Below are positions 1-64,000 of a DNA stretch of 64,000 nt, piece after piece; position 1 is the first letter of the stretch, and the number at the start of each line of letters is the position of its first letter. Both the position numbers and the translations under genes were made by a program. Origin of the DNA: Octopus sinensis (lineage: Eukaryota). Where the stretch lies: the NCBI RefSeq assembly GCF_006345805.1, contig NC_043006.1, positions 92,256,001 to 92,320,000 of the forward strand, given 5' to 3'. The notes beneath the pieces were generated by a model, which saw nothing but the letters and a program-made list of their open reading frames with translations, ran no database searches and was not told where the DNA came from.

Positions 1-17
1 ACACACACACACACATG

Positions 18-662
18 GATGAAACCATTGCCCATATCACGAAAAAATGTCCTAGACTTGTCCCAAACCACTACAAGTTGTGGCGACACGATCAGGTAAC
101 GAAAGTGCTACATTGGAAACTGCGAAAAGTGCGGGTTAAAGAGAGGCAAGACATGGTATGAGCACAAACAGCAGAGAGTGGCGGACTGGGAAACTAGCAA
201 AATCCTCTGGGTCTCCCAAAACCAAACAGATCAAGTACTAGAGTATAACAGACCGGACCTAGTAATGGTCAACAAGACGCACCACAGGTGCTATACAGTT
301 GACGTTGCGTGCTCCTTTGACCCACGAACAATCAAGAAGGAAGGCGAAAAAATACATAAATATAACACTCTTAAGTATGAAATAGCCCGGCTATGGAAAT
401 GAAGAAGGTGAAGATAGTACCAATAATTGTTATGTCCTTGGAAACAGTATCACAAGTCATCAAGAGGAATATAAAGGAAATTGGACTAGTGTGCCATGTA
501 GAACTGTTAGAAAAGATGTGCCTCCTTGACGCGTCCAGAATAACTAGGCAAGTATTAGATAGTTAAAAAGAACGGATAACATAGTACCGTGGGCTGCAGG
601 TAGCAAGCATGCAAGAATCCAAGTGTGGCAACAAAACCTGTGATAAAGAGAAATAATAATAA
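18..662 (+). mobile_element. R4/Dong-like non-LTR retrotransposon 3' fragment (restriction-like endonuclease), decayed
   Basis: Translation gives ETIAHI..C, WRHDQV..LHW, WYEH, NRPDLV, VDVAC, EK..KY..L..EI..LW and VPII. It ends in a short AAT run at about 652-662. Confidence 0.8.
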
Positions 663-779
663 TTATCAATTCAACTGCGAGCACAATGCTTGGAAAACTT
701 TTGGGGGAACCGGGCTAGTCGATCACATCGACTGCAGTGCGTAATTGGTACTTATTTCATCGATCCCGAAAGGACCAGT

Positions 780-1794
<1,015 letters not shown>

Positions 1795-1797
<3 letters not shown>

Positions 1798-2010
1798 AGT
1801 TTTCTGTACTATAGGCGCAAGGCCTGAAATTTGGGGAGTGGGTAGACGATTTTATCAACCTCAGTTGTAGACTGGTATTTAGTTGAGCGAACCTTGAAGG
1901 ATGAAAGGCAAGGTTGATTTTGTCAGGATTTGAACACAAAAATAAAGAACCTGAACAGACACTACAAGGATGTGTTTTCCTCTAATTATTCTACTAACTC
2001 TGCTGCTCTA
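1795..2010 (-). mobile_element. tRNA-derived SINE, family A, diverged copy
   Basis: GAAGGATGAAAGGCAAGGTTGA...GATTTGAAC matches the better copies at 13384-13620 and 58355-58545. Confidence 0.65.
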
Positions 2011-2759
2011 TCAGTTTCTTCTACATGCCATATACGTCTGGAAGACTTGTTCGGAAGAGGATAGGCAAGAAAACCTGTCATTTATAATTCATCGAAGCTT
2101 GATTGAAAAAAAGGAATTTACAATACGATAGAAATGGAATACAGACCTTAAAGTAATGTATCTAAATATAACAATTTTGTTCGACGCTCCATCGGATTTG
2201 TGAAACATAACACAAATGTCGAAAGATATTATCACTTTAATATAAGAGAAAAAAACATTTTTTATTGTAAACTATTGCGCCATTTGGCACATGCAAGCTA
2301 TGTCAGACTTCTTTTATCGATATTTAAAATCTTCGTCATTTCGATATCCAGTATAACTAACATCAAAAACGTGTAACTCTGTATGCAACGCATACTTCTT
2401 ATACTCTCTACATGCATACAGATCTCAGAGAAATATTTTAGGAAAGTAATTTAATTATTGCATTCTCTGACAGTATTTCATTTCACTCTGTGAACAACAA
2501 ATTGTTCGAAATATGTTCTTCCACCAACATACGTTCCAAAAATAAATTCTAATTTAGTCGCTTCTTATTTTCTAATAGATCTAAATGATATAGGTATATG
2601 ACTTTCCATATCAGTGACATATGCTCAAGTAAATATATTTTTCAAATACCTCTAGCGAGTTCAAATATATTTGTAGTTTTCATACAGCTCAGAAATTTTG
2701 AAGCACTCGTGTATCTGCCGAATGATCTCTGTGTATCTGTCTCTCTCTTTCAATATATA

Positions 2760-3400
2760 TCCACTAACAACAAAGCTAAAAGTGACAAAATGTGGTCGTC
2801 CTAACTGTGGAACATGCCCCCACCTTTTGGAGGGTTCAGAATTTCACTTCAAACAAGGAGAAATATTTAAGATCAAATCAAATTTCACCTGCACCTCGGA
2901 AAATCTAATCTATGCCATGACATGCTTAGGATGTGGTAATCGTTATATTGGACAAACAGGAATTTCACTCCGTCCAAGAACCACCATTCACAAAGAGCAA
3001 ATCCGCCACCCACAATACAGACAGTTACAGGTTAGTGAACACATAGAAAGGTGTGCCAGGAATCTTAAGCCTAATTTCCAAATCTTCCCTTTCTATCAAT
3101 GTTCACAGAACACCACAATGCAATAAAGGTTGAATAAAGAGGCATTTTTCATCAATAAATATCTCCCCCAACTAAATATGAACACAACTTAATACAGAAC
3201 ACCACTAACCCTTCAATTAAAACCACTAACCCCTATACACTCCCTACACAATTCACATTACAATTCTATATCTAAATCCAGAACTACTTACCTCCCTTAC
3301 AAATAATCTTTTCTCTCAGAAACTATTAGACTCGACACCGTTTATTAGCCGGTGTTTATTCAAAGTAATGAATAGATTTGACGAAACAATCGTATGTTTT
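2760..3400 (+). mobile_element. Penelope-like element fragment: GIY-YIG endonuclease and 3' UTR
   Basis: KCGRPNCGTC...FTCTSENLIYAMTCLGCGNRYIGQTG..LR.R...H, similar to the endonuclease at 16540-16940. A GAAACAATCGTA HHR-like remnant lies at about 3383-3394. Confidence 0.85.
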
Positions 3401-3606
3401 GCTTTCTGACTTTTTAATCATCTCATAATAATGACTTCTATGACTTTTATTACTTCCTCAGTCCATCTAAATGTATATATTTGTCGTTACCTATCATAAA
3501 AAGCCTTTTCTTTTTTTATTTACAATGTGCATTTTCGTTGATTTTTCTTATTTTCCCCTTACATTTCCACGTGTATTTTATATTTTCTTTTTGTAACATA
3601 TTTCTG

Positions 3607-3639
<33 letters not shown>

Positions 3640-3750
3640 GATGAATATGGTACTTAAGTTGAGGCACCAAAATTTAGCACAGTATTATCCATACAATTTC
3701 AAAGTAAGGTGATTAAAATCAAAATAGGCAACAAGGATATCCAGAAGCAG

Positions 3751-3835
3751 TGCAGTACAATCGTTTCATGCAACTCTATTTAATTGAACAATGCAATCAT
3801 TACATCCATTTAAAATGTAGGGCAATCTTCAGCTC
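3751..3835 (-). ncRNA. Hammerhead ribozyme, degenerate inverted copy
   Basis: Minus strand reads CTGAAGA-TTGC...GCAT-GAAACGATTGTA-CTGC. Confidence 0.55.
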
Positions 3836-4755
3836 TACATTAGTAATAGTAGTAATTAAGCCATTTTATTTTATTTTCCATGGTGTTTTGCTCTACTTGA
3901 TTATTTTATTTCTTTATTAGAAAATTAATCTAATTTTTGCTTCTCTATAAATTCATATTTAGCTTTTATAAAACTATACTGGTAGATTCTCTACTGAAAA
4001 AATACTGCTTAGATAAAATGTTTATTAATATATAATTGACATGTTCCATTTACCCAAAATTCCTTTATTAATACCAGTATATAACAATTAATCAATATTC
4101 ACAGATACCTTCTGATGAGCTGGTATTTAAGTATACAATATCTATAAATTAAACTATTTCTGGATGACTTCTTTTCCTCCCTCTATTGTGGTAAAAGGTT
4201 TGGTATATACTCAAAAGTATTCATAAATTTCCATCCTTTTCTTATAATATTCTTCATAATTTCCTTGATTACCCTAAACTTTAACTGTATACATAGCAAC
4301 TTTGTTTAATATATTTAACTATAGTACCATATGATAAGACTTCCCCTGTTTCATTATCAATAGTCTGCTACTGAGCGCCCCCTTAATTATCAGCTAACAT
4401 CTTGTTTTAAGTTTTCCCTTATTAAACCTCATGATTATTACTCACAATAGATCTTGATTTTTTTATGACTATACCAACTATAATGTTTGTTTACTGCACT
4501 CAGCCCTACCCATAACAGATACTGCCCTCTCTTCTCTTAGCTTTTGATATACAAGGGATTTGATAAACTAGTCTATAAATTAAAACTGACCCTATAAAGA
4601 CAAAAAATCATTCGGAAGCAGAGTCTCCTTGATAAATTTTAGTAACTTCTCTGCTGAAGTAGGGACAACATGTTCATCATCTAGCTCCTTAACTTCTTGG
4701 AGATTTTGCTAATGTGTCCATCTGTTTTAATTTAAATTAAATTATATGTCTTTGT

Positions 4756-4840
4756 GCAGCTGAAGATTGCTCTACATTTTAGATGGACGAAATTGTTGCA
4801 TTGTTCAATTAAATGGAGTTGCATGAAACGATCGTACTGC
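4756..4840 (+). ncRNA. Type I hammerhead ribozyme with long stem II
   Basis: GCAG-CTGAAGA-TTGC...GCAT-GAAAC-GATC-GTA-CTGC. Stem I is GCAG/CTGC, stem III is the palindrome ACGATCGT, and the cleavage triplet is GUA. Confidence 0.75.
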
Positions 4841-4898
4841 CTTACTTCTGGATATCCTTGTTGATCTTTTTGATAAATATATATATGTATATATATAT

Positions 4899-4968
<70 letters not shown>

Positions 4969-7156
4969 TTACACGCAAAATATATACTTATATCTATATA
5001 TATGTAAATATATATATATGCATATGTGTATATGTATATAAGTGCGTATGTAATATATATATTAATGTATATATATATATACCCCCTACACATATATGTG
5101 TGGGTGTATGTGAATCTTTGTGTATGTGTTAGTGTTTATGAGTGTGATTGTGTGTGCGTGAAATGTGGCCATTTTGCAATTTAGAGTGCATTAAATAAAC
5201 TGGAAAACTTGTAGCTAAATATGTATTCAATATGTAAGACTTCAGCAACACATATGATATTATCGGTTTTCTACATAACTGTTGGTGTTTTTCGCCTTAT
5301 TTTCCTGGTTCCACACACCGAATATATTTATTCACGCATTATACAATTTTTAATGGAAAATAATCGATTCACATTTTCATGTGCGTGTTTGAATATACGA
5401 GCAAAATTAATCAATGAAAACGAAATTATTTTTGCCGATGGCTCAGATATTACATATTCCTTCTTGTTCCAATTAACGAACATGATAAAATCTAATACTG
5501 CCTGCAGGAATTTCCATATTAACAGTTTTCATTAGATATGTTCACCTATGATTCTATCTATTTCATATGAAACTTGTTGCTTTCATACCTTATTTTATGT
5601 CAATTTTATTTAGTAATCGTTAATTTTCTTCGCAAATCTCTCTCGATATGTCGACTACGTATATTTAATTTGGATCAAAGATCAGGAAATGTCGATAACT
5701 ATACACGTTATCAGTGTAGCTCTGTGTCTTTCTCGAATATTATAAATCTCCTCTAAATAAATATTAACAAATACTGGCTTTTTAATATAGGTTTTGCACG
5801 AATATTTGGGTAGGTAAATCAAACTAACACAAAATGTAAACGTTGAGAAGTATACACTGGAGGGAATTTAGAGAGACGGACAGGGAAATGCAAACATTAA
5901 CACATTTTAGTCAGTCTTTCGTATTAATTTTCTCACAGTACACGTGTATATCATCCGTTGGAATTAAGGTTAATTTTTACTTACTGGAATATTCGGACAG
6001 AGGAGAAACGAGCGCCGCTGAGGATTGCATATCAAGACTTGAAAAAAATTGTGATCGTTTAATTGAACAATGCTTACGAGGAGTTCATCATCATCATCAT
6101 CATCATCATCAATTATCATCAATTATCCTCCTCCTTCTCCCCCTCATCATCATCATCAACAACAACAACAACAACAACAACAACGACAACGAAAGACAAT
6201 TAGTAGAGTTGCAGCGGCAACAAACCGTCAGCCTGTTCGTTATTCCTGAGACAATGTCTTATCATTCAAAGGTAATTTCACGTGAGGCAGTTGTTGTTTA
6301 CGTACACGATATTCTGGGCCAGTGCCTGGAGTAAACTATGCCTTTATGTCCAAAACCATATACCCGAAGATATACCTAAACACATGCAAATCGCACACGC
6401 ACAAGCACGCCCTCATAAATACAAGCACATACACGTACAAATATATACATACACTCATACATACACATATGCATACATACATATATACATATATGCATAC
6501 ATGAATGCATAAATACAGACAAGCATACATGCAAACATACATGCATATACACTTACATAATACATACACACATACATACACGCAGAAACACATACAGACA
6601 CACACAAACATTCAGTCGTGTATATGGATGTACGCATTGCTTTCGAAGCTACTCACCTGAAGACGAGCAGTTCTGTTGCTAGTGACGGTTCATATTCATG
6701 TAAAATTGCGTATAATATGCGAAACACTCTGCAATTAACAGCTGATGCTAAATCACAGGAACAGCTATATTGAATTGAATCATTCCATCTTTCAGTATTA
6801 AAATTATTTTCATTCTCTCTCTCTCCCTATAGATATGTGTGTATGTGTGTGTGTGTATGTGTGTGTATGTGTGTGCTTGTGTGTGGGTGTGTACGTGTGT
6901 GTGTGTGTATTACTATACAATTTACAAACGAGGACACTAGAACAAGGGAAATCATGTTTGTTCACGTGTCTTCTCTCGTTTCAACGAGAACATTGAGATT
7001 ACTTGTACACACAAGCATGTTATTAAAACTAAACTTGCCTAGACTACATCTCCAGAGCATGAAACTATTAGCTGCTCGTGACTGTATGCTGTGTACATTA
7101 AATAACATTTATCTCGTCATGAAGTACATTTTTCTTGATATTACCTGAGCAGGGAC

Positions 7157-7223
<67 letters not shown>

Positions 7224-7967
7224 GTGTGTGTGAGAGTATGCATATATGTGTGTATATATGTGTATGTATATATATATATATAAATATATATAAATATATA
7301 TATAAATATTCATATACATATTCATATATTCACACACACACATATTTATATGTATACATATATACGCAAACAAAAATACCTATTAACACGTGCGCGTACT
7401 TATACACATAAAATATATGTATGGGAAATTATGCTTTGTGAAAACACATACTGCACCGCATGGTAGTTTTCAAAGTATTATAAGATGTGACACACCTTGC
7501 AGCCTGAATTGTTGGATAAGATGATTTAAAGTCAACACATTAAGGCGGCAAAATACGTTTATGAACGAAATACTCATGAGACATTTTCTAATGGCCTTTG
7601 TGCACATCACAGCTAGGACGAGAAATTCCATTCGTGTAGGTGTAATAAAATAACATTGAACCAAATATTCTTGAGTGCATATAAACTAGAATATATTAAG
7701 GTAATTTTGGCGTAAATCTCAGAACTACTAAAAGCATTATTGGTATCTATAAAAACATGACTGTTATTAATAGTATTCAATAGAATTGCCTACTGTGTTG
7801 CTTCTGAAACACATCAAACAACTGTTTCTGTATTGAATGGATTGCTTCTATTCCTATCAAATACATTCGTTGTTTGCTACGAACAATTTATGCTTCCTTA
7901 TAGGTCAACAAGTATCCACACATTCACACAGAGCACGTCTGCAAAATGTATACAGTAGTGTGTGTGT

Positions 7968-8000
<33 letters not shown>

Positions 8001-8155
8001 CGTATATAGATTCATATATATATATATATGTATGTATATACGTATGTACACATATACACATAGACATACACACACACACACTTATATAGACATATATATA
8101 TATGTATGTATATATATATGTATATATATATATATAATATATATATATATATATA

Positions 8156-8187
<32 letters not shown>

Positions 8188-8282
8188 TATATATATATAT
8201 ATATATACATACAATTGATTTGCAAAATAGTGGTTTTGTCTTTAATTAATATTATATACATACATACATATATCTTATATAT

Positions 8283-8374
<92 letters not shown>

Positions 8375-8714
8375 GTATATTATATGAATGATATCAGAAT
8401 CCTGTTTTAGAACATTCGTAGCATAACGTATAATTCGTGATAGATTTAATTATAATGAATTTCATCATACCATAGACAGTACAAGGCTTTCCGACGATGA
8501 CTGCTTATATGGCACAGTATCATAAATTAATCTAATTAATCAGAGATTAATTTAATTAATCGAAAATTAAGTGATATCTTCTACTCGTTTCTGTTCTCTG
8601 TTAATGAAGTCCTGCTCCAAATATCTGTTATGTTTCCTAGTGTTTATTTTCCCCACATCCTTGTTGCTGGATCGGGTCTATTCTAATTTCTCGTATCATT
8701 AGAAACTTGTGCGT

Positions 8715-9095
8715 TGGATATGTGACAGTTTGCTCTATGCCAGAACGGGACGACACTGCATAGTGCTAAAGATCCCAGCAATGCCATCACGCTTCAGGAC
8801 AAGTTATTGCAACAGCCTGGGTTTTAAGGGCACACAGCTTTTTGATATTCTCCCAAAGAGTCTGAGGAACTTGCACAAAGTAGATGTAGGGATTTTAAAA
8901 TCAAAGCTGGACCTCTTCCTGTCGAGTGTCCCAGATGAACCTACCTCACGGCAAGAGGTGCAAATGAGGGTAGCTATATCAAACTCCATGCTTCACCATG
9001 TGCCACACATTAGAGGAGGCTCTTAGCAATAACAGTGCAGCAAAACGATGGTGCATCAGTATGGCCACAGCTCTGAGCTGAAACTTAAGAAAAAA
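8715..9095 (+). mobile_element. CR1/L2-group LINE ORF2 C-terminus and 3' tail
   Basis: RTGRHC...NSL..KG..LF..LP..LR....(F)KSKLD.FL..VPDEP C-terminal signature, then a short tail and A-run. Confidence 0.7.
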
Positions 9096-9435
9096 ATGTC
9101 AAAACCAACGGAAATTTAGTTGTCTGGATATCTATTTCTTGCTAAGTAGTTAGGCTTTCTCGAATGTTAGGGTGAATATGATGTCTTTCCAAGTGAATTT
9201 ATACATTTAGCTGAAGCGTTTCATGGATGAATTCAATATTTTTCACTAGTTTTCAGTTTAAAGTTCTCGCCTCTATAAACTTGGTCAATACCACTATTCT
9301 TCGGTTGAAAAACTTCACCTCAGCCAGCATTGTGCTTGCTAGTTCATAATCCCTTTCTGAAAGTTCTGGATGATGAATGGGTCTTCGTCATAATTCGAAT
9401 CTATTTTGTAAATAAACCAGCTACGTCCAGATATA

Positions 9436-9604
9436 TTTGTTTCTTTATTACCCACAAGGGCTAAACATAGAGGGGACAAACAAGGGCAGACAAACGGATT
9501 AAGTCGATTACATCGACCTCAGTGCGTAACTGGTACTTAATTTATCGACCCCGAAAGGATGAAAGGCAAAGTCGACCTCGGCGGAATTCGACTTTGCCTT
9601 TCAT
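9436..9604 (-). mobile_element. SINE family A, truncated, with terminal inversion
   Basis: CGACCCCGAAAGGATGAAAGGCAAAGTCGACCTCGGCGGAAT core. Confidence 0.8.
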
Positions 9605-10812
9605 ATATTAAGTGACACACTTTTTCTAGGTCATGTATCTCTCTAATGATGGGATCAGTTAAGGACTTCGTTCATTAAGAAATCCAGGCTGTCCCCCGAA
9701 ACTACATATCTTCTGCACATTGAGAGACAAATCAAAACCATAAGACAATGATTTTCTCTGTAAGATATATATTGCTTTAGTCTAGCCATAGATATTCGAA
9801 TGTCTTCTATATAACGGTAAACAATTCCATTATAGGAAAACCAATATTAGTGGTGATATCTTATATGCTTTATAAGTTATCTCAATATTTAAGAATTAAT
9901 GCAAAACAATGTTTTAGTTTTTCTAGATTAGCATATGTTTCATTAATTTAAGGACATTAAACTTTTCCTTTCTTGCTATTCAAATGAAATTATCATACAT
10001 TCATTTTCATTTTAAATATCAATTATGAATATATAAATGATAATTTTCTCCCGGGGCGCTGGACGCCGTCAATTGCTTGATGTATTAATGAGATATGATC
10101 TATTTTTGAAATTGTATGCAAACCATATTGATCAATGTGTTCTTGACATGATTTTAATTCTCCAACAACTTGATTATGGATATACCTCCCTTATCTTTCT
10201 TTCTTGAATGCGTTTCCATATATTTCACAATGCTATGGTTGTATTGATCGACCTATATATTTTGCCAAAAGCTGTCTTACTTTGGGCTTTTTACTCACTG
10301 TACATTCTTGATATCCACTTTCAATATTTCGCTTCCATCGCTGGCAAAGGGATGATATTGCTTTGCTAAGAGAACACAGAATAATTATGGTATCGGTTAT
10401 TAATTAAAGCAGCAAATACTTAAACGCATACACAAATATGAAAACACCGTTAAGATGGACAAAAACAAATAAACCTAAAATATGAGGCCACGAAGTGGCT
10501 CTGTAATCAAATTAGATGTCATTAACTTCAAATCGGATGTCATGGGATAAACACCTACTGGGGAAAATTCTGGCACAGTTCTTGCTTTGATTTCTTCGAA
10601 TCTGACAAGGGATACTCGTCTATTGATTGAATCGATTGTCTGAAATATTACAACAGATCGATATTAAACACGATTCTTTTGTAGTTGCGAATCAATAATT
10701 ATAAAAGTTCTTTGTGGAATCAATAGAACGACGATGGTTTTCCGTTTTTATTTAATATTTTGATTTCTTCTGCGTGGATCCATAAACAGTCTGTGTTTCT
10801 TTCCTTGAATTA

Positions 10813-10815
<3 letters not shown>

Positions 10816-10875
<60 letters not shown>
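10816..10875. repeat. (GT)n microsatellite
   Basis: Direct reading. Confidence 0.98.
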
Positions 10876-10877
<2 letters not shown>

Positions 10878-11109
10878 AACAGTAAATCAATAACGGATAT
10901 TAATAGACATTTGTCCACATAGCAAGAAAAGCATTCATATTATGGGTTTCACAAGTGAACTAGCTTTTAACTTCAAAAATAATCAAGGCACTACCTTTTC
11001 TTTTATATAATAATTTACTTTCCTTTATGTTATAACTATAGATACTATTATTATTATTATTATTATATTATTATTATATTATTATTATTATTATTATTAT
11101 TATTGTCAT

Positions 11110-11522
11110 CATTACTTTTCTCTCTGGCGAATTTCTGATCAACCTTTTCAGGCTCCTCTTGAAGAGGTGGATAAAAGTGGAGAGGGAGGTGCTCCGCTCA
11201 AGCAAATTTATGGAAAGGTGGACGGGAGAGGCGAGCATTGTTCTTGTGAACGGAGCTGCTCTGAGCATGCGATTCTAAGTGGAGTAAAAGGGAGAGAAAA
11301 CACTTGCCTATGTGTTCAGGGTAACCGTAATTGTCTGTGGGGTCTGCGTGGTTTAACCTTCCCCCACACCTATTGGGTAATTGTATTTGCTTAATTTTAT
11401 TGTTAATCTTTGTTATTGTTTTATATGTTTACTCCGTAAACCCCTCCCTTTGTGACCGTTTGTACCTTTCTATTTGCGTTCTTGTATGTTCTAAGTAGGC
11501 CCATGTTGCCAATAACGAAAAC
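11110..11522 (+). mobile_element. Tx1/L1-like LINE 3' end between (ATT)n tracts
   Basis: One frame reads LINLFRLLLKRWIKVEREVL....F.ERW, resembling a Tx1-type ORF2 C-terminus. A T-rich 3' UTR follows. Confidence 0.5.
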
Positions 11523-11555
11523 ATTATTATTATTATTATTATTATTATCATTATT

Positions 11556-12108
11556 GTGTGACAGAGCAGTGCATGCCATCGAAGTGACATTGGGGTAAAA
11601 TATACGAAGCCTAGTATACCCATCATGACTACACGTCTGATAAGGGTACACTAGGCACATGCATCACAACCATATGTGCGCGACATGGTAATCCCACATC
11701 AAGATAAACAGCGTATGACATTGAGGGGGGGGGGCAGTTAGAATTTTCCTCTTGTCGAGTAGCCCATCCAGCTCAAAAGGTCCCTGAATAAGGGTTGTTT
11801 AAGGATGTTGAACGAAACATCCATGTTTCCAGAAGTGAATTTTTCAAGCCCCAAAGAATCCCTCTCAAGACATGGCTATGATGCTCCCCACTATTTCTGC
11901 TTGTGATCAGAGATGCGCATATTGTCAGCCACTAAGGGACATGGTCAACTGGTTATGGTCAAACAACTGACAAGCAAATCTGTGGTATTGAGCAGAATAT
12001 TTGCTGTAGCCCATCTTTTATACCAAGACAAAACAATGTACATGATAACACTTCCAATCAGTTATGATCAGAAGCCACGAGAGCCACTGCCTGGTACTGC
12101 ATCAGGGC

Positions 12109-12110
<2 letters not shown>
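11556..12110. mobile_element. Interspersed repeat between (ATT)n tracts, possibly derived from a REL-type LINE
   Basis: Complex-sequence block inside a TAT microsatellite. Any REL-like translation is weak. Confidence 0.35.
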
Positions 12111-12164
<54 letters not shown>

Positions 12165-12317
12165 TATTATTATTATCATTATTATTATTGTGGCCGACGT
12201 TGCCACTCGTAGCAGAGTCGATAAAATAAGTACCAGTTGAATCCTAGGATCGATGTAATTGTCTCATCACCTCGCCGAAAATTGTCACCTTCGTGGCAAA
12301 ATATGAAGATATTATTA

Positions 12318-12403
<86 letters not shown>

Positions 12404-12596
12404 GTTGTTGTTGTTGTTGTTTTTGTTGCTTTTGCTATATACGGGTGGTGCAGTGGCAAATTGCTAGAATGGATGCAGAATGCTTTGCAATATGTCGCTA
12501 AAACACAAAACCAGTTGAGGACTAAGGTCGATGATTTCGCTTAGTCCTTACTATCAATAATTCAAGCGCTTTTCGGATATGAAAGGAAAGGACAAG

Positions 12597-12890
12597 TCTT
12601 CTTCTTCTTCTTCTTCTTCTTCTTCTTCTTCTTCACCTCCTCTTCCACCTCCTTATCCTCCTTCTCCTCCTTCTCCTCCTCCTTCTCCTTCTTCTTCTTC
12701 TTCTTCTTCTCCTCCTCCTTCTTCTTCTTCTTCTTCTTCTCATTCTTCTTCTTCTCTTCCTCCTCCTTCTTCTTTTTCTTCTACTTCTTCTTCTTCTTCA
12801 CCTCCCCTTCCACCTCCTTCTCCTCCTCCTCTTCCTCCTCCTCCTCCTCTTCCTCCTCCTCCTCCTTCTTCTTCTTCTTCGTCTTCTTCT
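12597..12890. repeat. (TCT)/(CCT)n polypyrimidine microsatellite
   Basis: Direct reading; source of the Ser/Pro ORF. Confidence 0.95.
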
Positions 12891-13150
12891 TGTGTTGTGT
12901 TGTTGAGCAAGACACTTTATTTCACGTCGCCCCAGTTCACTCAGCTGTTGAAATGAGTTGCAACGTCACAGGTGCCAAGCTGTATCGGTCTTTGCTTTTC
13001 CCTTGGATAACATCGGTGGCGTAGAGAGGGCTGGTATGCATGAGCTTCTGCTGCTCTTTATAAACAACCTTGCCATAACTTGTGCTTCGGAGGAGAACTT
13101 TCTAGGCGCAAACCTATGATCATAAATGACCGAAGGGGGTCGTTCCCCTT
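12890..13150 (+). mobile_element. SINE body, 5'-truncated
   Basis: GTGTTGTTGAGCAAGACACTTTATTTCACG core, shared with about 44200-44235. Confidence 0.6.
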
Positions 13151-13383
13151 TACATGATTATTATTACAAATACCATTCACGGCCAATAACAGTCTTCTAA
13201 TGGACTGCCAGGCATTAGCTCGCATGTGAGAAAGTTATAACAGCTGCAACTGATTTTGCCTAGCAAATGGTTCTGGTATTGGGTCAATGACAAGTCTGAT
13301 AGCCGGCTTTTGACCATTCCTGTAGACGCGTTCGAGAATGCCTTGCAAAAACTAGTTTATATGAAAGCTTTGAATTAACAAGA

Positions 13384-13620
13384 TATTTATTTCTTTATTG
13401 CCTACAAGGGGCTAAACATAGAGAAGACAAACAGGGACAGACAAAGAGAATAAGTCGTTTAGATCGACCCCAGTGCGTAACAGGTACTTTTTTAATCGAC
13501 CCCGAAAGGATGAAAGGCAAAGTCGACCTCAGCGGAATTTGAACTCAGAACGCAACGGCAGACGAAATATCGCTAAGCATTTCGCCCGGCGTGCTAACCT
13601 CTCTGCCAGCTCGCCGCCTT
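13384..13620 (-). mobile_element. tRNA-derived SINE family A, near full length
   Basis: Minus-strand head GGCGGCGAGCTGGCAGA (box A-like) and GAGTTCAAATTCC (box B). Confidence 0.85.
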
Positions 13621-13999
13621 CTGAATTAACAAGATATGAAATCAAAGAACATGCTGAGGTAAAAGACAACACATATTTACTTAAGGATTTCTGCGTAGTT
13701 ATTTAAGTCTGTCTTGGATGGTACGAACCGATATTGTGGAATTTATTTCTTACACAAACAACGAGACAATCCTAACTTCTCTCACCACACTTTCACGCCT
13801 TTAACAAAGAGATTTTTGATGCTTTCATGTTTTATTACAATAAATTATTTCTCTTTGCTCGCTTCTAACTATCTTTCTAGTCTCGCTGTTACATTGTGCT
13901 GCTGTTTTATGTATCACACCGTATCTTCCTTGTGTGTAAATTAGGTATATTCTATCCATATCACATTCCGGGGCTGGTGGGGGGGGGAGGCTTTAGAAA

Positions 14000-15100
14000 G
14001 CTGTTAGTAGTTTTCCTGATGTTTCTTTCAAAGCACTTCAATTCACTTAAGTTCCTGTTTATCAATTGGAAGATATAGATTAGAACAGTGATGTCTCGAA
14101 TATATATCTATTATCTTCTATATAATTCGCAGCAAGTTCAGATCTCAATATCTTTCTCTTCCATTGTAATCTTTTCTATTCTAATTTTCTCCTTCGTTTC
14201 TCTATTTTGTACCGTATCAGTTTTATCGATACTTAAATGTTTATATGTGCAGTTCTGCTCTACTTCCTTCATTTCGCTATCTCTGTCTAATTTAATGTTC
14301 TCGACTTGAGTTAATTTGCATCTTTCTATACCAGCTTTGGCACATGTGACTACTTCTGTGCTTATCTTTGTCTTGATAGGAAATATGAATAAATGTTTAG
14401 TAGGCTTTGTGACTCTGTATGGTTTCTTTAAGTATTTTAGGGAAAATACTCACTAATTTGATTGTAGCACATCTAATAATTTAACAGATCTCGCAATGAG
14501 GAACAAATTTTGACAGAATATCTTAGGGAATGCGTAGACTCTCTTCAATATTTCACTTCCTTTTTGCCTTTAACGATACAGAATATATTTCCTATGTTGA
14601 CTTAGCATGGTTAATGTATCCTTCTAGCATTAAATCTCTTGAACTATCAGTTTGCAGTATACCATCGTAAGCTTTTCGGTAATCAGTCCTATTTATGCTA
14701 AAGTATTTTTCCTTCTGTTAATGCCTTCAATTTTGGGTTCACCAGTAGCTGCTCTTTAAAGACTTATATTTTGACACTCTTTCTACCGTTCTAGCCAACA
14801 GGTCGTACATATTAGATGTGAGGAAAATTTATGCTGTTGGAGGTTTCTAGCTTTGCGGTCTCAAGTGTATATATTTCTTTACCCTTCATCAATCTTTCAT
14901 GGGTCGATTCTAGTCTGATTTAGAGCGAGCCAAATGCTGTTACCAAATTTTAACATTTATTGGAGCTCAGGCGCTTCAGATAAGGTATTTGAGAATTTAT
15001 CAACCCCATGAGACTTTTCCGCTTCTTCGGTGGTTGTTAATGCAATTACGAGTACAATACTAGCAACTGTAGGCAGTGCTTGGGAGGCTATAAAAGTTTT
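14000..15100 (-). mobile_element. Decayed R4/Dong-like reverse transcriptase
   Basis: Minus-strand remnants KSHGVD, KEQLL, DYRKAYD, YKHLSI...Q...KEKI and ILRSEL. Confidence 0.6.
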
Positions 15101-15780
15101 TCCCTCTACCATTATACTTTGTGCGGAGTATGGATACTTTCCAGGAATATTACATTCTGGTTCTTTATGTAAAACCTTTGGCTTCAAAGCACATATTATA
15201 CGAGTATTACTACTTGGAATAAATTTTCCCCTCACAGTTCCCAATTCCTCTGTATGAATTGTTCCTTATTCTGTATTCTCGCTACATCATCCTCCAGGTT
15301 TCAAATGTGGGAAGTCATTGTTAATATTATTCACGGAAACGTTACTCATATTTAGGCAAGCCATACCAAACAGTGTATGTGATATAAATCCGTTGTTTTT
15401 CATAATTATGTCCCACACCTCAGCATTGTACCGGCGTTGCATTTAAATGTCCTGAAGAAGCAAACTATTTCCGTAGTGTTCTACACTTTTGTAACAAATA
15501 GCATTTTTAAACAATACACGCTTTCTTGCAGCTAGAGCATTCATCTCATTTGCATATCTCTCAACAAAAGTAAGTCACACGCGCTCACATCTGGTACATT
15601 CGCCTGCGATCTGTGTGAGGCATCTAGACACTTTGTGGTAAATGTCACAACGTATGTTATATCACTTTGAATTTTGTTCCAGTATACATGCACACACACA
15701 CATAATATGTATATATATATATATATATATGAAAAAACAAGTAAAAAATAGAAAATGCTAAAATAATTTTATAGTGAACA

Positions 15781-15824
15781 TTTCAGTACCGGTTTCGGTC
15801 ATTTTGAGACCTTTTCAACTGTAA
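15781..15824 (-). ncRNA. Minimal type I hammerhead ribozyme in the PLE 3' UTR (U3-A8 core variant)
   Basis: Minus strand reads TTACAG-TTGAAAA-GGTC-tcaaaat-GACC-GAAAC-CG-GTA-CTGAAA. Confidence 0.8.
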
Positions 15825-16900
15825 CGATAAATAATTAATTTAAAATTGAAAAATTAGAAGAAAAGTTTTTTTAAAAGAATATTTCTATAGTAGTGTTCAG
15901 ATTTAAGTGGCATTCTGCCTTTCTCTGACTCCCTTGTTTGCACTTGTGTGTTCGAGGTAGTTGTGTTGTTTCTGGTAGGGTAGTAGAGGGAAGGCTGGTG
16001 AGGAAAGGTGGGGTGGGAGAGGGATCAGTGCCCTTGAGTGATGAGTCAGTGGCGGCTGGCAGTCTCAGTTCAATTCAGGAGAATATTTATATTGACAGGC
16101 TTGTTTATAGAATTAGCGTAGGTGTTATACTAAAAAACATTAGTGACAAACTTAAGGGGTAGGGGGGGGAGAGGAGAAGAAGAGAAGAAGAAGAAGGAGA
16201 AGGAGAAGGAGAAGATGACGATGATGGTGATGGTGGTGATGATTATGACGACGATGATGATGATAACGATGATGATGAAGAAGAAGAAGAAGAAGGAGGA
16301 GAAGGAGAAGATGGTGGTGATGATGGTGGCGATGATGATGATGCCGATGATGATGATAACGTGATGATGATGAAGAAGAAGAGGAAGAAGAAGAAGAAGA
16401 AAAAAACAGAGAAGGGAGAATATGAATGGTGTAAATATAGCTATGAAGGGGCTGATTAGTAATGGATCTATGGAGTGTAGTATTTGTGTGTGTATATATA
16501 TATATATTTTTTTTTTTTTCTTTTATTCTAAAGTTGAGGTATATTAATTGTTTGTCGTAGACCCGTTAAGAAGTGGCTTGTATTTTGTAATAAAGAGATT
16601 TTCTTTACTTATTCGTTGTCTCGAGGTTGTATCGTCCCTAAATTGGTAGAGGGGGAAAATTCTGAAGTTTGGTGTTTTTTTTGTTGGCGCAAGTATCTAT
16701 GTGTTGGCTAAAAGCTATTTTTCTGTTTTGGGGAATTTTATCTGGGATCTGTGCAGGGCCATTCGTTTACGCAAACCATTTTTGTTTGGCCTATGTACTG
16801 CTCTTGACACCCGGAGCAGGTTAGTCAGTATATTAGGTTCTCCGAAGCACATGTGAAGTTGCTTTTCACTGTAAAACGTTGTCCCTGTTTGAAGGAGAAC

Positions 16901-18517
16901 TCAGAACCCTCGATTAGATAGTCGCATATCCCGCAATGGGTCTTCCACATTTTTTACTGTCGGCTTCTGTGTTGAAGAGTGAATTCGGGCTTGTGTAAGG
17001 AGACTTTTCATGGATCTAGGCTGTCTTTTGCTTTTTATGATCGTGTGTGTTTGGAGGATTGTGTTCATTCTGTGGTCTTTTTTTAGGAGGGGTATGTTGT
17101 GGAGGATGGTGTCGAAGGCTTCGTTATTGAGAGGGTTGTGTGTGGAGATGTATGGTAAGGCTTTTGGTTGTAAGTTTTTCTTTGATTTGGGATGTCTCAG
17201 TTCCTTGATGTTAAGTTGAAGGGCACGTTGAATGCATTTGTCAATAAGTGAAGGTGGATAGTTCCTGGTGATTAGGGTATCTTTTAGTTCTTGTAGTCGT
17301 GTGTCTCTGGTGTTTGCGTTAGAAACTATAGTGCATATCCTTTTTGCTAGATTGAAGGGGATATTCATCCTGGTGTGTCTGGGGTGGCATGAATTGAATG
17401 GAAGATATTGCTTAGAGTCTGTAGGCTTATAGTATATGTCTGTTTCTATTATATTATTAGCTTTCTTAATGAAGATATCGAGGAAGGGGAGTTGTTGTTG
17501 GCTATATTCCATCGTGAATTGGATGTTTACGTCCAGTCCGTTTAAAATTTTCTGGAATTCTATGAGTTTTTCTATATTTTTATGCCAAAGGATGAAACAG
17601 TCATCTAGATATCTCTTCCAGTTGTTTTCTATGTAGATGGAGAAAGGGCTGCCATATCGTTCTAGAACCTTACGATACAGACTGATCTCTAGGTATCCTA
17701 TGACTAGGTTGGCAAAGGAGGGGGCCATTCGTGTACCCATCGCAGTCCCCGATTTTTGTCGGTAGAAGTTGTCATTGAAGGCGAAGAAGTTATTTTCCAG
17801 GATGAATTTAACCCCTTCTATCACAAATTCTTTTTTGATGCGGTGTGGTAGTTTGTTGGCGTGATTCTCTAGCCAGAATTGGATTGCCTCTAGTCCTAGG
17901 TTGTGGGGGATATTGGAGTAGAGGTTGACTACATCGAAGGATACCAGTATGGTGTTTTTGTTTATAGTATTCGGTAGGTGATTGAGCATATCTAAGTCGT
18001 CCCTTATATAGCTTTTGACATGTTTGAGGAGTGGTTTTAACAGGGTGTCTAAAAAGTTACTGAGGCGGTGGGTTTCGCATGCGGGACCTGCTATTATGGG
18101 TCTCAATTTGAGGTCATTAGGATTAGGGACTTTAATTATTTTGTCTGTAGCTATCTTGCATGCGTTGCTTATTTTTTCACTTTTGTGGATCTTAGGTATA
18201 CCGTAGAATTGGCTAGTTTTACTTGTGAAATTGGTCATATAATCATATTCTTTGTCGGTTAGCCCTGCTTTGTATGGGTTTAATATGGATTTTAGTTCCC
18301 TCATTATTTTTTGTTGACTGTAGTTTTGTGCCTTTTCATAGTATGTTGTGTCTTCCAGCATAGAAAGTACCAAAGTTATGTAAAATGTCGTATCTATTAA
18401 GACAACAGCACTCCCTTTATCGGCCTCTTTGATTGTTATTGTTTTATCTAGTTTTAATTTGTTCAACTCAGCCCATTCTTTTTTGCTGAAGTTTGGTTTG
18501 TGTTTTTGTTTGTGCAT
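16901..18517 (-). CDS. PLE reverse transcriptase (538-aa open segment; C-terminal endonuclease frameshifted)
   Basis: ADKG, FYGIPKIHK, RPII, SFDVVNLY, GTAMG, RYLDD, LPFLD, YYKPT and SCHP motifs. Confidence 0.9.
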   Translation of the reverse strand: MHKQKHKPNFSKKEWAELNKLKLDKTITIKEADKGSAVVLIDTTFYITLVLSMLEDTTYYEKAQNYSQQKIMRELKSILNPYKAGLTDKEYDYMTNFTSKTSQFYGIPKIHKSEKISNACKIATDKIIKVPNPNDLKLRPIIAGPACETHRLSNFLDTLLKPLLKHVKSYIRDDLDMLNHLPNTINKNTILVSFDVVNLYSNIPHNLGLEAIQFWLENHANKLPHRIKKEFVIEGVKFILENNFFAFNDNFYRQKSGTAMGTRMAPSFANLVIGYLEISLYRKVLERYGSPFSIYIENNWKRYLDDCFILWHKNIEKLIEFQKILNGLDVNIQFTMEYSQQQLPFLDIFIKKANNIIETDIYYKPTDSKQYLPFNSCHPRHTRMNIPFNLAKRICTIVSNANTRDTRLQELKDTLITRNYPPSLIDKCIQRALQLNIKELRHPKSKKNLQPKALPYISTHNPLNNEAFDTILHNIPLLKKDHRMNTILQTHTIIKSKRQPRSMKSLLTQARIHSSTQKPTVKNVEDPLRDMRLSNRGF

Positions 18518-18538
18518 ATGTTGATATGTATATATATA

Positions 18539-18569
<31 letters not shown>

Positions 18570-18740
18570 ATGTAAAGTATAGAAGCCATCTTATCATGGC
18601 TAACCACATTGGGGAGGGGGTGTTACTGTAGCTTTATAGCCCCAAGAGATCTTCGTCTCTAGCTGTCTTTAGACACAATATCTGTGTCCTTGGAGTATTT
18701 GCAAAGGGAGGCCATCCCTTCCTCGCAAGCCTGAGTGATA

Positions 18741-18783
18741 CGCTCGAACTAGTTTCAGGATTTTTGTCCCTCGTCAACGGGCG
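18741..18783 (-). ncRNA. Hammerhead ribozyme, inverted copy
   Basis: Reverse complement of 18980-19022, with one G-U pair in stem II. Confidence 0.75.
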
Positions 18784-18979
18784 GTAACCACCAGGTAGCG
18801 ATGAAAGAGAAGGCTCCTTTGCAAATAGATATAAGTTTTTCTAATGGCATCTGCCACTAATGTCGAAAAACGAACAGTAAGCATAATTAAATCTCAGAAT
18901 GAGATTGAAACAGTAATCGCTCGATAACTTATATCTATTTGCAAAGGAGCCTTCTCTTTCATCGCTACCTGGTTGTTAC

Positions 18980-19022
18980 CGCCCGTTGACGAGGGACAAA
19001 AATCCCGAAACTAGTTCGAGCG
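18980..19022 (+). ncRNA. Minimal type I hammerhead ribozyme
   Basis: CGCCCG-TTGACGA-GGGA-caaaaa-TCCC-GAAAC-TA-GTT-CGAGCG. Confidence 0.8.
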
Positions 19023-19453
19023 TATCATTCGGGCTTGCGAGGAAGGGATAGCCTCCCTTTGCAAATACTCCAAGGACACAGATATTGTGTCTAAAGCCAG
19101 CTAGAGACGAAGATCTCTTGGGGCTATAAAGCTACAGTAACACCCCCTCCCCAATGTGGTTAGCCATGATAAGATGGCTTCTATACTTTACATTTTCGAG
19201 CGATTACTGTTTCAATCTCATTCCGAGATTTAATTATGCTTACTGTTCGTTTTTCGACATCAGTGGCAGACGCCATTAGAAAAACTTATATCTATATATA
19301 GATGGCTTCTATACTTTACATTATCGAGCAATTACTGTTTCAATCACATTCTGAGATTTAATTATGCTATATATATATATATATCATTATATATATTACA
19401 TACATAAATATATCTATATACACATATATATGTGTGTATATATATATGAATAT

Positions 19454-19512
<59 letters not shown>

Positions 19513-19766
19513 ATATATGTATATAATAATATTAGGGAATAAATCCAAACTTACAGGGAAAAATTAGTTTAAGGATTAAATCCAATTTTATAGTATAAAT
19601 ATATTATATTATGTTATATTAAATTAGAGATAAAACCACTATTAGGCAAATCAAACAGTGAAAAGCATAAGCCAATACATAATATTAATTTAAAAATATA
19701 AAAATATAAAAGTTAAAAATAAAAAAATTATTTTTATAATAATTTATAATATATATATATATATAT

Positions 19767-19837
<71 letters not shown>

Positions 19838-20300
19838 ATATATACAAATATATATATATATGTATGTATAGTTTTATATTTATATATTATTTTATTAATT
19901 AATTAATTTATTTATTCATTTATTTATATATTTATTTCTTAAATATCAAAAGTATGAAAAGTTTAATAAAAGATAAAAACACTACGATCGTTTCATGGCT
20001 GTACCAATTCGAATAACAATAATTTAAATTCAATTAATAATTCGAGTTATGGTTACAGTCAATCTTAATTGAAATATTTTTAAAATAATCAGAAATATTT
20101 AAACAATATTTTAAAAATATAAATAATATCATAATTTTACTTATAATAAACTCTATTATCAAACTAGAAACTTAAAACTTAACAATTATGATTATATCAA
20201 AATCGATTATAATGTTAAATATCAATTTTAATTTATAAGGTAGGAAACCCACCAATAATCTAATATCGGTAATAGTCTATATCTAATTACAAAAATATTT

Positions 20301-20692
20301 AAATATATAAAAGAGAAGTTGTGTGTCTGTCTCTTACGATTTAGATTCCTAACTACTCCCACATTTTGCAGTGCAGTTTATCCAAAACCGGGTATCTTAT
20401 AGTCGTGATTCATATCGAGCCCTTCTGGGTATTAGCGCGCGTCTACGATGAGTCTACGATTTTAAAAGAAAATTACCATCATTTTTTTCCATTTTAATGC
20501 ATTTTTTCGCTATTATATAAGGGAAGTAACTCTTTAAAAATGTCTACGATGAGTCAACGATTTTTAAAAAATTACCATCATTTGTTTTCCATTTTTAATG
20601 CATTTTTTGCTATTTTTAGGCTATAACTCTCTAAAAATGCATATATAGTTATTTCCCTTACAAACCCGAGCAACGCCGGGCGATACTGCTAG
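20301..20692 (+). mobile_element. Non-autonomous Helitron
   Basis: 3' end CCCGAGCAACGCCGGG hairpin followed by CTAG. The body matches the reverse complement of about 33090-33315. Confidence 0.8.
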
Positions 20693-21066
20693 TTATATAT
20701 AAATTATCAATGAAAATATATAAATGTATATAAATATTATAATTAAGATCTAAAGTAATCTCTATAAATAATTATATATGCACAAATAATAAAAACCTAA
20801 TAAATTAATTTTTCATATTTAAAGATGAAATAGCTAATTTCAAAAATACAAACAAACAAACTTTCGGAAATCTTATGTAAAATAATTTATTAATTATCTC
20901 TCTATTTTCTTATCTTATAATAAATAAATATATATTAACCTCGCTTTATATAGTTACCTTGCAGTTGAGTATTAACTGTAATGTTCAACATTCTTTGTAT
21001 AAGTAACTAACCAGTACTTTCATAGGATTTTAGTATCCCTGAATGAGGTTTTAACCTTTATTTGTA

Positions 21067-21132
<66 letters not shown>

Positions 21133-21362
21133 ATTTCTATGTATCTTTTAAATGTGTTTACGGGAAACGTTTCAAATATGCAAATAAGGCTTCTATTCGG
21201 TTATGCCGGCCACAGTCTAACGATGCTGACAGGTGGAACAGTTTTGGGCATTACATCGATCTGTACCGATATAATGTACGATAAATATAGCAATAATAAC
21301 GTTTTCTCTTATAGGCACAATCCTTGTGCCTATAATATAGTAATAATAATAATAATGCTTGT

Positions 21363-22082
21363 ATGGAATTTATAAACATTTAATGCATCGCTACGCTCGT
21401 TTACACAAATCACATGTCTCTTAAGATCACATTCTATATTTTTGGGATAGTTGCAGTGTAGTTTGTAGTATCCATGGGTATTGGGTAGATCATCTTCTTG
21501 GATTCATTTCTTCAGGCGATATAACATTAGTAGATGTTTAACTGAGGTTTGTTTATCCCTTTTGACCAGTGCGAGGGTTTGTTGAGTGGGTATTTCTGTG
21601 TATATTTGTTTGGGAAGAGGGGAATGTAAGAGAAAGGGAGGAATGAATGGTAGTTATATGGGGATGGAGGTGTGGTGATGTTGGACGACTTATTTTGCTA
21701 TTCAGTCATCAGTTGTCAAGAATGGATGGGACATTCCTTTGTTCGATTTCATCACAGGCATAACTATCGACAATTAATTCTGAATTAAACAGGTCAGCCG
21801 GTACAGGCACTATCAATGTCGGCTGTTGGGGTTCATTGTCTGACTTGATAAATCATACTTTTTCATTGTGACCTTTTAATTCTTTGTGGTGGTAAAGTGT
21901 ATAGCATCCTAAATAGGGGTTGATTTAGTGTGAAGAAATCAATCTACGAAGATGATCAACCCAATGCCCACGGATACTACGTCCTACATCGTAATCATGT
22001 CAGGAATGTGTACTGTGATCTCAAGAGACAAATTATTTGTGGAAAGGCGCGTAGCGATTCATTAAATGTTTATAAATTCCAT
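21363..22082. mobile_element. Fold-back element with diverged 150-bp arms, each carrying a degenerate HHR
   Basis: 21363-21514 is the reverse complement of 21931-22082. Confidence 0.65.
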
Positions 22083-23379
22083 CCAAGGATTATTGTTATT
22101 ATTACTATATATGCATGATGACTATATTATGAATTACTTTAATTTCATATTCTTTCTTTAATACCTTAACACATTTTGCTTTGACTTACCTTTCTGGAAA
22201 ACATGCGTTTTTCGTTCTGAGTATCTTCGCAGTTTCTGAGAAATTTGTTCGTTTTACATATCATTGTTGTGTCTTTTCACTGCATGGAAGAGAGTATTTC
22301 CGTCTATTTTAGCCATATGCGGGATTATATTTCGGTTTATATTTTCTGTTATTTTCTACATTATCTTATCGATTTATTGCTGTGCATATTTGTAAGTCCG
22401 GATTATAATTTTGTGTTGGTCTGTACTCTTCCTCAATCGTTTCCAAGTTTCAATTTATCATAATTATTATCTTTATATTCATGTAACATATTCTGGCTAT
22501 TCCTATTTCTGTAACTTCAAATTCTGATAATGTTGAATTTCTTTTAAACTCTTATTATCGTCTGCGATGAGTAAATGTGGAGCTGCAAAGCGTTTGCATG
22601 TCCAAGTCGTACAAGAAATGTAGCAAAACGTGTCACCTCCATGCCTGTCTATAAATATTTGGTTTTACCAATGTGATATGTTAGAATAACAGTGCAACAT
22701 TACACAATCTGAGTCTTTGCTGAAGTTTGACTACATCAACCAGAGACTTATATATCGAATTTCAACTGTGTCAGTTGCTGTTTAGACATTGCGTACACAG
22801 ACCCGTGTGTAAATGCACACACGCCTGCAGGTACACAGGAACACACGTAGACACACGCATATATTAACATAGACTGATGATTATTTCTTATTTACTTCAA
22901 GTTAGGTGTCTTAATTAGAGATTAATTAGGCATTCATTAGACGGGAACAATGTTTACTCAATGTGATATTTTGAATCTAACGACAATGTGATGTTTTTCT
23001 CTCTTTATTGTCCAGCGTGGGAGTTGTAGATATGTAAAAAAATAATCACAAATTGTCTATTTTATAGGAAGCGCAAGGCATTATTAGCATTTTAAAAATG
23101 ATTATGAATACTTTGGATGTATCAGTGAAACCAAACTAGTATTTATAATATTGTCAATTTTGTTTTCTTCGTTGTTATGTTTTCTGCTAGAAAATCAATT
23201 TTGTTTCTTAGTTTTACTCTGAAGAGCGATTTTTCTTCTTTCATTTTGTGGTATCATATAAGAATGAAGCTCATTGATTATATTTTCTGATGAATGCGTT
23301 TAATTAAAAATTAAGGTATTAAACTAGGAGTAACTAATTTATGAGCAAGTATTTGTCTTGATCTCTTTATCTCACCTTA

Positions 23380-25010
23380 CCTTCCATTCTGCCTCTGCCA
23401 TCTTACCCATACTCCGCACCAATTTCCTGTTACCATTCGTTCCAATCACTCTAAAATACACACCCTCCACCGACTTCTTTTTCTCTCTTATTCTACCTTT
23501 TTTCCTGCTGTTCATATTCCACCTCATGCTTTATCCTCCAACTAAGCCAAGTTCTCCACGACTTTCCCGCTCGCACTAAGCAAAATAAACTCACTCCTCC
23601 ATCTTTCATCCAATCCCAGCCGATGCCACTACACTCACCCCTCCCCCTCTCTCCCCGATCCACTCTCATCTCATCCTGACTTCCACCCTTCCATTACTCT
23701 AACCCTCCCACACACCATCACCGTCCTTATCACGTCAACGACCCCTTTACCTGCATCTCTATTAATGTTATTTACACCAACTCCTACTCTCTGTTCTTCC
23801 TTGTACATTAGTCAAACGGGACGCCGCTTGGCTGAGCGGTTCGTGGAGCATCTCCGAGACATCAGACTCGGTAATGACGCCCCAGTCTTGCGTCAGTTCC
23901 GCTCTACCGGTCATCTGCTACAACATGTCTGTGTTTTGACTTTCTCTGCACAGAGTCATCCAGACTCCCGCCTTCGCTCTGAACATCAATTAATCTTCTC
24001 TCCTCGTTCTTTTGTGCCATATGGGCTCAACTCACTACCTCTCTTCATCTGACACCAACCCCACACGGATTTCCACACATCTCTCACATGCAACTGACCT
24101 TCTACCTGCATACCACCTACCTCGGTACCCTCACCACATATACGTCACTGTACAAACACCCGTACACAATCTTCAACTTATTACTCACTTCACACACCAT
24201 CAAATACACTCACAAACACCATTCCCACTCTACACACACAAGCACCGAACATTTCTCAGCACCCACACCACGCACTATTATCTACACGACTACACGCACA
24301 ATCTTCAATAGCGTCACCACACATATCACTATATGAGCATCCACACACACTGTTTAACTCAACACACACACCACACTATCATGCGCACTCTCACACCCAC
24401 ACAAGAACATAATACTAGAACACAGACACACATGCAACACGCATAGATACAGATAACTTTCACCCTTAATACATACACTATGCACATGTACATTATCAGG
24501 ACACACACACATACACATGTGCACACATCCCCTAAACAAACACACATCAACTGCTACCCACACACGTTACCTCCGCACATAAACCCACAGCCATAAGCAT
24601 ACTTACGGATATAGACACGTCCATACGCACACACACGCACATACTCGCCCACACATACATATTCACACATACACATTAACACACACCTTTCTCACATATA
24701 CAAAAACCACTGCGCACCTTAGACGTTTGGTATCACTGTTACGGTTATTACGATTATTATTATCTCCCTTTCATTCAGCCTCTCTTTCCAGTCATCTCAC
24801 CATGTTGGACTGCTGAACTCTGCCCATCTTTTCTCACTCCGTTATTTCATTCTCTCTCTCTTTTCTTTCCTCTTAACCATTTCTGTCGAAGATCCTAGGC
24901 TCAAAACGTAAAAGACTTGTCCATTTTCCCGAGTATTAATCTAATACACCTGATTGTTCGTCTTACACCTGTCTTCGTCATTTGTTTACTGTAAATTTGA
25001 ACTATATGTA
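23380..25010 (+). mobile_element. Decayed PLE 3' part: GIY-YIG, CA-rich UTR, degenerate HHR at 24879-24915
   Basis: FTC.S.NV...C..LYISQTGRRLAERFVEHLRDIR. The tail is homologous to 38100-38230. Confidence 0.7.
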
Positions 25011-25169
25011 TGTGTAGGGGGTGAGTGTGTGATTATTCAGTTTATTTCAAGATTTCGCTATCTAACCTAGATCCAAGGCTCCTTCATTGGAATTTCAGCA
25101 TAAACAACAGAGTATTTTTGTTTGTTTGTATGTATGTATGTATGTATGTACGTATGTATGTATGTATGT

Positions 25170-25588
25170 ATGCATGTACAGATTCGTATGTTTTATGTAT
25201 GTATTCTCATGTATATAGTTGCATATCTAGACATGCTCCTATATACTTAAATGATAAACTTCAGGAAAGTTTTACAGATTTTTATAGTTCCAGTGATGGA
25301 CTGGACCTGTAGTCTTCGAATTAGCTTTCTCCTTTCTGGTTTTGAGAATCCTGCTTTCTCAAGGTTGGTATTTAGGCAGAGTGTTACATAGCCCAGGGGC
25401 CCAATGATTACAGATGTAAATCCGAACTTGTCATCTGGATAGAGTAATTTCAGATTTTTCAATAGTTCAGCATAGGTTGTCTCTGTTTTACTGATCTTCA
25501 GTTTTATGTTAACATCCGCTGGGCATCTAATTTCCACAACGGAGCACAGTTTCTCTTCTCTATCCCAAATCATTATACCAGATCTGAT
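25170..25588 (-). mobile_element. R4/Dong-like REL 3' fragment abutting (CATA)n
   Basis: IMIWDRE..C.VVEI.CP.D....K...Y..L...L..LYP...F..VIIG.LG...LQ..SI.GT.KI.KTFL. Confidence 0.8.
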
Positions 25589-26025
25589 GACTCTACAGAA
25601 TGCCTCAGAAAACACAGAATGAGATTCTGCACATGGATAATTTTCTCCAAGGTATATACTGTGCATGGTGTTTGGTGGGAGAATTGCAGTTCCTTAAATA
25701 TCGAAGACTCCCTTTTCAACAACATCGGCGATTTTCACAAGAAAGACAATGCCGCTTCACCTTATTCTTTGTATCGCATCGCCCTATGCTTTGCACTCAG
25801 GATACTAAGAGCAGCAAGAGGTACAAGACAGATAAAGCGTCCGATGTCCAAACACTTTCAACAATTTCCTTTACTGGATTCTTAATTATTCATACCAACC
25901 TACAAATAAATAAATAATGACACGAAAGTTGACATCGGTGGTTTCTGAACAGGAATTTCAGAGACCCATAAAAGTACTGATACATGTATATATACATAGA
26001 TGCATACATCCCCATTCATATATAC

Positions 26026-26088
<63 letters not shown>

Positions 26089-26849
26089 CACATATACACA
26101 CTATATACACATGCATATACACTTGTCTTATATATATACATTCACTCGCACACACATATGTATATATATATAAATACATATATATGTGTGCATACACACA
26201 CATTCACATATAAATATATATACTGCACACATAATTTATATGTGTGTGTGTGCGTGTGTATTTGTGTTTGTATTATCGATTTAACGTTAGTTACTCCATG
26301 TCTCACTAAGCAATTAGTGGTTATTTAATACTTTTCAGACTTAAATTGTTTACTCAAACTTTATTTTCCTGTCTTACCCCTCCATTCTACCCGTCCCCCT
26401 TCACCATCCAACGTATTATTTCCCGAGGTGCGTACAATTTTCACAAATTTTCTTGCTCAAAATGCTGAAAGTGTCATTAACACTTTGAGAACTCAGAAAC
26501 ACTTTCGAAAGTGTTGGTAAAACCAAACATTCATAACCTTACTACTTTCTTTTATTCTTTATTATAACATGTTCTACATTGATTTAGCACATGAAATCTC
26601 AGGCGCAGAACAAAAACCAGAAAACAAAATATTATAATTTCCACCGAAGTATCGTGTAATAATAACGTGTTTATATGTGAATTTTGATGAATGTAACTAA
26701 TTAAGCAACGGTTAAAATATAAACTCGGACTTAGAAATAATGTGTGGCTCTTTGTATTCATATTACAGTATCATGGCATAACCAGATCATTCGATTTTGT
26801 TATACAACGGTAATCACAATTCGTTTCCCATTGATTTAGATTTCAAATG

Positions 26850-27055
26850 ACGCTATCCTGCTGGCAGGGAGACCAGGCCAATATTCTAGGGGGAAGGCTA
26901 TTCTACTATGGGTCACCTATTTACATGTGAGAAGACTGGGTCCACGCGGAATGAAGTGCTTGGCTCAAGAACACAACATACAGCCCGGTCCTGGAATCAA
27001 AACTATCATATAGGGATCATGAGTACAATAACCTAACTACTAGGCATCGCAACTT
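26850..27055 (-). mobile_element. tRNA-derived SINE, diverged
   Basis: Minus-strand head with GCCTAGTAGTTAGG, then a TGTGTTCTTGAGCCAAGCACTT core. Confidence 0.55.
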
Positions 27056-27074
27056 CCTGGTAATGTGTGCATAC

Positions 27075-27117
<43 letters not shown>

Positions 27118-27119
<2 letters not shown>

Positions 27120-27402
27120 TTCAGCAAAATTTAGATTCAAATTAATATGGTACTTAAGTTAGTTGCACCAGAATTTCTACGGTGTTATCCATATAAATCC
27201 ATGGGGTGATTATAATCAAAGTAAGCAACAAGAATATCTTCGGTAATTTGGTACGATCGTTTCACGCTACATCATTTTATTAAACATTGTAAGTATTACA
27301 TCAGTTTTAAAATGTTGAGCAATGTTTGATAAAATGTTTAATAAAATGTTGTAGCGTGAAACGATCGTACCAAATTACCGAAGATATTCTTGTTGCTCAC
27401 TT

Positions 27403-27410
<8 letters not shown>
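27118..27410. mobile_element. Short fold-back derivative of the 3636-4870 family
   Basis: Near-perfect inverted repeat of about 70 bp (27218-27288 / 27333-27403). The AATATGGTACTTAAGTT start is shared with about 3644. Confidence 0.8.
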
Positions 27411-27446
<36 letters not shown>

Positions 27447-27448
27447 TA

Positions 27449-30400
27449 TCATCTTGATCACCTTGACCGACCAGTCCGTCAGGCGTCCATTTGACACCGC
27501 TGGTCACAGCACGCTGTCCACTCCTCTCTGGATCGCGCCTTTCTCATCCACGTGATCCGAATCGTCCTCCTGAAATCGTAACCACCGTCGTGGAGGTCTT
27601 CCGGGTGGTCTTTCCCGCTCGCGCGGGTACCACTCGACAACTGCGTGCGTCCACTGATTATCGGTGAGCCGGGCGACGTGTCCCGCACATCTATACTTGC
27701 TGCGTGTATACTCTGCGATGACATCTCTCACGCTGGGCTTCTTTCTGATGATCTCGCTACTTATGTGCTCTCTCAACGAGATACCAAGCATTGACCTTTC
27801 CATGGCTCTTTGAGCCGTTACCAGTCTTTGCTCTTCTCTCTTTGTGGTAGCCCATGTTTCACTACCATATAACATTGCAAGCAGAACTGCGCTGTTAATG
27901 CGGTTGGCGCGGGTGGTCCTGTCCAACCTTCCCTTGAGCACATCCCTTATGCCATTAAACGCCTTCCACCCGGCCCTTACTCTCCGTGAGATCTCCTTCT
28001 CGATATCTCGGTACATATTCACTTCCTGTCCCAGGTAGACATATTCCCTTACCTCCTCTATTTCATCACTGCCGATCACCATTCAACCTGTTAGTACGTT
28101 GTCTGACCGCATGAACTTTGTTTTCATGCGGTTCATCTTGAGACCTACTGCAGAGCTTTTGATGTCGAGCTCCGTCAGCATGGTCTGAAGCTGATCCGTG
28201 TTTTCAGCGATGAATACGATGTCGTCAGCGAAACGGAGGTGGGTGAGGAGCTCGCCATTGATGTTGACACCACCTTGCCAGTCGATGCATCTGATGATCT
28301 GTTCGAGACATGCAGTGAAAAGTTTTGGGGAGATTGTATCTACTTGCTTCACTCCCTTCTCGACCGGCACTCGTATGGGTGATGACAGTAGAGCTATGTC
28401 GGTGGTGCATCCGGAATTTGCTCCTCTGAGCAGCTGCACATATTGCGCTTCGACTCCTTGCCTCTGCAGCAAGTTCAGCACTGCGTTGGTTTCGACGCTA
28501 TCAAAGACCTTCTCATAATTTATAAACGCAACGCAAATAGGCAGCTTGTACTCATTTGCTCGCTCAAGCAGTTGCGTTAGAGTAAATATATGGTCCGTCG
28601 TGCTGTAGTTCTTCCGGAAGGCTGCTTGTTCCTTCAGTTGTTGTTCGTCGAGACGACGTGATAACCTGTTCAGAATTATCTTCGTGAGACACGTGAGACA
28701 GCAGGCATATGGGTCGGTAGTTCTATAGATCTTCTCTGTCGCCCTTCTTATACAGCGGGATGGTATTTGACTTTTCCACTACGAGGGAATCCTTCCCTCG
28801 TCTAGGTAGTGCGTAAATCGCTCAGCGAGGATTTTCCAGAGCTGCTCTCTGCCTGACTTTTGCACATCCGATGTTATACCGTCTATCCCTGGAGCCTTTC
28901 CGTTTTTCATCGAGCCGATGGCTCTTTCAACATCACTGACAAGGATAGGTGGCACGTTTTCTTCCTGTAACGGCTGGACATTTCTGGTAGACTTAAAGAG
29001 CTTGGTGTAGAAGTCTTCGCAAACTTTTTTCATCTCGCTCTTCACGTTGACCAGTATTCCATCTGTATTTTTCAGGGCCGTCACTTCCGATCTATATAGT
29101 ACCCTGTCCCTCTTGCATTTCTTGAGGGTCTTCTTTTCCTCTGCGGCCTTCAAGAGCTTCTCCATCCGGTATGCCTCAAAGTCTTTCTGTAGTTGCTGAC
29201 GAATCACTCTGCTGAGAATGGAATATTCAAGGTGATGATCAATAGTCCTCTTCATATTTTTCCTCTCCTCGAGTAACTTCGTAGTTTCTTTCGAGATTCT
29301 TCCCTTCTTTTCTCTTGGGCATACTCCCTTAACCTTCTTTAAACTCGCCTTCAGTTTTCCTATCAGTGAGTTGTAGTCATCGTCTATGTCATCTCCTTGG
29401 TACCAGTCTGCATGATGGCTTCCTGCAGCTTTGCCTCGTTGTAGACTCGGACACGTTTTCCCTTCGACGCAAAATACAGCGCCATCTTCTCCCTCTTCCC
29501 GTCGATGACGACCCTCGCCCTCACCAGACGATGATCGCTGCCGGTGTTGAATGGCATCACGACGGAGACGTCATGTAATATGCGTCGCTTATCAACCAGG
29601 ATGTAGTCGATCTCGCTTCAGTGCTTAGAGTTCGGCGATATCCAGGTCCATCTCTTCCTCTCCTTCTTCCTGAATAGGCCTCTGCCATGGTAGCCAAACG
29701 TTCTCCTCTCTCTTTTCTCTCTCCCATGCCGAATCTCCCGACGTACTCCTTTCCTTGTCGTCCATGTCCAACCTTTGCCTTGAAGTCTCCCATCACGACA
29801 GTGTAAGTGGACTTCATAGCCAGCCCTTTGTCTAGCTGTCGATAGAATTCTTCCACCTCGTCGTCGTCGCTGGCTCTTGTGGGAGCATAGGTCTGGACAA
29901 TCTTGAGGGTGGCCTTCCCTGAGAGGTTCACATTTAGTACACCAATCCGTGATGATATGAACTGGCAAGAATCGACCCTCGAAGCCCATTCCTTACTTAC
30001 GATGAATCCGATACCTCCGACCGATCTAGCACCTTCTGCTCTCCCTAATCTCACAGTGCATCCATCTTGCCATCGTATACTCGGTTTCTTCTTCCAGCAT
30101 GTCTCGCACAGCCCTAACACGTCGCACTTGATCTTCTTCCTCTCCTCCATTAGGTGGTTCAGTTCTTGCCACCCTGCCAAGGACCTGCAGTTGTAGGTGC
30201 ATATGGCAAGTTTAGTCCCGTTCCATGACGGCCCTCGGGAACCTGTGATTCTTAGCAGCCTCTCGTCGCTCGAGTTGCACTCCGCCGTCATCGAGTGGCC
30301 CGATTGACGTTCTTTTCTCTTCGTTTTTCGTGCTGTTTTAGCCATAAGATGACGCCATCCCACTGGCTGGGCGGGCAGGCCGGTATTTTGTTGGATGGCC

Positions 30401-30483
30401 GTTGACTATTCAGGAGTTCATCCGCCTTTTATTGGGTCTTATTTTTCCATCCCACAGGGAGTCCAACAACACCCTGCTCACAT
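27449..30483 (-). mobile_element. RTE-clade LINE, near full length, frameshifted (APE endonuclease and RT)
   Basis: TYNCRSL, LGLCET, YAPT, MGDF, KAPGIDG, GVKQ.D.ISPKLF, LRFADD, YVYLG, LYGSETW and RPPGRP motifs. Inserted in (TA)n. Confidence 0.92.
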
Positions 30484-30929
30484 CTATATATGCATATATA
30501 TATACACATATTAATACACACATTTATGTACGCGTATATTTATATATATATACGCATACTGATGCAAGCACAACACATACGCACTCACACAAACACATAC
30601 AAATGTATGTATATGTATTTACCATGCAGTGTTCTAGCATGGTAGCAGTGCAAGAAAAAGACATTTAATTTTATAATTGTTGGAAAAGATAACAGTTCAT
30701 AAAACATAGTAAAAAAAGTTTCGTTTCTGAGATCCCCATCCATACAATCGATATACACCGTGCCTCCCCATAAGGATAATCTTTGACATTCCAGTTTCTA
30801 CCGAGGCATTATCAGTGCCACAGGTTTTAGTGTAAAATTGTGCAAAATTCATTGTTATTGAGGCAATCGAGGATCTTTAATTGTTAGAGTCTTCCTCTGT
30901 GCACTTTGCCATATTTTCAGTAAAAAACA

Positions 30930-31690
30930 TGCTTGGCTGTATGGAGAGAAGCTTGCTCCCCAACCATATACGATGCAGGGTTCAGCTCCCATGTGTCGCA
31001 ACTTGGGCAAATGTCTTCTGCAATCCCCCCGGGCGACCAAAGATTTGTGAGTTTATTTGGTAGACGGAAATTAAAATGAAAGCCCGTTGGTATATATATA
31101 TATATATATGTATGTATGTGTGTGTGTGTGTGTGTGCGGTGTGTGTGTTTCTGTGTGTGTATATATGTGTGTCTATGTTTGTGTGTCCACCACCGCTACT
31201 TGACAACTGATCTTGATGTATTTACACCCTCATGACATAACAGTTCGGCACAAGAGTGCAACAGAATAAGCATCAGGCATAAAGAAAGGGAGGCACATGG
31301 CCTAGTGGTTAGAGCAGCGGACTCACTGTCGTGGGATTGCGGGTTCGAATCTCAGACCGTGCGATGTGTGTGTTTATGAGCGGAACACCTAAGCTCCATG
31401 CGGCTCCGGCAGAAGGTAATGGCGAACTTCTGCTGACTCTTTCGCCTCAACTTTCACTCACTCTTTCCACTTGCATCTTGCAGCACACCTGTGATGGACC
31501 GGTGTCCCGTCCAGTTGGGGAACCTATACGTCAAGGAAACAGGGAAACCGACCCTTATGAGCCAGGCATGGCTTGAGAAGGAGCAAACAAATAAAGAAAG
31601 GGACTGGGGTCGATTCATTTGACTAAAACGTCTTCAAGGCGGGGCTCCAGTATGGCCGCAGTCTAATCACTGAAACAAGTAGAAGAAAAG
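30930..31690 (+). mobile_element. SINE family B copy containing a nested SINE
   Basis: Collinear with 38891-39368 and interrupted at 31291. Confidence 0.75.
31292..31590 (+). mobile_element. tRNA-derived SINE with 13-bp target-site duplication
   Basis: Box A TGGCCTAGTGG and box B GGTTCGAATC. TSD ATAAAGAAAGGGA at 31279-31291 and 31591-31603. Confidence 0.85.
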
Positions 31691-32335
31691 ACGTCTATGT
31701 CGGTCTGGAAAATATCGAGTCAAATACAGGTTTCGAAGTTACGGCAACGCATGAATACGTTAGATAATACTTTAATCAACCAGCCATCCAAGGTCTTGAT
31801 GTTTTTTCATGCAGATTTTTGAAAGCATAAACTCAGATTCCTGCTCAGGGAATTTAGTTTCAATGTTGATCAACGGTCAGCTTTGTTTTCTGACATGTTA
31901 GGTGGGAACTTATATTAAATCGAGGAATGATGGCAGCCAGCTCCGCTACTATTCTGCTGTACTTACATTTAATTCGTGCTGTACTTGCAGCACCTGAAAA
32001 TAAATAAACTAAGCATGAGTTCGTCTAAATCAAACTGCTCCCAGTTCGAAATGTATGTTGTTTACTCCAAGCTTCCTTTTAGAATAAATGGTTAACATCT
32101 ATCAATATGAAATGGTTTATTCAACGTAATATTGTTTTACTATCTTACAAGGTGTATTGTTTTTTTCCTGTAGAGTAAAAAAATGATAATTCTTTATATT
32201 TAAATAACTTTCTACAGTAAAATTCTTCAATGGGTAGGAGAACAGAGCGCATCTATTTCTAACTGTAGATTACTGATTGCGATATAGACATACACAAATC
32301 TATCGATCTATCTATATTATCTATCTATCTATCTA

Positions 32336-32404
<69 letters not shown>

Positions 32405-32441
32405 ACATACTATCTATTACTATATATATATATATATTATA

Positions 32442-32473
<32 letters not shown>

Positions 32474-33318
32474 CTAGCAGAATTGCCCGGCGTTGCTCGG
32501 GGCTGAATTGCTTGAAAGTACTGTTAATGATTGCACTGAATTATGATGATTATTCAGGCAAATACTGATATAAGTTTACGGTGGGAGATAAGGACTTAAC
32601 GATCAAACGTGTGCCATTGCATGGTTTTGGGGGAACCAAATTTCTGATGAGCATTATAGGGGCATCAACTCTAAGTTTGAGAAAGTGTGGTGGTAGTCCG
32701 GGGTGCTCAAAGGAATTGAGTACCTCTATTGGATAGTTGATGACGTCCTCTGGGTCAGGAGTTGTATCGATAGACTGATATACATAGACTTCCCCAGGAA
32801 TGAGTTTTAGCATTTCATCATTAATATGGTGAACAGTTTTATTCCTCGGGGCCAGTATAGCCTTTTTGCCAATCCAATCCATATTCTGATAATTAGCTTG
32901 TAGATCTGGGAACACTGCATCTCTGAGATCAGAAGAGGCGTCTAACAATGGTACAAATGGAATCGATGGCAATATTACCATTTTCATCCCCTGGTATTTT
33001 GCCTTCGCCAAGTGCAAGGAGGGTGTGAGGAAATGCTGCTGATGTGATATTACGTCGCATATGAGCACGCATATTGGTGTGAAGTTTGAGAGTTACTTCC
33101 CTTTATTTAAAAAATATGCATTAAAATGGAAAAAAATGATGGTAAATTATTTGTAAAATCATAGACTCATTGTACGCGCGCTAATACCCAGAAGGGCTCG
33201 ATATGAATGACGACTATAAGATACCCGGTTTTAGTTAAACTGCATCGCAAAATGTGGGAGTAGTTAGGAATCTAAATCGGAGTAGACACAGACACACAAC
33301 CTTTCTTTTATATATAAA
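32474..33318 (-). mobile_element. Helitron deletion derivative with a PIF1-like helicase fragment
   Basis: AILAPRN, YP.E.LNS....GLPPH.L.L....PIML.RNL and CNGTRL motifs. 3' hairpin plus CTAG at 32474-32502. Confidence 0.88.
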
Positions 33319-33320
33319 TA

Positions 33321-33990
33321 TTTTCGTTCTAAAAACTTTGTATGGATTGAATGGTACCTCTATGGAAATATATACATGCACATTATACATACATGTGTGT
33401 ATAGATGAATATATAAATACATTTAAATATCTATATACACTTTTGGGCGATCTTTCTGTTTCTTAGAGATAAGTTTAGATCTTATTTTCGTCCTAAAAAA
33501 ACTTGTATGGAGTGAATGGTTACCTCTATGGAAATATACACACACACGTTATACATACATGTGCATAGATGAATATATAAATACATTTATATATCTATAT
33601 ACACTTTTGGGCGATCTTTGTGCTACTTAGAGATAACTTTAGATCTTATTTTCGTCCTAAAAACTTTGTGCGGAGTGAATGGTTACGTCTATAGAAATAT
33701 ATACACACACGTTATAACATACATCTGTGTATAGATGAATATATAATACATTTAAATATCTATACACTTTTGGGCGATCTTTCTGCTACTTGTATACTTT
33801 AGATGTTATATTCGTCCTAAAAAAACTTTGTATGGAGTGAAAGGTTACCTCTATGGAAATATATACACACACATTATACATACATCTGTGGATAGATGAA
33901 TATATAAATACATTTAAATATCTATATACACTTTTTGGCGATCTTTCTGCTACTTGGATATAGGTCTTATATTCGTCCTAAAAAACTTTC
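33321..33990. repeat. Tandem repeat, about 4 copies of 160-164 bp
   Basis: TTCGT(C/T)CTAAAA recurs at 33323, 33487, 33651, 33811 and 33972. Confidence 0.92.
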
Positions 33991-34453
33991 CTGTCACACA
34001 CTCACGCACACGCACACACACACACACGCACCCTCACACACACACACACGCACACACGCACACACACACACACACACACACACGCACGTTAGCTTACAAT
34101 TTTATTTATATATTTGCGTGTCTATGTGTGTAAATAGGAAGTGGGAGGCAGAGTGAAAGAGTCACTCACTACAGAAAGTGAATTACTTTCGCTTTATTCG
34201 TTGCACACTGTGTGTGTGCGTTTGCGTGTGCTGTATCCCACACTAAGAGAAGCATTTGACTCATACACCACAATGTGAGTTTTCTCTAAATTTTGCTTAA
34301 TTGGGGTTGAAATTTTAAAAAGTGGACCTGGCACGACCCGATGCATTCTACTCTTAAAAATGCTAGGTAAATTGTAATTGAAGAAATCCTATATTGTAGA
34401 TTTCTATAACTGACAAAGGGAGGCAGATAAAATCTGCCTTTTATAATAAGAGA
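33990..34453 (-). mobile_element. Probable Helitron 5' segment
   Basis: Minus strand starts TCTCTTATTATAAAAG next to (TA)n, with a subterminal palindrome AGGCAGAT-aaa-ATCTGCCT. Confidence 0.5.
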
Positions 34454-34531
34454 TATATATATATATAAACATGTATGTGTGTCTACATGGGTACGTATAC
34501 GTGAGTGTATCTATCTAGTCATCTCTCTTCT

Positions 34532-34569
<38 letters not shown>

Positions 34570-36751
34570 AATATATCTGTTGTGCAAGATTTTGTGGCAA
34601 GTAGTCTTCTTTTACTTTTCCATAAACCAGGATGTGTGTATATATATATATATATGTGGGTGTGTGTGTGTGTGTGTGTGTGTGTAAATAGATTTTTATA
34701 TATCTCTTTTGATAAAAAAATGTAATATATACAATATGTATATATATATATATTTATAGCCTACTGGCAAATACATGAAGCACATACATTAAGTATACGT
34801 GGTTCATTACACACACACACATATTTATATATATATAAGTGTATGTGTTTGTATTGATAAATGAGAGTAGATTAGATGAATATATATATTTACAATACAT
34901 ATATATCTATAGATATGATAGTCACACATTCTGTTATATTTCTGCATATGAATTTAGGATAATACATGCTATCTTGGTCAACCATGTAGTTGTCCTGGAC
35001 TGAGTTTGTATCCAATTCTAATAAATGTATTTTATTGCTATTTTTGGAGGAAAGTCTTATTTTACATACACACATATACATATTAGCACATTTTCTAATA
35101 GGCATTAATACAAAATGGCTGATGGTTAGTAAGGAGAGACACAAATAAGAAAGAAGAAAGCAAAGGACCACTGATGTGGTCACAGGAGTGTGACGAAAGA
35201 ACTCTGGCCGAAATAAGATTAAGTTTAATGTAAAAAATAAATAACACTGAAGCAAAGTAAGACCAAATATATAGTGCGTGTGTTTTTATTGACTAAACTG
35301 GCAAAATGACCATTCCGAAATATAACAATATATATAAATAGGTTTTTGTATATATATATATACATATATATATATACATATATGTATGTATGTATGTATG
35401 TATGCGTGCAGTGTGTACGTATCTATGTAGCAATCTCTTTATGTCTATACGTAGACACACATAAGACAGTCATGTACACGAACCCACATACAGATATGTA
35501 TACATATATATATATATATATGAGTGGATGTGCGGGTGTGTGTGCATGCAGAAAAACATAAAGTGCATTGACGATACGTTAGTTCCACCAAAATCCATAT
35601 CTTAATTAGAGGTTAATTAAGCATTTGTTAGAATTCAATGTGATTAGAGTATGTGATTTTTCTGTCTAACCACAGTATTAAGTTTCTTCTCTTCATTGTC
35701 CAGCGTGAGATTTCCAGCGATGTATAAAAATTCACAAATTTTCTATTTTAAAGAAAGCATTATGCGTTATTAACACTTTAGAATCTCGTTAATATTTGAA
35801 TAACTAGAAATCTTAATTTTGCATTTTTTAAATATCTTTTATTGGTAAGCTTCTACAAAATTGATTAAGCATATTAGTTCTGCCCTAAATATATTTTTAC
35901 TTTATCAATATTAGCACCATATAATAATTAAGTCTTCTCAATGTGTGTGCTGAAAGACCAATCTAGCTAATATTGAATGTAGTCAAATTAACGTGTGCGC
36001 AGAACTTTCTTGCTCTTCATCTTCCTTTACACACTCTCTTTCTCTCTCTCACACACACGCACCAAATTACTGAAGATATTCTTGTTGCTTATTTTGATTA
36101 TATATATATATACATACATACATAAATACACATAGGTATATGATTATGCTTATATACACATATATAAACCTATATATATATATATACTGTATATATCCTC
36201 TGTATTGTCCAGCGTTGCCAGGTATATAATTACTGAAATATGTATATAACCACATAAATTTACTGCATTTTGGATGAGACTTTAAAAAAAAATTGGCGAT
36301 AATTTACATCCTGCTTACGTCGATTCCTCAGAAATGGTTGACTGAAACAACGAAGAATGAGGAATAATTTGAAAATTTGAAAATTATAAGGTAATTTCTG
36401 AATTTTAAACCAAATTGTATTCATAAATATATTAATAGTAAATTCAAGGAATAATCGACCAAAGATTTCTATACTAATTTGTGTTGCAACTGGAAATAAT
36501 TTTTGTCATCAGTAGCCAATATAATACACATCTTGAAGGTAATGACCGTCGGATAGAACCATTTGCTTTAAACTCGATTCCAATAAATAGGATTTGTGTG
36601 TCTGCCTCGTTGATGCTTACTGTATATGAAGGCTGACTGAGAACTGAAGCCGTATAAATTCAAAGGACACGTCTGTAGGAAGAAAAGTCTTCTAGCCAGA
36701 AAAAAACATCTTTCATTTCCATTATTTCCATTATTTCCATTAATTCCATTT

Positions 36752-36972
36752 TTGACGGATTTTGTCCTCATCTTGTTTGTTGTTAACACAATGTTGCGGT
36801 TGATACACCCCCCAACCTTCATCGGGTTTCTTGCGGAAGCTTCGAACCTAGGTTCTTATTCCTAAGGTATTTTTCGATGTTGTTATTAGTTCGAAACTTG
36901 CCCAAGACACCTGAAGAAGGCTGGAGGGTATATCAGCCGAAACGTTGTGTTAACAACAAACAAAATCCGTCA
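36752..36972. mobile_element. Small fold-back element with one intact and one decayed HHR
   Basis: 36752-36847 is approximately the reverse complement of 36889-36972. Confidence 0.75.
36906..36951 (+). ncRNA. Minimal type I hammerhead ribozyme, canonical core
   Basis: GACAC-CTGAAGA-A-GGCTG-gagggtatat-CAGCC-GAAAC-GTT-GTGTT. Confidence 0.88.
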
Positions 36973-37511
36973 TATTAGCTGTGGTAGTGGAGATGGTATT
37001 AGTGATATTATTATTGCAACTATTAGTAGTAGCGTTTGTGGTAGGAGCGTTAGTAGTAGTACTATTTTCAGTAATGGTAATATTGCCATTTGTGCTAGTA
37101 TTAATATTATTGCTAGTCCTATTAGTAGTTGAAGTATAGGTATTATTAGTTGTAGCTAGTGTTGTTAGTATCAGTGTGCCTATTAGTGTTTGTATTTTGT
37201 ATGTAACAGATGTCTGCCAGAGCGCTCATTAAAAGCTCTGTGCTATTTGTTGCAGGTTATCCTACTTTATTCCCATCATGCTGCGTTAACTGTATGGGAT
37301 TGTTATTTGGGCATTAGTCCGTGTGGCGCAGGATAAATAAATAAATATTTATATATATATATATAGCGTGAAGAAATACACATGACACGGTCTCGTAAAA
37401 ATACGTGTCATGCCGAAACATATATTGCAATGCATTAATAAAATATAGAATCTCCATCCGTGAAATATTTCTGTTTATTAATATATATACATGCACACAT
37501 ACATACATATT

Positions 37512-37556
<45 letters not shown>

Positions 37557-37583
37557 ATATATATATGTATGTATATATATATA

Positions 37584-37628
<45 letters not shown>

Positions 37629-37988
37629 GTATTTTTTCAATGTTTACAAATACCACGTAAAAACTAAATAAATAGTTACTTGGGTTGCAAAAATTCACAC
37701 AAGTACCAAGGATGTAACAACCTACTTATAAAAGTAGAGATTGCATGTTTTGGTGAAATGATTTTGTATTACTCTTGTGTGGACGGCCCCAGACGATAAA
37801 GTAGGCTAGCCCAATACGTAGATATAGAGGGAGAAGCATGGACGTCAAGAGCATAGACAAGAGCACAGCTGTGAAGAGTTGAGTAGAAATAGAACGCGTG
37901 CGTGTTTAAAATTGGCGCAGAATTCTTCACGAGATACAACAAAATCTCTTGCAACACGCATGAATCGTGCAATCCCAATTCTAAAACA

Positions 37989-38019
<31 letters not shown>

Positions 38020-38100
38020 TATAGATCGCCATGTTGATTCGTTAGTTACTGCACGCATTTTTTTCTCTCCTTCTTTCTGTGTTTTTTTTCTCTCTGTGTA

Positions 38101-38138
38101 TCTTTCTGTTGAAGAGCGTAGGCTCGAAACGTTAAAGA
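38101..38138 (+). ncRNA. Minimal hammerhead-like motif (CUGUUGA core) in a solo PLE tail, about 38025-38240
   Basis: TCTTT-CTGTTGA-A-GAGC-gtag-GCTC-GAAAC-GTT-AAAGA. Confidence 0.7.
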
Positions 38139-38890
38139 CTTGTTTTATTTATATTTCCTGAGCGCCATACTAATACAATTGTTTGTTTGTTTTCCACCTG
38201 CCTTCGTCTTTTGTCTATTTTCATAAAGCTTCCCGTTACATATATATATATATATATGCTATTCACTATACGCTACTTATCTCGTTTCATGTTTTTATTT
38301 GTTGTTAATTAGAGATATATTTGAGTAAAATTGTTTACACAAAATACGTTGAGTAATGTTTCTTTCTTCAGTGTCCAGTGACGGATTTCATAATGCGCAG
38401 AAACATTATTAAAAGTCAGTATATTATAATTGTAAGGTATCATTTATAGTTTCACACTCGTAATAAGCGGACTAGTATTCGCTATACTCTGCTTTTTTCT
38501 ATATTCTTGATTGTTGTAGTGACTGTACACAGTATAATTTACATATTAATACCACATGAATAATACTGGTATAGTTACTAATGTTTTAGCATTTATAAAT
38601 AACCTTTACAAAGATCGACGAACTTAATGAATATATACAATTAACCAGTAATTATGACACGAGACTTAAAAGAAATAATAGATAGATAAACAAATAAAAA
38701 TAGTTATCTCGTTAAAAGTTCCCTTTGTACAAAATGGTTTTAGTTCGAGTCTAAGCTCTGGAGTGACACAATCTAGGGACTGTATTTGGTGGCGTAGAAT
38801 AAATTTATATATGTATGTGTATCTGTGCCGTTTCTGTGTCTACACACACACATACACACGCACACACGCACACACACACACAAATATATA

Positions 38891-39053
38891 GGCGTAGGAG
38901 TGGCTGTGTGGTAAGTAGCTTCATTACCAATCACATGGTCCCGGGTTCAGTCCCACTCCGTGGAACCTTCTGAAATTGTCTTCTCCTTTAGCCTCGGGCC
39001 GACCAAAGCTTTGTGAATGGATTTGGTAGACGGTAACTGAAAGAAGCCCGTCG

Positions 39054-39085
<32 letters not shown>

Positions 39086-39108
39086 CGTGTGTGTGTATGT
39101 GTGTGTGT

Positions 39109-39142
<34 letters not shown>

Positions 39143-39368
39143 TATAGTGTGTATACGTTTGTGTGTCAGTGTTTGTTCCCTTACCATCGTTTGACGACCG
39201 AAGCTGGAGTGTTAACGTTTGCGTAACCTAGCGGTTCGGCAAAAGAAACCGGTGGAATAAGTACTAGGCTTACAAAAAACGAGTCCTTGGGTCGATTTGT
39301 TCGACTAAAGGTGTTGCTCTAGCATGGCCGCAGTCACATGACTGAGACAACTAAAAGAGTAAAAGAGT
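38891..39368 (+). mobile_element. tRNA-derived SINE family B with internal microsatellite
   Basis: Head GGCGTAGGAGTGGCTGTGTGG...GGGTTCAGTCCC and tail AGCATGGCCGCAGTC. Another copy is at 63638-64000. Confidence 0.85.
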
Positions 39369-39728
39369 ATACATACACACACACACACACGCATGCACGC
39401 ACACACACGTACGCACACGCACACACACGCACGCACACGCACACATATATTAACCATGCGTGATTCTCCCGCTGTTATATTTTCACTAAAAAGTATATAA
39501 TGAAGAGAAAAGCATAAAGAATATTACTTATCTTGTTAAACCATTATGCACAGGAATCTTGTTTTCTTCCGAAATTCTTAATGATACCTTCCGCTACATA
39601 GAAAACAAAGAATGTTTAATAATTCCAGAAACACCCACGCTGGCCAGTGAAGAGAAAATGAAAACATCAATTAGACTAAATAAACACAGACGATGGTAAA
39701 TAAATTTCTTTTGCAGTGCTTCGCGAAG

Positions 39729-39794
<66 letters not shown>

Positions 39795-39889
39795 CATTAT
39801 TATTTTTATTATTGTTATTATTATTATTATTATTCGCAATATTCGTAGAAATCCCACGCTTATTTTGAGAGCAATAAAGTAGATATCAA

Positions 39890-40339
39890 TTTGTAGAGAG
39901 AAAAGAATTGCAAATTCTCTCTCTCAGCTACATCTTTTGCTCAAATTTTTGATTTTCAAAATGATTCCATGATCACATGTGTAGTAATGAATGTAAAGAA
40001 CCATTCGAAAGCAGTCTTTTTTTGGTTTATTATACATCTGCCACCACTTCTTCCTTGGAATTTATACCACATTTACTTTTATATCTACTTCATAAAGCGA
40101 ATGTGCTCAAGCAAGATTTCAACACAATTACCCATGAAAATTATGTTTTTGTTTCCGCTGCGCCTAAACGGCCAAATGTTGAAAACTATGTTTAAAGAGG
40201 AACGTATATAGTTACCCGCTTAACTGAATCTTTATCATGGAAGGGAATCAAATACAAAATCCATTTAGACTATTTTTTCTGTTCCGGTATATTTACAGTT
40301 GTAAGTATTCTTTCAATTATATCAGAGAATAACTCATGA
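39890..40339 (+). pseudogene. Possible Cys-loop (nAChR-like) receptor relic, M3 to M4 region
   Basis: SMITCVVMNV..H....FW....LP.LL and SWK.I...LDYFF....F.VVSILSII lie in different frames, with stops. Similarity judged by eye only. Confidence 0.3.
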
Positions 40340-40883
40340 TATATGGTTGCACGTGAAGCCACACAGTCTAAGTGAACAACATACTGTGGCTACCCGATTG
40401 AATTGTGCATACACGTGTGATTGTTCGTGAGTAGGGGTATCTCAGTGTACGTGTATGGAAGCATATTGGCACATGGCTATGTGTGCGTCACCAAATGCCG
40501 CATATCAGAGGAGGTTTCAAGTGGTGAAAGTGTAACAAACTAATAGCGATGTCTCAGCATGGCCACATCTCTTAGATTCAAACTAGTAAAAGATACAAGA
40601 AAATATAAAAGACACACACACACACACATACACAAATACACACACACACTCACACATATTAATATATACTTAGCTATAGAAGGTTGTCTCCCTTGTCAGT
40701 GAATAAAAATTGTGTTCTGCTCGTGGATAAGAGTTCTTTGACTCTTATTTCTATCAATGTCCTTGTAGAGTTGCACCCCAGTCACTTATAGTGACGATTA
40801 AATTTTGCCTATACATACATACAAAGACACATACACATACATATATATTTACACACACGCACACACACACACACACACACACA

Positions 40884-40945
<62 letters not shown>

Positions 40946-41274
40946 AACACAAAAGTGGTGACCCTAACAGGACACCTTACATGCTAGAAGGAACAGTCAG
41001 TACCGCGGTTAAGAGCAATTTTGAAGGCAATGAAAAATAAAAACATTTAAAATATATTGTTCCTGGACCTAGGTTTCGAACTTTAACATATAAAACAATT
41101 TGTTGAGCGAAGTACTCATCAGCTGGTGCGCTGAAAATTAACATATAATTATGAGACAAAATAGCACATGTCTTATCTTTATATATCATAATTTTTCAAA
41201 TCCACCGCGCAAGCGTTGTTTTAGTCGGCAGCAAATAAAAATGTCAACTTACTTAGAAATAACTAAAATCATAT

Positions 41275-41462
41275 TAAGAAAAATATACAGGGTAGGAAAA
41301 TTATAGGAATTCTTTCTACCAGTGGCCTAGCACGTATAAAATAGTCAGTACACAGCATAGTTTTCATAAAACAAATGAAAAGTAAGTTGTCTACTGACTA
41401 TTTTATATATACTAGGCAGTGGTAGTAAACATTTCTATAATTTTCCCACCCTGTATAATTTT

Positions 41463-41466
<4 letters not shown>
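41275..41466. mobile_element. Fold-back MITE-like element
   Basis: Imperfect inverted arms of about 90 bp containing TACAGGGT/ACCCTGTA, with a loop of about 7 bp. Confidence 0.7.
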
Positions 41467-41504
<38 letters not shown>

Positions 41505-41699
41505 TACACACACATATAGGAGTGGGTGCTGAAAGATAGGTTAATTATGATCTTGTTGAAGATACTCCGCTCTGAGATTCACAGACGTATTGCAACGACC
41601 CTTCAGTTTTTCTAAGCCTTCTAAAAGAACTAGGAATATTGTACTTCCAACCAGGCCTTTCACGGTATTCTTAAAGCCAGGAACTTTTCATCACTCACT

Positions 41700-41772
<73 letters not shown>

Positions 41773-43059
41773 TTTGTATACACACACACACACACATATG
41801 ATCTCATTGGAAACATTGGTTTCTTAGTCAATGTCCCTTGCGAATATCTGCTGTGTTTATAATAGTTTATATTTTTAATTTTGTTTTACATTGTAAGTGA
41901 AACAAGACTATCATATTGGAACAATAGATGAAGGTCTACTATAATCGGATCCGCTGCTAGAATCTTTAAAGCATCGTGAATATACCACATGGTGGAACTT
42001 TTGCATTTAGTGCTCAAATACAACTTGAATCAACTTTGCTTTTCTTTTCCTGGGGCATATGGACAAACGATGGGATCCATCTCTTTCTCGCTTTCATACT
42101 CATGTGCGGTGTCTTATGAGAGGAAGCTGGAGGTCATACACAGAACTCCTATTATCTAACTTATACAAGGAATTTCATTGAAAGAAACGATTCAAGAGTG
42201 GATTGCTTAAAAGCCCAAAACTACAACGCTGATAATAATGGAAATGCTAGTTTGTGCTTTAGTATAAAACCTGTTTACATGAAGAGTGTATAATCTCCTC
42301 CGGTTGGTAATGTAGATGGTGGATATGATCACACGAACCATGGGATAAATATGTTTGTTCATTCAACTATTTGTTAAACATAACACACAAGAAAAAAGAA
42401 ATAGCAATCAGATCTAGAGATAACTACAGGCATAACTACATATGGTATAAAAAGGCTAATCCTTTTGTATGTATCGTACATTAAATCACGATCTGGCATG
42501 CTTTATCCGAATGTAGTTAGAGATTATATTGTTTTATATACGCATTTATCTCACAGTCATCAACAAAGGAAGCGTTCCAGATATGAAAATATTAAAAATA
42601 ATGAAATATCAACACTAATTTTGTATATATAATATTTGTTTTCTGATAGATTAGTATTTAAAATATAATCGAAAAATCTCAGCATTAGAGGACAAACATT
42701 TATAGAAAGCGATTTGGATTTACAATATAGACAAGGTAACTTTCATGATCTGAATGCATGGAGCAATGAGCTTATTGCACGTATTACAATATTTTCGTAT
42801 TTTCCCCGTTTCTACTTTAAGTATATTTTCTAACGCAACGATAAGTATGCAAATGCTGAAGAAAAATTCTCATAATCCTAGATTACTAATAAATAAATGG
42901 GTTAAGTTTATCTCAGACCTGTTTACTTGTACAATATATTCCTGAAAGTCAAACTAGCTTCGCAGTTGTTTGTGGATAAAGTAGATAACAAGATAACATA
43001 ACACGGAATACAGCGCTGAGAGAATACACCCGCCGCGCCTGTGTGCATGTTTGTGTGTG

Positions 43060-43148
<89 letters not shown>

Positions 43149-43219
43149 ACATATATATATATATATAAATATATATATATATAAATATATATATATATAA
43201 ATATATATATATATAATAT

Positions 43220-43267
<48 letters not shown>

Positions 43268-44123
43268 TATTCATATATTATATCATATTACATTATATTA
43301 TTACATTACATGTAATATATAGATAGCGAAGAAGAGACTGAAAGAGAGAGAGAGAGACAGACAGCGGGAGACCAGATTGCGGTATAGATTATCAAGCGAG
43401 TTAAGTGATATTTAATTAAATGCTTATTGATATTCATTAACAATCTTTGCAATCTATTCAAAATCTACATATTATAAACAATATTATGTAAGATAGTGAG
43501 CGCACATTATCAGTTCAAAATTAATTTGTGTTTTGGTAAATCATAGACAAAATAAAATGTCATCCTTAATTAAAATTTCAACTTTCGTCTATTTCCTTCA
43601 TTACTTAACATATTCTTAATTATCAATTATATGCCCCAGGATTATATATATTTGTACTAATCATATTTCTGAACAAATACTGTTTTATCTTCACTAATAT
43701 GTGTTTGTTTCTCCAAGCACAGAAAAGTTGATTATTTTTATCGTTCTTATGTATACAAATTACTCGCATGATTCGTTTCTCAAAAATAGTTTGTATGAAT
43801 CGATACTTAAAAATTATCAATAAAATCAGCTCTAATATACAATCTAATAATGGGCTTATAATCGTATTTTAGCATCAACACACGCTGTTTACTAATGCGT
43901 ATTAATCTCTAATCTGAAAAGAGTATAATTAGATTGAAATACGTCAGAATATCACGAAATATTTTAGAATACAGATTATTGCAAAAATATGTCCCTTTTA
44001 CCAGTTGTCATTCACTGTAAATAAATATGAGTGTGTATTATAAGGATATAGATAGATACATACACACACACATACAAACACATACACACATGCACGGCCT
44101 CACATTCACATATAATTACACAA

Positions 44124-44495
44124 AGGTGTGTGGCTTAGTGGTGAGTGATTTGGGATCGCGATCGGAAGGTCGTGATTTCAATTCCACGCGGCGGTCCATC
44201 GTGTCCTTGAGCAAGATATATTATTTCACGTTACTCTAACCCAGTGGAAAGGGACTGGGATTTGGGAGCTAGAGCTGCTAGTTTCATTTCACTGGATTGG
44301 CAAAAATGAGTCGTACCTGTATTACAAAGAGCCAGCCGTGTCACATGGTGAGTTACGCTGAACCTCCCTGAGAATTACTTCACAGGTTCGCGTGTCTGTG
44401 GAGTGCTCAGCCACTTACACGTGAAGTTTAAGAGCAGGATGTCTCGCAGATCAGACCAAATGGAACACTCGTTGTCAATGAAAGAGTGCCAGTTC
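44124..44495 (+). mobile_element. tRNA-derived SINE
   Basis: TGGCTTAGTGG box A, a TTCAATTCC box B-like motif and a GTGTCCTTGAGCAAG core. Confidence 0.65.
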
Positions 44496-45150
44496 GAAAT
44501 TTTTAGTGAATATATCCATTTCACATTAACATTTCGTTGAAAATTGCGGTGTACAAATTCTTAAAATTTTGATGTCACTGTTGTTTTTATCGTTGTCATA
44601 AAATATGCGAATGTGTCATAAAACAATGCAGTTACACGAAAGCGCTTTCCTGTCGGTTATATAGGTGCCGAATTTTAATCAGCGACGATATATTATAGGT
44701 GTAAATTCTCATACTTATAGCGTAAATTAAGTCTAATATTATTTCTCTCTGGAATACATCTACCTTGTTCAGGTGATATAAAATTAACAATTTATATTAT
44801 TTTACTTATATTTTACAAGGTGAAATAGCTCAGGTGATCCAAACTACGGATGTGCATGTTACATTCATTCATTTGTAAATTCATGTACTCGTTTGTAATA
44901 CATGTTAACTTTATACGGACAATTGGTAGAAAACCTACTGCGACAAAATTCTTGATTTTAACATGCCAGGTTTTCAAAAACTGCCTTAGAAAAGTCATTG
45001 AAATGAAAAAGAAACCAGCGAATACTGAGTTGTAAACTCAACATAAAGATGCACACTGATGCAGAATTGATGAATACATTCTTAACTAATATATGCATCT
45101 GCTTTCATACAGATAAATACACATAGAGATAGAAAGGATCGTAGATATAA

Positions 45151-45204
<54 letters not shown>

Positions 45205-45224
45205 ATATATATATATATCTATAT

Positions 45225-45262
<38 letters not shown>

Positions 45263-45267
<5 letters not shown>

Positions 45268-46130
45268 AGTTTGTAGATAAAAGTTTAGGCTAGCAACAGG
45301 CCTGTAGTTTTCAACAAAGATGATGGCTTCATTCTTGGTTACAAGATTCGTCTGCGATACAATTTGGTATGTCAATCAGGTCTTCCTCAGTCATTTTGAT
45401 TACACATATTAATGATTTGCTGTAAACTCTCAGCCCCTCTTGCTCATGTCCAACTATTGAGTTTCTGCCATGTGAGTTCCCATGATACCGTTTGCCTACA
45501 GCTTTAGAGAAACATTCCGGATCACTTGTGCATTTTTTACTGTCAATGCTGGTGCAATATTCTTGCTTAACTATATTCAGCCATAATGCATTAAGGCTGA
45601 AATCTCTCCTTTACATTCCAGATTTTAGAAACTGAAAGAGTCCAGTTCCTATTGAGGGTGGGGGATGGGGTCTTTTTAACAATTATATTTTCCTTCCCCA
45701 TCAGTCTGTGTAATACCTTCGGGTTAGAAGCAAACATGATTTACAGGCACATTGAAAATGTTGTCAGACGTAAGCGAAGTTATTCGCTAAGGGTCTTGAG
45801 TTCATATTTTAGAGTAATTAGCTTTCCCTTAATAGGTTGGTGTGAAGTGACACCATAAAGTTTTGACGATTTCTTCATAAGGAGCAATTAGCGACTTGTA
45901 AAATCATTATTCCATTTATATTTTATTATCATTGTTAACCATCTAATATGGCAGTGCAGGTTGTTGATGTTTTCTTCAAGTTTAGTTTTCCGTCTAGCTT
46001 CCAATAGCTGTATAAACATGTAGGCAGCAGATGTCTCCTAGGTTTTCTTTAAGAGTGGCAGCAGCTGTGTATATGAAGGTATAATTATTCCTGTAATTAA
46101 CACCACATAACGGCATCTCCTTTCCATCAT
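45263..46130 (-). mobile_element. Decayed R4/Dong-like fragment, pre-RT to RT start
   Basis: F.SNPK...R and TNLV.K......NYRPVASLN on the minus strand. Confidence 0.55.
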
Positions 46131-46539
46131 CATCATCATCGTCAATAACTTTTAGCATCGGAGCTACTGGACTTCTTCCATGTCTTGTTGAGAATAGTGT
46201 GTTGCTCAGTTTGTTTCGAAGTAGAAAAGTTTTCTACGAACTCTGGTTTCAAGATGTTTCTAAGTCGACTATATTCCACAGCTTTCTCTGCGGACTCAGC
46301 TACATATGGCTGTCTCTTCTGCATTTAATCGTTTTTAAATTCTTTCTCTGGAGAAGGTGCTGGTTTCTATGTGTGTGTGTGTACGTATGTATGTATGTCT
46401 GTCTGTCTGTATGTATGTATGTATGTATGCATTTGTGGATTATGTATGTGTGCGTGTATGTATGCGTGTATATATGTATGTGTGTATGTATATATGCGTG
46501 CAGGTTTGTATGTCTTGTTTCATGTGTCTTGTCATGCAT

Positions 46540-46613
46540 GTACTAGACGTGCTCGTGTATGCTTAAGTGATAAACTTCAGGAAAGTTTTACAGATTTTTA
46601 CAGCTCCAGTGAC
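46540..46613 (-). mobile_element. Extreme 3' fragment of the 25170-25588 family, inside (TATG)n
   Basis: GATAAACTTCAGGAAAGTTTTACAGATTTTTA is identical to about 25253-25284. Confidence 0.8.
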
Positions 46614-46706
46614 GTATGTATATATGCATGTATGTATCTCTACGTATGTATATGTATATACATATACGTGAATGTATTCGTGCGTATACGAATATATTTC
46701 TCCGTC

Positions 46707-46841
<135 letters not shown>

Positions 46842-47751
46842 GTATATATATGTATATATATGTATATATATATATATATATTGTATATATATACTGGTGT
46901 TGTGAATATATTTTCTTCTTCTAAATCTTGTTCAACATGTATGATTTAGCTAAAATAATTATCACATTGGACGAAATACTAACATCGCTATGATCGATAA
47001 ATATTTTTCAAGGAGATTCTCCAGCGTTCAGCAGTTGAATGACTGAGGCAACACAGTAAAATGATCAAATAAAAGATCAAAAAATAAAAGAAAAAATCAA
47101 AAACATCAGCTCATACAATTCAGTTTCTTTTCTAGATATTTCTAGAAATAGCGTGTTCTAATGATATTTTTAAACAGATAGTTTAATTAAAGACTCTGTA
47201 TTACGTAATATAGGCATTTACGTAATTATCCCAATCAATCGTTAGCGTTCGTTTAAGTGCTTTTTTTAGTGCATGCAAACAACATTATGTCTTTTGAATA
47301 AAAGAGAATTTATAGTTCAGTTTTGATATAAAAAGGACAAAATTTATAAGAATCTATGAATTGTTTTCGAAATAGAATCCTTATATTTTCCTAGCAACCG
47401 TTGTGGAGGAAGAAGCAATGAAGTGCTACAGCACTTCAGTTATATATACATCGCTGTTTGAGAAGATATGCGAGAAAAACTAAAAACAATTTTGAATGAT
47501 TTTTTTTAAAGCAACAAAAGTATGTCCTCATCATGCTTTGAGAAATAGATATTTCTTGCAGCAATTCGCAAGAACAATTTTAACAGATGAAAGCATAACC
47601 AAATAAATCCAAATTAGTTTATTTTTACTGATAATTAACAGTTTAAGGACTCCTGAAAAATAATAGCTTCTACCACTGGCGCCAAGCCTGTAATTTTTAG
47701 GGGACCGGACGAGTCTGTTACATCGTCCCAGTTCTTCACTCGTTCTTTGCA

Positions 47752-47860
47752 TAAGGATGAAAGGCAAAGTTGAGCACGGTGGGAATTGGACTCAGATTGT
47801 AATGAGCCGGAAGATATATCGCTAAGTATTTTTTTCGACGCGCTACTGACTCTGCGGCCT
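47752..47860 (-). mobile_element. SINE family A fragment
   Basis: AAGGATGAAAGGCAAAGT...GGAATTGGACTCAGA. Confidence 0.7.
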
Positions 47861-48370
47861 TAAACACATGGAAAATAATGTCGTTATAGTTAATTCCAAT
47901 CGGATTTGAAATGAAATGATTGTGGAATAAAAAAAATATCAATATTAGTACACTTCGTCAAGTTGTAAATCTTCAGTATGTTAGAAGAACGGTGAGATAA
48001 GGTTTATGAGTACATAACTATTCAAAAGGCATCAATGACGGTGAAGCAAATTTTATTAGCCTAGTATTTGAAATGAACCTTCTACACTTGTGATGGGATA
48101 CAACTACAGCTTCTTCATACAGATTTCTTCTTTTGCAATATGTAATTGAAATTTATTGTCATTCGAAAGTCCCAGTTTTAAAATTCAAATCAGTGTGATA
48201 TTTGTGTTATCGTTTCCAGAGAGGTGAACTATGAATTTTTTTTTTTGATTCAAAGTTTAGCATGCAAGTATACAAGCTATACAAGCTATACAAACTATAC
48301 AAACTATACAAGAATATTTGCTAGTCGAAAGTAAATTTAGAGTATGAAGATTGTTCGTTTGTATGTATGA

Positions 48371-48434
<64 letters not shown>

Positions 48435-48457
48435 GTGTGTGTGTGTGTGTGTATATG

Positions 48458-48504
<47 letters not shown>

Positions 48505-49017
48505 CGTTGATAGACTAAATTATGTGATATGAAGAAGAATCTATTCCAGCATTTCCTCTCTGGGAAATATAGCGAATATAGCATGGAGGAATAACGCAAT
48601 CTTAAGGAGATGAATGTATTATCAGTTGTCAAAGGCAAATGCATTGTACTACTATGGCCCCAAGTTATGCTAAAATGTCGTCTGTGACATTCAGCATGTC
48701 ATAAGTTCCGGTTTTCTGCCATTTGCAAGTTAAATATACACCATGATGTGTGTTTGTGTATTTGTGTCCAAGTGTAATGGAGATATTTATAATGATCTTG
48801 TAATGAAATGCAATAGGGGCCTTGAGCCAAAATCTGAAACCATTTGAAATCAATATAATACAATAAGTATTTATAACATTCTTCACATTATATATTTGGT
48901 TACTCAAACGTCTTCGGATTTTAATACCAGTTTTTGAAATTCTCCAAAGTAGCCGACTCTCATTATGACACTTCGGATATATACCTATATATATATATAT
49001 ATATAATATATATATAT

Positions 49018-49465
49018 ATATGCATATGTGGGCACAAGACGACATGAAACATGTACAACAAATAGTACGAAGCAAGAGTCCATGAAACAAGGACGATTCT
49101 TTCGAGCAATGAAAGACACAAATGGAAAACAAAACAAACAACATAAAGAACGACGGCTCATCAGTTATAGGTTGTTTTTCTTATCTCTTATTTCGAACAT
49201 TTAACAACAATATAAAACAGCTTTCGATAAAACAGCTGCTCCTGCAAAGCAAATTAAATAAAATTTGGGATTTTGCAGAGGGTCAAAAATAGGTAACAGA
49301 AACAGGAAAGTGAAAACAATCAGGAAAGGCTGCTAAGCCTAAAAGAGGTTGTGGTTGTGAACGCGTAAATCAAGCTAGGACAGGAGACAAACAAGAACAC
49401 TCGTGTTTCGTACGTTTTTGTTGTACACGTTTCATGACGTCCTGTGTCCACATATGCATATATGT
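49018..49465. mobile_element. Element with terminal inverted repeats of about 60 bp; left end abuts (TA)n
   Basis: TATGCATATGTGGGCACAAGACGACATGAAACATGTACAAC pairs with GTTGTACACGTTTCATGACGTCCTGTGTCCACATATGCATA. Confidence 0.7.
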
Positions 49466-49534
49466 TTCTTTATTAGCCACACAGGGATTTTACGTATAGA
49501 TGTAAGTATGTACATATACGTATGTATATATGCA

Positions 49535-49582
<48 letters not shown>

Positions 49583-49616
49583 TATACTTTTTATATCGTA
49601 TATATATATTATTTAT

Positions 49617-49695
<79 letters not shown>

Positions 49696-50769
49696 ACAGA
49701 TAGATAGATAGATAGAAGATATATAACACCAACATTTAGTTTAAGTTTTCTAGACTATTAAATATTATTTTGAGTGATACTCCTCTTAGGAAATCTGATA
49801 GATACAAACAGAAATATATGCTTCTTACCTGAAACAAAAGGTCATACTTGCCCATCAAAGCATGTGTATCATATTTTGGGAGAGATTAGTCCTTAATTTG
49901 TTATATATCTAATTTCGTGTCTTTCACCCATTCTTGCTATTTCACTGGGACCATTTATGTTTTAGTTATACAAAATTATGCGGGATGTAGAGAATAATTT
50001 GTACGAAAATATAGATGTCAACAATACAGGTTTTTATAAATGTAGCCATGTTGATGATTGCTAATACGTCAAAGTATGTGCATGATCTTCCATTATCTTC
50101 AAAGGTAATCGGATTTTTGATTCAGTATAATATTCAACTTGGAGGCATGAATTCCGTCCATTTATGTTCCCTTTTTCCTTGAGAGTCGTTAAAATTCGCT
50201 TGTAGATCTGTTTACTTCTCCGACTGAGACAGACGTCACAATATGGAACTTTTCTTGCGGTAGAGCAATCTGCCTTCTGTGTAGTGGCTAGGTAATTATT
50301 TCCTTATTTCATTTTATTTTACATTATGTGTTTACAGTAAATGTTTGTGACACCTATGCAGTTATCTCTGTCTCACCGAATTCTCTATATCCCAAGATGG
50401 AGAGTCTTTTGAACATGGGATCGTAGGCGCATCGATCATGATATGTAGATGAGTAGATTGTTGGCGCTCACACTACGACGTTGCAATTACGTTGCAGTAT
50501 TTGTTCTGGTTTTTAATATTCTGACTTGAACTTCAGCTTGACCTCTTTATGTAGCGAACTTGATCGAACAATGGGCTTAAACAATCATCTGCTCACTTGG
50601 GTAATTGCAATAGAGTCCGATCAGTTGCAATCAGGTCAGGTGGCTGGTTTGAGGATAACTTCCATCATTCTACTTCCGATCATGGAGGCCCACACATAGG
50701 CTAAGTGCTTCCCCTTTGCATATCAATAAAAGACTTAAGAAATATATCTCCAGATGAGATTTAATGGCG

Positions 50770-50925
50770 GTTGGGGGGGGGGGTAGTCGATAACATCGAT
50801 TCCAGTGTTCAGTTGTTACTTATTTTATCGAAAGGATGAAAGGCAAAATCGATCTCGGTGAAATTCTGAGAACGTGAAGACGGACGAAATGTCACGAATC
50901 AGCTCCCGAGAGCTCGCTGCCTTAA
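50770..50925 (-). mobile_element. SINE family A, diverged
   Basis: GAAAGGATGAAAGGCAAAATCGATCTCGG...AGCTCGCTGCC. Confidence 0.7.
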
Positions 50926-51299
50926 TGCATCGTTCTGTATTGGAACATCTGAGTTGCGTAACGCATGAGATATGAGAGCCCAAACCCTGGAGCTTCACGT
51001 AGATATTGTTTATTTGTTTCTTTCTTTTTCTTTATTTATTTATCTTAGCTTCTGTATATATAAATTATGTCATTTCTTAAATAATTAGGTGCTTAACTGT
51101 ACATATATTCTAATATCTATTATGAATAAGTATTAATATTGGTAAAACTACAGGCATTCATATAGTATTAAAAAAGTCTATTGGGAAGAAATGTCTACAT
51201 CTACGTCATCAGTATAATAATATATCGAATAATTATTTAAACAATATTACTCGAATGGAATACCAATATAAGAATATTGAATTATTTGAATATAGCGTG

Positions 51300-51330
<31 letters not shown>

Positions 51331-53078
51331 TGTGTGTGTGTGTGTGCGCACTAAGAGGCACATTTTAAAACAAAGTCTCTTTGATTTTATATGTTTTTAA
51401 GTTTCAAGTTTTTCTGAATATTTTTCATAGAAATAAAGTATAATACGAATGCTAATAAAATTCTTACTATTCACAATGGCATTGGATTAAGAGTTTTATG
51501 ATTTTGACTAATACAGTTATCCAATTCTCTAAAGCTAAGATCTGCATTATTAAAACCCAAAGAGTAACTAGTGTAATCATTCTGTGCTCTGTAGAGGAAC
51601 ACCAAATTAAACGAACGACTGTAGATTAAGTCATCTCTCGTTCCATACTTTTGAAATGTCGGGAAACTGTACTACCCTGCAGCATTTGTTCTGCTTTTCT
51701 GTAGTTCAGTTTTACTGAGTTCAAATTCTCATGAATCCATGACTTCTCCATTATTACGGGTTTGACGAAGTAAATTACTTTTTCAGGGCAATGGATTCGC
51801 GGGATTATTAAGCCGTCCGGTAGATTAAGTGTTTTGCGACATTTGCCATAGCCGTTTGCATTTTGTGTACTTGTGAGCTAGACTTAATTCCCCATCCGCT
51901 TTAACACCACAGCCTCAGCCTTAGTTGCCTTTACCGGAAATCACTTAGTTGCATTCGCACAGGTCTTTGGTTTGGGGTAGCTTCTTCCTTTCCACCGACT
52001 CGAATAAAATATTGCACATCTTTCTCAGCCAATGAAATCAAGTACCATAAACAACCATCCTGGAGGCAACATACACCTCCAGAGCATAACATAATCTCCC
52101 GGGAGCTAACATATTATTCAGTGGTCAAGGAGGGAAAAACACAAAAGCCGCTTGACTAGCAAATCTATTTGTTCATCCTATCAGACTAGAAAAGGAAGAA
52201 CAACATATTGAAGAATTCCATCGTGGTATATTGTATAAAAATAGAACATTGCGATCAAATATCTTATCAATCAGGAATGAATACCCACAAAATTAAAACT
52301 AAAATAAAAAAATTGACTGAGCTGAATCACATGGAAAAAAATCACAAATTATTTTAGTTTGCATTTATTGTAAGATAAATATTTCATTTGCAAATAGGTA
52401 AAGCGTTGCAAATATACTTTATATGGTCGTTCTTTTTAAACTGTTTTGTTTCGAAACCCTCATACGAAACTATCAACGTTTGGCGTACCCTTTTATTCGG
52501 TCAACCCAGTAAATAAGAAGACCTCAGATTGGGTCATGTAAGAAAGGTAAGGAAATGGAATATCTCATAAATTTCAATATCAGCTTTGAGCCATTTCACA
52601 CCACATTACAACAAATAACATTCTCGGTCGTGTTCAATATGTGACAATTTGCTAATAAAATGTTTGCTAGTTCTACTTGAATATATTTGTTGAAAATTAT
52701 TTGATGTATGAAATATATTATCAATTCTTGAAATGTGGCATTCTTGATGTACAAACATGTAGATCATGCCGAAACCCTTTGAAAAAATTATTTTTGTGAA
52801 CTGTTTAAAATTGTAGGAAATCTAGAGCCTGTTGTAAATATATATTTCATAATTAATAAAACAGTCTTCGTTTAAGATTCTCTAACTTTCAATATATCAT
52901 AATAGAAATATTAAACAAACATTTAATATTGCAAAATGTAAGGAGTAAATATTCACGATATAATTTGAAGCGTGTTGTTATAATGAAGTATATGAGAAGG
53001 CTAACTCGGTGAATATAGGATGATAAATATTTAGCAATGTGTCCTTTGCTACAAGGTAAAATAATATATTGCGATATA

Positions 53079-54330
53079 CGAGGGGCGTTCAATAAGTAAT
53101 GCCCCTGACCCACTTCCCATAGCAGTAGAGCAACGACACTTGGCACAGTTATTAGTCTTTTCCTACATAGGAGCTACCCAGAGTTATGCATTTCTCCCAT
53201 CGTTTGATACAGCTCTGGAGACCGTTTTTGTAGAAGACACCAGCTTGGTCCTCCAACCATCGACGTGACTTCAGAAATCAAGGCTGCATCATCTGGGAAA
53301 CGCTTTCCTTTCAAAATCAACTTCATGGCTGGGAAGAGATGAAAATCAGAGGGTGCAAGGGGAGGAGTTCATAGCTGCACGCCTGTGCTTCTGATCTGGC
53401 GACACGCGAGTTGTGGACCGGAGCGTTGTCCTGCAGGAGGAGGATGCCTTTGCTGATCTTGCCCCCCTCTTGATTTTGATAGCTTCTCGTAATTTCCTCA
53501 AAAGTGAAGCATAATAGGCTCCTGTAATTGTGGTACCCTTTGCCAGGAAATCTGTCATCACTACTCCGTCCTGGTCCCAGAAGACTGTGAGCATAACTTT
53601 GTCAGCGGAGGGCTGCACCCTTGCCTTCTTTGGAGGAGGTGAGTCACGGTGCTTTCACTGCATTGACTGGGCTTTGGTCTATGGATCATAGTGATGGACC
53701 CAGGTTTTATCCTGTGTGATCAGTCTTTTGAAAAATTTTGACTCATCTTCTTGGCACATCTCCAAATTCATCCTCGAGCACTCAACGCGTTCTTGCTTCT
53801 GGAAAGGTGTGAGCAACCTGGAAATCCATCTGGCAGACACCTTTTGCATATGCAAATGGTCATGAATGATAGTTTCCACAGACCCGGTACTAATCTTGAC
53901 CTTATGAGCTATTTGGCGAATAGTTATGCGTTGACCTTCCAAAATGGCAGCCTCAACTTGACGGACAGACGTCTCATCAACGGCAGAAGGGGGCGACCAG
54001 ATCTGGGAGCTGTTTCCACAGAGTTCCGACTATGTTTGAATTCACAATGCCAGCGTTTTACAAGGTCATATGATGGGGCATCATCACCATAAGTTACTTT
54101 GATTTCATCAAAAGTCTCCCGTGGTGTGCGTCCTTTCAAATACAAAAACCAGATCACTGCTCGACACTCAACAGGCTCCATTTCACACTTGACTCAGTTC
54201 AAACACCTAAAAATCAGAGCTGTAAGTCGCCACTTAATCTATAGAGGTATCAATAAGTGCACATACAAAATTTCAGCTAGATCAAACAACTGCAAGTGGG
54301 TCAGAGGCATTACTTATTGAACGCCCCTCG
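53079..54330 (-). mobile_element. Full-length mariner transposon (likely irritans subfamily), frameshifted transposase at about 53150-54181
   Basis: 37-bp TIRs with one mismatch and TA duplications at 53077-78 and 54331-32. Motifs PRSGRP, ARW..RLLT, TQD.TW...YDP, KVMLTVFWD and QDNA. Confidence 0.95.
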
Positions 54331-55234
54331 TATCTAGTCTTTAACAAGATCTCAAATCCCTATTTGTATATCGATTTAAATCATATATTATCTAGCAACT
54401 AAAATCAATCACTTGATCTACAGATATTGAAACATCTTCAGGAAAATGGGAGAATTTATATTCAATTATGGTTTCTAATTATCTTCATCTTCAAGATATT
54501 CAAACCCATTGATCCAGTCCAATACCGGTAAATGTGTTTTTAATAAAATATAAAGCCCGTTGAAAGGCGCCGTGCCCGTGACGCAGACACCAGAGATGTG
54601 TACGCATATGCTGTTCCTCATAAATAGAAGTGCAAGAAAACTGGCCTGTAAGGCGCATTATTGGGAAGAGACTTCTAGATAGCAAGTAATACAGGGAACG
54701 GTTAGTATGAGATCTGATAAAGTCTTGTGTAGAGATGTCATGTGATCAAGCCGCTCAGTAGTAAAATAGAATACTCTAGTTGCGAAGAGATATGAAATTC
54801 GTGGGCCAATGAAGTTACATGTAACGTTTAAGAATGCTATCAGTTCAGTTTCGCGCACTAGCTTTGATCTTTATCATTGTTATAGCTGTGTATAAAGAGA
54901 GAATGTTTTCGCCTGTCTCACTTGCCAGATTCAAATCCTGATTTGATGTTTATGCTAAGTGCTAATATATCACACCTATTACTACGTCTCGGTTAGTTAC
55001 CTTTCGGTATTCAAATGTCAATATCAAATGATAAAAACGGTAATATTGCTAAATTCTTTTCGATAATAGATGCTTTTCTGGGGTTTTTTCTATGAAAACT
55101 CGTTATCGCTATGTTATAAAAACTTACCTCTCTCAATTAATATTGGTCCTGGTCCCAGCATTTCAATATATTCCATGCTAAAGAGAGAGAAGTTTATCGC
55201 AACATTAATTCTTCATCTCTATATATATTGCTCA

Positions 55235-55430
55235 ATGCTGGCACAGTCGCTAGCACACCGGGCAGAAATCTTAGCAGCATTTCATCCGTCTTTACGTTCA
55301 ATTCCGCCGAGGTTGACTTTGTATCTCACCCTATCAGGGTCGTTAAAATAGTACCAGTTGAGCACAGTGGTTGAGGTAATAATCTTGCCCCATTTTCGAA
55401 ATTGCTGGCCTTGTACCAAGATTTTAAACT
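55235..55430 (+). mobile_element. SINE family A, plus orientation
   Basis: GCTGGCACAGTCGCTAGCAC...GTTCAATTCCGCCGAGGTTGACTTTG. Confidence 0.7.
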
Positions 55431-56283
55431 ATTGCTAATTTTATCTGAAAACACAGTCTAAACTCTTTCCAAAACTAGCATTTTATTATAGCATGTTGAA
55501 TACTAGCATCCCATTCGAAAGCTCACGGCGTTGTAAAAGATCATGGGCTTTAATGAATGGACTAAATGACAGATTTACATAAATTTAAAATTAACATCAT
55601 TTACAATATTTATCTTTTATGCCGTGTTTCTAATTTTAGCAAATCTAACGCCGGATATTTGTAAGAGAAAATTCTGAATATTCTAACTGCACATAATAAA
55701 AGTCTGAAAACCTCCTTATTGTTTTATATAAGGACGATGTTTAGTACTTGAAGCAACAATAATATTGGAGCTTTATTTTGTATTCTTTTACAATAGATGT
55801 GTCATGCATTGATCAAATAAAAGATACTATTGTTAAATATCGCCTCGTTTTTATCATACTGCATAATGAATAACGAAGAGTATAATTTACACGCAACGCC
55901 ACAAAGAGGAAAAGTTTGCAGTTTTAATGAAGTTAATTATAAATGACAAAGAAGAACAAAGCTGTTCAGTGTATCGAGACCAACAACAATGAACAATAAG
56001 CAAGTGACATTATCAGTATTTTAAATCGTTTCATTCAAGGGCAGCGACGTCGTAACGAGTGGCAGCGAAATAGCGAAGTATATAATTTTAAATTTTAGCC
56101 GTTATCACTTCCGAAATCTAAATCTTCTCCAGTAACTAAAATATTTATTATACAAAATTTCTTTTACTATTCTAGTTTTATGTCGACGTTTTCAATTTGA
56201 GAAAATTTCTACGGAATTTAATGGCAATAATTAAACTTCAACTCCTTCCGAACCAAGTGTTATGTGTTTATTAATTACCTATA

Positions 56284-56294
56284 TCATCATCATC

Positions 56295-56360
<66 letters not shown>

Positions 56361-56378
56361 GTCGTCGTCGTCGTCGTT
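56284..56378. repeat. (CAT)n/(CGT)n microsatellite
   Basis: Direct reading. Confidence 0.95.
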
Positions 56379-56857
56379 ACCATTATTATCATTATAATTA
56401 CTGTATGAAGCTATAGTTTTAATTGCTCCAAGTCGCTTTCTGTATGCTAAGGAAAAGTAATTGAAGCTACAGAAAATATTTTATTTGTTTCTCTCCTGCT
56501 GTGTTACCGTGGAATGTTTAACAATTAATTTTCATTTGATATTTCCGGAAGACACGTTGCACAGCTTTATTTATTTTACAATATATTTCAATATAACACT
56601 CTCTCTTTTAACATATTTATTGAATTTAATATATTCCTTTTTTTGTGGAAATATAAGTTTATAAGTTTTGATATTAGTTTCTTTAATACAACAAATATTC
56701 ACCGCATACTAACTGCAGGTATAGTTTGACATGCATATAATTGAACAGACTTTGACATACTTTTAAAACATTATTTAATAGAATTGTTCTCGAGCTTTGT
56801 AAGTTCTCCTTCACCCGACAAGATCTTGCAAAATCTCCATCCAATATTTGGCAAGAA

Positions 56858-56872
56858 ATAATAATAATAATG

Positions 56873-56951
<79 letters not shown>

Positions 56952-56962
56952 CATAATCATAA
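56858..56962. repeat. (AAT)n microsatellite
   Basis: Direct reading. Confidence 0.95.
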
Positions 56963-58188
56963 TACAGCAGATACTTTTAAGTAAACAGTAGCTGACTTTG
57001 TACTGTGGCCTATTGGAGAGATTTCCTTATACTTCCAATTTGGCATTTTCCCAATTTTCGATATTCGCATGCAGTAATATCTCATTTGATAAATGTTCAT
57101 AGTTAGTAGTGAAGAAGGCGGGAGCTTGGGTGTTGAAGTTATATTTGTCCTCGATGGATTATCAGTCATATATCTGCACATTGACAACACAATGACCGAC
57201 ACATTCTAATCCATAACGAAGACTTTTAGAAAAGACATAAGAATTGTACTTCGTTTAAATATTTTTATTCGAAACAAAAATAACGACGCTTCCCTCAAAA
57301 TATCTAGCGCTCCCCAAAGCATCCCTTGTAATTAGCTGCTCCATTTAAAGTCCAAAATCTCCTAAGATGGAGCTGCTACTTTGGTTAAGAACCATGTTTT
57401 GTTTTTATTTACCGGTTCTGTATACAGCATTACGAATTATAGAGCTAAGTTTAATTATCTTTCTTTTTGAAATACACACCAGGCAGTTAATATATATCAA
57501 TGATTTACCAATCAACAAATGAACTTTACAGATATTTCACTGCATAATATATCAAGTTCGTTACATAAATCACAAACTATATACACTGACAAGCTCTACA
57601 AAGTCACATTTTAAAGCATTTTCTAAACGATTGTAATTAAATTTCTGAAATCGTAAATATGTTTAAAATACGTTACATAGGATATCCGCAGTTAGTGTAT
57701 CATATAAACAGTTATCCTTACGTAAGAAGCTATGTAACAATTAGATACAAAATGTAATAACATTTTATCAAATTTTAAGAAGGGCCGCCATGGATGTATT
57801 GTAGCACGGCTCAATGTTCTAGTTTGCCGTAATATCCAAATGGCTTTTGATTGTAACTAATTCTCGCAATAGAACTATTTTTCTTCATAGTTAAAACAAC
57901 TTTTATTGGTTGATCAGAGATTGCTCGGTTCCATAAATTCAATTATTTATATATGAATTCTAAAAGCGTTCATGCCGATGCGAGTAATTCTCTTCCAGAT
58001 ATCCTAAAAACAGATTATATGTCAATGGAAGTTATAAATACGTTAATCTTCATAACAGAAATGTATATCTTCCAATTCTTGCCTTTACTTAATAAATTTT
58101 GAATTTAATACATTTTACTACTCTGTATATATAGTTCTGCGTGTATAGTTCTGTATGTATAGTTCTGCATATTATATTTGCAAAGACG

Positions 58189-58247
58189 ATCATACTGATG
58201 AGCTACGGAGAATTACGGAAGTGGTAATAGCGAAATGGGTTTGTGAT
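58189..58247 (+). ncRNA. Solitary type I hammerhead ribozyme
   Basis: ATCATA-CTGATGA-GCTA...TAGC-GAAAT-GG-GTT-TGTGAT. Stem I is 6 bp and stem II is 4 bp. Confidence 0.7.
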
Positions 58248-58354
58248 TAATCTATATTTTGTTTCGTTTCATTTGTCTTGCTCGCTTACGTTCTGGCGTT
58301 TGCTAAATTTTATTGAGAACATTCTTTTCTTCGTGGTATGACAATAGCGGATCT

Positions 58355-58545
58355 TCTTATTTCTTTACATCCCAGAAGAGGGGACAAACAAGGACAGACA
58401 AACGGATTAAGTCGATTATATCGACCCAAAAGGATGAAAGGCAAAGCCGACCGCGGCGGAATTTGAACTCAGAATGTAGCGACAGACGAAATACCGCTAG
58501 GCATTTCGCCTGACATGCTAACGTTTCTGCCAGCTCGCTGCCTTA
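58355..58545 (-). mobile_element. SINE family A
   Basis: Collinear with 13384-13620. Confidence 0.85.
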
Positions 58546-58619
58546 TGCTAGAAGCAGGTCCATAGCGGATCTGCTTCTGACATAATGGATATTCACTTAG
58601 TGGTCATCTGATATGTACG

Positions 58620-58656
<37 letters not shown>

Positions 58657-60199
58657 TGCCCGAACAACGTGTTTGCACTTACGATAGGAAGAGAATGACT
58701 GCTAGAATATTTTGTAAGTAGAATAACTAAATTCAATATTTTTCATAACCAAATTTCGCTATGTCCGAGAAATTATGTTCGTTAGAATACTTATAAAAAC
58801 TAGTTGCTTGAGCAATTCAAAGAACTTCTATGAGTGTAGGAAGGAACTAAAAAATGGAAAGAGTTTTACACACCCACACACACCAACATAGACACACACA
58901 GAGGCACATTGACACACACACTGGCGCTCTCACACAATATGTATATATATATATATATATATATATGTTTATATAGATATATATGTACAGTGTATACATG
59001 TGTGTGTATGTATGTATGTATATGTATTTATGTACGCATAAGTACATGCCTTAGAATTGATATTATGTTAATCAGAAATCGATTCATATATGTTGTTTTA
59101 CTAAAAATATTCTTTATCAATTACAATTAGTTAAATTTCTGCAACGTTTCAAAATTTTAAGAAAATCGAATTCGATATGTTTTATTATATTCTACATGAC
59201 AATGTTGGAATACAGACCTGTTGTTTGTCACTAAAAGCAGGTCAGTAAGCATTAAAAAGAAATGGTTCACTTTAGCGCAACGTAGGAAAAAGGAAAAAGA
59301 AATCATGCGACACATCGTGATTCTTAAGAACGGCACCTAATGCTATTTGACGGAGTCAATATTTAATAGTCAAACATACAAATAACCAAAAGTCTTAGGT
59401 TACATATGAACTGAGTCGTATTTGCGTACAGTGGTGTGCATTTCTTTTAAAGGCCGGTAATTAAACGATGTTGGTGAAATAGCTGCGAGGAATCAAAAGG
59501 GACAAATTGACGTACACACTATTCTCTGAGAGTTACTCTGTAGTTTATAGCACTCACCACTTGTATGAAAAATTCTAAAATACTTAAAGGTTTTAGTGTA
59601 AATATCTTACAAAGTGCAACACTTATAAAACTAAGACGAGTTCCAACATAAAGTGGCTGTAAAATTGCTAAGTGACATATCAAGTTCAGAAGTAAATAAA
59701 CCAAGTCAAGCAAGAAATGTTAGCGGAAGCGTTGTAAAAACCAATGCAGAGTAAAATATCATTTAATGGCGAGGAAACAAAGATGTGACGGAGCATAGAA
59801 TAATTAATAAGCGATAAAGATAATATGGGAGTTTATACATGCTACATTAAACAATAAAAATAACAAGTTGCTGCGAAATCGATTAAATAGAATGTTTACA
59901 CAACATGACACAATGAAATTCTGACAGTATCAATATCTAAATGTCTTATTTTCCTGCTATTTTCTTTAAAAAGTAGTTTATCATCCTAAGAAGTCCTTCA
60001 TAAAATTAGATAAAAATATTAGTCTCAATATCAAGTATATGACCAAAATCAAATAAATATGTGTGGGTGGGTATATGCTTGTAAGAATTACGCTTCAGGC
60101 ACGAATGGAGGAAATAGATACAAATGGAAACGAAAGCCGACCTTGTTTTTCGGGGCTTGTGTTTATTTTCTTGCTACGGTTATCGTAAGAGGAATATTG

Positions 60200-60392
60200 G
60201 TTTCAAATTTTGAGACAAGGCCAACAATTTTAAGGACGGGGCAAAGTCGATTACACCAAAGCCAGTGCTTTAGTGGTACTTATTTTATCGACTTCGAAAT
60301 ATGAACCACAAAGTCAACCTCAGTAAAATTTGAGTTCAAGACATAAGGACGGACGAAATGCTGCTAAGCCTGGCTTGCTAACTATTCTACCA
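60200..60392 (-). mobile_element. SINE family A, diverged
   Basis: GGTACTTATTTTATCGAC...AAAGTCAACCTC...GGACGAAATGCTGCTAAGC. Confidence 0.65.
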
Positions 60393-60594
60393 GATTTATT
60401 CACAAGTGACATTGATACGTTAAATTGGATAATACTAAAATGGAAAGAACTGACCAACCGTCTATAACTATTTTTATTGAAGAGAGTTCTTCACAGATTC
60501 CTTTCCAGCATATTAAAAGATAAAAGAAGGATCAAATGTCCTTCCGAACTATAGGTCCAAAACGGCAATTTGCCGGATTCTGTGGCATATATAT

Positions 60595-60765
60595 ATATAT
60601 CCCCCTCCATTGGATGAGACACCTGTTCGTCGCAGGATAACTCATTTTAGCCAGTTCAGTGGACCGGGACAACATGAAACGAACACCACGCATCACCCAG
60701 TCCAGGCATCGAAAATACAATCTTCCGATCGTCAGTGTAGCACTTTTGCCATTAAGCCACGCATT
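60595..60765 (-). mobile_element. tRNA-derived SINE
   Basis: Minus-strand head GCGTGGCTTAATGG...TTCGATGCC. Confidence 0.55.
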
Positions 60766-62010
60766 TCTCCAAGATTGAACGTATATTGTAATCAACATGT
60801 AATTCACAAGTTTATGTATCTAAGAGACATATTCATTCTCATGATGGAAGTAAGAGACAAATGGCCTTCAGATTACAGCATGTTTTCTTAAAAGAAGGAT
60901 TAAAAGTATATTGCTAGATATTCGTAAAATGTGTGAATCATCAGGAAAGATGTGCAATATGCATGATGGCAGATTTCCTCGAGAATGTGTTGTGTAGTGT
61001 GCAAATAAAAAAAGTCAACTTCAAAACGTTTTTCTTTCGGAGTAAAACCTACGTCTACTTTAAAATACTTCTGGTTTCTAGCATAAAATATGTGAATTTT
61101 ATTTAGTTATAATCAAACGTCTTATCTTATAAGCGAATATGAGAAAACTATGATATGGAACCATGAAGAGAAATTAGTTTTTCTGAAATGAATAGACACT
61201 TTGAGAATAATCCGTTGTTTTTATCAATATATCAGCTGTTTGAAGTAGGCCCACTGCAAAATGTATTCCAGTCCTCATCTTGTCCACTTTCGTGACCCAT
61301 TATCTTCAGTGATTCATTTGAAGACGCTTTGAGGAATATTTGGCCGCGATTTTTTCGATGAGGAAAGACCCAGCAGACAGTCATGAAACTCAGTGTAAAA
61401 TTAATACAACAAACTTATGATCCAAGTGAGTCATGTGTTTTAAATATTTATCCCCCACCCCGCCCGCCGCTTTCTGTGTTTCTCCCTCTAATCTGATCTT
61501 CTCTCATGCTGAAAATTCCTCTTCTCATCTGAGCCTTACGAAGAGAGACTTTTGAACCGGCACAATCGCTGTGGTTGATTCCAAAGACAATTTTCAGATC
61601 GATTTTTACTCTAATGTTACTTGAGTTACTACTTACAGATACACAGATCCCTTTCTCTCTCTCTCTCTCTCTCTCTCTACATACTCATACACACAAACAC
61701 AGACACATACACACATAACCGATTTAGTTTATACGTGCCTCTTTATCTTGCATTATTTTATATTATGGTTATAAATTCTTTAAGTTCATATAACTATACA
61801 TTAAGCTCTTTGGTAAACATCGTATGGAAAGTATTCTCTTTTTATTTGAGAAATATCAAATCACTCAATCACACACACACATGCAAACGCACACACACAC
61901 ACACACACTGTCTCTCTCTCTCTCTCACACACACATATACATATATTTAAATATATCTATACATGTAGTTATATGTTCATATATATGTGTGTTTGTGTAT
62001 ATGTGAGTAC

Positions 62011-62064
<54 letters not shown>

Positions 62065-63637
62065 GCGTGTGCGTGTATGTGCGTGTGTCTGTGTGTGTAT
62101 GTGTTTGTGTGCGTTTAAATATTCTTGCATGTAATTCCTCGGGATATTTGTCTCTAATGGATTTTAAAAGAAACTAAAATTTGTTTCTATCTAACGATAA
62201 CATACGGTTATAATTGTATTTAATAAGAAAGGAATGTGTTAGGAAAAGGATTTTGAGTAAAATTTTACTCTTCCTTCATTCAATGTCACTTCCAGTTTGC
62301 TATATTTCGAGAACTACCTTTAGATATGGACACATTTACTTTTCAAACAACAGTCGAAATCTACGAGAAATTGACTTATACAGTACCTTGTCTGCAAAAG
62401 TGAGAAGAAAAGATTGCTTTTGTTGACTTGACTTACGAAAGGAAAACGAGAAGAACACAAATATATAATTGAATAAAAGCCGTGTCAGCTAAATTTACAG
62501 ATTTCGTGTACTAATGCAAATTCCGAGTGTTTATTGCAGACAGGCCAAGACACAAAACCATTATAATGGCTAAAATACGTTGATTTACTGTGGGATAAAA
62601 CAAAATCATATGTATTCACAGTGTGTCATAAAATGATATAATACCGTTTGTGTGTGTATTTCTTTAAACAACGAACGAAATAACACAGACTCTCACGTTT
62701 ATGTATGTATGTGTGTACGTATGTGTGTATGTATGTATATATATGTATATATGTATGTAGGAATGTATGTATGTATGTATGTATGTATGTATGTATGTAT
62801 GTATGTATGTATGTATCTATCTCTCTAGCTGTCTGTAAATCTTTCTTTTTGTATATATTGGTATGTGTATGCGTGGCGTTCGAGTGTGTGCTATATAAAA
62901 ACACACACTGCACATAACGTATGTGCGTGTGTGTTTGTGTGTTTGTGTGTGTGTGTGTGTGTGTGCGTGCGTGCGTGTGTGTTTTATCAAGCACACATAC
63001 TTAACGTACGCGTACTGCGTATTTTTCGCTAGGCTGCAATAGCGAGGTGAAGAATTCTCTCTCAAAGCGCCGAATCTTAAAACTCCTAAAAGTGATGTAC
63101 ACAAATACACAAGGCATACACGTTACATATGTGTGGTCGATAATGCTTATTATTTCGTCGAGTACGAGCACTCGGTTATAATCCAAATTCAGATTAACTG
63201 CATTTGGTTGTAAGGGCTAGGATTAATTAGCGTAGGTAATTCCACTGCAATTCAACCAAAGAGTAAAATTCTGGATTTGCTTCGTTGGATTATAACTATT
63301 TCACGAATTCTATATCCAAGACCACAGTGGATATGAAGAGTTGGTATGGTACTTCCTGGTTAGAAATCTATGTCACATAACTTCTGTTTTTTCAAAGGTT
63401 TGATAAGTACTGTCTATATGCCAATGTTGTTCCCACTGCCAGCGAGCACTTCTTCAGCTTAGACACACCAAGGCATTTTCAAGAGATTGTTGACTTTATT
63501 ACCTCCTGTATTGCTTTCAGCCAAATACTTATTTTCATAATAATAGTTATTTGTTAATGACTATGTTACGCATTAACCTTTTGGACATCATTTTGCTTTA
63601 ACCAGTGGCATTGTTTATATACATATATATACACATA

Positions 63638-64000
63638 GCAGTAGTGGCTGTGTGGTAAGTAGCTTGCTTACCAACCACATGGTTACGGGTTCAGTCCCAC
63701 TTCGTGGCACCTTGGGCAATTGTCTTCTACTATAGCCTTGTGAGTGAATTTGGTAGACGGAAACTGAAAGAAGCCCGTCGTATATAACATATGTATATAT
63801 GTGTGTGTGTTTGTGTGTCTGTGTTTGTCCCCGCAACATCACTTGACAACCGATGGTGGGGTGTTTACGTCCCCGTAGCTTAGCGGTTCGGCAAAAGAGA
63901 CCGATAAAATAAGTACTAGGCTTACAAAGATTAAGTCCTGGGGTCGATTTGCTCGGCTAAAGGCGGTGCCCAGCATGGCCGCAGTCAAATGAATGAAACA
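63638..64000 (+). mobile_element. SINE family B, runs to the window edge
   Basis: GTGGCTGTGTGGTAAGTAGCTT head and GGCGGTGCCCAGCATGGCCGCAGTC tail. Confidence 0.88.

Follow-up and report, generated by a model that had tools for sequence, protein, structure and literature searches.

Inverted 5′ pLTRs and head-to-head arrangements of EN+ PLEs have been described by Arkhipova et al. 2013 (PMC3846280) and Craig et al. 2021 (PMC8557442). PLEs of the Hydra clade are characterized in section 11 of PMC8557442 by RWK, DKT and CxCX5C motifs, a C-terminal GIY-YIG domain with no CCHH, a hammerhead and an association with (TA)n; they target (TA)n and are known from Mollusca among other phyla. In vitro work on a Poseidon element demonstrated cleavage and extension of the two target strands by a PLE protein, with reverse transcription starting at two adjacent internal RNA sites bounding the tail; inversions are not modelled in the text consulted (PMC11167929). 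Pairs of minimal hammerheads (min-HHRs) located ~100–700 bp apart on opposite strands were found in Schistosoma by Cervera and De la Pena 2014 (PMC4209133); like the motifs described below, these min-HHRs have a helix III that is palindromic and an additional nucleotide following A9. Non-LTR retrozymes (Cervera and De la Pena 2020, PMC7229834; Li et al. 2026, 10.64898/2026.07.22.740005) are recognized by a non-coding monomer of 170–400 nt in tandem; the word “inverted” is absent from PMC7229834. Schistosome SMalpha/Sjalpha, as cited in PMC8490949, are short SINE-like elements with a type I hammerhead.

The 64,000-nt stretch of Octopus sinensis contig NC_043006.1 analysed here (the window) contains five elements, E1 to E5, which an earlier note regarded as outward-facing double-hammerhead fold-backs. 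Alignment of the arms recovered all five inverted pairs at the sites given there (Table 1). The hammerhead-sense strand was the minus strand on the left arm and the plus strand on the right arm in 5/5 cases, as had been claimed. The assignment to four sequence families also stood, E1 and E4 being 74% alike over 195 nt and the remaining elements unrelated, and so did the placement of three elements (E1, E2 and E4) in (TA)n, which flanks them at both sides. The statement that the elements have no recognisable ORF is correct inside the window coordinates but does not extend to the families, for which ORF-bearing relatives (L258 and L260) were identified. TSDs were not readable at any of the five window copies.

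Table 1. Inverted pairs E1 to E5 of the window, their arms and their hammerhead motifs
Feature	Position	Strand	Description
E1 arms	3718-3839/4753-4874	left -, right +	86% identity
E1 short inverted arm	3637..3834	-	3′ end assigned to a Hydra-clade PLE, through long “tail” end
E1 long arm	3840..4874	+	5′-truncated 3′ UTR (913-nt “spacer”), hammerhead, short tail-less 3′ end
E1-right intact type I hammerhead	4756..4840	+	stem I GCAG/CTGC, CTGAAGA, 58-nt stem II region, GAAA-CGATCG-TA
E2 arms	18569-18837/18926-19194	left -, right +	98% identity
E2 left arm	18570..18927	-	full 358-nt monomer, tail-less end; U3 hammerhead 18741-18785
E2 right arm	18926..19368	+	monomer 91-358, then 1-103, short duplication ending at 48 (tail end)
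E2 right-arm hammerhead variant (U3)	18979-19023	+	
E3 arms	21335-21514/21931-22110	left -, right +	82% identity
E3 long arm	21140..21926	-	3′ UTR assigned to a second Hydra-clade PLE family, hammerhead, tail; left boundary approximate
E3 short inverted arm	21931..22110	+	starts within hammerhead core; tail-less end
E4 arms	27218-27291/27330-27403	left -, right +	96% identity
E4 left arm with tail	27118..27326	-	E1-related family; hammerhead 3′ half only
E4 right arm, tail-less	27330..27403	+	GAAA-CGATCG-TA half only; junction within 12-nt duplicated word
E5 arms	36770-36847/36889-36966	left -, right +	83% identity
E5 left arm	36721..36888	-	3′ part of tRNA-headed short element, truncated in (TAA)n
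E5 left-arm hammerhead	36785-36830	-	broken by substitutions
E5 right arm	36889..36975	+	carries intact minimal hammerhead
E5 right hammerhead	36906-36951	+	stem I GACAC/GTGTT, CTGAAGA, GAAACGTT

The fold-backs resemble head-to-head insertions of EN+ PLEs in that a 5′-truncated inverted copy adjoins the element, head-to-head polarity is commonest, a tail is located at one end only, a TSD surrounds the unit and palindromes occur at some junctions. Tails measure ~48 nt in the E2 family, ~35 in E5, 85–130 in E1 and, judged by eye, ~180 in window E3, compared to 30–40 bp in published EN+ PLEs, and, unlike the latter, several copies here are truncated down to two arms alone. The polarity of the Schistosoma min-HHR pairs is not stated in the available text of PMC4209133, while the pairs here point outward; stem II regions here are as long as 58 and ~105 nt, unlike those of the dual min-HHRs in that text, and the E2 core is U3 with G8, whereas the variant given there is U3-A8. 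Since pLTRs in head-to-head arrangement, tails and pairs of hammerheads on opposite strands have already been published (2013, 2014, 2021, 2024), we conclude that the fold-backs re-find a form of PLE insertion known since at least 2013, and that a new, self-copying ribozyme class is unsupported.

The description of the elements as double hammerheads was not upheld. A first descriptor, which required a stable helix III, produced zero matches, and this requirement was then relaxed. The strict descriptor found 12 matches across 1.064 Mb, compared to none in any of 5 shuffles, and the motif thus exceeds chance. The canonical descriptor was passed by only 2/10 arms, E1-right (core 4760) and E5-right (core 36911); no window element (0/5) has two canonical cores, and no two strict hammerheads lay within 2 kb of each other in the 1 Mb sample. 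Rfam detected only E2-right, and weakly (HH9, 33 bits compared to a cut-off of 52; match 18968–19039). Helix III of E1-right (CGATCG) is palindromic, and stem I of E1-left is reduced to just 2 bp because the junction cuts it. The left hammerhead of E3 (core 21515, stem II ~105 nt) reads TAAA instead of GAAA at 21403, and its right counterpart begins at TGAAGA, without C3 and the 5′ strand of stem I. CUGANGA is absent from either arm of E4, and E5-left carries CCGATGA and GCAA substitutions. Both E2 arms read TTGACGA, a U3 variant common to 37/37 E2-family copies counted (one of them TTGACTA), with type I topology present and one mismatch in stem I. Single-strand folds of the isolated hammerheads were no stabler than shuffles (z 0.46 to −1.85), which is uninformative, as weak stability is expected for minimal motifs.

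The expectation that transcripts of either strand would carry a hammerhead fails in sequence for E3, E4, the minus strand of E5 and largely for the minus strand of E1. Predicted folds of read-through transcripts contained the hammerhead without internal pairs in 10/10 cases, because it was paired to the antisense arm. By this prediction, read-through transcription would give long dsRNA in which the ribozyme is trapped.

The proposed link to PLEs was supported. By their motifs, E1 and E3 are assigned to the 3′ UTR plus pLTR of Hydra-clade PLEs, and E4 is taken as a Hydra-clade PLE 3′ end solely via its 74% homology to E1. A GIY-YIG region lies upstream of the UTR, in sense, in two copies of the E1 family (L126, L127) and six of the E3 family (L062, L068, L071, L075, L078, L084); the Pfam GIY-YIG match on the relative L246 (E=0.0007) was weaker than the cut-off. 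The long ORFs of L257 and L260 contain RW(K/R), DKT and CxCX5C and lack CX2-5CxxC. Fragments of the E1 and E3 families retain CxCX5C only, their RT parts not having been recovered intact. A Pfam RT search of L260 and L257 detected no RT, and the PLE RT of the window matched these relatives weakly around YxDD (E=0.001). Open frames of the Hydra-type relatives are 947–1124 aa long with asparagine-rich linkers and the L257 unit is ~4.7 kb, compared to generally <3 kb for the published elements (PMC8557442). Neptune was rejected as parent clade, since the CX2-5CxxC linker and the endonuclease CCHH are absent and the motifs point to Hydra. A link of E3 to the Penelope/Poseidon-like RT and GIY-YIG in L063 was also rejected: the L063 ORF is an insertion target only, and the true region upstream of the E3-family UTR is Hydra-type.

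In E1, the hammerhead core lies at 3832, and the short arm starts 2 nt upstream of it, leaving stem I cut; the arm spans positions 84–309 of a natural 330-nt 3′ end. In most of 30 genomic copies the spacer continues directly into the right arm; this combination is the natural element, and a fixed inversion junction in the ~30 loci was rejected. E3 reaches further left than earlier drawn, to ~21140, its tail having been matched by eye to other copies.

E2 is classed, on sequence grounds, as a 358-nt tandem retrozyme. The family consists of a non-coding tandem monomer, with ~3.9 units at L047 and ~2.5 units at L056, and 358 nt lies within the size range of non-LTR retrozyme monomers. It is like these elements in the length of its arrays (to ~3.9 units), in having one hammerhead of type I topology per unit and in TSDs of >4 bp, and unlike them in its non-canonical U3 core and in often being inserted head-to-head with a PLE-type tail. 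A PLE RT frame located beside E2 (16901–18544) has no DNA in common with it and is treated as a separate insertion in the same TA tract. No autonomous partner of E2 or of E5 was found.

Orientation was assessed in five 200-kb blocks (1 Mb) with positions picked blind, by counting same-family pairs within 2 kb; the seeds were drawn in part from families of the sample itself, and matches <28 nt were dropped. The predicted divergent excess was observed, with 12 distinct divergent loci (13 rows, two of which are one locus) and 0 convergent (binomial p=0.0005). Seeds S1, S2 and S5 are related and overlapping, which inflates the 8 tandem rows and 99 arm matches of the same count. In query-biased sets, E2-family fold-backs were divergent in 15/15 cases, and E5-family loci were divergent in 22 cases and convergent in 1 among 28 loci. 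Duplicate loci (6/30 in the E2 family, 2/30 in the E5 family) were removed before counting, and each DNA search scored only 40 of 1,585–3,792 candidates.

Among the fold-backs checked in the families of E1, E2 and E3, units with identical breakpoints were not recovered. Junctions all differ in 15/15 E2-family fold-backs, and the E2 junction itself occurs once in the genome at ≤1 mismatch. Short arms of the E1 family start at 84, 105, 187 and 61 of the reference, and the sole E3-family copy that seemed to span the E3 junction is different on both sides. As the earlier note had it, an inverted copy of the 3′ end is present; this copy is truncated at its 5′ side, and 3′ ends face outward. The “two 3′ ends” proved to be two alternative 3′ ends per family, one on each side, differing by the tail. 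Exactly one tail was found in 21/22 E5-family divergent pairs, 10/15 E2-family fold-backs and 5/5 E1-family fold-backs, on the short arm in some fold-backs and on the long arm in others. Window E1 to E4 obey this rule; the exceptions are 5/15 E2-family fold-backs, the E3-family locus L269 and window E5. Non-repetitive TSDs of 12–14 nt surround three E2-family fold-backs and those of 9–13 nt surround at least nine E5-family fold-backs.

The E5 family has a tRNA-like head, which in alignment to 13/15 distinct genomic tRNAs beats all 200 shuffles (best score 65 versus a null maximum of 51); no tRNA was called in it by ARAGORN (17 loci) or Rfam (5 loci). The 3′ end of the family has no match in 20 PLE loci. 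Given its head, its adherence to the tail rule, its TSDs and its head-to-head forms, the family is probably a PLE-dependent, tRNA-headed hammerhead SINE. Like SMalpha/Sjalpha it is short and SINE-like with a type I hammerhead; it differs from SMalpha, as cited in PMC8490949, in its dispersed monomers, tRNA-like head, (TAA)n, two PLE-type 3′ ends and palindromic 5′ junction. In the literature searched, no report of a PLE-mobilised tRNA SINE was found.

The E5-family palindrome, CGCCATATGCCC-NN-GGGCATATGG, has 328 strand matches, i.e. 164 or more places, and its recurrence implies that a short fold-back is inherited or else arises again at the RNA 5′ end. The palindrome is absent from window E5. 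At this 5′ junction the second arm is variable in length, mostly 16–32 nt, and among 12 loci the longer arm lies to one side of the asymmetric centre in 5 and to the other in 7. Two loci, L108 and L291, are full-length symmetric dimers. The 30 palindrome loci examined represent 21 distinct places; hammerhead-bearing arms lie directly on both sides in only 5/21, and the internal structures of these five all differ. Seven fold-backs of the family have a common junction of (TAA)n with TTCCCC, with the tail on the short arm in 7/7 (p=0.016, uncorrected). Two control junctions recur as often (5 and 8 matches, with loci only counted in one of the sets), and the seven loci share no diagnostic alleles, their short arms being 10.8% apart compared to a background of 9.6%. 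The 328 junction matches and the longer arm on either side of the centre leave room for a more tentative and rather doubtful extension, that this tRNA-headed hammerhead SINE on PLE machinery has a heritable palindromic junction: a double-headed copy would then serve as a two-way source, starting Pol III transcripts in both outward directions, one per head, and in this family alone a fold-back would truly propagate. With its PLE integration marks and its palindromic 5′ junction, found at no fewer than 164 places, the E5 family is the sole lead that we consider worth keeping; if confirmed, it would be a tRNA-headed SINE that depends on a PLE and not on a LINE.

Taken together, the five fold-backs are very probably head-to-head insertions made by PLE machinery from four families, each likely formed anew rather than copied from a fold-back parent. 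Each cut target strand would prime its own cDNA from the 3′ region of the element, one per start site, and the two cDNAs would end at variable points and join via short matches. With each strand priming its own cDNA from the 3′ region, both outer ends would be element 3′ ends, and, as the hammerhead sits just inside the 3′ end, outward hammerheads would appear on both sides if both cDNAs reach it. Polarity would be imposed by the insertion mechanism, and selection for paired ribozymes would be unnecessary. The same PLE origin is also compatible with a single cDNA that folds back at its 3′ end and copies itself, a route proposed, with palindromes at inverted junctions, in PMC3846280. The palindromic 5′ junction of the E5 family with its variable second arm agrees with such self-priming, as does the finding that two arms of one E2-family locus are 2.8% apart compared to 3.9% between arms of different loci, though one source locus also accounts for this likeness. 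A copied arm, however, cannot outrun its template, yet in E1, L007, L017, L025 and five E2-family loci it is the short arm that bears the tail, and we consider self-priming unlikely.

The class of non-autonomous double-hammerhead fold-backs proposed in the earlier note would be transcribed and re-inserted as whole units. The divergent excess in the 1 Mb sample is real, the hammerhead region is present in both arms of 11/15 E2-family fold-backs, and the recurrent palindrome, the symmetric dimers and the seven same-junction loci with the same tail side in the E5 family could all be read in its favour. Against these stand the unique junctions in the E1, E2 and E3 families, the lack of strict hammerhead pairs within 2 kb in the sample, the few E5-family palindrome loci with hammerhead arms on both sides and their differing structures, and the same-junction loci being no closer than background. 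The architecture is moreover found in the ORF-bearing copies L258 and L260, which have outward hammerhead pairs and one tail; since autonomous PLEs share it, the fold-back form is not tied to non-autonomy, and a propagating class of this kind is very improbable. Even less credible is an origin from two independent insertions in one (TA)n, later rearrangement, a MITE/foldback DNA transposon or an assembly artefact, although 3/5 elements are in (TA)n and PMC8557442 warns that such structures trouble assemblies. Independent insertions should be convergent as often as divergent, whereas 0 and 12 were seen; single TSDs flank whole units, and the arms abut with host DNA absent between them. Arms that are 2–18% different argue against read chimeras, and outer ends that differ by the tail, and are not identical terminal repeats, against a DNA transposon.

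For head-to-head insertion by PLE machinery, the one-tail pattern in non-coding passengers is support from genome sequence for priming on two strands at two start sites, so far seen in vitro with one element. It also links PLE integration to a retrozyme and to a SINE-like element through insertion marks rather than co-occurrence. Should the fold-backs be transcribed, they would supply much long dsRNA, as would any inverted repeat. Parts of the E2 family are covered by contigs from three putative-RNA runs and from one unlabelled run, with no listed piece spanning the stretch, and in these contigs editing is indistinguishable from alleles. Rfam miRNA matches in the window are simple-repeat noise.

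Inverted pairs of hammerhead ribozyme (HHR) motifs are present at all five places, E1–E5, in the window, and the outward polarity described in the earlier note was found in each of them: the hammerhead reads in sense on the minus strand in the left arm and on the plus strand in the right (5/5). The divergent excess predicted from it was also obtained. Among same-family neighbours within 2 kb in five 200-kb blocks, whose positions were picked blind, 13 divergent rows representing 12 distinct loci were counted versus no convergent ones (12 versus 0, two-sided binomial p=0.0005). The fold-back architecture is real and non-random. It is also the usual, already known insertion form of Penelope-like elements (PLEs), which often insert with an inverted 5′-truncated copy and a tail, the extra stretch of the longer of two alternative 3′ ends, at one end (PMC8557442). 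Head-to-head is described as their most frequent arrangement, junction palindromes being common (PMC3846280), and minimal hammerheads on opposite strands, 100–700 bp apart, were noted in 2014 (PMC4209133). The four families add new members to kinds already known.

The motifs of E1–E5 belong to the type I hammerheads, and their helix III is palindromic and very short, a form known from animal PLEs (PMC4209133). A strict descriptor for this form gave 12 matches in 1.064 Mb versus none in five shuffles, with no strict pair within 2 kb in the sequence scanned. Only two of the ten arms, E1-right and E5-right, pass this descriptor; defects of the others are listed in the table. The U at position 3 seen in E2 is present in 37/37 E2-family copies counted. 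The "double hammerhead" of the earlier note therefore holds for the inverted pairs but not for two working ribozymes: judged from sequence, the pairs are inverted 3′ ends, usually with part of a hammerhead. At five further places, hammerhead-like motifs or 3′ fragments of PLEs stand without a partner, so not all such motifs of the window belong to fold-backs.

A propagating fold-back class, as proposed earlier, is unsupported. The 15 E2-family fold-backs have 15 different junctions, that of E2 itself occurring once in the genome; E1-family junctions differ from one another, and the sole E3-family candidate for the E3 junction differs on both sides. Fold-backs account for 15 of 24 distinct E2-family loci (all 15 divergent), a frequency overstated because similarity to a fold-back query decided the ranking of the family loci; an unselected sample (five 200-kb blocks) contained 3 pairs among 15 E5-family arm hits. 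Every family favours two alternative 3′ ends, and one of each is found in 21/22 E5-family, 10/15 E2-family and 5/5 E1-family fold-backs; in the window, E1–E4 fit and E5 does not. Non-repetitive target-site duplications surround whole fold-backs at three E2-family loci (12–14 nt) and at least nine E5-family loci (9–13 nt).

For the E5 family, recurrence stood in part. The palindrome joining two heads has 328 strand matches genome-wide, i.e. at least 164 places. A different junction type had 6 exact matches, but two control junctions had 5 and 8, and seven loci with that junction have no diagnostic alleles in common and are 10.8% apart (background 9.6%). In 21 palindrome loci the second arm is mostly 16–32 nt, and hammerhead-bearing arms lie directly on both sides in five, each of different build. 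E5 in the window is without this junction. At one locus of the family, L291, derived variants are common to both full arms.

One PLE protein, studied in purified form, cleaves both strands and extends them from two neighbouring internal start sites, which delimit the tail; insertion in vitro does not depend on hammerhead cleavage (PMC11167929). Each cut strand would prime a cDNA from the 3′ region of the element, one per start site, and the two cDNAs would be joined after variable truncation; such two-strand priming and joining would force outward polarity. Self-priming of a single cDNA fits less well, since the longer 3′ end is often on the short arm, but may account for the palindromic junction. 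Counting against the reading of the fold-backs as insertion by-products, the tail is on the short arm in all seven of the E5-family loci with the 6-match junction type (p=0.016, uncorrected), whereas it is on the other arm in the three control loci whose second arm matches. A read-through transcript of a fold-back would reach the antisense arm first, and minimum-energy folds of such transcripts left the hammerhead without internal pairs in 10/10 cases; the predicted effect of the arrangement is a silenced ribozyme, not a doubled one.

The 913-nt spacer of E1 runs on unbroken into the right arm, as in the natural element; the inverted piece is the left arm. A GIY-YIG coding region lies upstream of the E1-family UTR, in sense, in the longer copies L126 and L127, and upstream in six E3-family loci. 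E4 is 74% alike to E1. Intact relatives (frames of 947 and 1124 aa) contain RW(K/R), DKT and CxCX5C and lack CX2-5CxxC; Pfam did not detect reverse transcriptase (RT) in them. The same marks, with a preference for (TA)n, are given for Hydra-clade PLEs (PMC8557442), to which the motifs would assign these relatives and the E1 and E3 families. Near-intact Hydra-type frames of 947–1124 aa with asparagine-rich linkers are found at loci L257–L260; hammerheads flank the ORF as direct repeats in L257 and as outward pairs in L258 and L260. Many similar long frames are present elsewhere, which suggests recent activity.

The 358-nt E2 monomer, in tandem up to ~3.9 units and with copies mostly 94–100% alike, fits non-LTR retrozymes as described (PMC7229834; bioRxiv 10.64898/2026.07.22.740005). 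The family is young and has spread with a U3/G8 core and a stem I mismatch, a hint that it may cleave weakly or have no need of cleavage. An autonomous partner was found neither for E2 nor for E5.

The short E5-family element consists of a tRNA-like head, (TAA)n, a minimal hammerhead and a 3′ end. The head aligned to genomic tRNAs better than all 200 shuffles for 13/15 distinct sequences; neither ARAGORN nor Rfam called it as tRNA. SMalpha is a described hammerhead SINE-like repeat (PMC8490949). The search, which covered papers but not repeat databases or supplements, turned up no tRNA-headed SINE bearing the integration marks of PLEs, an absence weakly shown; PMC13282606 and PMC10886601 gave nothing further. 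The family is a lead to follow up.

The window (C10:92256001-92320000 of a 2.72-Gb genome) is AT-rich, with abundant microsatellites and transposon fragments.

Features of the window and of related loci (window coordinates unless a contig is named)
Position	Strand	Feature	Remarks
2677-3126	+	GIY-YIG-like fragment, PLE type	Pfam match weak (E=0.003)
3637-4874		E1	left: most of stem I lost at junction
15796	-	unpaired motif or 3′ fragment	
16901-18544	-	PLE RT frame, 5′-truncated, 547 aa (Pfam RVT_1)	runs on in other frames to ~16520 with frameshifted GIY-YIG part; adjoins E2 across TA tract, no DNA common to both
18570-19368		E2 (hammerhead stretch 18741-19023)	both arms: U at position 3
19994	-	unpaired motif or 3′ fragment	
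~21140-22110		E3	left: GAAA mutated; right: begins inside hammerhead core
23546-24052	+	GIY-YIG-like fragment, PLE type	no Pfam match
27118-27403		E4	both arms: 3′ half of hammerhead only
27504-30405	-	LINE, broken	endonuclease and RT frames
32550-33092	-	Pif1 helicase fragment	presumably Helitron-like
33319-33989		tandem repeat, unit 164 nt, ~4 units	kin to 20289-20481
36058-36102	+	unpaired motif or 3′ fragment	
36721-36975		E5	left: broken by substitutions; family loci L277-L306, L108, L113, L116
38099-38164	+	unpaired motif or 3′ fragment	
40981-41170	-	unpaired motif or 3′ fragment	
41271-41471		imperfect hairpin, ~200 nt (80%)	adjoins TA tract; without hammerhead
49022-49457		436-nt element between TA tracts, inverted ends 59 nt	GAAAC..GTA words point inward; no CUGANGA core found; relatives scattered among examined genomic loci
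53076-54333		Tc1/mariner-like element, inverted ends 40 nt	broken transposase (Pfam Transposase_1)
C2:167683500-167693200		L126, E1-family 3′ UTR >2.5 kb	internal repeats ~70% identical
C10 block, 107221 and 113611 (L143-L156 region)	- and +	identical U3-A8 core hammerheads, outward-facing, 6.4 kb apart	probably a full-length inverted PLE
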